Assembly (NCBI GenBank): GCA_947167835.1 | Contig: CAMVJO010000001.1 | Coordinates: 1-59,258 of the forward strand | Origin: an uncultured Prevotellaceae bacterium | GTDB taxonomy: Bacteria > Bacteroidota > Bacteroidia > Bacteroidales > Bacteroidaceae | Length of the DNA stretch: 59,258 nucleotides | Direction of reading: 5' to 3' | Part shown: positions 1 to 59,258 of the stretch, in pieces | Layout: each line of letters starts with the position of its first letter | How positions within the stretch are numbered: the stretch's first letter is position 1 | The notes under the pieces: generated by a model | The model's input: only the letters and a program-made list of their open reading frames with translations | The model's database searches: none | What the model was told of the DNA's origin: nothing | Position numbers and translations under genes: made by a program

Positions 1-448
1 AGCACTGCGGACACATAATTTAGCGATTCTCAACTTTTACCGGACACCAATAAAATTTTTTATCTCGGAGCTATTTTTCCTTATTTTCCGGGGCGTTTTT
101 TTTCTATCGCGATGCCGTGATTCCAAAATCCAGGACTTCAAAACTTTACATTCCCCGCATTTAGCGTTTTCTCACGCATAAAACTCTAAAATTGAATAAA
201 AACAACAATAAAATGGCAACTATACTTGCCAAAATAGGGGGGGGTAATTGTTAAAATGGCGCTTTTTTGTCATTTTGACAATTATAGGGCTTCTACCTGT
301 GAAAAAAAATTGTAATTTCGTACAAATTTTATGCAGAATACTTCTTTGAGGTATGATATACGACAGAAAAGTATAGGAAAGTCTGCATAAAATTTGGATA
401 AAAATGACAGAAAAAAGGAATTATCGACATAACATCACCTTGCTTTGC

Positions 449-2044
449 ATGAAAAAACTCATGCTGCTGCTCTTCCTATGCTTTATATGCGGGCAATCTG
501 TGCGTGCGCAGGTGTGGACTTATACGGAGCAGGAGGGTTTCTTCAAATACGTGAAGCCACGCACCAATCTCCTTTACTGGGGCACACTGACGCCCAACAT
601 CGGAGCGGATTTCTACGTGAGTCCGCGCGTTACCTTTGGCGGAAACTTCGGTTATCGCCCTTGGCCGCTGAGTGATGACGCAGATAAGAAATGGCGCCAC
701 CTGCTTGCAGCTGCCGAGTTGAGGCTATGGAACGACAGCACGTTCAAACACGAATCTACCTTCTGGGCAATCGATGCCATATACAGCCATTTCAACGTTT
801 CGGGCGTGAAATTCCCCTTTGGTATGTACCAAAGCGTGCGCGACAACCGTCTGCAAGGCGATATGGTGGCACTGGCCCTCTCTTTCGGCTATAATATCCG
901 ACTGAACTCCCTCCTGCGTATGGAATTCGAGGGAGGCATGGGCGTGGGCTTCGCATGGGCTGACAAATATGCCTGCGGACATTGCGGTACCTATCTGGGA
1001 AAAGACAATAAACCCTTCCTGATGCCGAAACTCGCCGTGAACATCGTGCTCGACCCGCGCAAAAAGCAACGTATAGAGCCGGTAATCATCATTCCCGAGC
1101 CTATCGACACCGTTGTGCCTGAGCCGGTGGAAGAACCCAAGCCGGTAGTGAAGGAACTCGTGCTGACATCTGTGGCCGAAAAGCTGGTAACAAGTCATCC
1201 CATCCTGAAAGACTTCAAAGACTACCGTCCCTACGACCGTACCCGCGTGATGCGTAAGGAAAAGGACATGCTCTATGTCCACTTCCCGCTGGATAAGATA
1301 GAATTGCGCCGCGACTTCATGGACAACGACACCATACTCGACGAAATAGTCAGCGTAACCCGTCAGATTATGGCCGACGACCGCAGCCGTGTCCGTCTGA
1401 TTCAGATCGTAGGTCTGGCTTCTGTCGAAGGTCCCGTCAAGCACAACGAATGGCTGGCAAAAGGCCGTGCCGAAGCCCTTCGCGACTACGTGTTGAAGGC
1501 CGTTCCCGAAACGACAACCGACATATTTGAAGTAAATGGCGGAGGCGAGGCCTGGTCTGAGTTCCGCGATCAGATCAATGACCTGCTTACCGACAGTACC
1601 CTCATGGCAAAACATAAGGAACTCACGCGTAAAGACCTTTTGGAACTGCTCCGCATCGCCAATGAGGAACCAAACCTCAACGTGCGCGAACGCAAACTCA
1701 AACAACTGCGTGGCGGACGTCCCTATCGCTACCTTCTCAGAACCATGCTGGCCGAACAGCGTAATTCCGGCTACGTACAGATATACTTTGAACGTGTGCC
1801 CGACGTGAAGGCCGAGACTATCAATCGCGGAGCCGCCCTTCTGAATCAACAGGACTACGAAGGCGCACGCCAGATACTCGAAACCGTGAAAGATGATCCC
1901 CGCTCCTGGAATGCCTACGGAGTATCCCTCTATATGACAGGGCAACATGAAGAAGCCATCGAATACTTCCGCCGTAGTGCCGAACAAGGCAACGACGAAG
2001 CCAAGGAAAACCTCAAGAGACTGGCAGAACATGGAGGTTCGTGA
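449..2044 (+). CDS. DUF3575-like outer-membrane beta-barrel + OmpA-like domain + C-terminal TPR protein, typical first gene of Bacteroidales fimbrial loci
   Basis: ORF 404..2044; likely start MKKLMLLLFL at 449 (signal peptide). N-terminal 'RTNLLYWGTLTPNIGADF...KLAVNI' resembles DUF3575; 'VHFPLDK...IVGLASVEG..HNEWLAKGRAEAL' is OmpA-like; 'AWNAYGV-like' TPR (SWNAYGVSLYMTGQHEEAIEYF) at the end. Confidence 0.75.
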   Translation: MKKLMLLLFLCFICGQSVRAQVWTYTEQEGFFKYVKPRTNLLYWGTLTPNIGADFYVSPRVTFGGNFGYRPWPLSDDADKKWRHLLAAAELRLWNDSTFKHESTFWAIDAIYSHFNVSGVKFPFGMYQSVRDNRLQGDMVALALSFGYNIRLNSLLRMEFEGGMGVGFAWADKYACGHCGTYLGKDNKPFLMPKLAVNIVLDPRKKQRIEPVIIIPEPIDTVVPEPVEEPKPVVKELVLTSVAEKLVTSHPILKDFKDYRPYDRTRVMRKEKDMLYVHFPLDKIELRRDFMDNDTILDEIVSVTRQIMADDRSRVRLIQIVGLASVEGPVKHNEWLAKGRAEALRDYVLKAVPETTTDIFEVNGGGEAWSEFRDQINDLLTDSTLMAKHKELTRKDLLELLRIANEEPNLNVRERKLKQLRGGRPYRYLLRTMLAEQRNSGYVQIYFERVPDVKAETINRGAALLNQQDYEGARQILETVKDDPRSWNAYGVSLYMTGQHEEAIEYFRRSAEQGNDEAKENLKRLAEHGGS

Positions 2045-2170
2045 CGTAAAAAGAAATAAACTTGCTTTGCTATTATGAACCGAAGCTGAAAAACTTCCTG
2101 TAGTACAGGCAAAACAAAAGAAATCAACATATAACAAACTTTATTCACAACTCACAAAAATTAAAAAATT

Positions 2171-4339
2171 ATGAGAAAATTAACAAACATGCTTTATGCT
2201 GTGGCTCTCGCCACACTGAGCACGGGTTTTGTAGCCTGCTCATCCGATGCCGATGAAATGGCCGAAACAAACCCCTACTACAATCCTGACACCCACGAGG
2301 TAGTTACTTCGTTCGTGTTCAACGTGGCTACTAACAACACGCCAACGTATCGTATGACCGAGGCCAACACACAGGCTACGACATCTACTGCATTCCGTGG
2401 TATCAGCAACGCAAAACTGTTCACCTTCGAGCGTCCTGCTGACGGTAAACATCTTTACAACGTGACTGACGCTTCTGTAGCATCTACTAAGTTCTTCGAT
2501 CTGGCCTCTGTTCTGAGCCCAGGTGAAATCAACCACACCGATAAGTCACACCGTGTGCTCGAAATAGGTCTGCCCGTAGCAACCAACACCCTGTTGTTCT
2601 ATGGTAAGGCTACACAAGGCACTCCTTCCTTCTCAGCACCTATGACTATCGAAGATGCAATCGGTAGTACCACCATGAATGTTGCTGACCAGCCCTACAA
2701 CACCACATTTGTGATGAACCAACGTTGCGCTGGCGACAATGCAACACGTTATAACGAAATGGTAGAAATGCTTACCAACGTTATCAACCGTATTGGTACT
2801 ACAACTTTGCTTTCTACAACCGATGTTTATTTCCCCACCGCTCCGACAACTGTAACTCACGCTACAGATATTACATGGGGTAGCTATCTCACCACACCAG
2901 GTAAGAGCCCGCTCAACTCACTCCTTGACCAGACTGCTCTTGAAGAGATTCTTGCATCAGTATTGAGAGAGTTGATCACTGTTCCCAGCGGTGAAATGCG
3001 TGACGGTTCAGGTAGCGGTGTAATACATCAGATTGGTGAACTCTGGACGCTGATCAACAAAGTAGCACATGCTACTCCGACAAACGAACAAGACGCTGTT
3101 GCCATTGCTTTTGCTAAGCAAGTTCAGAACCGTCTTGATAAATACTTCAACGCTACTGTTCCCGTTGATGGTTCTCCCGTTACAAACGTAGAATTCAAGG
3201 ACGTACAGGAAATTGGTGAGCAACTCGAAACCGTTGTTCCCGGCTATGCTGCTGCTAACTATGCAGACATCAAGACAATGAACCTCGTAGAATTCCCTGA
3301 AAACGTAGCGCTCCCCAAAGGTGCTACACAGTTGAACTACAACACCACATCAAAACTCTTTGAGTATAATGCAAGCCTCTCTGCTACAGGCATGGGTGGT
3401 GGTTCTATCACAAAAGCAAACTATGTATATCCTTCAGAATTGCTTTACTTCGGCAACAGTCCTATCCGTACGTCAGATGTTTCAAAGGTTCCTGCTGACT
3501 ATCCTGATGGTGTGTCAAACTGGGATACTCCTTCACAGTGGAGCGCAGACTGGGTAGCAAACTCTCACGTTTACTCAAGCACACGTAGCGTTGCCATGCA
3601 GTATGACATTAACTATGGTAATGCGCTTCTGAAGACAACCGTACGTTTCGGTGCTGCCAACCTCGAAGATAACAATGCTGCCATCCAATTGGCACGTCAC
3701 TCAAAGGTTGAGGCTAATAGAGTGATTCCCGCAACAGCAGGTAAGTTCCTTCTCAAGAGTATCTTGGTAGGTGGTCAGCCTAACAAGGTAGGTTGGGATT
3801 TCATTCCTACAAGCGATGCTACATTTACCCAATATGTATTCGATCGTCAGTTGAACACAGGTGCAGAAACGATTCCTACATACGTTTCAGGTACCGAATA
3901 CAGCACACCTAACTATACTCTGCTGTTTGATAACTACGATGCAGCACATGATGTGGACGAACAGAGCATTGTTTACGTTGCTTTGGAATTCCAGAACAAG
4001 ACTGGTAATACCTTCTGGGCTAAGGACAACTTGGTCCCCGTTGACGGTTATTTCTACATCATCGGTAAACTCGATCCCGCAGGTAAGAGCTATCCTTCAC
4101 GCACTCAGACAAACTATGTAATGCCTCCTTACAAGGCTGATGGTTCTGGTTCTGTAGAAGCCATTCGCGTATTCATGCAGGACTTCACAACTACCGCCAA
4201 CTTCGTACTTGGTCCAACTTCTCTCCAGAAGGCTTACCTCACAGTGCCCGACCTTCGTTCAAGCCAGGTATCTCTCGGTCTGAGCGTAGATCTTAACTGG
4301 GAAACCGGTCTGACTTTCGACAGCACTCTGGGTAACTAA
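2171..4339 (+). CDS. Large lipoprotein, putative major type V pilin (Mfa1/FimA-like stalk subunit)
   Basis: 722 aa; lipobox FVAC; Arg in 'TPTYR|MT' about 60 aa in (candidate protease maturation site); C-terminal 'LSVDLNWETG' donor-strand-like motif; codon use (GGT, GCT, AAC, CGT) suggests high expression; followed by strong hairpins. Confidence 0.65.
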   Translation: MRKLTNMLYAVALATLSTGFVACSSDADEMAETNPYYNPDTHEVVTSFVFNVATNNTPTYRMTEANTQATTSTAFRGISNAKLFTFERPADGKHLYNVTDASVASTKFFDLASVLSPGEINHTDKSHRVLEIGLPVATNTLLFYGKATQGTPSFSAPMTIEDAIGSTTMNVADQPYNTTFVMNQRCAGDNATRYNEMVEMLTNVINRIGTTTLLSTTDVYFPTAPTTVTHATDITWGSYLTTPGKSPLNSLLDQTALEEILASVLRELITVPSGEMRDGSGSGVIHQIGELWTLINKVAHATPTNEQDAVAIAFAKQVQNRLDKYFNATVPVDGSPVTNVEFKDVQEIGEQLETVVPGYAAANYADIKTMNLVEFPENVALPKGATQLNYNTTSKLFEYNASLSATGMGGGSITKANYVYPSELLYFGNSPIRTSDVSKVPADYPDGVSNWDTPSQWSADWVANSHVYSSTRSVAMQYDINYGNALLKTTVRFGAANLEDNNAAIQLARHSKVEANRVIPATAGKFLLKSILVGGQPNKVGWDFIPTSDATFTQYVFDRQLNTGAETIPTYVSGTEYSTPNYTLLFDNYDAAHDVDEQSIVYVALEFQNKTGNTFWAKDNLVPVDGYFYIIGKLDPAGKSYPSRTQTNYVMPPYKADGSGSVEAIRVFMQDFTTTANFVLGPTSLQKAYLTVPDLRSSQVSLGLSVDLNWETGLTFDSTLGN

Positions 4340-4348
4340 TTGACATTG

Positions 4349-4463
4349 TTCTCTTTTATTCGGATGTGATGGGGAAGTAACTTTCCCTATCGCTCCGATA
4401 AAAAAAGAATACCCTTTATCCCTGAACATTTTCATCGGCATAACCGACGGGAATGTTCAGGGA
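4349..4463 (+). terminator. Two tandem long stem-loops after the putative major pilin (terminator or mRNA-stabilising structures)
   Basis: TTCTCTTTTATTCGGA...TCCGATAAAAAAAGAA (4349-4409) and TCCCTGAACATT...AATGTTCAGGGA (4419-4463). Confidence 0.6.
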
Positions 4464-4585
4464 ATTAAAACAAAAAACCGACTGAGTCTTTCATAAAAGG
4501 CGGTGTCTTCCGCAAACGTACACGTATAATAAAAATAAATAAGGAGTGTGCGGCAATATGATTCGTAATCCGAAAAAACTGAAGC

Positions 4586-5659
4586 ATGACAATTTGCTTT
4601 AATTCATATCTGAAATCTGCTGCACGGCATCTTTCAATCTTGATGCTCGTGCTCATCACCACAATCGCCCAAACCGGTTGTTCTACCATTGACGACGATT
4701 TGAGCGAGTGTGGAACAGATTATAGAATGGACTACGAAATGCGTCTTGTCACTAACATGACGACAGAATTGCAGACACAACTGAATACGGTGGCCGAGGC
4801 AAATGTGGCTAAAGCCCTGAAACAACACCTTAGCACCATATTTACCGACGTGGCGAACGACATTTCGCTCTCGTTCTTCGACACAGTGGGTGATTCCGCC
4901 ATACTTCACCACGAAGCCCACGTCATTAATAAAAGCCAGCACAGTTATACCCTCTATTTGCCCAAACATAAATATGCGCATGTGGCATTGGCCAATATTC
5001 AGGACAACGGACTGGTGAAAGAAGTAGGCGGTGAGAAATGCCATGACTTCCATCTGGAACAGCCCAAGGCAGATACCATCGATTCGCATGCTACAGGTCT
5101 TTTCACAGCCCGACAAGATATGGATGTGCTGGAGGGGGTGGATCAAACCTTCGACGTAAGGCTCTATATGGCCAACTGTGCTAATGTTTTCATCGTAGAT
5201 CCGCGTGGACACAGCACAGACGGAATGAAAATCTACGTCACAGGATTTGCTTCATCGTTTAATCCCGCTGACAGTGCCTATAACTATGTCGGTAAAACCC
5301 CCATCGTGCGTCCTACCCTCATCAAAACAGAAGGTAGTTCCCTGCTATCATACTGTGCTGTCACCTTCCCTTCGCGCGAAAAGGGCGTAGATACAAAAAC
5401 CATCATCGAAACCGAAGATCCCTTCAAGTCGTCTGTCGATACCAAGTCCGTATGGCGTTACATAGCCTACGTAAAACAACCTGATGGCAGCGTTACCGCT
5501 ACGAAACTCAGCATGATGCAACCCATTAGGGCGGGACAATTGAAAATAGTCAAGGCCTATATTGACGATGATGGCTCTTTGAAAACATCGGATGCGAGTG
5601 TGGCTGTAAGTGTGCAGTTGAATTGGAACGATAATATGACTGAAGACGTGGATTTGTAG
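4586..5659 (+). CDS. FimB/Mfa2-like fimbrial anchor lipoprotein
   Basis: 357 aa; lipobox QTGC followed by 'STIDDDLSECG', a typical Mfa2-family N-terminus (C-x-I-x-D-D-L-x-x-C); C-terminal 'VSVQLNW'. Confidence 0.7.
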   Translation: MTICFNSYLKSAARHLSILMLVLITTIAQTGCSTIDDDLSECGTDYRMDYEMRLVTNMTTELQTQLNTVAEANVAKALKQHLSTIFTDVANDISLSFFDTVGDSAILHHEAHVINKSQHSYTLYLPKHKYAHVALANIQDNGLVKEVGGEKCHDFHLEQPKADTIDSHATGLFTARQDMDVLEGVDQTFDVRLYMANCANVFIVDPRGHSTDGMKIYVTGFASSFNPADSAYNYVGKTPIVRPTLIKTEGSSLLSYCAVTFPSREKGVDTKTIIETEDPFKSSVDTKSVWRYIAYVKQPDGSVTATKLSMMQPIRAGQLKIVKAYIDDDGSLKTSDASVAVSVQLNWNDNMTEDVDL

Positions 5660-5781
5660 GATTCCTCTGATTATTCTGGGATATAAGGATTTTCTATGTC
5701 CATAGATTTTTCCAAATGTTCCGGTTATTCGAGAGTAAACCTATGGAAATCCCAAATAAGCAGGAAGTAGAAGATATTTCT

Positions 5782-6675
5782 ATGAAGAGAATCATTCTGA
5801 CATTGACACTGTTGCTGGCAATTCCGGCAATACTCTTTGCTCAGGGCTACCAACCCAAACCTGTGCCCGAAAAGATAAAGGGCGGTGAGGAGCGGTTGCA
5901 ATATATGGCCAGGCACTATTGGGATGCCTACGATTTCCGCGATACTACCTTGCTGAGAACCGATTATGCTGAGCAGGCAATAGTAGATTATACGGCATTG
6001 CTGCAAAGCACCTCATCGGAAGAACAACGGAAAGCCTGGCAAAACCTCTTCAACAAGGCAGCGAAACGGGAGCAGACAGAGCGCTATTTCTATGCTACGG
6101 CAGTAAGGTATTTGGACAACCGAGAATCTCCGCTTTACAGTCCTGAAATGCTGGAACTCATGCTGCAAGCAGCCCAAAGTTCCGAACAAGCGGACATTAG
6201 CAGCAAGGCTTCCTTTCGGTTAAGACTGCTATCCGGCAATAGAGTAGGGCAAAGCATAGCCGACTTCCGCATAAAAACATTGCGCGGCGAGATGACAACC
6301 CTTTATGGCGTGTTGGAAAACAAGGCAGCCCTACTATTGTTCTACGACCCCGACTGCGAAGATTGTAAGTATGCCATATACCGAATTCGCCACTCACAAA
6401 CCGTTCGTGAGGCCGTGGCACAGAAGCAAATGCAGGTTGTAGCCGTATGTATCGGAGCGGATGAAAAACTTTGGCGCGTGGCTTGTGATGAAATGCCCCC
6501 TTCGTGGACACACGCCTTAGACAAAACCGATATCAGAGCCCAGGCCCTGTATGATTTATCAGAACTACCCCGTCTCTATATGGTGGATTCGCAACACCGT
6601 GTGGCGGCAAAAGATATAGATATCAACCATATTAACGAATATCTCGGCTTCGCGCGCGCGCGTAATAATAATTAA
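5782..6675 (+). CDS. DUF5106 + thioredoxin-like (redoxin) protein
   Basis: ORF 5716..6675; likely start MKRIIL at 5782. 'YMARHYWDAYDF' is DUF5106-like; 'LLFYDPDCEDC' is a CxxC redoxin motif; 'YDLSELPRLYMVD'. Confidence 0.8.
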   Translation: MKRIILTLTLLLAIPAILFAQGYQPKPVPEKIKGGEERLQYMARHYWDAYDFRDTTLLRTDYAEQAIVDYTALLQSTSSEEQRKAWQNLFNKAAKREQTERYFYATAVRYLDNRESPLYSPEMLELMLQAAQSSEQADISSKASFRLRLLSGNRVGQSIADFRIKTLRGEMTTLYGVLENKAALLLFYDPDCEDCKYAIYRIRHSQTVREAVAQKQMQVVAVCIGADEKLWRVACDEMPPSWTHALDKTDIRAQALYDLSELPRLYMVDSQHRVAAKDIDINHINEYLGFARARNNN

Positions 6676-6709
6676 GGAGTGTAGCACCGAGGGGAGTATT
6701 CTTAGGAAC

Positions 6710-8434
6710 ATGCAAAAAGCAATAGAAACATTGAATATCATTATTTTGGCCTTGTTTGCCATCGTTGCCACAGCGTGCAGCGAAGACGAACGGGATGCAA
6801 TGGGAAATGACACCGTTGCAGCCAATTTTTCATTCTCTGTTTCGAGCGAATCGTCGCGCAATATCCGCATGATTCCCAATATGGCACAACAAAACGGAGC
6901 CGCTTTCCGAGGTATTCAGGATGTATATATCGTTCCGTTCAAGGTAACGCGAAAAGTGCAGGAGACAGATGTGGCCAGTCGCGTGTTTCTGAACAGTAAT
7001 GTGACAGAATACGACCGTACCCTCGCACATAGTATGTTCTATTACTTCGATAATTGCACATTCCTCCCGGGTGTAGGCGCATTGCTCTTCTACGGTCGCG
7101 CCATTCCCACAGGAAACAAGGCATACAACGGATCTATAGTGGCAGATATTCCGCTTGACATGAATCCGTCCGACATATCTTTTGAGGCAGACCCCATCTA
7201 TCCGTCGGTAGTTCCCCATACCCAGGCAACAAGTATTTGCGAATATCTGACATATATCGCAAATACAACGGGTTGGAGCACGACAACAAATTCGATGTTG
7301 AAGGTATTGTATCAAAACTTCGTCAATATCGGAAAGACTGACGTGGCACCGATAGCAGGTTCGGCACCCAATGTAAAAGCCTACGTGAATGCCCTTTACA
7401 GTACGGTGAAAAGCCTGTCTTTCGCCGCCGACTCCCCGGAAAAAGCGATACAAACAAGGATTTTGAGCAACATAGAAGGCTATAGCGGCGTGACCGTTTC
7501 AGACGGCAAGGTGACAAGTCTGGGTTCGAGCGATGAGTTTCCCGCTTCCATAGACCTTCCCGACGGTGCTGCCGTGATACGTTGGAGCGGTACGGCATTT
7601 ATTCCTCAGACTCAGACAACAACGTTGGCCAGTGTCAGTGCCATAAACAGATATGCCTATCCTATCGAACTGTACTATATAGGAAACAGTGAGATATATA
7701 CGTCTAACACGGACAATCGTCAGACATCATATGACAATGCTACCTGGGATCAGGTGCTTGCTACGTATGAAAACAAAGATCATGCGACGGTATCGACAAA
7801 TACCAAGGCAGTAGCGATGAAAGACCCCGTTCGTTATGCCGTAGGCTGTCTGGAAATAACGCTTAGAAGCGTAAATTCCACACTTTATGACGCTAATAAT
7901 CAGGCTGTAAGCGTGACATCCACCGCTTTCCCTTTGAATGGCGTTATTGTGAGCGGACAACATCCACAGAAGTTCGATTTCACACCGAAAAACGATATAG
8001 ACGAACTCTTTGTCTATGACCGAAATATGAGGACGTCAGGGGGTTCGATGCTTTACCTGAGCAACAGTGTGGCTTTGTCCGATCCTGTTTACACTTTGTC
8101 CTTACAGACGAATGATGCAGAAGACGTAAAAATCATTTTGGAGTTTGTCAATAACAGTGGCGTGGACTTCAAAGGAGTTAATGGCATGGTATATCGCGGT
8201 ACCAAGTTCTATTTGGTAGCAAATATCAGCGTTGGTGATGTAGATGAAAGCACTCCCGATATCAGTCGCCGAGTGTTTACTCAGCAACACACCACAAAAG
8301 TGAAAATGAGGGTAGAAGGTTTGTCGAAAGCCTATAATGTAGTGCCTGATATCCTGTCTCCGCGATTGGAAGTGGGCGTACAAACCACACCGGAGTGGAC
8401 AGAATCAACGCCGACCACCGTAGAATTTAACTAA
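6710..8434 (+). CDS. Type V pilin-like lipoprotein, paralogue of 2171..4339
   Basis: 574 aa; lipobox ATAC. Shares AFRGI, LLFYG(K/R)A, LPxGA, YxYPxELxYxGNSxIxTS, LEFxNxxG, RVFxQxxTT and LxKAYxxVPD motifs with the 722-aa protein. Confidence 0.65.
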   Translation: MQKAIETLNIIILALFAIVATACSEDERDAMGNDTVAANFSFSVSSESSRNIRMIPNMAQQNGAAFRGIQDVYIVPFKVTRKVQETDVASRVFLNSNVTEYDRTLAHSMFYYFDNCTFLPGVGALLFYGRAIPTGNKAYNGSIVADIPLDMNPSDISFEADPIYPSVVPHTQATSICEYLTYIANTTGWSTTTNSMLKVLYQNFVNIGKTDVAPIAGSAPNVKAYVNALYSTVKSLSFAADSPEKAIQTRILSNIEGYSGVTVSDGKVTSLGSSDEFPASIDLPDGAAVIRWSGTAFIPQTQTTTLASVSAINRYAYPIELYYIGNSEIYTSNTDNRQTSYDNATWDQVLATYENKDHATVSTNTKAVAMKDPVRYAVGCLEITLRSVNSTLYDANNQAVSVTSTAFPLNGVIVSGQHPQKFDFTPKNDIDELFVYDRNMRTSGGSMLYLSNSVALSDPVYTLSLQTNDAEDVKIILEFVNNSGVDFKGVNGMVYRGTKFYLVANISVGDVDESTPDISRRVFTQQHTTKVKMRVEGLSKAYNVVPDILSPRLEVGVQTTPEWTESTPTTVEFN

Positions 8435-8473
8435 CCCGAAGAAAGCGAAAAACGGAGAGGAAGAATATATAAT

Positions 8474-9658
8474 ATGATACGTCAAACATGGACATACTTA
8501 CGACTACTGCTAATTTGCATCGCGTGCATATTGGTGTTGTCGGCATGTTCCAAAGATGAGGCCGAGGATGTCAGAGAAACTCCCAAGCCCATGTTGCGTA
8601 TCTACGTATATGACCCTGAAAATCCCATCAATATCCGAGGAAATGTGGGCGATGTGACACAATTAAATCAGCAGGAATCGAAGATAACCAACCTTCAAAT
8701 ATGGGTTTTCGAGAGTGCTACGGGAGATATAGTGGGTTATCTGAATCCTTCTCAGTTGGAAATACCCACACCCCTGGGACGTGTCTATATGATGGCCGTT
8801 TCAGATGAGTTTGCTGCCAACAAGCCCGATGTAGATGTGTATGTAGCAGCCAATATTAAGGAAGCAAACTGCGGTATCTCCTTTGATGAGAATACTACTC
8901 GGGAAGAATTACAGGAAGCTCTACTGGAAAATGGTATTAGCAAAGGGAAATCAGACTATTTCGGCTTGAACAGTCTTACTATGTCCGTTCCCGATGAAGG
9001 ATTACCCATGACAGGTCTGATTAAGAACCAGCCGATATATGGTGAAAGTCCTGTATTGCGTGTGGGTGACGGAGAAAGTATTTCTACTGTGAAACTTGTA
9101 CGCGCTGTGTCAAGGCTACGCTTTGTTTTCAGTAGGAGTAACGAAAATGATACCCCTGTGCGTATTAACAACATCGTACTAAGCAGCGGAAGAATCCCCA
9201 CTCAGGAATATTTGTTCCTTGAAGATGCTTATGATAACACCAAAAGGAACTGCCATATAGTGCCCTATTATGAAATAGGTGTGACATCGTTGCTTTCAAG
9301 TCCGTTTGCCGATATAGCAGGTAACAGCGATCCGCGAGATTATGCCTATACAGATCAGACGGCTCAGAAATACGAAAATCTGATAGCCTCGGGAATTACA
9401 AATAATGAACTCACAGCGCACGGACCTATCTACTTTCGCGAATCAGACCGCATACTTACCGGTGCTGTGACGTATAAGGTAGGCGATGAAGCCGAGAAAT
9501 TCGTGAATTTCGTCATGCAAGAAGCTGGAGACTTCGCAAGGAATCATACTTGGATCGTATATGGCTATTTTAGCAGCGGCGACAAGTTGGAAATTGTCAA
9601 TGTCTTTGTGAAATCCTGGAACGAAGAAATTGTCAGCCACGAGTTTTATAATTGGTAG
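8474..9658 (+). CDS. Minor type V pilin-like lipoprotein
   Basis: 394 aa; lipobox LSAC; 'ESKITNLQIWVF', 'VYVAAN', 'GLPMTG', 'VKLVRAVSRLRFVF', 'RNHTW' and 'VKSWN' follow the FimA/Mfa-family pattern. Confidence 0.7.
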   Translation: MIRQTWTYLRLLLICIACILVLSACSKDEAEDVRETPKPMLRIYVYDPENPINIRGNVGDVTQLNQQESKITNLQIWVFESATGDIVGYLNPSQLEIPTPLGRVYMMAVSDEFAANKPDVDVYVAANIKEANCGISFDENTTREELQEALLENGISKGKSDYFGLNSLTMSVPDEGLPMTGLIKNQPIYGESPVLRVGDGESISTVKLVRAVSRLRFVFSRSNENDTPVRINNIVLSSGRIPTQEYLFLEDAYDNTKRNCHIVPYYEIGVTSLLSSPFADIAGNSDPRDYAYTDQTAQKYENLIASGITNNELTAHGPIYFRESDRILTGAVTYKVGDEAEKFVNFVMQEAGDFARNHTWIVYGYFSSGDKLEIVNVFVKSWNEEIVSHEFYNW

Positions 9659-9714
9659 CAAGAAAAAACAGGAGATAGCATCGAGAAAAAAGATTTGAAA
9701 CAGGATAAAACGTA

Positions 9715-10812
9715 ATGAATATCAGGCAATATAACATATTACACCTCATAATCGGTTGGCTGCTGCCATTCGTTATGATTTGCTGCTTATCAGGTTGCTC
9801 GGAAGACGAACCTATTGAGCAGAGAGGGGGAGATGTGTTGAAGGTCGTGACATATTCTTCACGTTTTGCCGAGGTATCAGGCGTTTCCAAGGTGCGCAGC
9901 GTTACTGTTCCCGAGGATTTTGTGGCTTTCACTACGCTGAATCCTTCTGCCGAGGAGACACATCCGTCTATGACCTTGTTCCTGGCACAGAATGAGCAGC
10001 AATCAGCTTATAACTACGTTTATGAAGGCGAAGGTCTGTGGGCAGGAAATTCAAAGGTGCGGGAAGAAGATTATTACCTCTATGGTTTCTATCCTTCAGC
10101 TGCAGCAAACACTTCGGATGTCGATCCTGTTTCTTCGGACTACGCCAATGGTGCTGTGTTACATTTGACGGATGTTCAGCCCCTCAGCCTTTACGACCTT
10201 TGTGTTACAGTGGGTGTAAAAGGAGTGGAGAGTAAATCCGAAGATGTGACCGTAACCGTGGGAAATTACACCTATACAGGAAAAGAAAAAGGCAAGAATT
10301 TTGTCTATTTGCTCTTTGACCATCTTTATGGCGCCTATCAATTCCGCATGAAGGTAGATACGGAATATGATAAGTTACGTAAAATCAAGTTGAAAAGCAT
10401 GAAAATTACTACGAGCGCTGCTAAGAAATGCAACCTCGATGTGACGCTGCAATATACCGACAAACCCATAGCAGAAGTGGCGACAGATATGGATTTAAGT
10501 ATCGGACAGTCCCAGATACTGTACACCAATGATGCAGAAGGTAAGCAACTCGGTACCGATCTTGAGGATATAGGAAAAATGGTGTACCTGATACCGAGCA
10601 TTAAGAACGACCTGACTTTGGTTTGCGACTATGATGTGTATGATCGTAAGGGAACGCTTGTCAGAAGAGGCGCCCATGCTGAGAATAAACTCAACAAACT
10701 TCCCATTATTCGCCGTGGCGAGAAGAAAATAGTCAATATCACAATCAATCCGTCCTATCTGCTTCAACTTTCCGATGATGAACTGGACAATCCGTCCATG
10801 ATAATAGAATAA
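9715..10812 (+). CDS. Fimbrillin/minor pilin-like lipoprotein
   Basis: 365 aa; lipobox LSGC; 'YYLYGFYP', 'LLFDHLY' and 'RKIKLK' are fimbrillin-like; stop codon ends 1 nt before the start of the giant gene. Confidence 0.6.
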   Translation: MNIRQYNILHLIIGWLLPFVMICCLSGCSEDEPIEQRGGDVLKVVTYSSRFAEVSGVSKVRSVTVPEDFVAFTTLNPSAEETHPSMTLFLAQNEQQSAYNYVYEGEGLWAGNSKVREEDYYLYGFYPSAAANTSDVDPVSSDYANGAVLHLTDVQPLSLYDLCVTVGVKGVESKSEDVTVTVGNYTYTGKEKGKNFVYLLFDHLYGAYQFRMKVDTEYDKLRKIKLKSMKITTSAAKKCNLDVTLQYTDKPIAEVATDMDLSIGQSQILYTNDAEGKQLGTDLEDIGKMVYLIPSIKNDLTLVCDYDVYDRKGTLVRRGAHAENKLNKLPIIRRGEKKIVNITINPSYLLQLSDDELDNPSMIIE

Positions 10813-10813
10813 A

Positions 10814-13800
10814 ATGAAAGGAATAAATACAATAAGTACCGCTCGTTTGCTCCAAGGCATGAAATATGTTTTGGTGCTCTGTCTTATTGTATTTGTTTTG
10901 CCCATACATAGTCAGGAAGAGCACGTTATAGAAATCAAAGGTAACGTATTTGGCGGCGCACGTATGGCAGATGTGAAATCTACTCACGTTACCGTTTACG
11001 GAGGTAAGGTATATAATGTGTATGGTGGCAACGATATTACCGGAAAGGTGCAGGAAGGTTCGCGACTGGACATCTATAGCAGTATTATCGAGGATGTATT
11101 TGGCGGTGGCAACGGTTCTTATGTCTATACAGACGTGGCAGCCAATAAAGAAGTCCCGAAATATCAGGATTACTACTATGAACCAGGAGAAGACAGCTAT
11201 GAATCGCTCAACGCCTTCCGACCGAATCTTGCTAAGACTTATGTTCACGTAGCCGGAACGGAAGAAAATCCCACTTTCATCGGTGGATCCATATATTGCG
11301 GAGGAAACAGTTGTACTTTGCGTGCTGGATCAGATGATCCCCGCGTGACAACTCATCTTCAAATTGGTTCGTATGTGATTGCCGACTCGGTATTCTTCGG
11401 TAATAACGGAGCAAATATGATTACTGCCGACTTCATGGAGCAATATGCCGATGATGCCGTTAGTAGTCTGGACTTAACAGACAGTTTGAACTTTGCAAAA
11501 TATATGCAAGGCGCAGAAATGTCTGTTCGCCCGTCATTAGGTTTCGATGAAGGGTATGAAGAATATTCTACCAAGATAGGTTCTTTCTATTTGGGAGGAA
11601 ACGTGGGAAGTTTGTCGGTGGCTGGTATGTATAGTGTCACACTTGACGAGCCTATAGTCATATATAACAAATTAGTGGGCGGATGTAACGATGCGAATGT
11701 CCCCAAGGGAACTTACAATGCCTTCTATCAGGGCGGTGTCATCAGCGAAACCAGACCGGTAAAGATAAAATTTAATATTGCAGGTGTCAAATTAGAACCG
11801 CATAAACTGACTTATGATCAGGGAACTCATACATTCTCTTTAGAAGAGTGGAGAAAAGACGAAGCAGGTCTGCTTGTCGGTGCAAATATCTATGGTGGAT
11901 GTTTCAAGAGTGGCTATATCAATGGCGGTGTTGAGATAAATATTAAAGATGATGCCATATCAAATCGTGTTTTTCCTGCTTGCGGCGTGCCTTTGTCTGA
12001 CATGCAGCAAGCTCCCTTAGTCAGCGCTTTAAGTGTCTATGGCGGAGGATATGGTTCAAACACGGAAATTTGGGGTGATGTAGTCATCAATATTACGGAA
12101 AACGCTGGAATACTGAATGTCTATGGCGGAGGTGAACAGGGTGTCGTAGGGAAAATGGAATATGACACCAATGGTAATCATACCGGCAGGGTTTTGCAGG
12201 CTTATAACACGACAGTGAATTTAGATGCCAACCTCTTGGACGATAATAAGTTGAATGCGTCCAGATTATACGCCGGAGGTTTTGAAGGTGTCGTCACAGG
12301 AAATACTACCCTGAACTTAAATCAAGGTCGTATATACAGAGGATTCGGAGGCTCCTGCAATGCAGATATTCTAGGCGCGACAACTACTATTATCGGGCAG
12401 AGCAGTCGTCCGTATGTGACTGGAAATGTTTATGGAGGCAACGACTTCGGAGGACAAATCCAAGGAACCCTGAAACATCACCTCAATGATGAAAATTTGC
12501 AGTATCAGGATATACGTTCCAACACTTATGTGGAATATCTGAGCGGACATATAGACGGAAATATCTTTGGCGGTCCTTGCGGTGACTACGATTATTCCGG
12601 ATATGTTGGAAAATACAGCAGCAAGCCCACACTTCTCACTGCTTTGGTCAAAGGTGACTGCGATTATGCTCCAAATACTTTTGTTAATATCGCTTCAACT
12701 TCTACAAGTCCTGAAGATGTCGTGACGAATATCTTCGGTGCTGGGCAGGGTAAGTCAGGTAAAATGGGCGCTGCCGACATCAATACAAGTTATGTCCTGC
12801 TTCACGCCGCCGATGCCTCGGTAAGAGAAAATGATCTGGCCACTAATATTTATGGTGCTGGAGACTGTTCCCTTACTCACGACGCTTTGGTTGATGCCTA
12901 CTCCGTTGTTACAAAAAGAATCTTCGGCGGATGTCAAGGTTCCGTATATACCGATGTTTTCAACGCTGATGGTAGCAGTAAAGCCGGCATAGATGCCAAT
13001 TTGTCGTACATGGGAGAGACTTCTACGGTGAATCTGTGGACCGGCATGGACAAAAAATCTACTGATGTGTATGGCGCGGGAGCCTATTCGGGAACAAAAC
13101 ACAGTGTCGTAAATCTTTATGGCGGTGAAGCCAATAATATTTATGGTGCCTCCCTTGACCAAGGCGTTACCTATCTGGCACAAGTGAATGTCCCCGATAC
13201 TTCTACGGCTAAAGTCAATGCGATCTTCGGTGGTGCCAAGGGAAACAGCAATACCTACAATTGTGACGCTTATGTCAGCTACATCAATTTTAATAGTCCC
13301 AAGGCCACTGTAGAACAAGCCATTTATGGAGGAAATCACGACAACAGATTTACTCGTGATGCCTATATACATATCAATCAGCCTGTTCAAAACAAAAAGG
13401 GCAAACTTGTAAATGTGTTTGGTGCAGGATATGGTAGTAATACTGTAGCAGGACGTTCGCATATCTTCATGGAAAAAGGCGCGAAAGCCCTCAATGTCTA
13501 TGGTGGAGGCCGAGACGGTTCGGTATTGATAGCACCTTCTTTGCAACACTTCATAAATACCTATGATGTCAGCGGCAGTGAAGATATTTACAAGGAACGT
13601 ACCGATCCGAAAGGCTTCCTTGATTTTGCCGAGGAAAAGGCAGATTTGTTTACATCCCTTGGCATCGTGAATAATTATCGCACATCAACCGATCCAAGTA
13701 CGAGTGTTCATCTTTTAGACAGTTCCTACGTTGAGGAAAATGTCTATGGCGGTGGTTTAGGTTCGACGGCCACTATAGCAGGTACGACCGGTGTGATGCT

Positions 13801-16800
13801 TGAGGGCGGAACCGTTGCAGGAGACCTGTATGGCGGTGGAAAAGGCGGACACGTGATGGATACTTACAGACTTAGAAATTTCGTAGCCGGTACATACGTG
13901 AAATTGATTGGCGGTACTGCTCGAAATGTCTATGGCGGTGGACTGGATGGCAATGTAGGTATGAAAGGAACCGTCGGACAGGATTATTTTGCCCGCACCC
14001 ATGTTGTTATGGGTGTGAAAGACCAGCAGAATTCGACATATAAGAATGGTGATGCGACGGTAGAACGTAGTATCTATGGTGGAGGACAGCGTGGTGCCGT
14101 GATAGGTATGACAAACCTGTATATTCACAATGGTCATGTGGGCTATAAATATTATGCCAAGGAGGGTGAAGAGGCTACATACCATGAAAATATAGAACTC
14201 GTAGCAGGAAGTGGTGATGAGCTGCTGAAAGAAAACGGTAATGCCTTTGGAGGTGGATATGGTGAGGGCGCTACGGTCGATACCACCAACGTAATTTTGT
14301 ATGGTGGTGTTATTCGTAACAGTCTCTACGGAGGTGGTGAAATTGCCTCGGTGGGCCGTGCCGAAATGGAGGAGAAAGGCTATCTGAATTCCGAGCGAAG
14401 CATTATAAGTATTGAGCGTCCAGGTGCTACAAACGTGACAATGTATCGTGGCTTGGTATGTCGTGATGTATTCGGCGGAGGTCGTGGTTATAGTTACGAC
14501 CTTACGGGTAACGAAGTCATTGGTGACAGTATTTATACTGACGGTTACGTATTCGGACACACAGGTGTGAATATTTATGGCGGTGTTGTCGGTACGGAGG
14601 ACAATGTAGATGACGGATATGGCAACGTATTCGGCGGTGGTAACATAGGTTATGTTTATAGTATCGAAGGTTCTAAATCCGAGGAGGACGGTTATTATTA
14701 TGATTATCGTGGAAATCTGACTGAAGACTGCACCGTTATCATCTCGCCCTACGCTCAGGTAAAAGATTCCGATGGTATTTCTATCACTAACGGTGGAACT
14801 TACGCTTATGGCGAATATGTTCCGACCGAAGACCTCAATAAACTTAAAAACAAAGCAGCTGACAGGGCACAGTGGGACAAACTGGATGTTTCGGGCATCT
14901 TAATCCGAAATGCTGTCTTTGCTGGAGGAAACGTTTCCACTGGTAGTGATAAGGTGTTTGCCAATGTAAAGACGGTGTTCGGCAATGTGACTGCTACGCT
15001 CTACGATGTTTATCATCGCGACCTGATTACTGTCGGAACAGAGCACATTGGCGGTTTGTATGGTGACGGTAACCTGACTTTTGTCGATGGTTATCGCGAA
15101 TTGAACATCACTAATTATGGAACCGACTACTATGGCATGCACGATAGAATATCTCTTGATGAATACAGCAGACTTACCGACCGCGAACGCGCCTATTTCA
15201 GCATAGAATACGAATGTGCGCAACGTGTAAAGATAGATGGTAAATGGTATGAGCAGGGAAACCGCATCACAGAGGATGTTTATTCTGAGTTCCCCGAGGA
15301 ATATCAGACCGAAACCTATTGGACTAAAGCAGGTTTCTGCTCTATCTATGCGGGTCGCCTGCTTAATACATTACAGCGCGCCGACTTCGTGGGAGTATTT
15401 GGCAGTCGAATGGTGTTGCAGGGAGCTACCGACCGTGTGACCGATGAAGTCGATTATACCCAATACACCATAAACCGTGTGGGCGAGATATCACTCAATA
15501 AGCAGCTTTCGCAAGCAGGAGATACGGAGGAAGAAAGTAAGTCTCACGGCTGCTATTTCGGTATCTATAATATTGTGAATTATCTCGGCCATCTAACCAG
15601 CGATGTGAAGTTCGGAGACGTGCGTTATACCGACAATAGCGATGCAAGTTACCGAGGAGATAATTATGGAACGAAGACTTATCTGGAATGGAAACGCGAA
15701 AACGTGACCAATCGTAAACGTAATAATGGTAGCAGTCATAATAAAGTTGCTTTGGCCTCGGGTGTGTATCTTGAACTGACGACAGAAGCAAGTACCAAGA
15801 CCAATAAAGTTTACGGAGACATCACGGGTATTATTGAACTCGACCTTATCAATGTGATGACCGGATTAGGTGGTGGTTATGTCTATGCACGTAATGAACA
15901 CGGTGAACCTACCTATCACCCGGAGCGCACGAATGTGATTCTATCCAGATATAACACCAATGCTGTAACGTATAAGAAATACAGTTACAACAGTAATTAT
16001 CAGAATTACCAGACTTCCGGAAACTTTGTACACAATACCAAGCGAATCATCGACGACTGTTATCCTAATAATGGTTCTTATGATGACGGATATGTGGCTT
16101 CTCCGGCTCACTATTGGTACGTAAAGGGTGATATCTACGTTTACGACCAGACGATATCGGCATATACGGGTGCTTCTACGGCATATTCTAAGGAAATCAA
16201 CATACCTTTGAACATTACTGCGGCATCTCATGGTAAGATGAAGCTGTTAAATGTACAGACCAGCAAGTTTGCTTATTACCAAGACCCGAAAACGCTTGAG
16301 CCTATCGGAGAATTGGGTGTGATAGCCGGTAATAAGACCTATTACCGCGGAGATCCCATTACGTATTGGGATTATATGCAGCTTACGGATAACGAACAGA
16401 AAATGTTCCTCGACAGTGTCTATGTCAGTGTGGCGGCTTGTTCTACGTTATCTTCGGGCAATCCGGCAAGTACATCATATCCTTCGGGTACTGTTATGAC
16501 GGTAAGTGACTATAAGTCTTTTGCTGCCAAAAATGCTACCCTGCATCATACAGAACGTGACGAGGATGTGCCTGTCAGCGACGTCTTCCGTTTGTCAAAC
16601 AACATGAGTTTTGACAATGGCTACGTGCTTTCGCTCTTTATGAACAATCCAAAGGACTGGGATCAGTGGTATTCTATCATTAAGGGCGATAGCGAAACAG
16701 ATAGGAAGAGCACCCGTCAATATAATGCGTTGAGTAAAGATGATAAGGAACTCTATTTGGAAGGTCCTTCCTTTGCAACCGACGAATCTGGCGTGTACGG

Positions 16801-19800
16801 ACAGCGTCTGTACGGCATCGGAGATATCATTACGGAAGAAGTGTATAAGAACTACAATGATATTCCCGAAGCCTGGAAACCTACGGAAAATCAAGCCACG
16901 ATGGAGCGTGCTTATGTGGCCAAGTCTGAGGTTATTTACCAGTATTTAGGACATGAGTCGCATGTATATCCTGGTGTAGCCATATCTTCTACCGAGTATA
17001 ACGCTTTAAGCACGGATGCCAAGGCATGTTTTGCAGAGGCATGGACGTGTACCAGAACCCTTGATGCTGGAAACAATCAGTTTGTCTTCTATACCGACTT
17101 GGTAGATGCCGACAGTATTGCGAAACTCAAGCAAATGTATGCCGCATTCTACGGAGTATCGGCTGATGCTGCGTCGAAAGTCGTTGATAGCCACTTCTCT
17201 AAGGCATATTACTGCTTAGCTGCCGGAGAATATGGCGGACGTTATTACAGTACGGGCGAGAATTACAGTTCTTTGGAGTCGTGGTGTGCACTTTCTGCTG
17301 CCGACAGAGAGCATTTCTCTTTCAACTATGATGCTTTCAACCTCTTAGTTGATCCGCAATATCAGGGTAATACCGCATTATATGGCAGTCCGTATGATTT
17401 AACCAAGCCTGTAGATTATACGGCTAAGTATACGGGAAATACAGATCTGCAATACCACGACAAGGCTGGCACTTTGCACACTATTGCTGTGGGCAGTGCT
17501 GATTTGGAACGCGAAGACTACGAGTTGATTCCTAACGAAGAAGCCTATTATACACCGGTATTGGTAGATCCTACCGATGCTGAGGGTGAAGATTACTACA
17601 TTGTCAAAACTGACTTCGTTCGCGGAGATGTTCCTTATGCTGCAGGCCAGATTGTCAGCGAGACGATGTATAATTCGTTGGATTCTGATCAAAAGAACAA
17701 GGTGACATATGTTCGTTTCGTCAATACAACAGAGGAAAGGCAGCTCTATTATTATTGTCACGAGACATACGAAGTGGGTGCCTTGGGAGAAGGTATGCCT
17801 TTCGAGGATAGAGACGGAGTTGCATACGAGGTAGGCGATACTGTCGAAGCGGGAGTTGTCATTACCTCCGATGAATACAATGATCATATACCCAATTTCC
17901 AGAAGTCATTCCTCATCAAGGGAAAAGAACCTACCGAAACAGCCACGCTCTACGTATCTCGTGAGAGCGATATCTACGATTTGTCTTCCGATAGGATAAT
18001 TACCGTCATCTATCAGTATTCTTATAACGAAAGTGACGAATCGGGCACACACATTGAGCCTATCAATGAGTTGCACGTTGTCAATATTCGTGTACAGTTC
18101 GAGAGTGGTGTGCCTTCTATCGGACAATTACTGCCGCCGTCCACCGTTCTTCCGGGTTCTACCGTAGGTTTGAAACAGCCGGAGACATCTAAGGGCGCAT
18201 ACGAGATACTTGGTGGCGGTTGGGAGATATTTACGAATAAGTCTGACGGCGAAAATCACCGCAATGGCGTACCTTATATCAATAATGCCACACCTATGTA
18301 TTGGTATCAAGACGGCTATTATGTGGCATACTATACCAAGACATATTTAGGTAAGACATACAGCAACGCAGTCCAGTTCTCTGTGGCCAATTACCATGAC
18401 CTTGATGCGGTTATGAAGGATAAAGACCACCACTTATACATAGATCATCCCGATGTGAAGCGCAACAGCAAGATTTACATCGACAATCGCGACTGCACAT
18501 CCGACGCTACCAAGAGTAAACTCGACTTATTGTATGATTTCCATCAGCTTAGTTTAATCGAAGCTCCGGCTGATACCAACGATACCTACCGCATACCCGA
18601 TGGTATCTTTGAGGGACATGCCGTTCTCAATCAGGAAATGGTACATTCCTGCGAGAATTTGGATTTCTTCCTCGGCAGCGATGTGTCGCCTAAGAAATAT
18701 ACCACATGGAATCCCATAGGTGCTACTTCTTGCTTCGAGGGTGTAGTCCATGGTGACGGACATACGGTGAGCGGACTCACACATTCGTTGTTTGCCAACC
18801 TATGTGGCGATGTCTATAACCTGGGTGTTACGGGAAGTTTCACGGGTGCTGGTATTGCCGATGCAGGTACTGGTTACGTTGAGAACTGTTGGATAAAAAC
18901 AACCGGAGAACCCGACGGAAGTCTCTATGCCGTATTCGGAAATCCCCAGCGTGATAGCGGAACGCAGATAGTAAACTGCTATTATCCCTCTACTAATAAT
19001 TATAAGAAGACGACTTGCGCCCGAGGTAACGCCACAGAAAAATCTCTCTACGCCTTCAATAACGGTGAAGTGGCCTATAACCTCAACGGCTTCTATCTGA
19101 AGAAACGTTATAAGGACCATGTGGGAGGCAATCCCGAACTCAGCGGAAATATGTCATACGTTACCGACCGTTATGACAACATTGACTTTATTTATGCCGA
19201 CGGAAAGATTCCTGTCACCACCGATATTCGCTTCAGCACTGATGATGGCTTGTATCACCCCTTATGGCCGGATGATTATCTCTTCTTTGGTCAGAGTTTG
19301 ACTTATGGTTACGATGAAATAGCCTATCAAAATACTCCGTCTTGCATCAATAAGACCGAGAATGGTCAGTTGGCGCACGAGGAAGAGTCGAACCGAGTTT
19401 ATCGTGCTCCGGCCTATTTCCGCAGTAGTGCGTTAGACGTGGCATATTTCAACTCCAATGCTGTCTTTGCCATGACAACGAGCGATAAGAGTGCCGACAT
19501 CTATCCGCGAATGATGACAGCCATCGACTTTACCGGCTATGGCGATAATTCATATACGCGCGAAGATGAGGCAGGCTTCTTCTATCGTCCGCTACTTGAC
19601 GACGACGGATTGATGCGTTACCGCAAATTCGGTATCACGCCCAACTTGTTGGTATATATCCCCGAGGTATCTGTAAATCAAAAGACGAATCAGGTTCTTT
19701 CCAAGTACTTCCTTACAGAACCTGTCTATGATACGAATTCCCACGACGATGCCGGTTCCACAAATGTGGCTACTATCGATGCGTCTGTCATACGTGGCCA

Positions 19801-20968
19801 TGCCGTATTCAGAAATGAAGATGCTTTCGAGGGACGTACGGACCACTTCCTCGTGGATAAGAACGACTTCAATGCGCCTATCTCTTATTCCTTCGTAAAC
19901 AACAAGCGAATGTGGTATCAACGCAAGCCCGATACCTACGTTGATATCAATAAGGGCTGGGAAAGCATCAGCATTCCGTTCACGGCTGAAATGGTTGCCA
20001 CCAACGAAAAAGGCGAAATCACCCATTTCTATGGCGATAGCAAGGTCGGACACGAATACTGGCTACGTACGTATCGCGATATCTCGGCTGTGGATGAGGA
20101 AGACAAGGCTACGGCACTCTTCACCCGTCCCGATGCAATGGCTGGCTACAATAAGGAATATGCCAACACATTCCTTTGGGATAAGTACTATTCTTATAAT
20201 AGTTATGACGATGCCAATGGCGACGACTATCCCGATAACGACAAGGACAAGGCATATTACAGATACTCCACGCCACGTGTCTATGAAGACTATCCGCTCT
20301 TGCAGAATGCAGTGCCGTATATCATAGGCTTCCCGGGAGCAAGATATTATGAGTTCGACCTTAGCGGTACGTTCGAGGCACAGAATACGGCCAGTCCTGC
20401 ACCTACCAAACTGTCGCGACAGACTATCTCGTTCGTATCTCAGCCTAACATCGAAATTCAGGTGAGTGACACCGAATTGGCCGACGGCAAGATTACCCAT
20501 AACGGCTATACCTTCTGGCCTAATTACCTTAACAATGTAGTCAAGGCAGACGGTTATGTTTTGAACGCCGATGGCAATTCGTATGTCAAGACTACTGAGG
20601 AACAAACGGAGAAAGAACGCACGGTACTGCCGTTCCGTTCGTACTTTGCTGCCTCGGGTGCCGCAGATAATGGTGTGAAACGTGCCCGTCGCATCGAGTT
20701 CTCTAACGATATCTCCTCTCTCTTCGGCGATGACGAGGACAATGGCGATTCAGGTCTGTACATACGTGCTTTGTCACACCGTGTATTGGTAACTTCCACG
20801 CTTCGCCACGAAACGCGTGTCCAGATACGTAATGTAGCCGGTCAGGTAACATCCGAATTCAGCATTGCACCGGGCGAAACCGTCGAGCAACCTATTTACC
20901 ACGCCGGAGTATATGTCGTTAATTCGACAGACGGAACGGTTCAGGGTCGCAAACTGCTCGTCAAGTAA
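10814..20968 (+). CDS. Giant secreted Gly-repeat (beta-helix-like) surface protein/adhesin with putative T9SS C-terminal domain
   Basis: 3384-aa ORF; signal peptide; dozens of [VI][YF]GG[GAC] repeats in the N-terminal ~1400 aa; GLUG-like region 'FEGVVHGDGHTVSGL..LF.NLCGDVYNLGV'; CTD-like end 'IRNVAGQ...GVYVVN...GRKLLVK'. Confidence 0.7.
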   Translation: MKGINTISTARLLQGMKYVLVLCLIVFVLPIHSQEEHVIEIKGNVFGGARMADVKSTHVTVYGGKVYNVYGGNDITGKVQEGSRLDIYSSIIEDVFGGGNGSYVYTDVAANKEVPKYQDYYYEPGEDSYESLNAFRPNLAKTYVHVAGTEENPTFIGGSIYCGGNSCTLRAGSDDPRVTTHLQIGSYVIADSVFFGNNGANMITADFMEQYADDAVSSLDLTDSLNFAKYMQGAEMSVRPSLGFDEGYEEYSTKIGSFYLGGNVGSLSVAGMYSVTLDEPIVIYNKLVGGCNDANVPKGTYNAFYQGGVISETRPVKIKFNIAGVKLEPHKLTYDQGTHTFSLEEWRKDEAGLLVGANIYGGCFKSGYINGGVEINIKDDAISNRVFPACGVPLSDMQQAPLVSALSVYGGGYGSNTEIWGDVVINITENAGILNVYGGGEQGVVGKMEYDTNGNHTGRVLQAYNTTVNLDANLLDDNKLNASRLYAGGFEGVVTGNTTLNLNQGRIYRGFGGSCNADILGATTTIIGQSSRPYVTGNVYGGNDFGGQIQGTLKHHLNDENLQYQDIRSNTYVEYLSGHIDGNIFGGPCGDYDYSGYVGKYSSKPTLLTALVKGDCDYAPNTFVNIASTSTSPEDVVTNIFGAGQGKSGKMGAADINTSYVLLHAADASVRENDLATNIYGAGDCSLTHDALVDAYSVVTKRIFGGCQGSVYTDVFNADGSSKAGIDANLSYMGETSTVNLWTGMDKKSTDVYGAGAYSGTKHSVVNLYGGEANNIYGASLDQGVTYLAQVNVPDTSTAKVNAIFGGAKGNSNTYNCDAYVSYINFNSPKATVEQAIYGGNHDNRFTRDAYIHINQPVQNKKGKLVNVFGAGYGSNTVAGRSHIFMEKGAKALNVYGGGRDGSVLIAPSLQHFINTYDVSGSEDIYKERTDPKGFLDFAEEKADLFTSLGIVNNYRTSTDPSTSVHLLDSSYVEENVYGGGLGSTATIAGTTGVMLEGGTVAGDLYGGGKGGHVMDTYRLRNFVAGTYVKLIGGTARNVYGGGLDGNVGMKGTVGQDYFARTHVVMGVKDQQNSTYKNGDATVERSIYGGGQRGAVIGMTNLYIHNGHVGYKYYAKEGEEATYHENIELVAGSGDELLKENGNAFGGGYGEGATVDTTNVILYGGVIRNSLYGGGEIASVGRAEMEEKGYLNSERSIISIERPGATNVTMYRGLVCRDVFGGGRGYSYDLTGNEVIGDSIYTDGYVFGHTGVNIYGGVVGTEDNVDDGYGNVFGGGNIGYVYSIEGSKSEEDGYYYDYRGNLTEDCTVIISPYAQVKDSDGISITNGGTYAYGEYVPTEDLNKLKNKAADRAQWDKLDVSGILIRNAVFAGGNVSTGSDKVFANVKTVFGNVTATLYDVYHRDLITVGTEHIGGLYGDGNLTFVDGYRELNITNYGTDYYGMHDRISLDEYSRLTDRERAYFSIEYECAQRVKIDGKWYEQGNRITEDVYSEFPEEYQTETYWTKAGFCSIYAGRLLNTLQRADFVGVFGSRMVLQGATDRVTDEVDYTQYTINRVGEISLNKQLSQAGDTEEESKSHGCYFGIYNIVNYLGHLTSDVKFGDVRYTDNSDASYRGDNYGTKTYLEWKRENVTNRKRNNGSSHNKVALASGVYLELTTEASTKTNKVYGDITGIIELDLINVMTGLGGGYVYARNEHGEPTYHPERTNVILSRYNTNAVTYKKYSYNSNYQNYQTSGNFVHNTKRIIDDCYPNNGSYDDGYVASPAHYWYVKGDIYVYDQTISAYTGASTAYSKEINIPLNITAASHGKMKLLNVQTSKFAYYQDPKTLEPIGELGVIAGNKTYYRGDPITYWDYMQLTDNEQKMFLDSVYVSVAACSTLSSGNPASTSYPSGTVMTVSDYKSFAAKNATLHHTERDEDVPVSDVFRLSNNMSFDNGYVLSLFMNNPKDWDQWYSIIKGDSETDRKSTRQYNALSKDDKELYLEGPSFATDESGVYGQRLYGIGDIITEEVYKNYNDIPEAWKPTENQATMERAYVAKSEVIYQYLGHESHVYPGVAISSTEYNALSTDAKACFAEAWTCTRTLDAGNNQFVFYTDLVDADSIAKLKQMYAAFYGVSADAASKVVDSHFSKAYYCLAAGEYGGRYYSTGENYSSLESWCALSAADREHFSFNYDAFNLLVDPQYQGNTALYGSPYDLTKPVDYTAKYTGNTDLQYHDKAGTLHTIAVGSADLEREDYELIPNEEAYYTPVLVDPTDAEGEDYYIVKTDFVRGDVPYAAGQIVSETMYNSLDSDQKNKVTYVRFVNTTEERQLYYYCHETYEVGALGEGMPFEDRDGVAYEVGDTVEAGVVITSDEYNDHIPNFQKSFLIKGKEPTETATLYVSRESDIYDLSSDRIITVIYQYSYNESDESGTHIEPINELHVVNIRVQFESGVPSIGQLLPPSTVLPGSTVGLKQPETSKGAYEILGGGWEIFTNKSDGENHRNGVPYINNATPMYWYQDGYYVAYYTKTYLGKTYSNAVQFSVANYHDLDAVMKDKDHHLYIDHPDVKRNSKIYIDNRDCTSDATKSKLDLLYDFHQLSLIEAPADTNDTYRIPDGIFEGHAVLNQEMVHSCENLDFFLGSDVSPKKYTTWNPIGATSCFEGVVHGDGHTVSGLTHSLFANLCGDVYNLGVTGSFTGAGIADAGTGYVENCWIKTTGEPDGSLYAVFGNPQRDSGTQIVNCYYPSTNNYKKTTCARGNATEKSLYAFNNGEVAYNLNGFYLKKRYKDHVGGNPELSGNMSYVTDRYDNIDFIYADGKIPVTTDIRFSTDDGLYHPLWPDDYLFFGQSLTYGYDEIAYQNTPSCINKTENGQLAHEEESNRVYRAPAYFRSSALDVAYFNSNAVFAMTTSDKSADIYPRMMTAIDFTGYGDNSYTREDEAGFFYRPLLDDDGLMRYRKFGITPNLLVYIPEVSVNQKTNQVLSKYFLTEPVYDTNSHDDAGSTNVATIDASVIRGHAVFRNEDAFEGRTDHFLVDKNDFNAPISYSFVNNKRMWYQRKPDTYVDINKGWESISIPFTAEMVATNEKGEITHFYGDSKVGHEYWLRTYRDISAVDEEDKATALFTRPDAMAGYNKEYANTFLWDKYYSYNSYDDANGDDYPDNDKDKAYYRYSTPRVYEDYPLLQNAVPYIIGFPGARYYEFDLSGTFEAQNTASPAPTKLSRQTISFVSQPNIEIQVSDTELADGKITHNGYTFWPNYLNNVVKADGYVLNADGNSYVKTTEEQTEKERTVLPFRSYFAASGAADNGVKRARRIEFSNDISSLFGDDEDNGDSGLYIRALSHRVLVTSTLRHETRVQIRNVAGQVTSEFSIAPGETVEQPIYHAGVYVVNSTDGTVQGRKLLVK

Positions 20969-21042
20969 GGAATCTTTGTCGGTATATTCGGGAGAAACGT
21001 GAATATAGCCGTAATCATGCCGTCGGAAGGCTGCAAAAAAGA

Positions 21043-21126
21043 TTCTCATCGCGTAGAGAAAGTTTTCTCATGGCGATGATAAAGTTTTCTCAACGCGAAG
21101 AGAAAATATTCTCAACGCGAAGAGAA
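21043..21126. repeat. Tandem array of four 22-bp palindromic units (TTCTCnnCGCGnnGAGAA)
   Basis: Units start at 21043, 21065, 21087 and 21109; the same family occurs at 47447-47530. Confidence 0.85.
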
Positions 21127-21271
21127 TGGAAAAAGGCGGGGAAAGACGCAACTTTCTTTGAGATTGTAACGTACTTCCCGAAATATAAAACCAAATACAA
21201 GAACCACCTAAATATTGCAGGGTAGGGCGGAAGCAAATCCTCAGTCCCCCGAATAAATAACCATCATTTAA

Positions 21272-21457
21272 GGGTTGTTCTAAAAATTAGGCTGTTTTGA
21301 GTTTTCGAAGATTTTTGAGTGATTTTGTATTTAATTTCGCAGAAGCATAGTAACCTATGGTTCAAGGAATAAAAGACAAAAGCGCCAAAAAGATTGAAAA
21401 ATCATACAGACTTAAATGGACTTCCCAATATTTATAAACTAATTTTTAGAACAACCC
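21272..21457. mobile_element. MITE-like element, short form (186 bp)
   Basis: TIR GGGTTGTTCTAAAAATTAG / CTAATTTTTAGAACAACCC; TTAA on both flanks; homologous to the four other copies. Confidence 0.8.
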
Positions 21458-21478
21458 TTAAGAACCATTTGTTCAGCA

Positions 21479-24400
21479 ATGAAATATTTATTTTCGTCAT
21501 ATTTTCACCGTATATGTCGCTCTTTGTTCGTGACACTGCTGTTGCTATGTGCCACCAGCGCATCTTTTGCGCAGATAGCAGAGGGATTATACTATATAGC
21601 CAGTTATAACTCTTATAACAAGACGAATCATGCGGCTACGTTCTATATATGCCCCGCAGATATCTCGTGGGCGTCTGGTCAGCCTTACCTAACTACGAGT
21701 AAGAACAATCAAAGCGATCTTTTTGAGGTGATAAAAGCAGATGACTACTATTATATCAAGCATGTCTCCTCGGGAAAATATCTTACTATCAACGGACCAA
21801 CTTTTGCTTCGGGAAATGAGCACCGTCGCCGCGTGCACCTTGAAGATGTTGCGGAACTCGGTGAGGATAACCTGTTCAGTATTATAGTTGGCGGCTCACA
21901 TAAAACAAATGGCACCTTCTATAATATCACTCACAAGAGCCTTGTTGTGAATGGCCACAAGTATCTGAACGTTACCGGCGGTAACCAGACATATAACGAC
22001 GGTGGTAAATCCGGTTATTCTGGTATTATAGGTTTGTATAACAGCGCTACCGACGGAGGTTCCCGATGGTATTTTGAAGCGCCGCCCGCTACGCTTGATT
22101 GTGCCAATCCTTACATCAGTTTGGACAGCGACGACAAGGTGAAAATCACCTGTACCACTCCCAGTGCCGTGATTTACTATACGCTTGACGGCTCTAATCC
22201 CACAAACTCTGCCACACGTCAGGTGTATTCCGCACCTTTTGCTATGGGAGCAGGACAAACTACGGTCAAAGCCGTGGCTACAAGATCTGGCTACACCGAT
22301 TCCGAAGTCATTCGCCTGGATGCTGTCAAACAAGTGGTAAGCAACAGTTCCGAAATCACCAATATGTATGGTTGCTACTACCTTGACGAAGGTTTTGTGC
22401 TAAGCAGTTCCATAGGAAGCTCAAATAATCCTTTCTGTGGCCTCATTGACGGCGGATTCAACGAGATTTCCCTCGATGAGCCTTTAGTGGATTATGCCAA
22501 AGGCGCCACTATTCGTAACATCAGGGTAGAAGATGCTTCCATTGACGTAACTGGCAATGCAGGAGCGATATGTAGTCATGCACAGGGCGTCACTCGCATT
22601 TACAACTGCGGCATTCTCTCGGGAACAGTCAAAGGTACGAAATATACCGGCGGCATTGTGGGTGAATTGAAGGACGCTGCCCGCGTCATCAACTGCTTTA
22701 GTTTTGCCGACATCACGGGTGGCACGTATGTTGGAGGCATTGTGGGTTACAATACCTTCCCTTCTACTGCGGATAACCTTAAAACGATGGTGATGAACTG
22801 CATGTTTTATGGCGATATCACAGATGGTACATCTAAGGCCCCGATTTACAATGGAGAACTGATAACTAACGTAGGAAATCAGAAAGGACTCAACAACTAT
22901 AACTATTTTACGATTGATGCTAACTACGCAAAATCGGGCGATATCCAGAAATACAACACCGCACTCGGTGCAGAAAAACGTTTCCTGGTGCGTTTCGAGC
23001 AATACCGCTATCTTCTCAACGGAAATCGCAACCTTGCTGCCTATTATGCCACCGACGACAGCAAAAACCGTGAGGCTATGGCCAAATGGGTGCTGGATAA
23101 ATCCATAAAGCAGTATCCTATCCTGAAACCGCAGGCCAAATATCCTTCCATTATCAACTATGACGAAACGTCCCTGCCTTCTCAGGGCACTTTGACCGTC
23201 AATATCCAGCAGGGTTCGGGATATCCTACCGGCGCATCCATAGTTGTTTCTTCAAAGAACCTGACTATTACCGACCAAGACCCCGAAAACTTCAATTTCA
23301 ACTACCATAAAGTGCAGTTACCCTACTATAATGACGTAGGAACTCATAACTATACGAAAAATAAGGTGGTGACGGGTTGGAAAATCGTGAACATAGTTGG
23401 CGGTACCAAGGGAGACTTTGTAAAAAAAGACACAGTAGGCGGCTACGACTTCACGAATCGCAAATGTACCGACAAGGATCTTTACAGTGTGAGCGAACGC
23501 GTGTTTGCACAGGGCGGGTATTTTGATGTTCCCGACGGAGTAACAAGCATTACTATCCAGCCGTATTGGGCAAAGTGCGTATATCTGAGCGATCCCACGT
23601 ACGATGTAACTTATTGGGAGAACGGAGCGAACTGGGCTCCCGTGGAAGTGGCAGAATTGGGCACGCAATATAGTAATGGTACCGAGGTGGATATCAACGG
23701 CAGTATGCAAAAAGTTTATACCACGCTGCCGAATGCGCTTACTGCACTGGCCGCCAGCACCAAGTCCAAGGTTTTTGACAATGCCGTCGTGCTGGTGGGA
23801 AATTTCCACCGGTTCTGTGGTGCTAACTCGCTGACAAAAGGTTATGATGGCGAGCCTTTCACACTTTTGTCCATAGATTTGGATAAAGACAACGAGCCGG
23901 ATTACAGTATGTTCATCCAACAGACGAACCGCCAGCTGATAACTCCCATTCGCTTTGACTTTATCAATATGATTAACCTTGGTATGGCGCACAAGGTCGA
24001 AGGTAGTATTCGTGTGCCCAACCTTGGTATTGTGCAGGCCACATCTTGGTTTGAAATTACCAACACTTGCCTCATACAGTTCGGACAGTTTGAATACGAT
24101 CACAGCACTCGTCAAAAAGCGCCCATGATACTTCATGGAGGAGTCTTCGATCAGTTTATTTCAAACTACAATTCCGCACCGAAAAACCTGACAGAATATC
24201 TTTATCTTGGCGAAAACGTATGGTTCAAGATGTTTAACAACGGACGTCACGCCAATACTGCTCAGAAATACTTCACAAAACATATTCCCATCAGCGTTTC
24301 GGGCGGTGATTACGAGAGTTTCTATCTTTCGGGCATGTTTAATCAGTTTATTGACACACAACCCGACGACGCAGAGTGCTATATCAGCGGCGGACGCTTC

Positions 24401-27001
24401 GGCGAAGTTGCGGGAGGCGGCATGGAACAAATTGATGGCAACGTAGAATGGAAAATCAACCACGCGGATATAAAATCCTTCTACGGTGGCGGCGTGAATG
24501 CCGCAAAGCCTATTAAGGGAAACATCACTGTTACGATAGAAGGCAGTAATGTAGGAACATATTGCGGAGGTCCGAAATTTGGCGACATGACTACGGGCAA
24601 GAAGGTCAAGACTACGGCCAGCGATTGCGAATTCAATAAATTCTTTGGCGCAGGTTATGGCGGAACTTCCCTGAACCGTGTGGCAAAGGTGGACTCTACA
24701 CAACATACAAACTACCCTTTCAATGCGTATGTCACCCAATACTATGATCGTAAGTACAATTCCGGAAGTGCGGGCGTAGCTGTTGGGTATGAATACGAAC
24801 ATATCGTGTTTACCGGCTTCACTAATGACAATACGGTGGGACGTTTTTACGTGAACTACGCCTCTCTTTCTCTGGCTACCGTTGATAGTGTGGAATCTGT
24901 CCTCACGGGTTGCACCATTCACGACAATTTCTATGGTGGCGGCAACCTTGGTAAGGTGACAAGCGGTGCTAATTCAAAACTCTTCGGATGTACGGTTGAA
25001 GGTGACGTATATGGTGCAGGATTCTCGGCAGACATTCCTACTTGTGACGTCATGCCTATTCAGGGAATGACACCTGAACCATATTATAACGGACTTGCCG
25101 GTGTGTTTATCACGGGTGAGATGCCTCAGACCGTAGCTTACAAATGGCATCAGGTGGCAAGTGTGAGCGCAGGCAATGAATTTGACGAAGTAAACAAATA
25201 TATTTATACCACAGCCGACCTTAATACTTTGGGGCAGGTAGGTGGCGAGATTTATCTCACCGTCGATAATGGAACGCGCGTATATGGTAGCGTATTCGGC
25301 GGAGGAAACCAGTCGGAAGCCACAGGTAATGCCAACGTGACGGTAGCCGGTAGCGGAACTGTCGTCACTAATAGCGTTTTCGGCGGCGGTAATGTGGCTG
25401 TGCTCGGAGGAAATGCCGAAGTTCACCTGTCAGGCGGCACGGTAAACCGCAATCTTTACGGTGGTGGCAATGTAGCCGAAGTTGAGGGCACGACATCGGT
25501 GGAAATCACGGGTGGAGAAGTCATTAACGACGTATATGGCGGCGGTAACGAGGCGAATGTGCGTAGTAGCGTGACGGTAACGGCCAATGGCGGTACGGTA
25601 CGCGGTGCTCTCTACGGGGGAGGCGCACTTGCCAACACGAATACGGTGGACGGTGCTACGGTAGTGGATTTGCTTGGCGGAAAGGTGAACGATGTCTATG
25701 GCGGAGGATTGGGTAATGCCGAGACTGCTGCCCTTGTGGGCGGAAATGTGACGGTTACCCTCGACGGAAGCGAAGTTACGGGGCAGGTATTCGGATGTAA
25801 CAACGTAAACGGTTCACCGCAGAAGCACGTAAAAGTTCATGTGAAGCGCACGGCGAGATATAATAACGATGGTACGCTTCGCAGCAAACCCGAAAAGGAA
25901 AAAGATATCTACGAGGTGGCAGCCGTTTACGGCGGTGGCAATAAGGCGCCCTTTGTTCCTATTTCCGTAAACGAATATACCGAGGTTCTTGTCGAAGGTT
26001 GCGATGAAACGAGCGTAGGTAGTGTTTACGGCGGCGGCAATGCGGCATCGACACCTGCCACAGATGTTTTGATAAGTGGCTGCTATGAGATAGATTATGT
26101 GTTCGGCGGCGGAAATGGTGCGGGCGAAGGCAATCCAGGTGCCAACGTAGGATATGCTGCCGACCTGGACGGAAATCCTAAGACGCCTGGAGCGTCCTAT
26201 GGCTTGGGTATAGCCAGAACTACTATCAGTGGTGGAAGAATTCACCACGTGTTCGGTGGCAGTAATACGCGTGGAAACATCCGTGAGACGGCAGTATCGA
26301 TGCTTGACGAGGTTAACGAAGAATGTCCTATTGACTTAGGCGAGTTTTTCGGTGCGGGCAACGAGGCTTATATGGATGGCGATGCAAGAATCTACATGGG
26401 ATGCGTTTCGTTTATCAACGAACTCTATGGCGGCTCCAAGAATGCGGATATTGCCAAGGACATTGAATTGCATATCACCAACGGAACGTTTAATAAGATC
26501 TTCGGAGGAAATAAAAAGGGCGGTGCCATCAATGGTTCTATCACGATTTATATAGAGGAGTGGGGATGCCAGCCCATTCGCATCGGCGAACTGTATGCTG
26601 GTGGCAACGAAGCGCCCTATACCACGCCGGCGGGTAAGAATCACCCCAGAATATTTGTCGTTTCGGCCACGGAAATAGGAACTATCTTCGGTGGCGGCTA
26701 TGGTGAGTCGGCCGAAGTGGTGGGTAATCCCTATATCAACGTCAATATGGTCAAGGGAATACTCAATAAGATTGACGATCAGGAGGGTGTCGATGTGCAA
26801 AATAATAATGTTGAGCAGGAAGTAGGTACGATAGGCACTATTTTCGGAGGCGGCAACAGGGCTGTCGTTCGCGGCAATACGAAAATAGAAATCGGTACCG
26901 AAGGAAAATCTGCCAAGATCACGGGTAACGTCTATGGCGGCGGCAATCATGCCGAAGTAACCGGAACTACCGACGTAATCATCGGTAAACCAAAGGAATA
27001 G
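21479..27001 (+). CDS. Large secreted protein: beta-trefoil-like + chitobiase/hexosaminidase C-terminal (Fn3-like) + GLUG-like + C-terminal Gly-repeat beta-helix
   Basis: 1840 aa; signal peptide (ASFA|Q); 'ITCTTPSAVIYYTLDGSNPT...YSAPF...VKAVA' is CHB_HEX_C-like; 'YTGGIVG'/'YVGGIVG' are GLUG-like; many VYGGG repeats run to the very C-terminus; no T9SS-type CTD seen. Confidence 0.7.
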   Translation: MKYLFSSYFHRICRSLFVTLLLLCATSASFAQIAEGLYYIASYNSYNKTNHAATFYICPADISWASGQPYLTTSKNNQSDLFEVIKADDYYYIKHVSSGKYLTINGPTFASGNEHRRRVHLEDVAELGEDNLFSIIVGGSHKTNGTFYNITHKSLVVNGHKYLNVTGGNQTYNDGGKSGYSGIIGLYNSATDGGSRWYFEAPPATLDCANPYISLDSDDKVKITCTTPSAVIYYTLDGSNPTNSATRQVYSAPFAMGAGQTTVKAVATRSGYTDSEVIRLDAVKQVVSNSSEITNMYGCYYLDEGFVLSSSIGSSNNPFCGLIDGGFNEISLDEPLVDYAKGATIRNIRVEDASIDVTGNAGAICSHAQGVTRIYNCGILSGTVKGTKYTGGIVGELKDAARVINCFSFADITGGTYVGGIVGYNTFPSTADNLKTMVMNCMFYGDITDGTSKAPIYNGELITNVGNQKGLNNYNYFTIDANYAKSGDIQKYNTALGAEKRFLVRFEQYRYLLNGNRNLAAYYATDDSKNREAMAKWVLDKSIKQYPILKPQAKYPSIINYDETSLPSQGTLTVNIQQGSGYPTGASIVVSSKNLTITDQDPENFNFNYHKVQLPYYNDVGTHNYTKNKVVTGWKIVNIVGGTKGDFVKKDTVGGYDFTNRKCTDKDLYSVSERVFAQGGYFDVPDGVTSITIQPYWAKCVYLSDPTYDVTYWENGANWAPVEVAELGTQYSNGTEVDINGSMQKVYTTLPNALTALAASTKSKVFDNAVVLVGNFHRFCGANSLTKGYDGEPFTLLSIDLDKDNEPDYSMFIQQTNRQLITPIRFDFINMINLGMAHKVEGSIRVPNLGIVQATSWFEITNTCLIQFGQFEYDHSTRQKAPMILHGGVFDQFISNYNSAPKNLTEYLYLGENVWFKMFNNGRHANTAQKYFTKHIPISVSGGDYESFYLSGMFNQFIDTQPDDAECYISGGRFGEVAGGGMEQIDGNVEWKINHADIKSFYGGGVNAAKPIKGNITVTIEGSNVGTYCGGPKFGDMTTGKKVKTTASDCEFNKFFGAGYGGTSLNRVAKVDSTQHTNYPFNAYVTQYYDRKYNSGSAGVAVGYEYEHIVFTGFTNDNTVGRFYVNYASLSLATVDSVESVLTGCTIHDNFYGGGNLGKVTSGANSKLFGCTVEGDVYGAGFSADIPTCDVMPIQGMTPEPYYNGLAGVFITGEMPQTVAYKWHQVASVSAGNEFDEVNKYIYTTADLNTLGQVGGEIYLTVDNGTRVYGSVFGGGNQSEATGNANVTVAGSGTVVTNSVFGGGNVAVLGGNAEVHLSGGTVNRNLYGGGNVAEVEGTTSVEITGGEVINDVYGGGNEANVRSSVTVTANGGTVRGALYGGGALANTNTVDGATVVDLLGGKVNDVYGGGLGNAETAALVGGNVTVTLDGSEVTGQVFGCNNVNGSPQKHVKVHVKRTARYNNDGTLRSKPEKEKDIYEVAAVYGGGNKAPFVPISVNEYTEVLVEGCDETSVGSVYGGGNAASTPATDVLISGCYEIDYVFGGGNGAGEGNPGANVGYAADLDGNPKTPGASYGLGIARTTISGGRIHHVFGGSNTRGNIRETAVSMLDEVNEECPIDLGEFFGAGNEAYMDGDARIYMGCVSFINELYGGSKNADIAKDIELHITNGTFNKIFGGNKKGGAINGSITIYIEEWGCQPIRIGELYAGGNEAPYTTPAGKNHPRIFVVSATEIGTIFGGGYGESAEVVGNPYINVNMVKGILNKIDDQEGVDVQNNNVEQEVGTIGTIFGGGNRAVVRGNTKIEIGTEGKSAKITGNVYGGGNHAEVTGTTDVIIGKPKE

Positions 27002-27008
27002 TGCTACA

Positions 27009-27280
27009 GGGTTGTTCTAAAAATTAGGCTGTTTTGATTTGCTTACACTCTCTATACGTTTGTTCCTGCAACCCGCAGAGCTTCACCCTACGGGGCAGAC
27101 AACAAACAGAGTGTGCGCGAAGAATTCAAAGATTTTTGAGTGATTTTGTTTTTAATGCCGCAGAAGCATAGCAAGCTATGGTTCAAGGAATTAAAGACAA
27201 TGGCGCCAAAAAGATTGAAAAAGCATACAGACCAAAAAAAAACTTCACAAAATTTTAAAACCTAATTTTTAGAACTACCC
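27009..27280. mobile_element. MITE-like element, long form (272 bp) with nested structured insert
   Basis: TIR GGGTTGTTCTAAAAATTAGG / CCTAATTTTTAGAACTACCC; near-identical to 31036..31306. Confidence 0.8.
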
Positions 27281-27298
27281 TGTAGCATTTTTCGTTAT

Positions 27299-27338
27299 AA
27301 TCGGAATATTCAGCATGGTCTGAGTACTCCGATTTTTT
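27299..27338 (+). terminator. Probable intrinsic terminator
   Basis: AATCGGAATATTCAG-catggt-CTGAGTACTCCGATT followed by a T run; related hairpin at 34472. Confidence 0.55.
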
Positions 27339-27470
27339 ATCTCGGAGTTAAGTTTAAAAAGTGCCGAGCTAATTTTTTTTTGCTCGGAGCTAATTTTTTT
27401 TATCTCGGCACTATTTTTTCTTATCTCCGACCTATTTTATCCCATATTGCCCATATTGCCCATTTCCCCC
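27338..27470. repeat. Five 21-bp units (core TATCTCGGAGCTA-like) followed by 9-bp CCCATATTG repeats
   Basis: Cores at 27338, 27359, 27380, 27401 and 27422 (exact 21-bp spacing), then CCCATATTG CCCATATTG CCCATTTCCCCC. Confidence 0.85.
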
Positions 27471-27575
27471 ATCAGAAAGCATTTTCGTGGCATGATTTTT
27501 CCCCATTTCCCCGCAGTAAAACCCCAAGATGGCAGTTTCTTACGGACTTTACGGCATATTATCCGTTTTAATTTG

Positions 27576-27583
27576 TAAATTTG
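27576..27583 (+). promoter_or_regulatory. Bacteroidetes sigma-A -7 element upstream of sufC
   Basis: TAAATTTG matches TAnnTTTG about 50 nt before the sufC start. Confidence 0.55.
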
Positions 27584-27634
27584 CGCACATTTTATTGATA
27601 ATTATCCTATTATTAGGCTCGAAATACTGAATAT

Positions 27635-28381
27635 ATGCTTGAAATCAGAAATCTTCACGCCGTAGTGGAGGGAAAAGAGATACTTAAAGGCGTCAATCTG
27701 ACTATTGGCGACGGAGAGGTGCACGTGCTTATGGGACCGAACGGTTCTGGAAAATCCACGCTCAGTCATGTTTTGGTGGGAAACCCACGTTACGAGGTGA
27801 CGGAGGGAAGTATCACGTTTAATGGCAAGGATATCTTGGCTTTGTCGCCCGAAGACCGTTCGCACGAGGGCATCTTCATGTCGTTTCAGGCACCTATCGA
27901 GATTCCGGGCGTATCTATGACAAACTTCATGCGTGCCGCCATCAACGCCAAGCGCAAATACCTGGGTTTAGAGCCTCTGAAAGGCAGCGAGTTCCTCAAT
28001 CTCCTGCGTGAGAAGCGACAAATCGTGGGACTTGACGCACATTTTATGAGCCGAGGCGTAAACGAAGGATTCAGTGGCGGCGAGAGAAAACGCAATGAGA
28101 TATTCCAGATGGCCATGCTCGAACCTACTTTCAGCATACTCGACGAAACCGATAGCGGACTCGACGTTGATGCCCTGCGCATCGTGGCCGAGGGATTCAA
28201 TCGCTTGCGTAACGAGAAAACATCGGCTATGGTCATCACGCACTACCAACGTATGCTGGACTATCTCAAGCCTGATTTCGTGCATGTGCTGATGGACGGA
28301 CAGATAGTTCGCGAGGGCGATGCACAACTTGGATATGACATCGAAAATCGCGGCTTCGACTGGATCAGGGAGACGGTTTAA
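27635..28381 (+). CDS. sufC: Fe-S cluster assembly ATPase SufC
   Basis: MGPNGSGKSTL Walker A, 'RGVNEGFSGGERKRNEI', 'LDETDSGLDVDAL', 'ITHYQR'. Confidence 0.95.
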   Translation: MLEIRNLHAVVEGKEILKGVNLTIGDGEVHVLMGPNGSGKSTLSHVLVGNPRYEVTEGSITFNGKDILALSPEDRSHEGIFMSFQAPIEIPGVSMTNFMRAAINAKRKYLGLEPLKGSEFLNLLREKRQIVGLDAHFMSRGVNEGFSGGERKRNEIFQMAMLEPTFSILDETDSGLDVDALRIVAEGFNRLRNEKTSAMVITHYQRMLDYLKPDFVHVLMDGQIVREGDAQLGYDIENRGFDWIRETV

Positions 28382-28398
28382 TCTATCAAGGTGTCCGT

Positions 28399-29754
28399 AT
28401 GAAAAACAGTCTTACGCAATATACCGAACTTTTTGCCCAATATCGTCAGGTATTGGAGCAGAATGCTGCACCCGTGCTGAACAACCTGCGCGATGCTGCC
28501 CTGAATGTGCTCAATAGTGCAGGGCTACCCACAGCAAAGTCGGAGCGCTATCGTTATTGCGATGTGCAAAAACTGCTGGAGCCCGATTACGGACTGAATA
28601 TCCGTCGGGTAACATCCGGTCGCAACCTCTATCGCGACTTTCGCTGCGCCATACCCAAACTGGAAGCCGACCTCTTTCATACTGAGAACGATGTACCCGT
28701 GCTTCCCCCCGATTATGATGTTCGTAAAGCGCTTGCATCCGACGTCTGTGTCGTGACTTTGCGCCAGGCCTCGGACCTTTTGCCCGAAATCGTGCAACAA
28801 CATTTGCATAGTCTGGCTTCGCAGCACAACGACGGCCTCATGGCTCTCAATACCCTGCTTTCGCAAGACGGTTGGTTGGTTTATGCCAAAGGCGGCAGCG
28901 CACAAAAACACACGGTGCAGGTAGTAAATACGGCTACTGGCCGCACACCGATGATGATGAACCGACGTTTGCTCGTGATAGCCGAGCCGGGTGCTTCGCT
29001 CGACCTGATACTTTGCGATCGCACCGATGGCGATGCCGGTTTCCTCAGCACACAAGTTACGGAAGTCGTGATAGGCGAAGGTGCCGACGTGAAAGTTTCC
29101 GTTCTTGACGAGACAAATCAGCATACCACCCGTTTCTCAAATCTTTTAGTCCGTCAGGATGTCAATAGTCGCTTTACACTTAACGAATTGACCTTAGGTA
29201 GCGGACAGTCGCGCAGCACTACCGATGTGTTGCTGGCAGGTGGTGGAGCGTATGTCGAACTCAACGGCACCGTCATCGCCGATGGCAGTCAGTTGGCCGA
29301 CCATAATATCGAAGTAGTCCATGCCGTTGGCGGATGTCAGAGCGATATGCTCTACAAATACGTACTCGGCGACAGTTCTGTAGGCGCTTTTGCCGGAAAA
29401 GTGCTGGTGCGCCAAGATGCGCAGCAGACTATTTCGCAACAGACCAACGCCAATCTCTGTACTTCCGACACCGCCCGCGCCTTTAGCCAACCTATGCTTG
29501 AAATCTACGCCGACGATGTGAAATGTAACCACGGTTCCACCGTAGGAAAACTGGATGAAGCCGCTTTGCTCTACATGCGTCAGCGCGGCATCGAGGAAAA
29601 CGAAGCAAGGTTGCTATTACAGCACGCTTTCGTCAATGAAGTTTTGGAACGCATCGACCTACAGCCGCTTCGCGACAGACTTTCGCATCTTGTCGAGCAA
29701 AAATTTCGCGGTCGCTTGGGAAAACGTTGCAAAGGTTGCGACTTCTGCGGATAA
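28399..29754 (+). CDS. sufD: Fe-S cluster assembly protein SufD
   Basis: 'QPMLEIYADDVKCNHGSTVG..LYMRQRGI' SufBD C-terminus; position between sufC and sufS. Confidence 0.92.
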   Translation: MKNSLTQYTELFAQYRQVLEQNAAPVLNNLRDAALNVLNSAGLPTAKSERYRYCDVQKLLEPDYGLNIRRVTSGRNLYRDFRCAIPKLEADLFHTENDVPVLPPDYDVRKALASDVCVVTLRQASDLLPEIVQQHLHSLASQHNDGLMALNTLLSQDGWLVYAKGGSAQKHTVQVVNTATGRTPMMMNRRLLVIAEPGASLDLILCDRTDGDAGFLSTQVTEVVIGEGADVKVSVLDETNQHTTRFSNLLVRQDVNSRFTLNELTLGSGQSRSTTDVLLAGGGAYVELNGTVIADGSQLADHNIEVVHAVGGCQSDMLYKYVLGDSSVGAFAGKVLVRQDAQQTISQQTNANLCTSDTARAFSQPMLEIYADDVKCNHGSTVGKLDEAALLYMRQRGIEENEARLLLQHAFVNEVLERIDLQPLRDRLSHLVEQKFRGRLGKRCKGCDFCG

Positions 29755-29760
29755 AGGGTG

Positions 29761-29813
29761 CTGGAAAATATAAACATCACACCGGATAATATAAAAATCA
29801 CACTGGGAAACAT
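29761..29813. repeat. Degenerate 21-bp tandem repeat between sufD and sufS
   Basis: CTGGAAAATATAAACATCACA / CCGGATAATATAAAAATCACA / CTGGGAAACAT. Confidence 0.6.
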
Positions 29814-31035
29814 GAATACTCCTTACGATATAAATGCTTTGCGCGAGGATTTCCCCATTCTCTCCCGACAAGTCTATGATCGCCCGCTGGTATATCTCGA
29901 CAATGCCGCCACAACACAAAAACCCCGCTGCGTAGTCGATGCTATCAGCCGCGAATATTATTCTGTGAACGCAAATGTGCATCGTGGCATCCACTATTTA
30001 TCGCAGGAAGCCACACGACTGCACGAAGAGGCGCGCGAAACTATGCGTAGCTTCCTTAATGCGGCCAGTACCGCCGAGATAGTATTCACTCGCGGCACGA
30101 CAGAAAGTATTAACCTGCTGGCAACTTCATATGGCGAGACATTTCTGAAAGAAGGTGACGAGGTAATTGTCAGCGAGTCGGAGCACCATTCCAATATCGT
30201 GCCTTGGCAATTACTTCGCGACAGGAAAGGCATCGTTTTGAAGGTGATTCCTATCACCGATGCCGGAGAATTGGATTTCGATGCCTTCGAGAAACTCTTT
30301 TCCGACCGCACACGCCTCGTAAGTTTGGCACATGTCAGCAATGTGCTCGGCACCGTCAATCCCATTCGCCGCATTGCCGATATGGTTCACGCACATGGCG
30401 CTCATTTGATGGTAGATGCCGCACAGAGTGTGCCACATCGCCCTGTGGATGTCGCCGCTCTCGATTGCGACTTCCTGGCTTTCAGCGGCCACAAGGTATA
30501 TGGGCCGACAGGCATCGGCGTTCTCTACGGACGTGAGGCACTTCTCGAAAAAATGGTGCCATATCAAGGCGGCGGAGAGATGATTTCCAGAGTTTCCTTC
30601 GCACATACCACCTACGAACGCCTGCCTTATAAATTTGAAGCCGGCACTCCCGATTACGTAGGTACGCACGCTTTGGCAGTAGCCCTGGACTATGTGAATG
30701 GAATCGGGATGCAAAATATTCAGAAGCACGAGCAAATGCTCACGGCCTACGCTTTAGAGAAACTTTCTGCCGTTCCCGGAATTACTATCTACGGTCATGC
30801 TGCCGAGCGCGAGGGAGTAGTGGCATTTAACATCGAGGGAATCCATCATATGGACATGGGAACGCTACTTGATCGCCTTGGAATTGCCATTCGCACGGGG
30901 CACCATTGTGCACAACCCCTGATGCAGCATTTTGGCGTGGAGGGAATGATGCGTGCCTCCTTTGCATTGTATAATACCACCGAAGAAATAGATGCTCTCG
31001 CGGCAGGATTGAATCGTTTGCGCCAGATGTTTTAA
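29812..31035 (+). CDS. sufS: Cysteine desulfurase SufS
   Basis: 'YLDNAATTQKP', 'FSGHKVYGPTGIG', 'RTGHHCAQP'; ATG at 29812 preferred over the GTG at 29758. Confidence 0.95.
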   Translation: MNTPYDINALREDFPILSRQVYDRPLVYLDNAATTQKPRCVVDAISREYYSVNANVHRGIHYLSQEATRLHEEARETMRSFLNAASTAEIVFTRGTTESINLLATSYGETFLKEGDEVIVSESEHHSNIVPWQLLRDRKGIVLKVIPITDAGELDFDAFEKLFSDRTRLVSLAHVSNVLGTVNPIRRIADMVHAHGAHLMVDAAQSVPHRPVDVAALDCDFLAFSGHKVYGPTGIGVLYGREALLEKMVPYQGGGEMISRVSFAHTTYERLPYKFEAGTPDYVGTHALAVALDYVNGIGMQNIQKHEQMLTAYALEKLSAVPGITIYGHAAEREGVVAFNIEGIHHMDMGTLLDRLGIAIRTGHHCAQPLMQHFGVEGMMRASFALYNTTEEIDALAAGLNRLRQMF

Positions 31036-31306
31036 GGGTTGTTCTAAAAATTAGGCTGTTTTGATTTGCTTACACTCTCTATACGTTTGTTCCTGCAACC
31101 CGCAGAGCTTCACCCTACGGGGCAGACAACAAACAGAGTGTGCGCGAAGAATTCAAAGATTTTTGAGTGATTTTGTTTTTAATGCCGCAGAAGCATAGCA
31201 AGCTATGGTTCAAGGAATTAAAGACAATGGCGCCAAAAAGATTGAAAAAGCATACAGACCAAAAAAAGCTTCACAAAATTTTAAAACCTAATTTTTAGAA
31301 CTACCC
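31036..31306. mobile_element. MITE-like element, long form (271 bp)
   Basis: Same TIRs; TTAA on both flanks (the left TTAA includes the sufS stop codon); differs from the 27009 copy only at the A-run (A9 vs A7G) by eye. Confidence 0.82.
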
Positions 31307-31366
31307 TTAAGAATGTCCCGCGCTGTTCGGATTTATCGCTTAGATATTTGGATTTTGTAGGATTAT

Positions 31367-31452
31367 TCGAGACTTTTCCTTGGCGATAGGCCATGAAATA
31401 AGGCAGATATCCTAAAAACGCACGAAGTATCGAGACTTTTCCTTGGCGATAG
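31367..31452. repeat. 23-bp direct repeat, 63-bp period
   Basis: TCGAGACTTTTCCTTGGCGATAG at 31367-31389 and 31430-31452. Confidence 0.75.
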
Positions 31453-31543
31453 CCTATGTTTCATGCCGAGTTTTTCGGAATATTTGGAAGTAATGTAGTT
31501 TTTGCCAGCAGGAAATTCCAGTTTTTGTCAATCTTTTAGAAAA

Positions 31544-32164
31544 ATGCACCCACAATTATTACCTTTGTTCAACGAAAACGGACTGATTGAGGCAGGTTGC
31601 GATGAAGCAGGCCGAGGAAGTTTGGCCGGAAGCGTATATGCTGCGGCGGTAATCCTACCTCCTGATTACGAAAACGCAGAACTGAACGATTCCAAGCAAC
31701 TTACGTTGAAAAAGCGCCTGGAACTCCGCGAACAAATCCAACGTGATGCTATTTCGTGGAGCGTTGGCGTAGTAACTGCCGAAGAAATCGATCAGATTAA
31801 CATACTTCGCGCAAGTATTCTCGCCATGCATCGCGCTTTGGACGGACTGAAAGTGCGCCCGCAGTACGTTATTGTCGATGGAAACCGCTTTTATCCATAT
31901 CACGACGTACCTTTCACCACGATAGTCAAGGGTGATGCAAAATACCTCTCCATTGCTGCCGCCAGTATCTTGGCTAAAACTTATCGCGACGAATATATGG
32001 AGCATTTGCACGAGGAATTTCCCTATTATGGCTGGGATCACAATGCAGGTTACCCCACAAAGGAACATCGCGACGGGATTCGCCAGCATGGTCTCACACC
32101 TTATCACCGGAAGTCCTACAATCTCTTGGGAGATGGGGCAACTCAGTTGGAATTTGACTTCTGA
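31544..32164 (+). CDS. rnhB: Ribonuclease HII
   Basis: 'GCDEAGRGSLAGSV', 'LNDSKQL', 'KGDAKYLSIAAASILAK', 'HRKSY'; ATG at 31544. Confidence 0.95.
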   Translation: MHPQLLPLFNENGLIEAGCDEAGRGSLAGSVYAAAVILPPDYENAELNDSKQLTLKKRLELREQIQRDAISWSVGVVTAEEIDQINILRASILAMHRALDGLKVRPQYVIVDGNRFYPYHDVPFTTIVKGDAKYLSIAAASILAKTYRDEYMEHLHEEFPYYGWDHNAGYPTKEHRDGIRQHGLTPYHRKSYNLLGDGATQLEFDF

Positions 32165-32332
32165 AAATCTTCGGATATCGCGGAAAAAGCGAAGAATATG
32201 CCGTAAAAAGACAAAAAAACGCGAAATCCTTTTGTCAATCCTTAAAAAAGTCTTTACTTTGTCGTTCACTTGGAAGTTTTGCGCGCAGCAAAATTTCAAT
32301 AGTGTAGATTACTGAATAGAAAAACCATAATC

Positions 32333-34441
32333 ATGGAAGAAAACAAAGCCGTTGTCGCTGAACAGGTCGCTCCTGAAGTTCCTGTTTCAGCAAGCACTGA
32401 AAATTCTGAACAGGCTAATGCCAAAGTTCAGGAAGTAACTCAAGAAGAAGTTTCGGAAAACGTAGTAGAAGAACCCGCTGTTGCAGAACAGCCCGCACCT
32501 GCTGTGGAAGAAGTGGCAATTCCTGTTGAAGAAGTCGCCGCTCCCGTTGCCGCTCCCGCAGTTCCCGCAGAAGATGTGGCACCTCTCGCAGAAGATGTCC
32601 CTGCTCTCGCAGAAGAAGAGGCACCTCTCACCGAGGATGTGGCAGCAGAGGCCGAAGAAGTGGCCGAAGCCGATTTTGCCGTGCCCGCTACGAAGGCCGA
32701 AGTGGTAGAACGTTTACAAGAACTGGCAGCCAGCGAGAAGGATGTGGAACGTGCCGAACTCGAAGCCCTCAAACAGGCATACTATCGCCTGCATAAGGCC
32801 GAGGTAACGGCAGCCCGCGAACAGTTTGTGGCCGATGGCGGCGAAGCCGACGCCTTTATGCCGCAGCCCGACGCCACTGAGGAAGCTTTCAAGGAAGCTC
32901 TCAATCGCGTGAAGGAACTTCGCCTGCGTTCTGCCGAACGTGACGAAAAAGAAAAGCAGCAAAACCTGAAACGCAAGTTGGAAATCATCGAGAAGATCAA
33001 GGAAATGACGGTCAGCGCCGACGTTGCCGACAAGTCCTACAACGATTTCAAGCAGTTGCAGGCCGAATGGAAAGAATTGGGCCAGGTTCCTGCCGAACGC
33101 GCCACAGAACTTTGGAAAACATACCAACTTCAGGTAGAACAGTTCTACGATCAGTTGCGTTTGAACAACGAATTCCGTGCATACGACTTCAAGAAAAATC
33201 TTGAAATCAAGACTCATCTTTGCGAGGCCGCCGAAAAACTGGCCGATGTCGAAGATCCCGTTTCTGCCTTCCACCAATTGCAGCAGTTGCACGCACAATT
33301 CCGCGAAGCAGGCCCCGTTGCCAAAGATTTGCGCGAGGAAATCTGGACAAGATTCAAGGCTGCTTCGACTTTAGTCAATAAGCGTCATCAGGAACACTTC
33401 GAGAAACTCAAGGAACAAGAGGAAGAAAACCTGAAAAAGAAGACAGAACTCTGCGAACGTCTGGAAGCCATCGACCTGAGTCAGGCAAAGACTTTCAACG
33501 ACTGGGAGAAACTCACGAAACAGGTGATAGACCTTCAGAATGAGTGGCGCACCATCGGTTTCACTCCCAAGAAGGTGAACGCAAAGATATTTGAACGTTT
33601 CCGCGCCGCCTGCGATAAATTTTTCCAGCAGAAGGCCGAATATTTCAAGCAGTTGCGTGAGACGTGGGCTGCGAATCTGGCCGAGAAAAACCGCCTGATT
33701 GAAGAAGCAGAGGCGCTGAAGGAAAGCACAGACTGGAATGCTACGGCAAACAAGCTGGTAGAATTGCAGAAGCAGTGGAAGAACATCGGTCCTACTGCCC
33801 ACAAAGTTTCGGAAGCTGTATGGAAGCGCTTCAACGAGGCGTGCAACACATTCTTTGAGCGCAAGAATGCCGCAACAAGTGGCCAGCGCGAGGAGGAAAA
33901 TGCCAACCTGGAAAAGAAAAACCAGATTATCGAAAAACTTGAGGCGCTCCTTGTAGAAGGTGCTCAGGACGCACAGGAGAAACTCACGGAACTCACCCAA
34001 CTTTGGAACGAGACGGGACATGTACCCTTCCGCAAAAAAGATGCTGTCATCAAGCGATATCATGCTGCCGTCGATAGATTGCGCACAGAGTTGCACATCA
34101 GCGCCGGTCGCCGTAATATGGAGAAATTCCGCACGCAGGTATCGCAGAAAGTGGGCAGCGAACTGGAGCGTGAGTACCTGAGACTGAAGAATCTCTTCGA
34201 TACAAAGAAAGAAGAGGTCGTGAATTATGAAACCAACCTCTCGTTCTTTAATAGTAAGTCGAAGAAAGGCAGTGCCATCGTGGACGATATCCAGAAGAAG
34301 CTTGATCGCCTGAAAGAGGAACTCGACACGCTTAACGAAAAGATCAAGACTGTTCGTGAGCAAATCAAGGCTGAGAAACAGCCCGCTCCCGAGACACCAG
34401 CCGAACCTGCTGAAACACCCGCAGAAGAGGCTGCAGAATAA
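32333..34441 (+). CDS. DUF349 domain-containing protein
   Basis: Repeated 'LQxEWKxxG.VP....ELWxRF' modules typical of DUF349; acidic low-complexity N-terminus. Confidence 0.88.
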   Translation: MEENKAVVAEQVAPEVPVSASTENSEQANAKVQEVTQEEVSENVVEEPAVAEQPAPAVEEVAIPVEEVAAPVAAPAVPAEDVAPLAEDVPALAEEEAPLTEDVAAEAEEVAEADFAVPATKAEVVERLQELAASEKDVERAELEALKQAYYRLHKAEVTAAREQFVADGGEADAFMPQPDATEEAFKEALNRVKELRLRSAERDEKEKQQNLKRKLEIIEKIKEMTVSADVADKSYNDFKQLQAEWKELGQVPAERATELWKTYQLQVEQFYDQLRLNNEFRAYDFKKNLEIKTHLCEAAEKLADVEDPVSAFHQLQQLHAQFREAGPVAKDLREEIWTRFKAASTLVNKRHQEHFEKLKEQEEENLKKKTELCERLEAIDLSQAKTFNDWEKLTKQVIDLQNEWRTIGFTPKKVNAKIFERFRAACDKFFQQKAEYFKQLRETWAANLAEKNRLIEEAEALKESTDWNATANKLVELQKQWKNIGPTAHKVSEAVWKRFNEACNTFFERKNAATSGQREEENANLEKKNQIIEKLEALLVEGAQDAQEKLTELTQLWNETGHVPFRKKDAVIKRYHAAVDRLRTELHISAGRRNMEKFRTQVSQKVGSELEREYLRLKNLFDTKKEEVVNYETNLSFFNSKSKKGSAIVDDIQKKLDRLKEELDTLNEKIKTVREQIKAEKQPAPETPAEPAETPAEEAAE

Positions 34442-34471
34442 TCTTTTCGGCACAGTAGCGATTACCAAAAT

Positions 34472-34509
34472 CGGAGTATTCGGAATTATCTGAATACTCC
34501 GTTTTTTTT
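34472..34509 (+). terminator. Intrinsic terminator of the DUF349 gene
   Basis: CGGAGTATTC-GGAATTATCT-GAATACTCCG followed by T8. Confidence 0.75.
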
Positions 34510-34563
34510 GTGGCGGGGTTTCAGTATCGTGGCTGCGCCTTTTGCTAAAATGGCGCAGCCACT

Positions 34564-34712
34564 CGTTATACCGTCATACCGTTATCACGTTATAACGGAC
34601 TCTTTGCGATTATTTTCTGGGGGAAATAGGTTTAATGGGCTATATGGGCTATATGGGGCTGGAGATGGGAAAAATTAGCTCGGAGCTAATTTTTTTTATC
34701 TCCGAGCTATTT
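34564..34712. repeat. Composite intergenic repeat (8-bp CGTTATnn array + 9-bp ATGGGCTAT array + 21-bp TAGCTCGGAGCTA-type units)
   Basis: Same module order as at 58636-58820. Confidence 0.75.
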
Positions 34713-35564
34713 TTACAGAGTGGCGATGATGATGCGGTTTTTGCCCATTTCATCGGTGGTTTTCATGCATTTGTAACCGAAATCGATGAATAATTTCTCG
34801 GTTTCGTCAGGCAGGTTTTCGTTCATCTCGCATACGATGCTGCCGCCAGGGAGTAAACTGTTTTTACCGAGGCGGGCCAGGGCGCGATAGAAGAGCAACG
34901 GATCTTCATCGCTCACAAAGAGTGCGGTGTGTGGCTCATATTCCAGTACGTTGCAGTGCATTTCCGTTTTTTCCAACTCCCGCACATAAGGAGGATTGCT
35001 CACGATGAGGTGATACCGCTCTTCGGACGCATTGTCGCAACATTGCAATACGTCGGCATGGACGAAACGCACGTCTGTGCCGATGCGCTCGGCATTTTCG
35101 CGGGCTACTCGCAACGCAGCCTCGGAGATGTCCCACGCTGTGACGCAGGCTTTATTGTTAAGGTAGTATTGCAGGGCGATAGCTATGCACCCGCTGCCCG
35201 TTCCTACGTCGAGAATGTGCGGTTGCTCCGTGCCGTTGAGTTGTATCAGGGAAGCCTGTACCAATGTCAGCGTTTCGGGGCGCGGTATCAGTACATCACG
35301 GTTCACTACGAAGGACAGTCCGCCGAAATCTGCCGTGCCCAGAACGTATTGCACGGGTTCGCCTTGCGATAGCCTTTGGCAAATATTCTGTAAATTCTCG
35401 TTGTCGTTTCCCGAAAAATCACTATCTTTGTCCAGATAAACATCTGTCTGGCTCAATCCGAACCTTTTTCCGAGCACCAGTAAGGCAATGGAACGTGCCT
35501 CGGACTCCTGATAAATAGGGCGGAGGACAGACATCAGAGTTTGATACATTTCAGCAGTTTTCAT
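34713..35564 (-). CDS. prmC: Release factor glutamine methyltransferase PrmC/HemK
   Basis: 'GEPVQYVLG', 'VLIPRPET', 'LDVGTGSGCIA', 'VSNPPY'. Confidence 0.95.
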   Translation of the reverse strand: MKTAEMYQTLMSVLRPIYQESEARSIALLVLGKRFGLSQTDVYLDKDSDFSGNDNENLQNICQRLSQGEPVQYVLGTADFGGLSFVVNRDVLIPRPETLTLVQASLIQLNGTEQPHILDVGTGSGCIAIALQYYLNNKACVTAWDISEAALRVARENAERIGTDVRFVHADVLQCCDNASEERYHLIVSNPPYVRELEKTEMHCNVLEYEPHTALFVSDEDPLLFYRALARLGKNSLLPGGSIVCEMNENLPDETEKLFIDFGYKCMKTTDEMGKNRIIIATL

Positions 35565-35643
35565 GGGGAGGGGTATCTTTAAGTTTGCTGCAAAGTTCGT
35601 TAAAACTGCCGTAATACATAGGAAAAATCAAAAAAAAATAATT

Positions 35644-38600
35644 ATGCTTCGACTAAAAAAACTCTTAGCGTTCGTTTTCCTCTTTCTGAGCCTTACCATT
35701 TGTGCGCAGAACGTGAATCTCACTCCTTGGCCCAAGACAATGACCGTCAAGAGCGGTACGTGGACACTTCCCACGCCGTTATCTATCACTACCGACGGCC
35801 TTTCGGATGAGGAAATGACAGAAGTGCATAAATTCGCGGCACAATTCGGCACTTTAGTCGATGGAACGCCCACTATCAACGAAGGCGATGCCAATATGAC
35901 CGTCCGCCACAGCGCTACCGACCTTGGCAACGAGGCTTACAAGTTGGAAATCTCCGCTAATGGCGTGACCATTGAGGCCAGCACGCCACGAGGTCTGTTT
36001 TATGCCTTTCAGTCGTTCATTATGATGCTGCCCAGCAATACCAAAGCCGGAAAGCACGAAGAAACGGCCATTACCCTGCCTTATGTCTCCATTAACGATG
36101 CCCCTACCTTCCAGTATCGCGGATTTATGCTCGACGTGAGCCGCCATTTTTGGACGGTAAAGGAAATTAAGAAGATACTACGCGTGATGGCTGCCTATAA
36201 AATGAACTATTTCCACTGGCATCTTACTGATGACCAAGGGTGGCGCGTAGAAATCAAGAAGTATCCCAAACTTACCACCGTGGCAGCTACCAGAGACAAC
36301 TCGTATTCTACCGATATGCAGTACGGACAATACTGGTTGAACCAGCAATACGGTCCTTACTTCTACACACAGGAGGAAATCAAGGAGGTAGTGGATTATG
36401 CCGCCGACATGCACATCACCGTAGTGCCCGAAATAGAAATGCCCGGCCACTTTGCCGCTGCTGTCACGGCATATCCCGAATTTAGCTGCAACCCAAACGG
36501 AAGTCACGGCGTATGGAACAGCGGCGGCATCTCAACTGATGTGCTGAATGTCGCCAATAACGATGCGGTTCAGTTTGCTAAAGATATTTTATCGGAGATT
36601 GTTCCGCTCTTTCCGTGCGACTTTATTCATATAGGTGGCGACGAAACGCCCACTACTGCCTGGCAAAACAATGCAGAGTGCAAGGCTTTGTATCAAGCCG
36701 AGGGAATGACGAGTTATTCGCAGCTGCAAAGTCGTTTTACCAAGCAGATAGCCGATTTCCTCAAGGAGAAAGGCAAACGTATTGCCGTATGGAACGAGGC
36801 TGTCACGGCAAGTGGCGCCAATACCGACATGATAAAGGAATCCAATGCCACAGTATATTGCTGGAATCCCTGCCAATCGGGGGCTTTGAAGGCAGCAAAC
36901 TTAGGACTGAACGCCATTATCACGAATTATGGCACGGACGGCTGCTATTACATCAACCGTCGCGCCAATTCGCTGGACTATGGTGCAGGACAGGGCGGCG
37001 ACAATCTGCAAAAGACCTACAACTACGTGCCGTTGCCCTCGAGTGTGGCAACAGACCTCCAGAAATATTTCATGGGAGTCCAGGGTTGTTTCTGGTGTGA
37101 GCACGTTTCTGACACGTTACACTTGGAACATCTGGCCCTTCCCCGACTTATGGCCATTGCTGAGGCAGGTTGGACACCACAGAGCCGCAAGAACTTTACG
37201 CAGTTCGTCAATCGCATGAAGCAAGACACGGCTATGTTGCGGTATATGGGACTGAATTTCCATCCGCAGTTCATTGCCTACGAAGGAGCCGAACCTACGA
37301 GCGAGGAAGGCAGGGTAATGCCCAAGACTTCGACGGCAGCGAAAAGTTACTACTACCAAATTTCGTCTATCGCCACGACAGGCAGTCGTAGCGGCCGTTG
37401 CATAGAACTGATCAGGGAGGGTTCGTCGCTTATCACGGAGTATAGCGGAAAAGGTGCGTCGGTAGATAAACTTTGGACGAACACCGCAGCAACAAGTGGC
37501 GCGGCAAATTACGATTACCAGCTATGGGCGTTAGAATCCGACCCCAATGGCAGCGGAAAGTACGCCCTCGTTTGCAAAGCAAGCCCAGACGGTTCGGTAA
37601 AAGCCCAAGCCAGTGCCAACGGAACCGGAGGAAGATGGACGTATGACCACGCTACGAAATATTATAACTTCACTCTGGCCGACAATGGCTACGGAAAATC
37701 CGGCGATAACTACTATTATACGATAAAGAGCGACGCTCAGTCGTGTTATATGAACTGTGCCATGCAGAATCCCGGATATCCCGTGAATTTATATAGCAAC
37801 CCTGCTGACGGACAGGGAGGTTACTGGGCTTTTGTCCCCACTTTTGAAGATTCGGGCGTAAGTCTTGCAGATTTGCTCCGCGAAGCCCGCGCCATTCTCT
37901 CGAAGGCGAAAGGATATGCCACGGAAACCGAAAAAATGCCCGGACTTTTCAGTACGGAAAAACTGGAGAACCTGCGCTTAGACGTGGAGAAAGAAAACGT
38001 AGTGGAGGACGAGTTGCAAACGGCTCTGGACGAAGCGAAGGAATCGTTTGCCTTTCCTGAAAAAAGTCAGACCTATCTCGTAGTAAACTCCACGAAAGAA
38101 TATGAAGGCGAGGCACTTACCGACGTTCGTGGCGCATCCTATCTCACGCACTCCGCAGAACCATTCGATAACAACGCATGGATGGTGAAATCTATCGGAC
38201 AATTTGATGGGTTTACGGCAAAATTCAACCTGCAAAACGTAGCAACGAAACGTTATGTGGGCAAACCTGCCGATAGTAGCACAGGTAAGTTGGGTAACCT
38301 CGTAGGTTTGGGTTCCAATGTGCTCCAGATTACGTATTTGCCCGCCGAGGGAGATTTCCAAATCAGCACGAATGATATGAAGTACTACCCCATTTCCGAA
38401 AAGTCAGTCAGCAATCCAGGTACGGTGGCAGCAACTACAGAAGCCCTCCGACCGCAAGGCACGGGATGGACGTTTATTCCCGTAAAGGTGCTGACTTATA
38501 TCTGCCAGGACGGAGAAGGAAATGAATTGGGACGATATACCTACAGCTGTCCCCTTACGGATTTGACGAATCCCCTGCTCCCCACATTTGAAGGCTACAG

Positions 38601-38793
38601 TATCGGGAAAATAGACATTGATACCGATGGCGTAACCTACACTATTACTTATACCCTGGGTGCTACGGGCATCAACAGCATAGGAAAAACACCCGAAGCC
38701 GGTGGTCTCTACGACTTGCAGGGACGCCGATTGCAACGCATCCCACAACGCGGGGTGTATATCCGCAATGGCGTGAAGGTTATTCGGAAATAG
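35644..38793 (+). CDS. GH20 beta-N-acetylhexosaminidase with long C-terminal extension and T9SS-type CTD
   Basis: 'RGFMLDVSRHF', 'FHWHLTDDQGWR', 'PEIEMPGH', catalytic 'HIGGDE'; C-terminal 'YDLQGRR...GVYIRNGVKVIRK'; likely start MLRLKK at 35644. Confidence 0.9.
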   Translation: MLRLKKLLAFVFLFLSLTICAQNVNLTPWPKTMTVKSGTWTLPTPLSITTDGLSDEEMTEVHKFAAQFGTLVDGTPTINEGDANMTVRHSATDLGNEAYKLEISANGVTIEASTPRGLFYAFQSFIMMLPSNTKAGKHEETAITLPYVSINDAPTFQYRGFMLDVSRHFWTVKEIKKILRVMAAYKMNYFHWHLTDDQGWRVEIKKYPKLTTVAATRDNSYSTDMQYGQYWLNQQYGPYFYTQEEIKEVVDYAADMHITVVPEIEMPGHFAAAVTAYPEFSCNPNGSHGVWNSGGISTDVLNVANNDAVQFAKDILSEIVPLFPCDFIHIGGDETPTTAWQNNAECKALYQAEGMTSYSQLQSRFTKQIADFLKEKGKRIAVWNEAVTASGANTDMIKESNATVYCWNPCQSGALKAANLGLNAIITNYGTDGCYYINRRANSLDYGAGQGGDNLQKTYNYVPLPSSVATDLQKYFMGVQGCFWCEHVSDTLHLEHLALPRLMAIAEAGWTPQSRKNFTQFVNRMKQDTAMLRYMGLNFHPQFIAYEGAEPTSEEGRVMPKTSTAAKSYYYQISSIATTGSRSGRCIELIREGSSLITEYSGKGASVDKLWTNTAATSGAANYDYQLWALESDPNGSGKYALVCKASPDGSVKAQASANGTGGRWTYDHATKYYNFTLADNGYGKSGDNYYYTIKSDAQSCYMNCAMQNPGYPVNLYSNPADGQGGYWAFVPTFEDSGVSLADLLREARAILSKAKGYATETEKMPGLFSTEKLENLRLDVEKENVVEDELQTALDEAKESFAFPEKSQTYLVVNSTKEYEGEALTDVRGASYLTHSAEPFDNNAWMVKSIGQFDGFTAKFNLQNVATKRYVGKPADSSTGKLGNLVGLGSNVLQITYLPAEGDFQISTNDMKYYPISEKSVSNPGTVAATTEALRPQGTGWTFIPVKVLTYICQDGEGNELGRYTYSCPLTDLTNPLLPTFEGYSIGKIDIDTDGVTYTITYTLGATGINSIGKTPEAGGLYDLQGRRLQRIPQRGVYIRNGVKVIRK

Positions 38794-38819
38794 CGGAAAG
38801 ACTTCCGCAATATAATCAT

Positions 38820-38858
38820 GGCAGCGCTGGTTTTCACATGAAACAGCGCTGCCTTTTT
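38820..38858 (+). terminator. Intrinsic terminator after the GH20 gene
   Basis: GGCAGCGCTG...CAGCGCTGCC followed by TTTTT. Confidence 0.65.
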
Positions 38859-39040
38859 GGGGGAAGCACCGGAGACGGTTCTCAGATCGCGATGGAATCG
38901 CTTGCAAACGACGAAGAACGGTGCAGAAAGGCTGGGAAATGGGCATCAAACGGAGATTGAAATCATTTCGGATGCGTGCAACTTTTTTGTTGTGCGGCTA
39001 ATTTTTGAATCACGCTGGGGTATTTTTCAGGTTTTTTCCG

Positions 39041-39048
39041 TAATTTTG
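39041..39048 (+). promoter_or_regulatory. -7 promoter element of the tRNA
   Basis: TAATTTTG 8 nt before the tRNA 5' end. Confidence 0.65.
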
Positions 39049-39056
39049 CACTCGCT

Positions 39057-39128
39057 GCCTTGGTAGTTCAACGGATAGAATAGGAGTTTCCTAAACTCTA
39101 GATCGGGGTTCGATTCCCCGCCGAGGTA
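39057..39128 (+). tRNA. tRNA-Arg (anticodon CCT)
   Basis: Acceptor stem GCCTTGG/CCGAGGT, D-arm GTTC..GAAT, anticodon arm GGAGT-TTCCTAA-ACTCT, T-loop TTCGATT; CCA not encoded. Confidence 0.95.
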
Positions 39129-39133
39129 CGAAG

Positions 39134-39170
39134 AAAGGGAAGCACGAAAACATTTCGTTGCTTCCCTTTT
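39134..39170. terminator. Terminator hairpin between the tRNA and the convergent YqeY-family gene
   Basis: AAAGGGAAGC-ACGAAA..TTTCGTT-GCTTCCCTTTT. Confidence 0.7.
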
Positions 39171-39259
39171 GTTGTGGTTTGCTGAAAGAACTTCAGCGAT
39201 TTTCCCTCAATCTTGATAAGGTCTTTCTGAGAAAAAAATGAAATTCCCAGGACACCCCG

Positions 39260-39709
39260 TTATTGATTGAGCAGTCTTTTCACGGTATCGGCAATAGCGC
39301 GTCCGTCAGCCTTGCCAGCCAACGATTTTTGTGCGGCGCCCATCACTTTTCCCATGTCGCGCGGACCTTGTGCTCCCACTTCGACAATGATTTGCTTGAG
39401 GCAGGCTTCGAGTTCCTCGGCACTCATTTGTTTTGGCAGGTACTCTTTGAGCACTACTACCTGTGACATTTCCTCTTCTGCCAGGTCGGGACGATTTTGC
39501 TCCGTGTAAAGTTGCGCGGTGTCCTCGCCTTGTTTCACAAGTTTCTGGAGAATCTTCAGAGCTGCGGCATCGTCGAGCGTATCATTGGCGCCCGGAGCCG
39601 TTTTTGCTTCAATAAAATATTTCTTTGCGTTGCGCAATGCCATTGTACGAGCCTTATCTTTGGCTTTCATGGCTGCAAGAATGTCTTTGCTTATCTGATC
39701 AAATAACAT
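39260..39709 (-). CDS. GatB/YqeY domain-containing protein
   Basis: 'MLFDQISKDILAAMKAKD', 'YLPKQMS', 'DMGKVMG...GKADG'; start placed at 39709 to avoid overlap with ftsZ. Confidence 0.9.
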   Translation of the reverse strand: MLFDQISKDILAAMKAKDKARTMALRNAKKYFIEAKTAPGANDTLDDAAALKILQKLVKQGEDTAQLYTEQNRPDLAEEEMSQVVVLKEYLPKQMSAEELEACLKQIIVEVGAQGPRDMGKVMGAAQKSLAGKADGRAIADTVKRLLNQ

Positions 39710-39716
39710 ATGAATA

Positions 39717-40922
39717 CTATTTTTTTGTTTGATTGTCTTGTATTTCATCCAATACGGATGCATGGCGGCGAAGTGTGGGATGCGAATCAACAAGGTCGAT
39801 GATGACTTCGTTATTCAGGTCTTCGATTTCGTAAAGGAAGACACGATGATGCCTACGTCCCTTCTTAGCCTGTGCTGGGTAGTACTTTCTGAGGCGTTCG
39901 GCCTGACGGAATGTATATTCGTCGTCATTTTGTTCGTCTTCTGTGTCTTCCTCGAAACCGGAAGCCAGAATCGTCACCTTAATGGCGGCGCCCATGCTTT
40001 CGTCTGTGGCCAAACCGTATTTTACCGTCACATTCTTACTGAAACGATTGACAAAACCATTGATTTCGTCCATCTCGGTGGTTTGAAATCCTTTCTCGCT
40101 GTCAGGACTGAACGTGAGAAGCATCACTACCCGCTTGGCCTTGAAGATATTGTCGTTGTTAAGCAGCGGAGAGTTCAAGGCATTGTCGATTGCCTTCGTC
40201 AAACGATTGTATCCCTCGGCAATACCTGTGGACATGTGGGCGAAACCACCATTTCGGAGCACAGTTTCTATATCGCGGAAGTCAAGATTCCACAATCCGT
40301 GCATATTTACGATTTCCACAATCGAACCTACTGCCACGTTGAGTATATCATCGCTTCGTTTGAAGGCATTTATCACCGAGAGATCCTGATATACTTCGCG
40401 CAATCGCTCGTTGTTGATTACCAAAAGGGCATCTACGTTTTTGCGCATCTCCTCAAGTCCTTCGATGGCCTTATGTATTTTCGTTTCGAGCTCGAAAAGG
40501 AAAGGCAAGGTCACCACTCCGATGGTAAGGATGCCCTTGCGCATGGCTTCGCGGGCAATTACGGGAGCTGCTCCCGTACCTGTTCCACCACCCATGCCGG
40601 CTGTTACGAAAACCATCTTGGTTCTTTCGTCCAATTCCTGCTTGATTTTTTCAAGACTGGCCTCAGCCAAGCGGTTTCCTACGATAGGATTACCGCCGGC
40701 TCCGAGACCTTCTTCGCCAAGTTGGAGTTGATTTGGAACAGGTGAGTCTTCCAGTTGCTTCTTGTCGGTATTGCAGACAAGATAATTGACATCCTGCATA
40801 TTACCCACGCGAAACATGTGGGCAACGGAGTTGTTTCCGCCACCGCCTACGCCAATCACCTTGATAATCTTTGACGAATGTGGATCCAGGTCGGCTATTT
40901 CTATGATATCGTCGTCAAACAC
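39717..40922 (-). CDS. ftsZ: Cell division protein FtsZ, second (divergent) paralogue
   Basis: 'IKVIGVGGGGNN', tubulin signature 'AGMGGGTGTGAAPV', T7 loop 'NLDFRDI'; GTG start. Confidence 0.88.
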   Translation of the reverse strand: MFDDDIIEIADLDPHSSKIIKVIGVGGGGNNSVAHMFRVGNMQDVNYLVCNTDKKQLEDSPVPNQLQLGEEGLGAGGNPIVGNRLAEASLEKIKQELDERTKMVFVTAGMGGGTGTGAAPVIAREAMRKGILTIGVVTLPFLFELETKIHKAIEGLEEMRKNVDALLVINNERLREVYQDLSVINAFKRSDDILNVAVGSIVEIVNMHGLWNLDFRDIETVLRNGGFAHMSTGIAEGYNRLTKAIDNALNSPLLNNDNIFKAKRVVMLLTFSPDSEKGFQTTEMDEINGFVNRFSKNVTVKYGLATDESMGAAIKVTILASGFEEDTEDEQNDDEYTFRQAERLRKYYPAQAKKGRRHHRVFLYEIEDLNNEVIIDLVDSHPTLRRHASVLDEIQDNQTKK

Positions 40923-40948
40923 TATTAAAAATCGGTTTATAGTTTGTT

Positions 40949-42250
40949 TTAGAATACAATAGTTGCAGAGTCCATAGGAATATCCTCCGGTTCGATGGCA
41001 ATTTCGGAATAGGACTTCGACTTGATTTCGTTAAGTGTTTCCTTACTGCGCTTGTATGTCGGGGTCATTTCCACCAGACTGATGACTTCTTCATCATTCA
41101 GGTCGTTAGGATTGAAAAGGAAGATGCGCGCTTTGCGTCGTTGGCTGCCATGTTTGTCGGCATTGCCGTAATAAATGCTTCTGCGCTCTTCAATTTCTTC
41201 TTGGCGTTCCAAATCTTTCTGAAGCTTCTGCTCCTTCTCGTTATCGAGGTGGCTTTGCATTCCGGGTACGTTGGCAATTCCGAATCCTGTGGCGAGGATG
41301 GTGATTTTTACTTTCTTTCCGAGTGTGGGATCGGTAGAAAGTCCCCATTTCACCTCCACATCATCGTGGAACTTCGACATAAACTCGTTCACGTCGTTGA
41401 TTTCTTCCATCATCAGTGTCTCGCCCTCTTTCTCGGCACAGAAAGAAATGGAGAGCAGCACCTTCTTGGAATTGAATACGTCGTTATTGTTCAATAGCGG
41501 TGAATTAAGTGCATCTTCTATCGCCTTTGTCACACGTCCTTCGCCCTCTCCGTATCCAGTAGACATGATTGCTACGCCGCCATCCTTGAGTACGGTGCAA
41601 ACATCTCGGAAGTCGAGGTTGATAATGCCGTGCATGGTGATAATTTCCGAAATGCTTTTTGCAGCAATCGACAGCGTACTGTCGGCTTTCTCGAAGGCAG
41701 AGAGCACATTCAGGTCGGGATAAATTTCACGCAGGCGTTCATTATTGATTACCAGGAGGGCATCAACGTGTTTCGAGATTTCCTCCACACCATCTAAGGC
41801 CTGGTCAATTTTCATGTTGCCCTCGAAAAGGAAAGGTATGGTAACAATTCCCACAGTGAGGATGCCCATTGCTTTTGCTTCGCGGGCCACAACGGGTGCT
41901 GCGCCAGTTCCGGTACCGCCTCCCATTCCTGCTGTAATAAATACCATCTTGGTTTCTTTACCCAGCATCTTGCGGATGTCCTCTACGCTTTCTTCGGCAG
42001 CTTGTCGGGCACGTTCGGGACGGTTGCCGGCTCCCAGACCTTCTTTTCCCAGTTGCAGGCGAATGGGTACGGGAGAATCGCACAAAGCCTTGCTATCGGT
42101 GTTACAAAGTACGAAGTTTACGTCGTGTATTCCTTCGCGATACATGTGGTTTACGGCATTTCCGCCTCCTCCTCCCACGCCAATTACTTTGATGATGCTG
42201 GGAGTTGTGCTGGGAACGCACATATCTATTAAATCATTATTGTCAAACAT
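40949..42250 (-). CDS. ftsZ: Cell division protein FtsZ
   Basis: 'IKVIGVGGGGGNAVN', 'GLGAGNRPE', 'AGMGGGTGTGAAPV', 'INLDFRDV'; follows ftsA. Confidence 0.95.
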   Translation of the reverse strand: MFDNNDLIDMCVPSTTPSIIKVIGVGGGGGNAVNHMYREGIHDVNFVLCNTDSKALCDSPVPIRLQLGKEGLGAGNRPERARQAAEESVEDIRKMLGKETKMVFITAGMGGGTGTGAAPVVAREAKAMGILTVGIVTIPFLFEGNMKIDQALDGVEEISKHVDALLVINNERLREIYPDLNVLSAFEKADSTLSIAAKSISEIITMHGIINLDFRDVCTVLKDGGVAIMSTGYGEGEGRVTKAIEDALNSPLLNNNDVFNSKKVLLSISFCAEKEGETLMMEEINDVNEFMSKFHDDVEVKWGLSTDPTLGKKVKITILATGFGIANVPGMQSHLDNEKEQKLQKDLERQEEIEERRSIYYGNADKHGSQRRKARIFLFNPNDLNDEEVISLVEMTPTYKRSKETLNEIKSKSYSEIAIEPEDIPMDSATIVF

Positions 42251-42445
42251 AGAACTATCTGTTGTTTTTGAAGTTTCCTGTTATTATTTAAATAAGGAGT
42301 GTATGTAAGAATTCGGTAGTGTGGCATAAATTCCTGGATTCCGGGAAATCCGCCTCGCTTTCAAAGACTTTCTGCGTGTTCTCGGGAACACCTTTTTCGA
42401 TAGTAGGCCGTTATGTTTTGGTAAGAGGTATCACCTGTTTTTTGC

Positions 42446-42542
42446 AAGGGACATCTTTTTTAAGATAAGGCACATCTTCTAAAAGATAAGGGACATCTTC
42501 TAAAAGATAAGGCACATCTTTGGCGAGATGTGGCACCTCTTT
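42446..42542. repeat. Tandem 21-bp quasi-palindromic array (AAGG[GC]ACATCTTnnnnnAGAT) between ftsA and ftsZ
   Basis: Units start at 42446, 42467, 42488 and 42509, with a partial unit at 42530. Confidence 0.85.
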
Positions 42543-42637
42543 CCGATTGCGGGGAACTGCTTTCTTTTTTTCGGGGAATCGTCTTTTAATGCTGGGGCAG
42601 AAAAATCTGTTTTCTCAGAATCAGGCGTAATTACTCG

Positions 42638-44041
42638 TTATTCGTCTTCGCCTACTACCTTTTCTGCAAATCCTTTGATTTTCTTTCCTACATTATTCCA
42701 CCACAATCTGCGATTTTCCTTCTTCTGCTTCTTTGCAGCTTCGGCAGCAGCAGCTTCTTCGGCGGCTTGCTTATCTGCAAGTTCCTTTTCTTTTCTGATG
42801 CGCTCGGCTTCGGCTTCTTGTTTAGCCTGCTCTGGATTTGTTTCAGGCGTGCGTTCTTCAAAGAGGTCTTGGCCCTGTCCTAAAGCTCCCGTGCAGCAGT
42901 TTACGTTGCCTTGCTCAATGAGTGCCAGCACGGTATTAAATGATCCGTTCTGGTTGAAATCGGCTCTTTGGCAGCGGCTCTGCAGGCGCATGGTCGAGCT
43001 TGTGCGCACTTTGTTTATCTTTGTCAGCATGCGGAAGGCAGCATCGATATTTTTCGTCCTCGAAACGCCACCGGTAAGCACGATACCGCCGATTAACTGT
43101 GCAGCAGTATATTTTGACAGTTCGATTTGGTGATTTACGTTGGAGATAATTTCCTCCAGGCGTGCACCTACCAGTTCTTTAAGGTCATTAAGCGGGAAAG
43201 AGCGTCCGTCTCTCAGAGAGAAGGTCTCGGTATTCTCGTCATCAATGTCTTCTATTGCAAAATCGTACCTGAGTTTCAGTGCTTCGGCCTCATCTCTTTC
43301 GATTTCAAAAGCCTGCATGATGTCGTTGGTGATATTAAATCCTCCCAAAGGCAGGATGGCCATGTGGCGGAGCAGAGAGCCTTTGAAAACAGCCACAGCC
43401 GTTGTCTCAGCGCCCATATCTACGAACACGCAGCCTGAACGTCTTTCGCTGTCTGTCGTAATTTGTGGAGCCAAAACCAGGGCAGAAATGGGAGTATCTA
43501 CGATTTCCATCTTTCCCTCGCGGAAACATTCTGCCATATTCTGGCGCATTGTACGATTGATGAGGATATTCAGGAATTTTCCCTCGATGTGGTTAGCCAA
43601 AATACCGATGGGTTCGGTAGTAGGTTGGGAACCCAGACGGAATTCCTGCTTAATTGTTTCGAGAATCTCGCGCTCGGGAGTTTCTGCCCGCTTGTTGTCT
43701 TCCTCAATGCTGTCAATAACTTCGGGCGTTACCTTAATTGTCTCGGGAAAGTCGCGCATCACGTTGTTTGGTGTGGTATGCAGTCCCATACCTCCGATAC
43801 CTACGTAGAGACGTCCTACGGACATATTGAGTTTGCCTTCTAATTGGTTTTTTATGTTGGCTACACAAAGCGACATCTTGTCTAAATTGTTGATAGCGCC
43901 CTTTCTGATAAAGAAATCAGAGGGCTCCTGAGTGTAAGCCAGCACTTTGATGGCGCCATCGGCCTGCTTTTGTCCGGCGGCGGCGGTGACTTTGGAGGAA
44001 CCTAACTCCATTGCCACGATAAAGTTGTCTGTCTGTGCCAT
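42638..44041 (-). CDS. ftsA: Cell division protein FtsA
   Basis: 'VAMELGSSKV', 'VDMGAETT', 'GGFNITNDI', 'IVLTGGVS'; C-terminal amphipathic helix. Confidence 0.93.
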   Translation of the reverse strand: MAQTDNFIVAMELGSSKVTAAAGQKQADGAIKVLAYTQEPSDFFIRKGAINNLDKMSLCVANIKNQLEGKLNMSVGRLYVGIGGMGLHTTPNNVMRDFPETIKVTPEVIDSIEEDNKRAETPEREILETIKQEFRLGSQPTTEPIGILANHIEGKFLNILINRTMRQNMAECFREGKMEIVDTPISALVLAPQITTDSERRSGCVFVDMGAETTAVAVFKGSLLRHMAILPLGGFNITNDIMQAFEIERDEAEALKLRYDFAIEDIDDENTETFSLRDGRSFPLNDLKELVGARLEEIISNVNHQIELSKYTAAQLIGGIVLTGGVSRTKNIDAAFRMLTKINKVRTSSTMRLQSRCQRADFNQNGSFNTVLALIEQGNVNCCTGALGQGQDLFEERTPETNPEQAKQEAEAERIRKEKELADKQAAEEAAAAEAAKKQKKENRRLWWNNVGKKIKGFAEKVVGEDE

Positions 44042-44087
44042 TTATTTGAATTTTTTTATTTTTTGTTCGTATGATTGTTTAATAAAT

Positions 44088-44816
44088 CTAACTTTCCGAT
44101 TTTGTGCAGATAATTTGGTTGGTGTGTTCGGCATTTATGCGCGAATATTTGTTCCATCCCACCTGAGGCATCACCTTTTTATAGAAAGAGGTGAGGTTTC
44201 TCAGTTTTTTGTTGAAGTCTGTTGAATCGCCCATCATAATGATGTGATTTCCTACGCGAGGTATCAGTATGATATCGCCGTTTTCCTCTATTTGGATCTG
44301 CTCTATCATATTGTTCCAGAAATCTTTTTCGACGAGGCTATGGCCTATCATCTTCAATGTCGTCTCGGCATATTTTTTCGAGATATGTCCTGTCGCTACA
44401 ATCAGGTTTGCGCTATATCCCTGCGGATTCATGGCACGTCCGGTCTCGTCTATGTAATAATCCTGCCCATTGTCTGCCAAAACCCTGAGCAACGGCAAAC
44501 GTTGTGTCACGATAATATTTACCACTCCGCCCGGCGATTTGTAGCAGTTGGCATTTTTGATGAAGGAATTCCGCATCAAATGATTTTCTATGTCGGCTCC
44601 GTGGATGGAATCCATGAGCAATCCTACGGGATTTACCTTCTGTATCATTTTTCTCACCTCAGCCTGTGTGATAAAACCGGCTTTCGCACTATCTACGATG
44701 CAGATATTCACGGTTTTGCACACTTCATCGCTGCCTTTGAAGGGAAACGTGAAGAAGGCGTAGATCAAATAACCTGCAAGTACCAGGCAAAGGATGAGTT
44801 TCAGAATGGTTTTCAT
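44088..44816 (-). CDS. ftsQ: Cell division protein FtsQ/DivIB-like
   Basis: N-terminal TM, POTRA-like region, 'LIPRVGNH', 'GWNKYSRI..NQIICTK'; between murC and ftsA. Confidence 0.85.
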   Translation of the reverse strand: MKTILKLILCLVLAGYLIYAFFTFPFKGSDEVCKTVNICIVDSAKAGFITQAEVRKMIQKVNPVGLLMDSIHGADIENHLMRNSFIKNANCYKSPGGVVNIIVTQRLPLLRVLADNGQDYYIDETGRAMNPQGYSANLIVATGHISKKYAETTLKMIGHSLVEKDFWNNMIEQIQIEENGDIILIPRVGNHIIMMGDSTDFNKKLRNLTSFYKKVMPQVGWNKYSRINAEHTNQIICTKSES

Positions 44817-44846
44817 GCAATGTGTGCAATAAAAAAGTGTCTGTTC

Positions 44847-46223
44847 TTAGTTGTCTTTCTGTTTCGTGATTTCTGCCAATTTTGGCGTGAAGACATCAAT
44901 ATCGCCTGCGCCGAGAATAACGAGCACGTCGAAGTCTTCGTCTTTTACTATCCCTGCTAAATCTTCTTTGTGCACCATACGTTTTTTTACGTCGGGCTTG
45001 ATTTCGTCAAAGATGATTTTACTGCTTACTCCCTCTATGGGAAGTTCGCGTGCAGGGTAGATATCGCACAAAAGCACCTCGTCGAGCAACGAAAGGCTGG
45101 CGGCAAAATCCTTGTAGAAGTCGCGAGTGCGAGAATACAGGTGAGGCTGGAAAACTCCCGTAATCCTACGTCCGTCAAACACCTCGCGAATACTCAGTAT
45201 GCTTTGCCTGATTTCCTCGGGGTGGTGGGCATAATCCGAAATCAGCACGTGGCGGTCGCTTTTTACGTGGAAGTCGAATCGGCGATCCACGCCACCGAAT
45301 GTTTTCATGGCTTGCTTGATTTCTTCTGCCGTAGCGCCGGCGATTTGTGCCAGGGCCATGGCTGCAATGCCGTTGTCAATATTGATGCTCACGGGTACAC
45401 CGAGTTCGATGTCCTGGATATTTCCGAAGGGCGACACGAGGTCGAACACGATGCGGCCACCGCCAATGTGTATGTGCTCGGCATGGAAATCTCCCTCCGT
45501 ACGACTGTATGTAAACAGGCGGACACCATCTTGCAGGTCGGGCTTCATTTCCAATCCCGTGTGGATAACCAATGCTCCCTCGGACTGAATCAGATGGCTA
45601 TAGTGGCGGAAACTTTCCAGATACGCCTCTTTCGTTCCGTAGATGTCCAGATGATCGGGATCGGTGGAGGTTATTACCGAAGCGTAGGGACGCAGATGAT
45701 GGAATGAGCGGTCAAACTCATCCGCTTCGATAACTACGAAAGGCGATGTGGGCGAAACCAGGTAGTTTGTGCCGTAGTTCTTTGTGATACCTCCCAGAAA
45801 TGCGCTGCAATCTACCTTGCTCTGTCGCATAATGTGGGCAGTCATTGCCGATGTGGTCGTCTTTCCGTGTGTTCCTGCTATGCAAAGTCCTTTTTTGCGG
45901 CGAGTAAGCGTTCCTAATACCTCGGCGCGTTTTTGTATGGTGAAGCCTTTATCGCGGAAATACTGCAATTCGCTATGGGAGTCGGGAATAGCGGGCGTAT
46001 ATACCACCAAAGTAGTTTCTTTGTCCAAGCAGGCAGCGGGAATCTGCCTGACGTTATCTTCAAAGTGCAGCAAAGCGCCTTCGGCCTCCAGTTCTTTTGT
46101 CAGCGGTGTAGGGGTACGGTCGTATCCGCCTACGGTAATGCCTTGTGTGAGGAAGTAACGCTCTAATGCGCTCATGCCAATTCCTCCTGCTCCGATGAAA
46201 TAAACTGATTTGATGTCCTTCAT
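44847..46223 (-). CDS. murC: UDP-N-acetylmuramate--L-alanine ligase
   Basis: 'FIGAGGIGMSAL', 'IAGTHGKTTT', 'EADEFDRSF', 'DYAHHP', 'FQPHLYSRT'. Confidence 0.95.
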   Translation of the reverse strand: MKDIKSVYFIGAGGIGMSALERYFLTQGITVGGYDRTPTPLTKELEAEGALLHFEDNVRQIPAACLDKETTLVVYTPAIPDSHSELQYFRDKGFTIQKRAEVLGTLTRRKKGLCIAGTHGKTTTSAMTAHIMRQSKVDCSAFLGGITKNYGTNYLVSPTSPFVVIEADEFDRSFHHLRPYASVITSTDPDHLDIYGTKEAYLESFRHYSHLIQSEGALVIHTGLEMKPDLQDGVRLFTYSRTEGDFHAEHIHIGGGRIVFDLVSPFGNIQDIELGVPVSINIDNGIAAMALAQIAGATAEEIKQAMKTFGGVDRRFDFHVKSDRHVLISDYAHHPEEIRQSILSIREVFDGRRITGVFQPHLYSRTRDFYKDFAASLSLLDEVLLCDIYPARELPIEGVSSKIIFDEIKPDVKKRMVHKEDLAGIVKDEDFDVLVILGAGDIDVFTPKLAEITKQKDN

Positions 46224-46233
46224 GTTTTTTTTC

Positions 46234-47346
46234 TTACTTGTTGATAAGTTTTAATGCTTCGTCTGCAATATCCGATGCCGCATTGGGCAAAGCCATTTCG
46301 AGAATATTCTTACTGAGTGACTGCAATTTCTCGGTATCTCCCACCGTGTTGATAGCCAATGGGATGAGCGTTTGCTGAGCCTCGCTGTCTTTCACATATA
46401 TGGCGGCATCGTTTTGGACGAGTGCCAGCGCATTTTTCGTTTGGTGGTCTTCCGAAACGTTTGGCGAGGGAACCAAAATGACAGGTTTGCCCAACGCGCA
46501 GAATTCGCTGATGCTTCCGGCACCGGCACGGGAGATGACAAGGTCGGCGGCGGCGTATGCAGCATTCATGTCGCTAATGAAATCAAGCACTACGAGATTT
46601 TCGGGCTTTTTCAGTGACGAAAGCCTCGTTTGTATCTCTTCGCTGTAATATTTTCCGGTCTGCCAAATAAACTGTACCGACTTCTGCTGCGCAATCAGGT
46701 TGATATAGCCCAATATGCTCTCGTTGAGTGTGCGTGCTCCGAGCGAACCGCCCACTATCAGTATGGTACGTTTCTCAGGGTCGAGGCCAAAGGTTTTGAT
46801 ACCGGCTTCGTGACTCACTTGTGCCGTGAGCAGATTCTGTCGGATAGGATTACCGGTTTTTATGATGACATCGGCGGGGAAAAAGCGTTCCATTCCGTCG
46901 TATGCCACGCATATTTTCTTGGCTTTCTTGGCCAGAATCTTATTGGTCACGCCGGCAAAGGAGTTTTGCTCCTGCAACAATGTAGGTATGCCGGCATTGG
47001 CTGCTGCTTCGAGCGTAGGACCGCTGGCATAACCGCCCACACCGATGGCTATGTCGGGCTGAAATTCGCGTATGATTTGCTTAGCCATCCGTCGGCTGCG
47101 CATCAATTTGATTAGCACGGGAATGTTTTTCAACAGGTTCTTGCGATTGAAACCTGCTACGGGCAGACCTTTTATTTCGTAGCCGGCAGCCGGAACGCGC
47201 TGCATTTCCATGCGTCCTTCTGCGCCTACAAACAGGATTTCTGCGTCAGGACATTTCTCTTTCAGCGCATTCGCTATCGAAATAGCCGGGAAAATGTGTC
47301 CTCCCGTGCCGCCACCGCTGACTATCACCTTTATCTTCTTGCTCAT
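46234..47346 (-). CDS. murG: MurG glycosyltransferase
   Basis: 'SGGGTGGHIFPA', 'GGYASGP', 'GGSLGA', 'SRAGA', 'HQTKNA'. Confidence 0.95.
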   Translation of the reverse strand: MSKKIKVIVSGGGTGGHIFPAISIANALKEKCPDAEILFVGAEGRMEMQRVPAAGYEIKGLPVAGFNRKNLLKNIPVLIKLMRSRRMAKQIIREFQPDIAIGVGGYASGPTLEAAANAGIPTLLQEQNSFAGVTNKILAKKAKKICVAYDGMERFFPADVIIKTGNPIRQNLLTAQVSHEAGIKTFGLDPEKRTILIVGGSLGARTLNESILGYINLIAQQKSVQFIWQTGKYYSEEIQTRLSSLKKPENLVVLDFISDMNAAYAAADLVISRAGAGSISEFCALGKPVILVPSPNVSEDHQTKNALALVQNDAAIYVKDSEAQQTLIPLAINTVGDTEKLQSLSKNILEMALPNAASDIADEALKLINK

Positions 47347-47446
47347 CTTCTCTATATCTTTTTTCTGTTTCGAGGTCTTTCACGAATCCCTTTTACAAAT
47401 GGTTTCTTATGCTTTATTTTCCGTTCCTAATTCAGGTCTTTCCTTA

Positions 47447-47530
47447 TTCTCTTCGCGTTGAGAAAATTTTCTCATCGCGTTGAGAAAACATTCTCTTCGC
47501 CGTGAGACAAGATTCTCATCGCGATGAAAA
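47447..47530. repeat. Tandem array of four 22-bp palindromic units (TTCTCnnCGCGnnGAGAA)
   Basis: Units start at 47447, 47469, 47491 and 47513; same family as 21043. Confidence 0.85.
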
Positions 47531-47609
47531 TTTCTTTTGCCTGACTTTTCCCCGCAGATTTCTGCGTAAAAAGGGATTGTTTCCTGTGAAAGCTGATTGT
47601 CTCCCTTTG

Positions 47610-49088
47610 TTATTTGTTCAATCTCCAGGTAGCGCCGTCTTTTGTGTCCTTTACTTCAAATCCGAGTGCGGACAATTGGTCGCGAATCAAGTCGCTCGTA
47701 GCCCAATCCTTGGCAGCTTTTGCTTTTGCGCGGATGTCAAGCAACAAGTCTATGGCTTTTCCGAAACTTTCCTCGCGTTCGGCATTACCGCCTGCGGCTT
47801 CGTCGCGAAGTCCCAGGATGTCTTCTACGAAAGTATGGAACACCTTTCTAAGTTCCTCTAGACCTTCGCTCGTTATCGTCTGCTTCTTGTCCACTAACTG
47901 GTTGATAACGCGACACGCATCGAACAAATGGCTGATGACTATCGGAGAATTGAAGTCGTCGTCCATAGCTGTGTAGCAGTCGCTCGCCAGTTTTTCTGCA
48001 AAGTCCTTACCTACGCTTCCGTTTGCGACGGGCTCTATGCGTTGGAGTGCGTTATATCCTTCCATAAGTCGCTGCAAACCCTTGTTTGAAGCCTGCAATG
48101 CTTCGTTAGAGAAGTCCACCGTTGAGCGATAGTGGGCCTGAAGGATGAAGAATCGGATCGTCATGGGGCTATATGGCTGCTCCAATTTTTCATGTTCGCC
48201 GGTAAAGAACTGTTGTAAGGTAATGAAATTGCCAAGGCTCTTTCCCATCTTCTGACCGTTGATGGTAATCATGTTATTGTGCATCCAGTAGTGAACACAG
48301 TCGTCGCCTTGTGAAGCTACTGCCTGCGCAATTTCACATTCGTGGTGTGGAAAAACAAGATCCATGCCACCGCCGTGAATATCGAAGTGTTTTCCCAGAT
48401 ATTTGCGCCCCATTGCGGTACATTCGCAGTGCCAACCAGGGAAACCGTCGCTCCAAGGCGAAGGCCAGCGCATGATATGTTCGGGTTGTGCCTTTTTCCA
48501 AAGTGCAAAATCGACTTGGTTGTGTTTTTCGCCCACGCCATCCAATTGGCGACTGGCATTTATTACATCTTCCAGGTTTCTGCCCGAAAGTTTGCCGTAG
48601 CGATATTTCTTATTGTATTTCTCAACATCGAAATATATGGAGCCATTTGATTCGTAGGCGAAGCCGTTATCAAGTATCTCCTGCACCAGTGCTTCTTGTT
48701 CCATGATATGTCCACTGGCCTGGGGCTCAATGCTCGGTGGCAGCACGTTGAGTTGCTGCATGGCCTGATGAAAACGATTTATGTAGTATTGCGCTACTTC
48801 CATCGGCTCCAATTCTTCCAGTCGTGCTTTCTTAGCAATTTTATCCTCGCCTTCATCGGCATCGTGTTCCAGATGTCCTACGTCGGTAATGTTACGTACG
48901 TAACGCACTTTCAGACCTTTGTGTTGCAAGTAGCGGAATACGAGGTCGAAAGTAATGGCTGGGCGTGCGTGTCCCAGATGTGCATCGCCGTAAACCGTAG
49001 GTCCGCAGACATACATGCCCACATGCCCTGGGGTAAGGGGAACAAACTCTTCTTTCTTCTTTGTAAGTGTGTTATATATCTGAAGCAT
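47610..49088 (-). CDS. cysS: Cysteine--tRNA ligase
   Basis: '[15 protein letters not shown]', 'GWHCEC', 'HGGGMDL.FPHHECE', 'KMGKSLGN'. Confidence 0.96.
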
Positions 49089-49125
49089 ATTTTTGTTATT
49101 ATGATATTTTCTTGTTTCTTTCTTT

Positions 49126-50139
49126 TTATTTCTCTCGTCTCAGGGGATATTGTTCGCGCAGGTGCTCGAAATCCTCGGGGTTTGCCTTGAGTTTTTGCGA
49201 ATCGTCCAGCGGATTATAGAATTGCAGCTTGCGTTCTATCACATCGTCGGACGTAATCACACCTTCAGGCAGGGTAGGGGGCTGTATGTCGAACTCCATA
49301 TCTATTCCGAAGAAGCGGGCTACGGCTTCGAGCGACATACGCGTGGCATTTGCCTTGCCGTCAGCGCTATAACCGGCTATATGGGGCGTTGCAATGAAGC
49401 TTTTTTGCAGCAGGTCGCGGTTGATATGCGGTTCGCCCTCCCAAGTGTCAATTACTGCGGCACGAACGATGCCTTGCTCCAAGGCTTGCAGCAATGCCTC
49501 GGTCTTGATAACCTCTCCTCGGCTGGTATTGATGATGACTGGCCTGCATTTCGTTCCGTTGAAGAAGGTTTCGCCGGCCATGTGCAGGGTAGCATATTCT
49601 CCTTCCGACGTAAGTGGCGTGTGAAAGGTGATAATGTCTGCCCGTTGCTGGATCTCGGCCAGTGAAACGAAGTAACCTCCCTCTTTTGCCTGGCGAGGTG
49701 GATCGCAACGCAGGACACTGCATCCCAGTTCGGCAGCAACTTTGGCTACCTTCGTGCCTACATGTCCTACTCCTACGATACCTATCGTACTATTCGACAA
49801 ATTGATGATGCCCTCCCTGTGGAGCAGAATCAGAGCGCTCTCCACATATTGTGCCACGCTTCCGGCATTGCATCCAGGGCAGTTTGTCCACGCTATGCCG
49901 GCCTGTTCCAGATATTCCGTGTCGATATGGTCGAAACCTATCGTAGCAGTTACCACAAGCTTCACGTTGCTGCCTTCAAGCAGGGAGCGGTTTACCTGTG
50001 TACGGGTGCGAACAATCAATGCGTCGGCATCTTTCACAAGTTCCGGCGTAAATTCGCTTCCTGCTGCGTAGGTAACTTCGCCTAATCGTTCGGCCTGTGA
50101 ACGGATGTAGGGTATTTTATTGTCTATTACGAGGCGCAT
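49126..50139 (-). CDS. pdxB: Erythronate-4-phosphate dehydrogenase
   Basis: 'ALIVRTRT', '[10 protein letters not shown]', 'PGCNAGSV', 'GVGHVG', '[12 protein letters not shown]'. Confidence 0.9.
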
Positions 50140-50969
50140 ATCGGTTTGTCTGTCCAGATTATTTTTTTCTTAGAGGTCAAAGGATGCCTTACTCCCACAG
50201 CACCATGCATATATGCCTTGGCACTTCCGAAGTTGAGGTTCAAATCAAGGCAGACGGGCAGGTGATTCTTGTCATCGGTGATATAAAACCGGACTATCTC
50301 CTTTTCTTTTCCGTCATTCTGCTTTTCAACATACGAAAAGACGAGGGTTTTGTAGGTTCCGTTGCCGTCTTTCATCTTGATGTCCTTCTTTCCTTTATAT
50401 ATTACCTGACGCCATCTTGTTTTGTTGCCTTCGGCCATCAGGAAGTTGATACGATGTCCTTCTTTGTAGGTAGAAGGATCGAAAGAACGGGCGCGAAGTA
50501 TCATTGATACCATGTCGTAGGCATAATACTTGGAGTCTTCGTTGCGGTATTCGTATGGTTCGTCATTTTTCTTGTAGCGCATTTTCAGATGTGCCATGTT
50601 ATTGGAATAACTGTACCATACATCTTCCACGCGATAGTCTTTACCTTCTTTTGCGTGCTTGGAATAATACTGTGGCACGAGGTTAAGATTGGTATATGTC
50701 GTGAGCGTGTCGCGCATCACGAAGTATTTGTCGGCTTGCTTCGAGCCGCGTGTGATGAGATAGGCCTTATATGCGGGTTGCCCGTTATAATATGTTTTTG
50801 TGATGTTCATTGAAGCCGTTCCTACCTTGATCCACACAAATTTCCAGTTGAAATAGAGATCGTATGTCAGGGTTTCGCCACTTTGGAAGGCGGTATTTTC
50901 CTGCGATTGCGCATTTGCTGCGCCTGTCAGCAAGAAAATGGAGAATATCAGAAGGATTATCTTTTTCAT
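50127..50969 (-). CDS. DUF3108 domain-containing exported protein
   Basis: Signal peptide; 'AFQSGETLTYDLYFNW', 'YITDDKNHLPV..LNFGSAKA'. Confidence 0.75.
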   Translation of the reverse strand: MKKIILLIFSIFLLTGAANAQSQENTAFQSGETLTYDLYFNWKFVWIKVGTASMNITKTYYNGQPAYKAYLITRGSKQADKYFVMRDTLTTYTNLNLVPQYYSKHAKEGKDYRVEDVWYSYSNNMAHLKMRYKKNDEPYEYRNEDSKYYAYDMVSMILRARSFDPSTYKEGHRINFLMAEGNKTRWRQVIYKGKKDIKMKDGNGTYKTLVFSYVEKQNDGKEKEIVRFYITDDKNHLPVCLDLNLNFGSAKAYMHGAVGVRHPLTSKKKIIWTDKPICAS

Positions 50970-51047
50970 AATGTGCCTTTTTTTTATTTTTCCTGCTCCT
51001 TGATATTATTTAAAAGGAGCATTGTCTTTATTATTCCTACTACTATA

Positions 51048-51232
51048 GGGATGTTCTATAAATTACGTTTTTAAGAAACTGGTCTCTATTTTATTTTGCT
51101 TGTTTTTGAAATCTTTTTGCCGTCTTTAGCTTTAATTCCTTGAACCGTAGCTCGCTACGCTCCTTCGTCATTAAAGCTAAATCCAATCAAAATCTAAACA
51201 AAAACAATGCAGCCTAATTTATAGAACATCCC
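51048..51232. mobile_element. MITE-like element, subfamily B (185 bp), reverse orientation
   Basis: TIR GGGATGTTCTATAAATTA / TAATTTATAGAACATCCC; TATA on both flanks; reverse complement of 58960..59144 with one mismatch noticed. Confidence 0.85.
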
Positions 51233-51266
51233 TATAATTATTAAAGAAGTGTTTCCGCGCGAAAAT

Positions 51267-53183
51267 CTATCTTCGTTCGCGAGTACGTTCTACATTTTTC
51301 TGGTGTGCCGTCTGCTTTGCCTTTTTCTTCTTGGACTTGATGAGCTTTTCCGGCTTCTGCTTAGTGATAGGCAGGGCTGTTGGATTCCAATTGACGACCT
51401 CGTCCCATCCTGCTCGTACTTCAAATTGCTCAGGATAGTAATAAACTGTTTCAGCCTGGCGGCGCTGTACGATATCTCCGGTAGTCCATTTTCCATCGCC
51501 GTCTTTGTCGATGAATAGTCGGAGGTAGTATTTGCCTGGACGGATATAATAGAAATCGGCATTGCCATATTTGCTGACACGTGCCTCCTGCAGAATTTTA
51601 GTCTCGTCGGCCATGAATTGCACTACGTAGTTGGTATCGGCGCCTGCCACATTAACCATACATGTGCCGAAGTCTTTTTCTGCTGCCACCTTGAATGAGC
51701 CCTTGAATCCGTTATTGAAACTACCGGATAACCCATAAAGTGCGGCAGAGTCGATTTCCAGAGTGTAACGTTGGTCGTATCGCCATTCACCGAAGACTTT
51801 GAAGCGTCCTTTCTCGTAGGGAGACTGAATAAGCCTGAACCTTGCCGGCGTTTGCATCGTGTCCGGTCCTAGTAGCAGGTGGATACTTTGCGTGTCCAGC
51901 CGTACTAATGGCTCGGGAAACACCAGTTCCGGATTTTGGTTGGGCGCTATCTGTCCGCTATTGCTACGTAATTCGATTTTCATGTAGTCTATTGGCGGTT
52001 TTTCGTCGGAGTAGTCGCCGCGCTTGTGGCGTTTTTCCAACTGCTTCTGCCATTTTTCCATTTTCTCGCGCAACTCTTTCTGTTGTTTTGCGAAGGTAAC
52101 TCTGGATATTAGTTCGATAGTATCTGTTCGCAGCGTGTCAATATTGGCTGAGTCGTCGGTTTCGTAGAAGGTGTAGGCAAACATCAGCGTATCTTGCTTA
52201 TACATGGCCGTATCTTTGAGCCAATAAGTGATAGTGTCGTTACCCTTGTTTCTGTCTTCGACAAACGCATCCGTAGCATCGAAGTTCAGTCCTTTTATTT
52301 CGGGAACATGCTGCGAAGGTCCGGTGAAATACATCCTAAACCACTGCGGCACGTCGCGTTGTTGCTTCAAGAAATGGCGAGGTACGTTGGTATGCTGAAA
52401 AGCCTTGAGCACCACATTGTCAGGCAGGTAGTGTGTAAACTCCGTGGCGACAATCGAATCGTAAGTGGTGGTGTCACGCCAAATAGTGTCGTAGCGCATA
52501 TCGGTAAAGCAGGACGTGGTGAGAAGAGAGTCGGTAAAACCTATCATCTCGGCGCGCGACGAAAATTTATAGTCGCCGTCCATATCTTTCAGTGCGTACA
52601 ATCTGTATCTGCCTTGGGGAACGCCTTTGATACTGAAGAATCCGCTTTCGTCAGTACGCCCAACGCGGTCGAGAGGTCGCTGCAAAAAGGCAGAATCGCT
52701 GTCTTCATAATAAAGACCTACGAGTAAGCCCTGCAGAGGACTGAGGTTTTCGGCATCAATCACGTGTCCGCTAATTTCCATGGTGTCTGATTTCTCACCA
52801 GTGGAGAAGTAGTATGTGAAAGTTCCCAGCGGATTTCCTTCATTGTTGTCCACAATTGCATCTCCGAAGTCAATAGTATAAGTTGTGTTGGGCTTCAGCG
52901 TATCAAGCAGTTCGATTTTGATGCGTTTGCCGGAGGAAGAAATTTCCGGTGGCTCCAATTGTGGCGGTGAGACGATGATATTTTCCTGTCCGTTCTCAAC
53001 TTTAATGTTTTCGTCGAACACGATTTCTATTTTCTTGTTCTTTGCGTTCAGTTGTCCTATGGCCGGAGACATTCGCACGACCTTTGGCGGCGTTTCGTCG
53101 TACGGACCGCCGTCAGGTCCCTGCCCCTGATTGGCGCAGGCCATGAAAACCAGAACTAAAAGAAAGAAAAATAGTTTTCTCAT
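51267..53183 (-). CDS. Ig-like (Big_5) domain-containing lipoprotein
   Basis: Lipobox FMAC followed by 'ANQGQGPDGGPYDETPP', 'FDENI', 'LKPNTTYTIDFGDAIVDNNEGN', a conserved Bacteroidales family. Confidence 0.8.
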   Translation of the reverse strand: MRKLFFFLLVLVFMACANQGQGPDGGPYDETPPKVVRMSPAIGQLNAKNKKIEIVFDENIKVENGQENIIVSPPQLEPPEISSSGKRIKIELLDTLKPNTTYTIDFGDAIVDNNEGNPLGTFTYYFSTGEKSDTMEISGHVIDAENLSPLQGLLVGLYYEDSDSAFLQRPLDRVGRTDESGFFSIKGVPQGRYRLYALKDMDGDYKFSSRAEMIGFTDSLLTTSCFTDMRYDTIWRDTTTYDSIVATEFTHYLPDNVVLKAFQHTNVPRHFLKQQRDVPQWFRMYFTGPSQHVPEIKGLNFDATDAFVEDRNKGNDTITYWLKDTAMYKQDTLMFAYTFYETDDSANIDTLRTDTIELISRVTFAKQQKELREKMEKWQKQLEKRHKRGDYSDEKPPIDYMKIELRSNSGQIAPNQNPELVFPEPLVRLDTQSIHLLLGPDTMQTPARFRLIQSPYEKGRFKVFGEWRYDQRYTLEIDSAALYGLSGSFNNGFKGSFKVAAEKDFGTCMVNVAGADTNYVVQFMADETKILQEARVSKYGNADFYYIRPGKYYLRLFIDKDGDGKWTTGDIVQRRQAETVYYYPEQFEVRAGWDEVVNWNPTALPITKQKPEKLIKSKKKKAKQTAHQKNVERTRERR

Positions 53184-53187
53184 CGTT

Positions 53188-54693
53188 TTATTGATTCATT
53201 TGCAGGAGTTGATCCATGATATCTCGGTTGTTGTTCAAACGAGGTACCTTGTGTTGTCCGCCAAGTTTGCCTTTACTTTTCAGCCAGTCGTTGAAAAGAT
53301 TGGGACGTGCCACGATAATTTCAAGAGGCTGGAGTGTGATATCTTTATATCGCTTGGCTTCGTAATCGCTGTTGATGCTTTGCAGCGTTTGGTCGAGGAT
53401 ATTTGAGAAATGCTCCAGGCTATCGGGTTTTTGCTCGAACTCGATGAGCCATTGGTGGCGGCATTTTCCATTGTCGTCCATGAAAACCGGCGCTGCTGTG
53501 TACTCTGAGATTATTGCCCCCGTTTCCTTACATGCTTTCTCCAACCCTTTCTCGGCATTGTCCACAATTAATTCCTCACCAAAGGCATTTATGAAGGATT
53601 TTGTGCGCCCGCTGATAACGAATTTGTAGGGATTCGTAGAGGTAAATCGGACTGTGTCGCCAATTTGGTAGCGCCATAATCCACTACTGGTGGTAATGAC
53701 GAGCGCATAGTTCTTATCTTTTTCGACAGCCCAGAGCGGGAGTACGATAGGATTGGGCTTTCCGACTTCTTCAAGGGGAATGAATTCGTAGAACACGCCA
53801 TAATCCAACATAAGTAGCATTGCCACATCGTTAGGGTCGTTCTGTAGTCCGAAAAATCCCTCGCTGGCATTATAAGTTTCTTCATAGTGCATTTCAGGAT
53901 TGCGAATAATCCTGTTATATTGCTCACGATATGGAGTAAAGGCGACACCTCCGTGGAAGAATACCTCCAAATTGGGCCAAACGTCGTCAATATATTTCTT
54001 TCCGGAGACTTCCAGAATTCTATTGAGGACACTCAGCATCCAAGACGGGACTCCGCTTAGGTTTGTGACGTTCTGTCCTATGGTTTCGCGGGCAATTTCA
54101 TTGCGTTTCTGCTCGAAATCGGCCAATAGTGCCGTTTGTCTGGATAATACTCGGAAGGGACGTGCCACTACCGGGATGTTTTCCATCAATACTGCGCTCA
54201 AATCGCCTACGTATGAGTGAGGAAGATTGTAATTTGGCTGATGTGATCCGCCTAATATCAGACCTTTCCCCTTCATCATGCGGTTTTTAGGATGATTCCT
54301 GAAATATATGGCCACAGAGTCCGTACCTCCGCGATAGTGTGTGTCCTTTAATGCCTGGGGAGATACGGGAATGAATTTACTTTTGTCGTTTGTTGTTCCC
54401 GAAGACTTGGCATACCAGCGAATACGTCCTGGCCACAGTACGTTTTTTTCGCCCTGTCGCATACGGTCTATGAAATTTTTCAGCGTTTCGTAGTCGTTGA
54501 GTGGAACGTTTCTGACAAAATCATCGTAGTCGCGTATCTGTTCAAATTGATGTCCGGTGCCCCATTCGGTATCGCGTCCTTTCTTGACAAGATTCGCCAA
54601 GACCTGACGTTGTACTTCCTCGGGATGTGCCACAAACTTGTCGATAGCGCGAAGGCGTGGCGAGACATACATTGAAAACAGTGTGGAAATCAT
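53188..54693 (-). CDS. GH3 auxin-responsive family acyl-adenylate protein
   Basis: 'AKSSGTTNDKSKFIP', 'YNASEGFF', 'GLWRYQIGD', 'LGGQHKVPRL'. Confidence 0.9.
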   Translation of the reverse strand: MISTLFSMYVSPRLRAIDKFVAHPEEVQRQVLANLVKKGRDTEWGTGHQFEQIRDYDDFVRNVPLNDYETLKNFIDRMRQGEKNVLWPGRIRWYAKSSGTTNDKSKFIPVSPQALKDTHYRGGTDSVAIYFRNHPKNRMMKGKGLILGGSHQPNYNLPHSYVGDLSAVLMENIPVVARPFRVLSRQTALLADFEQKRNEIARETIGQNVTNLSGVPSWMLSVLNRILEVSGKKYIDDVWPNLEVFFHGGVAFTPYREQYNRIIRNPEMHYEETYNASEGFFGLQNDPNDVAMLLMLDYGVFYEFIPLEEVGKPNPIVLPLWAVEKDKNYALVITTSSGLWRYQIGDTVRFTSTNPYKFVISGRTKSFINAFGEELIVDNAEKGLEKACKETGAIISEYTAAPVFMDDNGKCRHQWLIEFEQKPDSLEHFSNILDQTLQSINSDYEAKRYKDITLQPLEIIVARPNLFNDWLKSKGKLGGQHKVPRLNNNRDIMDQLLQMNQ

Positions 54694-54799
54694 TTCTTTC
54701 TTCGTTTGTTTTTTTCTTTTTCCTAACCTTCCGAAACTTTTTGCCAGTCAATTGGTTATTTTATTCGGCGTTTTGGTATTTTCAAGCCCAGCGGCTGTG

Positions 54800-55621
54800 T
54801 TATTCTATTGATATTTTTTCAGCGTTCTCTATGTTTTCTTCCAGAAATACGGAGGCGGCCTGTGCAAAGACTTCGGTAGATTCCGTTGTCAGGTACCTAC
54901 AGGTTCCGTTCTTCGAGCAACACTGTTCTATGTCAGCATGACGTTTCAGATAGTCCTTGAGTTTGATGGCTACATGCTCACCCTGCATCACCAGTTCGAT
55001 GCCTTCGGTATATTTCCGTATGATAGGCAGCAATAGTGGGTAGTGCGTGCATCCAAGTATGATGGTATCTATTTCCGAGTCCATGCTACGCAACTGTTTG
55101 ATGCGTTTCTTTACGAAATACTCGGCGCCTTCGGTATCATACTCGCCATATTCCACCAGCGGCACCCACATTGGGCATGCCAGCGAGGAGAGTTTGATAT
55201 CGGGATGCAGTTTTTCGATTTCCAGCGCGTAGGAATTGGATTTTACCGTGCCCGAAGTGGCTAAAAGTCCCACATGTCGGCTTTTGCTCAAGTCACCTAT
55301 CACCTCTACTGTGGGACGTATCACACCTAATACGCGACGTCCGGCATATTCGGGGCGCAGCAAATCATTTTGCTGTATGGTTCGCAGGGCTTTTGCCGAT
55401 GCTGTATTGCAAGCCAGGATAATTAGTTGGCAATCGTTACGGAATAGTGCTTCCACAGCCTGACGTGTGTAATGATACACCGTCTCAAACGAACGCGATC
55501 CGTAAGGTGCGCGGGCATTGTCGCCCAGATAGATGTAATCATACTGGGGCATGAGGTGGCGTATGCTTCTTAAAATCGTAAGTCCGCCATATCCGCTGTC
55601 GAAGATGCCTATCGATGCCAT
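54800..55621 (-). CDS. murI: Glutamate racemase
   Basis: 'IGIFDSGYGGLT', 'ACNTASA', 'LGCTHYP'. Confidence 0.95.
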   Translation of the reverse strand: MASIGIFDSGYGGLTILRSIRHLMPQYDYIYLGDNARAPYGSRSFETVYHYTRQAVEALFRNDCQLIILACNTASAKALRTIQQNDLLRPEYAGRRVLGVIRPTVEVIGDLSKSRHVGLLATSGTVKSNSYALEIEKLHPDIKLSSLACPMWVPLVEYGEYDTEGAEYFVKKRIKQLRSMDSEIDTIILGCTHYPLLLPIIRKYTEGIELVMQGEHVAIKLKDYLKRHADIEQCCSKNGTCRYLTTESTEVFAQAASVFLEENIENAEKISIE

Positions 55622-55655
55622 TTCCCTGTCGTTATTCCTGTTTTGTTCCCGAGAC

Positions 55656-56174
55656 TTATTGTTTTAGTGCGGCCAGTTTCTCGCGTACAAAGGGGGTAGC
55701 GTCTTCTGTCACGCTGGGATGTACGAAGAGCAGCGGACTATTGTCGGTATTGATGATATATTCGTAGCCGCGCTCCATACCTACTTCCTGAATCACGCTA
55801 TCAAGCGCCTGACGCAGCGGTTGTAACATATCTTTTTCGGCTTTCTGCAGCAGACTGTCCATTTGTAAACGGAAGTTTTGGCTACGTTCCATTTCCAACT
55901 GCAGGTCGTGCTGGCGTTTCAGCATGATGCTTTGCGGAAAGTCCTTCTGTCCTTGCAGAAAGTCGGTGAACATCTGCTGGAACTTGCGCTCGTTGTATCT
56001 GGTTTCGGCTTCATACTTTTGCACGAGTTGCTTCATTGAGGATTGCACTTCGGCATATTCCGGCATTTCGTGCAGCAAGGAGTTGTAACTCAGGCTGCCG
56101 TATTTTATCTGTGACTGGCAAAAAGCTGTTGCTGCGAACAATGCCAGTATGGTGGTGAATAAAGTTCTTTTCAT
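55656..56174 (-). CDS. skp: OmpH/Skp family periplasmic chaperone
   Basis: Signal peptide, 'LLHEMPEY', coiled-coil body, 'GYEYII'; adjacent to murI as is usual in Bacteroidales. Confidence 0.8.
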   Translation of the reverse strand: MKRTLFTTILALFAATAFCQSQIKYGSLSYNSLLHEMPEYAEVQSSMKQLVQKYEAETRYNERKFQQMFTDFLQGQKDFPQSIMLKRQHDLQLEMERSQNFRLQMDSLLQKAEKDMLQPLRQALDSVIQEVGMERGYEYIINTDNSPLLFVHPSVTEDATPFVREKLAALKQ

Positions 56175-56184
56175 ATCGGGATGT

Positions 56185-56418
56185 TTATTTTTTGATGAGC
56201 GATGCTACATAAAGTATGACAAGTGCGCCGCAGAGAGCCGTACCTATCTGTCCTACGATGCCGCCCCACGTAATGTTGAACTGTTCAAAAAGCCAACCGC
56301 CCACAGCTCCGCCGATCAAGCCTAGCAATAGATTGCCCAACCAGCCGAATCCGCCGCCGCGAATCAGTTTTCCGGCCAGATATCCGGCCAACATTCCTGT
56401 AATAATGGATCCTATCAT
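56185..56418 (-). CDS. GlsB/YeaQ/YmgE family small membrane protein
   Basis: 'MIGSIITGMLAGYLAGKLIRGGGFG..GNLLLGLIGG.VGGWLF'; start at 56418. Confidence 0.85.
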   Translation of the reverse strand: MIGSIITGMLAGYLAGKLIRGGGFGWLGNLLLGLIGGAVGGWLFEQFNITWGGIVGQIGTALCGALVILYVASLIKK

Positions 56419-56443
56419 ATTTTCTTTGTGCAGTATTTTTGTT

Positions 56444-58150
56444 TTAGTTCCGTTTAGAAATACCCATACGTGCCTGAACGACATTGATCACGTAGTCACC
56501 CAGTTTTTCGCACTCGCCAATGACGTCCATGTACATGGTACCGACAGCGTAGTCGTACAAATGGTTGTTGATATCCAGGATATTCTGGTTTTTCAACTGA
56601 TTACGATAGTTGTTAATCTCATGTTCCACATTGAAGGAACGGTTTGCATCGAAATCGCTCCGACGGCCTGACAGCAACTCGTTCATTTGCGAGAGCGAGG
56701 TGTCCACCAACTGGAACATTTGGTACATGTGCTGATATTGTTCTTCGGTAAAATGTTCGTTTCCGGCTATCTTGCGATTGATGGTTCGGGCTATGTTGTA
56801 GCAAGCGTCGCCAATACTTTCGAGTTCCGAGATTTCGCGCAACATAGCATGTGTCTTTACTTTTGATTCGGGGCTCAAATGGAGTTCGCTTACCTCATCC
56901 AGATAGCGGGCTATCTCAATTTCCATATTGTCGCTGATGCCTTCGTATTTCTCTATGCGCGAGAATATTTTTACGAAGTCTTCGTTTTTCAGTCCGAGCA
57001 GTTCGCGACAAAGACCGAACATCTTTTGCATGCGTTCACCGAAGTAAGTAATTTCTTTCTGGGCTTCGAGCAACGAAAGTTCCGGAGTCTCGAGCAATCC
57101 CGACGTGATAAAGCGAAGTCTGAACGAATCTTCTTCCTCGCCCTTCTTAGGTTGTATCACTTTGCTCACGAATTTTTCTATCTGGGGTATGAACCAAATC
57201 AGGATAGCCGTGTTCACCACGTTGAAACAGGTGTGGAAAGCAGCCAGAACGAAGTTCAATTTTGCTGCGTTGGCCAGGAATCCGGGAGCTTCGCGGGTTA
57301 AAGTTTCGTCATATCCCACCATTCCGCATACCATCTGTACAAACGGGCGGAATACGATGAGTATCCAGATAACGCCGAAGAAGTTGAAGAACATATGTGC
57401 CAGTGCCGCGCGTCTTGCCTGGGTATTGGCCGACATTGCTATGATGTTTGATGTAACGGTCGTGCCGATATTTTCACCCATCACCAAGGCAATGCCAAGA
57501 TATATGTCGAGAGCGCCGCTGGAGCACAATATCATGGTGATTGCCAGCACAGCAGCCGAAGATTGCACGCACATAGTGAGAATACTTCCCAAGAGCAGGA
57601 ACACTATTGTCGTGAGGAATGGAGGCCAGTCGCCGAAAGACTGGAAAAAGTCCAGCACGGCCTGATTTTCTCCCAGGTTCATATCTACGCCGGTCTGACG
57701 TAATGTTCCCAATCCCAGGAACATGAAGGCGATACCGAAGAGGAAGTCGCCGGCACCCTTGCGCCGTTTGGAATAGATGAGGATAATGGCCAGGAAGAAT
57801 GCGGGATACACAAAATCGGTGATGTTAAAAGTAACACCTGCCGACATGATCCATGCCGTTAGTGTGGTTCCGATGTTGGCTCCCATTATGATACTGATGG
57901 CTTGTGCCAGAGTCAGTAATCCTGCATTGACGAAAGATACCGTCATCACGGTAGTTGCCGTTGAAGACTGCACAGAAGCTGTCACAAAAATACCCGTAAG
58001 CATTCCCGTAAAGCGGTTGTGTGTCATAGTTCCCAGTACATGGCGCAACTGGCTACCGGCCATTTTCTGAAGGCTGTCACTCATGGTTTTCATACCGAAC
58101 ATCAGGAGTGCCAAAGAGCCCAGTAGTTTGAAGAAAATCCAAATATCCAT
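56444..58150 (-). CDS. Na/Pi cotransporter family protein with PhoU-like C-terminus
   Basis: 'VQSSTATTVM', 'MGANIGTT', 'VQSSAA', 'GENIGTT'; PhoU-like 'ELESIGD', 'EKLGDY'. Confidence 0.92.
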   Translation of the reverse strand: MDIWIFFKLLGSLALLMFGMKTMSDSLQKMAGSQLRHVLGTMTHNRFTGMLTGIFVTASVQSSTATTVMTVSFVNAGLLTLAQAISIIMGANIGTTLTAWIMSAGVTFNITDFVYPAFFLAIILIYSKRRKGAGDFLFGIAFMFLGLGTLRQTGVDMNLGENQAVLDFFQSFGDWPPFLTTIVFLLLGSILTMCVQSSAAVLAITMILCSSGALDIYLGIALVMGENIGTTVTSNIIAMSANTQARRAALAHMFFNFFGVIWILIVFRPFVQMVCGMVGYDETLTREAPGFLANAAKLNFVLAAFHTCFNVVNTAILIWFIPQIEKFVSKVIQPKKGEEEDSFRLRFITSGLLETPELSLLEAQKEITYFGERMQKMFGLCRELLGLKNEDFVKIFSRIEKYEGISDNMEIEIARYLDEVSELHLSPESKVKTHAMLREISELESIGDACYNIARTINRKIAGNEHFTEEQYQHMYQMFQLVDTSLSQMNELLSGRRSDFDANRSFNVEHEINNYRNQLKNQNILDINNHLYDYAVGTMYMDVIGECEKLGDYVINVVQARMGISKRN

Positions 58151-58317
58151 TGTTTTTCGTTTTGGTTGCTGAAATTTTGCAAGTTATCTTGGCCGAAATG
58201 TAGGGGAAACGGCATCTTTTTGCGCATGATACCTGTTTTTCAGTACATTCCGTCTGTTTTTATTGTCTTAAAACGCGCCTTTTAAGGCAGTTTATAAATT
58301 TTATTTATAATTTGCAG

Positions 58318-58325
58318 CAAAATTA
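58318..58325 (-). promoter_or_regulatory. -7 promoter element for the Na/Pi transporter operon
   Basis: Reverse strand reads TAATTTTG(C) about 170 nt upstream of the start. Confidence 0.5.
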
Positions 58326-58635
58326 CAAAAAACATCCGAAATTCAGGGCAGTTCTGCAAAATATATTTTCGGGTTTTTCATCAGTTTTTTCCAACCTACG
58401 GAAAAAGGGGTGGGGGATATGCCCGAAAGTGTGGCAGAAAAAACGTTGTCGGCCATGCCTAACGCTATAGACATGACCGACAAAAGGAACATAGACATAA
58501 CAATTTAATTCTTATCGCGAAATATGGTAAAACGCTGTACAGACAGCATCTCTTACACTTTCACGATGCAAAATTACTGCGGCTTTATGATATGCGCAAT
58601 ACCCAAAAATGGCGATTTTTGCAGAAATGGGATCA

Positions 58636-58820
58636 CGTTATGACGATATGACGTTATTACGAGGTCTTTGAAATTGATTTTTTTGGGGGAAAATGGGCAA
58701 TTTGGGCAATTTGGGGGTAAATAGGTTCGAGATAAGAAAAATTAGCTCCGAGCAAAATTAAAATAGGTCGACACTATTTAAAATTAGCTCGGAGATAAAA
58801 AATTTTTGCTCGGAGCTATT
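58636..58820. repeat. Composite intergenic repeat (8-bp, 9-bp and five 21-bp units)
   Basis: CGTTATGA/CGATATGA/CGTTATTA; ATGGGCAAT/TTGGGCAAT; 21-bp cores at 58722, 58743, 58764, 58785 and 58806. Confidence 0.8.
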
Positions 58821-58959
58821 TGCACCTATTTCAGGGGTAAATTTTTGTATCCTGAAAAATCCCGAAAATACCTCCTAATAAAGGGCGCATAACAATGCGA
58901 TATTTTTCGGTTTTAAGACCTTCTTGGGAGATAAGTGGAATTATCTCCGAGATACTTTA

Positions 58960-59144
58960 GGGATGTTCTATAAATTAGGCTGCATTGTTTTTGTTTAGAT
59001 TTTGATTGGATTTAGCTTTAATGACGAAGGAGCGTAGCGAGCTACGGTTCAAGGAATTAAAGCTAAAGACGGCAAAAAGATTTCAAAAACAAGCAGAATA
59101 AAATAGAGACCAGTTTCTTAAAAACGTAATTTATAGAACATCCC
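58960..59144. mobile_element. MITE-like element, subfamily B (185 bp)
   Basis: TIRs as at 51048; TTTA direct repeat on both flanks; inserted into a 21-bp array. Confidence 0.85.
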
Positions 59145-59258
59145 TTTAATTTATCTCCGAGCTAATTTCCGAATCTCAATTTTTTGAGTACGGAGCAAAA
59201 AAATAGGCGTATGGCTCATTTTGCAGGATAAAATTGCGTAGTAGGTATTCAATAGCTC

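What the first reader, a model, noticed from the sequence alone, without database searches (positions are those of the whole stretch)
449..27001. Candidate undescribed appendage system: type V pilus operon joined to two giant Gly-repeat surface proteins
Seen: nine co-oriented genes over 26.5 kb (DUF3575/OmpA-like, five lipoproteins with pilin hallmarks, a redoxin, then 3384-aa and 1840-aa secreted proteins). The last pilin-like gene stops 1 nt before the giant gene starts (TAA-A-ATG, 10810-10816), implying translational coupling. Known: Porphyromonas Mfa pili carry a T9SS-exported tip accessory (Mfa5). Inference: a much larger, architecturally different version, with lipoprotein-pathway pilins plus T9SS-exported beta-helical giants as tip or accessory adhesins.
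Basis: partly seen in the sequence, partly recalled or inferred. Interest (0 to 1): 0.8.

Follow-up and report, generated by a model that had tools for sequence, protein, structure and literature searches.

The report
Pilus operon with stackable giant fibres
Rumen Prevotella-type bacteria carry a conserved gene cluster that pairs pilus subunits with two giant secreted proteins; only one giant has an export tag, and the two are predicted to stack end to end into one modular fibre that likely caps the pilus and would carry the untagged partner out of the cell.

Summary
Real and conserved. Nine co-oriented genes (404-27001) encode five pilin-type lipoproteins, giant A (3384 aa) and giant B (1840 aa). 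The last pilin has the type V fold (Z 13.3) and sits directly before A in 70 of 75 relatives; B follows in 66 of 67. Correction: only A has a T9SS tail (16 of 20 A tails, 0 of 20 B tails). New: A begins, and B ends, with an uncapped, phase-matched rung of the same VYGGG repeat (116/120, 120/120). The ends are predicted to stack in register (score 0.90, best control 0.01). B is split at this motif into separately secreted heads and spacers in five loci, and homologues reach about 8,400 aa. Best reading: a modular beta-solenoid fibre, B hitchhiking on A, mounted on the pilus as Mfa5 is. Pilus attachment and hitchhiking are inferred; three loci keep A+B without neighbouring pilins. The scan noted the pilin-plus-A pairing before on other genomes; my look-ups found no note or paper on the stacking.

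The parts
404..2044 (+). DUF3575 + TPR protein (outer-membrane accessory; start at 449 gives the cleaner signal peptide). OmpA-like middle part is a recalled motif only
   Evidence: Pfam DUF3575 E 1e-35, TPR_2 E 5e-8; homologues recur upstream of the pilins
2171..4339 (+). 722-aa lipoprotein, likely the major (stalk) pilin; paralogue of the 574-aa gene
   Evidence: 27% to the 574-aa gene; Trp in the last 22 aa in 24 of 24 homologues, Arg site motif in 11 of 24; no Pfam or PDB sequence hit; RNA contigs end at its 3' end; fold not predicted
4345..4475 (+). two strong RNA hairpins after the likely major pilin (probable transcript end or step-down)
   Evidence: z -7.1 and -8.5, 0 of 200 shuffles as stable
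4586..5659 (+). Mfa2/FimB-type anchor pilin
   Evidence: Pfam Mfa2 above cut-off; Arg site motif in 0 of 33 homologues, second Cys in 31 of 33, C-terminal Trp in 33 of 33
5716..6675 (+). DUF5106 + thioredoxin-like protein with CxxC; likely a disulfide catalyst for the Cys-rich giants (inferred)
   Evidence: Pfam; CxxC kept in the 5 homologues found in 80 loci, all just after B
6710..8434 (+). 574-aa pilin-type lipoprotein (minor pilin)
   Evidence: C-terminal Trp in 77 of 77, Arg site motif in 47 of 77; Atlas feature hit to a P_gingi_FimA cluster, score 0.94, rank 18; no Pfam hit to a pilin family in 57 members
8474..9658 (+). 394-aa FimA-family minor pilin
   Evidence: Pfam P_gingi_FimA 23 bits over cut-off 21.4; NCBIfam FimD E 1.5e-12, under cut-off
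9715..10812 (+). 365-aa type V pilin with its own C-terminal motif; the dedicated adaptor candidate for giant A
   Evidence: AF2 pLDDT 87; Foldseek E 7e-9; Z 13.3, rmsd 4.8, 260 aligned to BVU_2522; C-terminal Trp in only 3 of 65; directly before A in 70 of 75 loci
10814..20968 (+). giant A, 3384 aa: signal peptide, VYGGG repeat region (about 45-1370), conserved core (1300-1800), split Ig-like domain holding Tyr-rich repeats (about 1765-2432), GLUG-like module (recalled motif), type A T9SS tail
   Evidence: 2105 relatives at E<=1e-3 among 2289 candidates scored
10922..11005 (+). first, uncapped rung of giant A (residues 37-64): predicted docking face for B
   Evidence: interface of the predicted complex; rung follows the signal peptide in 116 of 120 homologues
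20789..20965 (+). type A T9SS C-terminal domain of giant A
   Evidence: TIGR04183 23.9 bits (cut-off 23) on the tail alone; 20.5 bits on the whole protein
21271..21459 (.). MITE-like element inserted between A and B; not part of the system
   Evidence: terminal inverted repeats; many near-identical copies on other contigs
21479..27001 (+). giant B, 1840 aa: signal peptide, weak ricin-type hit, Fn3-associated/CHB_HEX_C domain, GLUG/M26_N-like module (PF05342 in many homologues), VYGGG repeat region (about 1000-1840); no T9SS tail
   Evidence: 3477 relatives among 7998 candidates scored
26903..26995 (+). last, uncapped rung of giant B (residues 1809-1839): predicted docking face for A
   Evidence: interface of the predicted complex; 120 of 120 homologues end in a rung
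27008..27281 (.). second MITE-like copy after B

Best explanation
The operon encodes type V pilins and two giant repeat proteins that are predicted to stack end to end into one beta-solenoid fibre, which likely leaves the cell through the T9SS on the tail of giant A alone and is likely mounted on the pilus tip through the 365-aa adaptor pilin. Steps: (1) Shown by family or fold match: the lipoproteins are type V pilins, with an uncleaved anchor (357 aa); roles of stalk (722 aa) and minor pilins are inferred. (2) Shown by sequence: A has a signal peptide and a type A CTD, and the genome has the SprA translocon; export itself is inferred. (3) Shown by sequence: B has a signal peptide and no CTD, and B ends at exactly the point in the 26-aa repeat where A begins. 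(4) Predicted: B's last rung pairs in register with A's first rung, giving one continuous solenoid, with B's variable sugar-binding-like head farthest from the cell. (5) Inferred: the pair docks in the periplasm and B is pulled out with A. (6) Inferred from gene order and the Mfa5 precedent: A binds the adaptor pilin. Length and tip are tuned by swapping heads and spacers that share the same docking ends.
For: Linkage: adaptor directly before A in 70 of 75 loci, B within 10 kb after A in 66 of 67. In an independent draw of 401 family genomes: adaptor in 53, A in 53, both in 51; A starts within 1.5 kb of the adaptor in 50 of 56 matches; 40 of 41 genomes with B have the adaptor or A. The two adaptor-only genomes have a short or divergent giant right behind it. 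Tails: TIGR04183 in 16 of 20 A tails (13 over cut-off), 0 of 20 B tails. SprA over cut-off in this genome. Ends: internal period VYGGG-xxAxVxG-xVxVNxxG-GTVxxD; B ends after the third segment, A starts with the fourth. Complex: 0.90 against best control 0.01, runs agree in at least 97% of contacts, partner pLDDT at least 76; the mark was reached by 116 of 157 solved complexes and 2 of 215 mismatched pairs; contacts are in register, N44/N1817, V45/V1818, F46/Y1819. Natural splits: in L022, L023, L039, L056, L070 B is a head ending in a rung plus a separate signal-peptide-bearing tail starting with a rung; two heads in tandem in L022, L023, L056, L061, L070. Of 149 new representatives listed, 138 end in a rung, 55 have a rung at both ends, none matched A's core. 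Precedent: Mfa5 is CTD-dependent and located at the tip (PMC8512630 passages); T9SS cargo is proposed to fold in the periplasm (PMC10202324 passages).
Against: No test of adaptor-to-A binding was run. In L019, L020 and L037 (one supported clade with L015) A and B stay together with no pilin upstream; the five genomes checked gave only weak adaptor-like hits (E 5e-14 to 6e-4) and no 574/722-type pilin, though they are incomplete. G382 (85% complete) has B but no A or adaptor was found. The controls were unrelated proteins, not other solenoids, so open repeat ends may stack with any kin; specificity is not shown. In this genome a MITE separates A and B, and RNA contigs cover B only in patches. 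PMC10202324 (passages) describes the CTD as the secretion signal, and my searches found no account of CTD-less hitchhiking. Threading a joined fibre of 5,000-12,000 residues through SprA is untested.
Confidence: 0.5

Rival explanations
1. A and B stack into a fibre, but A is anchored to the cell surface (A-LPS) like an ordinary type A T9SS cargo. The pilus is a separate, co-regulated structure.
For: Type A cargo is normally cleaved and attached to A-LPS or released (PMC10202324 passages). A+B persist without neighbouring pilins in L019, L020, L037. No pilin-like domain was detected in A (profile comparison probability 0.5%; no clear fold match).
Against: One specific pilin family, with its own C-terminal motif, tracks A almost one to one (51 shared of 53 and 53) while the upstream pilins are exchanged for other families. 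That points to a physical partner, not only shared regulation.
Confidence: 0.25
2. The pilus carries A, but B crosses the outer membrane on its own by an unrecognised signal (the terminal rung itself) and docks outside, or B stays periplasmic as a folding template for A.
For: B's C-terminal rung is highly conserved and could double as a signal. A's conserved core folds poorly alone (pLDDT mostly under 55 for model residues 1-530), so partners are needed.
Against: B carries variable domains typical of surface cargo, and in 10 of 59 complete B-like ORFs the same N-terminal domain is fused to a T9SS-type tail. Length varies from about 1,100 to 8,400 aa, which is hard to fit to a chaperone.
Confidence: 0.15
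3. The open ends are not an A-B joint: each giant self-stacks, curli-like, or the ends bind something else, and the predicted complex reflects repeat likeness.
For: Controls lacked solenoids. 55 of 149 representatives have rungs at both ends and could in principle self-polymerise.
Against: In this window A has a free rung only at its N-terminus and B only at its C-terminus, so neither can self-stack head to tail; the two ends are phase-complementary; natural splits of B recreate the same two ends.
Confidence: 0.1

Closest known systems
Porphyromonas gingivalis Mfa1 fimbria (mfa1-mfa5) with T9SS-dependent Mfa5
   Same: Operon of lipoprotein type V pilins (stalk, uncleaved anchor, accessory) followed by a large non-pilin gene with a signal peptide and a T9SS CTD (PMC8512630, PMC7835359, PMC13655056; passages).
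   Different: Mfa5 is 1228 aa with a vWF and Ig-like domains. Giant A is 3384 aa (mostly 3,700-4,100 in relatives), has no vWF hit and starts with a VYGGG solenoid. Tandem mfa5 copies all keep a CTD; giant B has none and is predicted to attach through A. The 574/722-aa pilins and the adaptor's C-terminal motif are in no Pfam family.
Type A T9SS cargo proteins of Bacteroidota
   Same: Giant A has a Sec signal peptide and TIGR04183; SprA is present.
   Different: A cargo that carries CTD-less partners through a stacked solenoid end was not found in my searches.
Curli (CsgA/CsgB) beta-solenoid fibres
   Same: Head-to-tail stacking of open beta-solenoid ends (recalled; PMC10192328 seen only as a search listing and abstract start).
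   Different: Curli are long polymers of small subunits with their own export system (recalled). Here each subunit is 700-8,400 aa, the stack is a short ordered chain closed by a head and by A, and the repeat has no Pfam or PDB sequence match.
RTX adhesins with a split domain (MpAFP/MpIBP, FrhA)
   Same: A's residues about 1765-2432 form an Ig-like domain split by a long insert (Z 6.4-6.6, rmsd 2.9-3.8, 94-99 aligned).
   Different: Z under 8 may be only a common arrangement; no RTX repeats or type I secretion features were seen.

Membership tests
Type V pilus (Bacteroidia) | pilins are lipoproteins with a lipobox Cys | tested here: met
   five window genes; Cys invariant in alignments A2 and A3
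Type V pilus (Bacteroidia) | two-domain transthyretin-like beta-sandwich fold | tested here: met
   365-aa gene: top 15 matches are all type V pilins or putative Bacteroides adhesins, Z up to 13.3, E 7e-9; 357-aa and 394-aa genes by Pfam
Type V pilus (Bacteroidia) | same fold in the 722-aa and 574-aa lipoproteins | tested here: inconclusive
   no Pfam or PDB sequence hit; Atlas feature hit 0.94 to a FimA cluster; not folded
Type V pilus (Bacteroidia) | protease site after the anchor strand in stalk and minor pilins, absent in the anchor pilin | tested here: met
   Arg motif in 11/24, 47/77, 25/29 and 45/65 homologues against 0/33 for the Mfa2-like family; the motif pattern is my own; a C11 protease is in the genome, its role untested
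Type V pilus (Bacteroidia) | filament forms by donor-strand exchange | not testable with these tools
   needs purified pili
Mfa5 (vWF-type T9SS pilus accessory) | von Willebrand factor A domain | tested here: not met
   no vWA family on A or B at E<=0.01; note that mfa5 genotypes D and E also lack it
Mfa5 (vWF-type T9SS pilus accessory) | signal peptide plus T9SS CTD, encoded after the last pilin | tested here: met
   giant A only
Mfa5 (vWF-type T9SS pilus accessory) | incorporated at the pilus tip | not testable with these tools
   needs immuno-EM or proteomics of pili
Type A T9SS cargo: giant A | TIGR04183 at the C-terminus | tested here: met
   23.9 bits on the tail, cut-off 23; 16 of 20 A tails hit
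T9SS cargo: giant B | a C-terminal sorting domain | tested here: not met
   0 of 20 B tails hit a T9SS model; none on the whole protein at E<=1; 120 of 120 homologues end in a repeat rung
Known beta-helix or beta-solenoid repeat families | match of the VYGGG repeat to a described family or solved structure | tested here: inconclusive
   no Pfam, NCBIfam or PDB sequence hit; the repeat region was not fold-searched; in-register contacts between rungs are predicted

The most novel reading that the evidence does not exclude
A new class of modular surface fibre in rumen Bacteroidales: separate giant gene products (variable heads, spacers of up to about 7,200 aa with two open ends, and one T9SS-tagged base) join by completing each other's terminal beta-solenoid rung. 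Untagged subunits hitchhike through the T9SS on the tagged base, and the rod, some 25 to over 70 nm long by rung count, is mounted on a type V pilus.
Probability: 0.35. Interest if true: 0.88.

Novelty: new variant of a known kind. Interest (0 to 1): 0.74.

Why it matters
How a T9SS cargo joins a lipoprotein-pathway pilus is open even for Mfa5. Here one adaptor pilin tracks one cargo across dozens of species, and a cultured strain has the operon (Xylanibacter brevis ATCC 19188, L078), so the question can be tested directly. If B travels on A, the rule that T9SS cargo needs its own CTD has an exception, and CTD-based secretome predictions miss some of the largest proteins of rumen Prevotella relatives. 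A two-ended docking rung shared by interchangeable heads and spacers would be a simple way to build and vary long adhesins on abundant fibre-degrading bacteria.

Tried and rejected
Composite transposon around B: the flanking MITE-like elements are common throughout the genome, so flanking is not special. Exact 1-nt coupling as a conserved feature: seen in 1 of 70 relatives. A-B fusion proteins: none among 150 listed representatives; this was the top of 1954 hits, so fusions are not excluded. Pilin-like domain inside A: profile comparison negative; fold searches of A 1242-2434 gave nothing at E<=0.001 and best Z 7.5 (CfaE pilin domain, rmsd 3.5, 125 aligned), a lead only; the conserved core was too poorly modelled to test. 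PDB sequence searches with the 722-aa gene, A2, A3 and A4 gave nothing significant. Reverse transcriptase or recombinase next to the giants: none among the 22 representative neighbours scanned; genes between A and B were RhuM, AAA/PD-(D/E)XK, YhcG, Abi-like, Lnb-like or small CTD-bearing proteins. Sigma-70 promoter and terminator scans were at chance level. Horizontal transfer: 0 of 36 and 0 of 32 same-genus genomes had the adaptor and the nearest A relatives by path carry other family labels, but the window's branch is unresolved in the quick tree and GC is ordinary (0.463 against 0.453), so no donor is claimed. Expression of B: RNA contigs cover it only in patches, which proves nothing either way. 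The Atlas held no model for the 574-aa gene and did not hold B, so B's repeat was not compared there. Xu et al. 2016 was not held; nothing is cited from it.

Full report
Observation. The nine genes exist as described, and TAA-A-ATG joins the last lipoprotein to the 3384-aa gene. I call the giants A (10814-20968) and B (21479-27001), and the last lipoprotein (9715-10812) the adaptor. The window is the start of contig C1 of a 2.25-Mb, 89.6% complete genome. None of the nine genes has a full-length paralogue elsewhere in it. A suf operon follows B. Relatives with titles are rumen or hindgut Bacteroidales, mostly Prevotellaceae and Bacteroidaceae, with one cultured strain, Xylanibacter brevis ATCC 19188.

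The pilins. The 357-aa gene hits Pfam Mfa2 and the 394-aa gene P_gingi_FimA, both above cut-off. The adaptor has no Pfam hit itself; 7 of 58 family members hit Mfa_like_1. Its AlphaFold model (pLDDT 87) matches type V pilins: Foldseek E 7e-9, Z 13.3 with rmsd 4.8 over 260 residues. The 722-aa and 574-aa genes are paralogues (27%) with no family or PDB hit and one Atlas feature hit to a FimA cluster (0.94); I did not fold them. Sequence marks sort the roles. The Mfa2-like family never has an Arg motif after the lipid anchor (0 of 33), which fits an uncleaved anchor (PMC13655056 passages). The other four families often do (11/24, 47/77, 25/29, 45/65). A Trp near the C-terminus, which I recall as a mark of the donor strand, is present in 24/24, 77/77, 33/33 and 27/29 members of four families, but in only 3 of 65 adaptors, which end in their own conserved motif. 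Two strong hairpins follow the 722-aa gene (z -7.1 and -8.5). RNA contigs from four bovine gut studies end at 4324-4369, and two span the gene. This is a weak hint that it is the major pilin: contigs give no strand or level, and I laid no silent control.

Linkage. A scan of GTDB genomes with an alignment of A confirmed 339 stretches and kept the best 80. The adaptor lies directly before A in 70 of the 75 loci with enough upstream DNA, and a B homologue lies within 10 kb downstream in 66 of 67. Of the five exceptions, L057 and L070 still have pilin-type genes upstream; L019, L020 and L037 have none. As an independent test I searched one draw of 401 family genomes three times. The adaptor was found in 53, A in 53, both in 51; A began within 1.5 kb of the adaptor in 50 of 56 matches; B was found in 41 genomes, 40 of them with the adaptor or A. 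Kin are not independent, so I give no p-value. The two adaptor-only genomes have a short A (G173) or a divergent giant of over 5,000 aa (G331) right behind the adaptor. All hits fall in 7 of 29 genera; outside the family only 1 of 347 genomes of the order had the adaptor, again followed by A. Upstream pilins are often replaced by other families, while adaptor, A and B stay together.

Only A has an export tail. TIGR04183 matches 16 of 20 A tails (13 over cut-off, the window's at 23.9 against 23) and 0 of 20 B tails. The genome has SprA. Of 59 complete B-like ORFs in the loci, 44 end in a repeat rung, 10 end in a T9SS-type tail (8 by pattern, 2 by eye) and share only B's N-terminal domain, and 5 look like frameshift fragments.

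Matching ends. Both giants carry a repeat with a VYGGG core: 28 motif matches in A, all but one in residues 45-1368, and 22 in B, all but one in 1001-1818. The commonest spacing is 25-26 residues, with period VYGGG-xxAxVxG-xVxVNxxG-GTVxxD. All 120 listed B homologues end in a rung, most 15-20 residues after the last GGG, that is, just after the third segment. In 116 of 120 A homologues the first rung follows the signal peptide directly and starts with the fourth segment. A therefore begins where B stops. Folding A(34-290) with B(1591-1840) gave a score of 0.90 against a best control of 0.01; the runs agree in at least 97% of contacts and the partner's pLDDT is at least 76; this mark was reached by 116 of 157 solved complexes and 2 of 215 mismatched pairs, counts that hold only roughly for my alignments. 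The interface is A 37-64 on B 1809-1839, in register. The model supports binding and does not show it, and the controls were not solenoids.

Natural experiments. In L022, L023, L039, L056 and L070, B is split inside the repeat region into a head that ends in a rung and a separate signal-peptide-bearing tail that starts with a rung; five loci have two different heads in tandem. Among 149 new representatives listed for B's C-terminal profile (top of 1954 hits), 138 end in a rung, 65 start with one and 55 do both, up to 7171 aa. Fused B forms reach open frames of 8373 and 7957 aa, the latter with 133 motif matches, and still end in a rung without a tail. At about 0.48 nm per rung (general knowledge of beta-helices) the window's A+B rod would be some 24 nm and the longest over 70 nm. 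In G254 the order is head, tail, then an A-like gene, so order on the DNA is not fixed.

The rest of A. Residues 1300-1800 are the most conserved (up to 73% per 100 residues) yet fold poorly alone, as expected if they need a partner or an oligomer; a shallow alignment of 38 rows could also explain it. Residues about 1765-2432 form a confident Ig-like domain split by Tyr-rich repeats; best Z 7.5, inconclusive. I found no pilin-like domain in A, so the adaptor's binding site is unknown.

Against the pilus link. In L019, L020 and L037, A and B sit together without pilins. With L015 these form one supported clade in the quick tree of 81 A cores. Their genomes gave only weak adaptor-like hits and no 574/722-type pilin, though they are incomplete. 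The A-B pair is thus the tighter unit and may work without this pilus. G382 has B with no A found. In this genome a MITE-like element lies between A and B; in relatives the gap is 100 nt or less in 34 of 65. RNA contigs cover A and the pilins in all four runs and B only in patches.

Mechanism. Best reading (0.5): a type V pilus carries, through the adaptor, a modular beta-solenoid rod whose base A is exported by the T9SS and brings B with it. By step: pilus about 0.9, A exported by the T9SS about 0.9, A-B stacking about 0.8, hitchhiking about 0.55, tip mounting about 0.55. These are my estimates. Rivals: rod anchored on the membrane apart from the pilus (0.25); B exported alone or kept in the periplasm (0.15); predicted stacking is only repeat likeness (0.1).

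Comparison and novelty. It works like the P. gingivalis mfa1-mfa5 system, where a CTD-dependent non-pilin is built into the tip (PMC8512630 and PMC7835359, passages). It is not a member of the Mfa5 family: no vWF domain, a different architecture, and a CTD-less partner. Nine literature searches returned no description of this locus or of CTD-less T9SS hitchhiking; the library lacks most subscription papers, and I read no supplements. Earlier AI notes of this scan report the pilin-plus-A pairing on several other genomes, one of them mentioning a larger partner gene. They agree with my reading and are not independent support. Look-ups by B's sequence and by the stacking idea returned nothing. 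Verdict: a new variant of a known kind, with a plausible new assembly and export principle. Interest 0.74.

Noticed in passing
window 21271-21459, 27008-27281, 31035-31313, 51047-51241, 58956-59146: MITE-like family (about 190 and 275 bp forms) with about 20-bp terminal inverted repeats; very many copies across the genome, some identical, often at contig ends. No transposase was sought.
   Followed up: partly
window 39717-40922 and 40949-42250 (- strand): Two tandem FtsZ genes after ftsQ-ftsA (both hit Tubulin and FtsZ_C).
   Followed up: no
window 53188-54693 (- strand): GH3 auxin-responsive-family acyl-amide ligase homologue (all three Pfam domains).
   Followed up: no
window 35563-38793: GH20 hexosaminidase of 1076 aa with a long unannotated C-terminal half and a Prevotella-type tail by eye.
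   Followed up: no
window 20990-21130: A second small repeated element with tandem 'ttctc...gcga' units lies between A and the MITE; other contigs of run X11 share it.
   Followed up: no
L002:709-2016, L003: A clostripain (C11) gene sits directly upstream of the pilin cluster in two near-identical loci; a candidate pilin-processing protease. The window's genome has one C11 gene on another contig.
   Followed up: partly
L016, L024, L025, L027, L031, L039, L042, L049, L053, L063, L064, L065, L072, L074, L080 (between A and B): Small to medium proteins with a short T9SS-type tail are often inserted between A and B; some share B's N-terminal domain. They may be further cargo of the same structure.
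   Followed up: partly
L031, L042, L053, L062, L064, L076, L081 (between A and B): The A-B gap is a frequent landing site for RhuM, YhcG, AAA/PD-(D/E)XK, Abi-like and HATPase genes.
   Followed up: no
L071: A appears in two parts (2316 and 1456 aa) with a 1401-aa B homologue between them.
   Followed up: no
G363:C10, G316, G360, G377, G205: Some genomes hold two copies of the adaptor or of A; G363 has two complete adaptor-A pairs 33 kb apart.
   Followed up: no
L088 (G331:C50): A divergent adaptor is followed by a giant of over 5,049 aa with only weak likeness to A's N-terminus: possibly a sister system.
   Followed up: partly

What the first reader, a model, noticed from the sequence alone, without database searches (positions are those of the whole stretch)
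10814..27001. Mirror-image giant pair: possibly one beta-helix split over two polypeptides, only one with an export/anchor signal
Seen: the 3384-aa protein starts, right after its signal peptide, with the repeat ('IEIKGNVFGGARMADV') and ends in a T9SS-like CTD. The 1840-aa protein ends abruptly with the same repeat ('AKITGNVYGGGNHAEVTGTTDVIIGKPKE') and has no CTD. Domain orders are mirrored: repeats-GLUG-CTD versus trefoil/Fn3-GLUG-repeats. Inference: the uncapped C-terminal rung of one may stack on the uncapped N-terminal rung of the other, making a >5000-aa rod. The CTD-less partner would then be exported or retained via its partner and supply an exchangeable ligand-binding tip.
Basis: partly seen in the sequence, partly recalled or inferred. 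Interest (0 to 1): 0.75.

Follow-up and report, generated by a model that had tools for sequence, protein, structure and literature searches.

The report
Stackable base-extender-tip surface rod
Two giant neighbouring genes of a gut Bacteroidales bacterium encode proteins whose matching repeat ends are predicted to stack into one rod, so the partner without an outer-membrane export tag likely reaches the cell surface by riding on the tagged one, which would be an undescribed modular way to build surface adhesins.

Summary
Protein A (3384 aa) begins, right after its signal peptide, with a GNVYGGG repeat and ends in a T9SS sorting domain. Protein B (1840 aa) ends on the same repeat and has no such domain. 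Both ends are family traits: 109 of 120 B relatives found by the core alone end on the repeat, and 78 of 89 near-complete A relatives start on it, in matching phase. All 28 family genomes with B also carry A; 38 of 39 with A carry a B-type gene. AlphaFold models show uncapped beta-helices. A complex prediction stacks B's last rung in register on A's first (0.89; best control 0.00; no same-repeat decoy). Relatives add a third class, extenders with both ends. In a second base family, bases starting on a rung have a rung-ended neighbour (2 of 2) and tip-fused bases do not (0 of 32). No fusion of A itself with B was found. The shared helix covers about 2,200 residues, not 5,000. The genes follow type V pilin genes. 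Binding, export route and ligand are untested.

The parts
10814..20968 (+). Protein A, 'base', 3384 aa: signal peptide (about 1-33), repeat beta-helix (41 to about 1390), about 1,900 aa without Pfam hits, T9SS type A sorting domain
10922..11005 (+). First rung of A (residues 37-64), predicted interface with B
18611..19063 (+). GLUG/M26_N-like segment of A (about 2600-2750; bounds approximate); no Pfam hit, matched by custom profiles
20792..20965 (+). T9SS type A C-terminal sorting domain of A (TIGR04183, residues 3327-3384)
21479..27001 (+). Protein B, 'tip', 1840 aa: signal peptide (about 1-31), ricin-type trefoil (86-173), CHB_HEX_C/Fn3 (216-278), GLUG-type core, repeat beta-helix (about 990-1836), no sorting domain
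26891..26995 (+). Last rung of B (residues 1805-1839), predicted interface with A
9715..10812 (+). 365-aa lipoprotein ending one base before A's start; relatives sit directly upstream of A in 31 fetched loci and share a conserved C-terminal motif; weak match to fimbrial protein BF1861; candidate pilus-to-A adaptor (inferred)
   Evidence: (3sy6, E 0.012)
404..9658 (+). Type V pilus-like cluster: DUF3575/TPR protein, 722-aa and 574-aa lipoprotein-like ORFs without Pfam hits, Mfa2-family, DUF5106/thioredoxin, FimA/FimD-like
21272..21457 (.). 186-bp miniature inverted-repeat element between A and B; one of at least 161 complete copies in the genome; incidental
27009..27280 (.). 272-bp form of the same element behind B's stop; site empty in one other sample; incidental

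Best explanation
A and B are likely two subunits of one surface rod: B's open last beta-helix rung is predicted to stack in register on A's open first rung, so that A, which carries a type IX sorting domain, would hold B's lectin-like domains away from the cell. Steps: (1) both chains enter the periplasm by their signal peptides (inferred from sequence); (2) their repeat regions fold as beta-helices without end caps (predicted); (3) B's C-terminal rung docks on A's N-terminal rung (predicted; supported by conserved phase and by split and fused relatives); (4) A leaves through the T9SS CTD-first and B most likely follows as part of the complex (inferred, about 55%; the alternative is separate export and docking outside); (5) A's C-terminal part is then fixed to A-LPS or, like Mfa5, to the tip of the type V pilus encoded upstream (inferred; not decided). 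In relatives, extender subunits with both ends would lengthen the rod and several B-type genes would give alternative tips.
For: Ends: 109 of 120 long B relatives found with the core alone, and 117 of 120 found with a query that included the C-terminus, end within 45 residues of the last rung. 78 of 89 near-complete A relatives start with a rung directly after the signal peptide. Phase: B's conservation stops at offset +19 from the motif and A's mature chain starts at -6, which coincide for a 25-26 period. Pairing: 28 of 28 B-core genomes have A; 38 of 39 A genomes have a B-type gene; 32 of 38 loci with a complete A end have one downstream, 18 within 100 bases; 3 of 3 further loci in the window's genus are paired. 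Models: B 981-1840 pLDDT 91, ending in a strand; A 34-933 pLDDT 82, starting in strands. Complex: score 0.89, best of 3 controls 0.00; the mark was reached by 116 of 157 solved complexes and 2 of 215 mismatched pairs (rough here, own alignments); runs agree in at least 96% of contacts, partner pLDDT at least 85; A N44/V45/F46 pair with B N1817/V1818/Y1819, and the native ends were used rather than the two artificial cut ends. Split and whole forms: the G254 tip and extender map end to end on single chain P0219 (gap +1) and overlap by one rung on four others. Seven complete extenders have both ends. Second base family: 2 of 2 rung-start bases have a rung-ended gene directly upstream, 0 of 32 tip-fused bases do. 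The two long B-core proteins with their own CTD-like tail lack the terminal rung. The host has SprA, GldM/PorM, PorV and PorP over cut-off.
Against: No experiment. The complex controls were unrelated proteins; no decoy with the same repeat was run, and halves of a split repeat protein tend to pass by likeness, so the score shows compatibility, not specificity or affinity. No fusion of the A family itself with B in 240 + 150 relatives (the searches reach only 5,000 aa on the B side). Homology of the second base family to A is weak: diagonal profile matches E 0.002-0.09, only the GLUG-type segment significant. B's last rung is no more conserved than its best inner rungs (0.79 against 0.77-0.79). 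In G195, G046 and G275 unrelated genes follow A and the partner lies on another contig; G286 (80% complete) has none found. Two B relatives carry an extra domain after the last rung (P0136, P0232), as does one extender (G146). Only 1 of 8 tested split pairs mapped cleanly; repeats blur the rest. I found no paper showing T9SS export of a CTD-less passenger.
Confidence: 0.75

Rival explanations
1. B's last rung is its own outer-membrane sorting signal, read by a dedicated shuttle such as the upstream DUF3575 barrel or PorP; A and B are exported separately and need not touch.
For: The end position is strictly kept, as a signal would be. A DUF3575 protein heads the window's cluster and several related loci; the genome has a PorP/SprF protein. 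B cores with their own CTD lack the rung.
Against: It does not explain why bases start on an in-phase rung, why extenders carry both ends, or why only rung-start bases of the second family have rung-ended neighbours. B hits no sorting-domain model. It could still hold as the export step combined with stacking.
Confidence: 0.1
2. The pair is a relic of gene fission and repeat recombination: breaks fall at rung boundaries, the ends stay compatible by descent, and the chains work apart.
For: Rung numbers vary widely (11-79 in 240 B relatives); split and whole forms coexist; compatible ends alone would also give a high complex score.
Against: Every downstream piece examined carries its own signal-peptide-like start placed just before a rung; the arrangement is kept across eight or more genera and in a second family; gene order is usually base then tip, the reverse of a simple fission.
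Confidence: 0.08
3. A and B stack, but B stays periplasmic or the rod is released: A is a pilus-assembly or secreted factor rather than the base of a displayed adhesin.
For: No route across the outer membrane is shown for B; B-type chains reach 8,365 aa, a large load for one translocon.
Against: B's N-terminal domains are lectin-like and variable; in the second family equivalent tips are fused to the CTD-bearing chain; T9SS exports folded proteins as large as SprB, 6,497 aa (PMC9251779, passage).
Confidence: 0.07

Closest known systems
Curli CsgA/CsgB (PMC10192328, passages read)
   Same: Beta-solenoid subunits with open ends stack head to tail by beta-sheet augmentation, with a minor subunit tying the fibre to the cell. 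Pontibacter CsgA is among the fold matches (8c50, Z 15.6, rmsd 9.5, 352 aligned).
   Different: No curlin repeat hit, CsgG not found in this 89.6% complete genome; subunits are 700-8,400 aa multidomain chains of three classes with a T9SS tail on the base only.
Mfa5 of Porphyromonas gingivalis Mfa1 fimbriae (PMC7835359 and PMC5954841, passages read)
   Same: A large T9SS cargo encoded behind type V pilin genes and located at the pilus tip.
   Different: Mfa5 is one chain with vWF and Ig-like domains; A has a repeat beta-helix, no vWF hit, an open N-terminal rung and a CTD-less partner. Whether A joins the pilus is untested.
T9SS type A cargo (PMC10994853, passages read)
   Same: Signal peptide plus C-terminal sorting domain on A; substrates leave CTD-first through SprA with PorV.
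   Different: B and the extenders have no CTD; a CTD-less control fusion is used there as a negative control, and no passenger subunit appears in the passages read.
Beta-helical passengers and adhesins (pertactin 2iou, UpaB 6bea, EtpA 8vba, ice-binding protein 3p4g)
   Same: Long parallel beta-helix as a stalk; best Z 19.4, rmsd 3.6, 270 aligned for 3p4g.
   Different: Identity 8-17%; Foldseek gives no match at E<=0.001; these are single chains (capped ends recalled, not tested); no autotransporter barrel hit in A or B.
Single-chain CTD-bearing repeat proteins of rumen F082/Limimorpha Bacteroidales (P0154 family; uncharacterised)
   Same: Tip domains, the same rungs, a long stalk, a GLUG-type segment and a CTD in the order B then A; three carry the B core itself.
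   Different: Mostly one chain; stalk only weakly similar to A; no pilin-like cluster was noticed in the flanks (read by eye).

Membership tests
T9SS type A cargo (protein A) | C-terminal sorting domain | tested here: met
   TIGR04183 23.5 bits on the tail, cut-off 23 (20.5 on the whole protein); 17 of 25 family members hit
T9SS type A cargo (protein A) | Host encodes the T9SS | tested here: met
   SprA, GldM, PorV, PorP over cut-off; PorU partial at a contig end
T9SS type A cargo (protein A) | CTD cleavage and surface attachment | not testable with these tools
   needs proteomics
T9SS cargo (protein B) | C-terminal sorting domain | tested here: not met
   no NCBIfam or Pfam sorting-domain hit; chain ends on a repeat rung
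Curli | Curlin repeats | tested here: not met
   no curlin family in the Pfam scan of A and B at E<=0.01
Curli | CsgG secretion pore in the genome | tested here: inconclusive
   not found in an 89.6% complete genome; control rang in 4 of 14
Curli | Head-to-tail stacking of open beta-solenoid ends (works like) | tested here: inconclusive
   predicted for B on A, score 0.89 against 0.00; not measured
Type V pilins | Lipoprotein with fimbrillin family match (A and B) | tested here: not met
   no fimbrillin hit; lipobox-like pattern in 1 of 240 B relatives
Mfa5-like pilus tip cargo | T9SS cargo gene behind type V pilin genes | tested here: met
   Mfa2 and FimA hits in the window; Mfa_like_1 among the nearest upstream genes in 14 of 16 divergent loci
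Mfa5-like pilus tip cargo | von Willebrand A domain | tested here: not met
   no Pfam hit in A
Mfa5-like pilus tip cargo | Incorporation into the pilus tip | not testable with these tools
   complex job spent on A with B; no folding jobs left for A's C-terminal part
Autotransporter / two-partner secretion | Own beta-barrel or a TpsB partner | tested here: inconclusive
   no barrel hit in A, B or the window; the ShlB search rang in no control, so it says nothing

The most novel reading that the evidence does not exclude
This is a new class of surface filament: base, extender and tip subunits polymerise by beta-helix end stacking, extenders can self-stack to set length until a tip caps the rod, only the base carries a T9SS signal, so the T9SS threads a non-covalent chain of CTD-less subunits, and the rod is mounted on the tip of a type V pilus through the conserved lipoprotein encoded just before the base.
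Probability: 0.3. Interest if true: 0.92.

Novelty: categorically new. Interest (0 to 1): 0.78.

Why it matters
The CTD is treated as the required ticket for T9SS export. A conserved family of CTD-less giants that dock on a tagged partner makes passenger export directly testable with two short fragments, and implies that CTD-based secretome predictions miss large surface proteins of gut and rumen Bacteroidales. It also offers a second natural use of beta-solenoid end stacking besides curli, here heteromeric and polar, with swappable tips and optional extenders. The parts (T9SS tail, beta-helix, sheet augmentation) are known; the assembly is not described in the searches made (open-access library only).

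Tried and rejected
Composite transposon around B: rejected; the flanking elements are two of at least 161 complete copies with their own 4-base AT-rich target repeats at most sites, and one site is empty in another sample. B truncated by the element: rejected; the same end is kept in 226 of 240 relatives. Exceptional conservation of the last rung: suggested by pooled logos but not upheld rung by rung. P0154/P0189 as true A-B fusions: profile searches with A segments missed them apart from a weak GLUG-type hit; only weak collinear matches, so they are reported as fusions with a different base. Fold and sequence searches for a close solved relative: none for B's repeat region or A's last 621 residues. 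Wider distribution: B's C-terminal part was not found in 400 genomes drawn across the order; A in 3 of 147 genomes of the genus. Expression: one RNA run holds short contigs of A and little of B, which does not show transcription. No promoter or terminator signal above chance between A and B. The 1,921-bp span between two inverted repeats on contig C5 holds ordinary-looking ORFs, not an evident transposase. The protein atlas gave no answer. Earlier findings by sequence and by place: none. No supplements were read.

Full report
Observation. Two ORFs of 3384 aa (A, 10814-20968) and 1840 aa (B, 21479-27001) lie on the + strand with the quoted ends. A repeat of the form GNVYGGG fills A 44-1367 and B 1000-1817. 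A's tail reaches the TIGR04183 cut-off when scanned alone (23.5 against 23) and B hits no sorting model. B's N-terminal part holds a ricin-type trefoil, a CHB_HEX_C/Fn3 domain and a GLUG motif. Pfam finds nothing in A; its GLUG-like stretch is seen only with custom profiles. These two are the only repeat-rich ORFs of this type in the genome. Signal peptides were assigned by eye. The organism occurs in sheep and goat gut metagenomes, where contigs cover both genes without an internal indel among the rows shown.

Context. Upstream lies a type V pilus-like cluster: DUF3575, Mfa2 and FimA/FimD-like hits. The last gene, a 365-aa lipoprotein, ends one base before A starts. The genome has SprA, GldM, PorV and PorP over cut-off and a PorU cut by a contig end. 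A short inverted-repeat element sits on both sides of B but is incidental: at least 161 complete copies exist and one sample lacks the downstream copy.

Are the ends family traits? Of 120 B relatives found with residues 280-1840, 117 end within 45 residues of the last rung; this search favours similar C-termini. Of 120 longer relatives found with the core alone, 109 do. The 14 exceptions include two with their own CTD-like tail, two with an extra domain after the rung, one with a low-complexity tail, and others that look cut or frameshifted. Of 150 A relatives found with A's middle, 89 were long enough to judge; 78 begin with a rung just after the signal peptide, and most of the 11 others look N-terminally cut. 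B's conservation runs to offset +19 from the motif and A's mature chain starts at -6; with a 25-26 period the two ends are in phase. The last rung is not more conserved than the best inner rungs; what is kept is where the chain stops.

Pairing. In 300 family genomes, 28 have the B core and 39 have A's middle; all 28 are among the 39. Of the other 11, six have an adjacent B-type gene (one cut by the contig end), four have one elsewhere and one, 80% complete, has none found. In three genomes unrelated genes follow A. 32 of 38 loci with a complete A end have a B-type gene downstream, 18 within 100 bases. Three more loci from 147 genomes of the window's genus are all paired. Kin are not independent, so I give no test. 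Fimbrillin-like genes precede A in 14 of 16 divergent loci scanned (46 of 96 collected upstream proteins were given). B's C-terminal part was not found in 400 genomes across the order.

A third class. Several loci hold a short tip ending on a rung followed by a gene with a signal peptide, a first rung, many repeats and a last rung. Seven such extenders are complete (722-3,697 aa). One more ends 118 residues after its last rung. G197 has three complete B-type genes behind one A. G219 and G740 have the order tip, extender, base. The G254 tip and extender map end to end on one single-chain protein (P0219, gap +1) and overlap by one rung on four others; G148 was suggestive and the other six of eight pairs were blurred by repeats.

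Fusions. No protein among 240 B and 150 A relatives holds both the B core and A's middle. But P0154, P0189 and an ORF in L132 join the B core and rungs to a different 2,000-residue stalk with a CTD-like tail. That stalk defines a second base family (137 hits), found in rumen F082/Limimorpha genomes. Its similarity to A is collinear but weak. It gives a natural control: of 72 loci, 34 held the stalk segment (38 dropped), with 36 bases; 2 of 2 that start on a rung have a rung-ended gene directly upstream, 0 of 32 with fused tips have such a neighbour (3 with under 2 kb of upstream flank), and 2 are open-ended.

Structure. AlphaFold2 gives B 981-1840 as a repeat beta structure ending in a strand (pLDDT 91) and A 34-933 starting in strands without a capping helix (pLDDT 82, with a poor stretch near model residues 633-714). 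Foldseek finds no solved match at E<=0.001; VIA-align lists generic beta-helices, led by 3p4g (Z 19.4, rmsd 3.6, 270 aligned) and including curli CsgA. The complex of A 34-463 with B 1470-1840 scored 0.89 (0.91, 0.89, 0.89), best of three controls 0.00; that mark was reached by 116 of 157 solved complexes and 2 of 215 mismatched pairs, counts that hold only roughly with my own alignments; the runs agree in at least 96% of contacts and the partner's pLDDT is at least 85. The interface is A 37-64 on B 1805-1839, in register. The model supports binding and does not show it. Pieces of one repeat helix tend to pass by likeness, and no same-repeat decoy was run; the only internal check is that the native ends, not the two cut ends, were joined.

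Mechanism. Best reading (0.75): tip B stacks by its last rung on base A's first rung, giving a shared helix of about 48 motif rungs (roughly 2,200 residues; about 23 nm at 4.8 A per rung, a lower-bound estimate). T9SS substrates leave CTD-first (PMC10994853, passages) and can be folded and very large (PMC9251779, passages), so B trailing A through SprA is the simplest route; separate export with docking outside remains open. A is then fixed to the surface or, like Mfa5 (PMC7835359, PMC5954841, passages), to the pilus tip; the conserved upstream lipoprotein, weakly like fimbrial protein BF1861 (E 0.012), is a candidate adaptor. Shown: sequences, ends, pairing, three classes. Predicted: folds and interface. 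Inferred: export, anchoring, ligand binding. Rivals: own export signal (0.10), fission relic (0.08), not displayed (0.07).

Comparison and novelty. It works like curli in stacking open solenoid ends (PMC10192328, passages) but fails the curlin test. A passes as T9SS cargo and sits where Mfa5 sits but lacks its domains; B fails as T9SS cargo and as pilin. Seven literature searches of the open-access library (listings only) found no description; two more served to find comparators. Subscription papers were not searched. Unchecked notes of this scan describe other CTD-less beta-helix proteins paired with T9SS carriers by a different proposed docking; they are leads, not support. Verdict: real, conserved, apparently undescribed; interest 0.78.

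Noticed in passing
window 21272-21457, 27009-27280, 31036-31306: A miniature inverted-repeat element in two lengths (186-187 and 270-272 bp) with at least 161 complete copies in a 2.25-Mb genome, mostly with 4-base AT-rich target repeats; the copy at 27009 has inverted rather than direct flanks and its site is empty in another sample; no autonomous parent element was identified.
   Followed up: partly
window 21043-21130: Four tandem 22-base repeats between A and the element; contigs from other samples differ here; a loose search gave 291 similar 22-mers genome-wide, with no chance control.
   Followed up: partly
window 39717-42250 (-): Two tandem ftsZ-like genes (401 and 433 aa) behind ftsA and ftsQ; G721 has another ftsZ-like ORF right after its B gene (read by eye).
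   Followed up: no
window 9715-10812 and relatives: Conserved C-terminal motif in the lipoprotein that precedes A (alignment A10); candidate donor strand for attaching A to the pilus.
   Followed up: partly
window 10913-11100: A lacks about 300 residues of rungs present near the N-terminus of most relatives, yet still starts on an in-phase rung.
   Followed up: partly
L032-L033 (G072:C22), L062-L063 (G258:C7), L067-L068 (G288:C3): B-type ORFs of 8,365, 7,949 and 7,894 aa with 106-127 rungs and no CTD hit; the last two end in low-complexity tails.
   Followed up: no
window 5716-6675 and related loci: A DUF5106/thioredoxin-like gene travels with the locus, here inside the pilin cluster and in several relatives directly after B; B's repeat region has conserved cysteines, so it may be a dedicated disulfide catalyst.
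   Followed up: no
G010, G173, G213, G220, G293, G165:C14: An unrelated ORF of about 380-430 aa often sits between A and B; not identified.
   Followed up: no
L073-L074 (G207:C1:110138-113614): A 1,158-aa protein with B's N-terminal tip and a CTD-like tail of its own lies between A and B.
   Followed up: no
L111, L122, L137: Second-family bases occur as tandem paralogues in F082-type genomes.
   Followed up: no
window 53188-54693 (-): GH3 auxin-responsive family acyl-amide synthetase-like gene next to a Big_5 protein and DUF3108.
   Followed up: no
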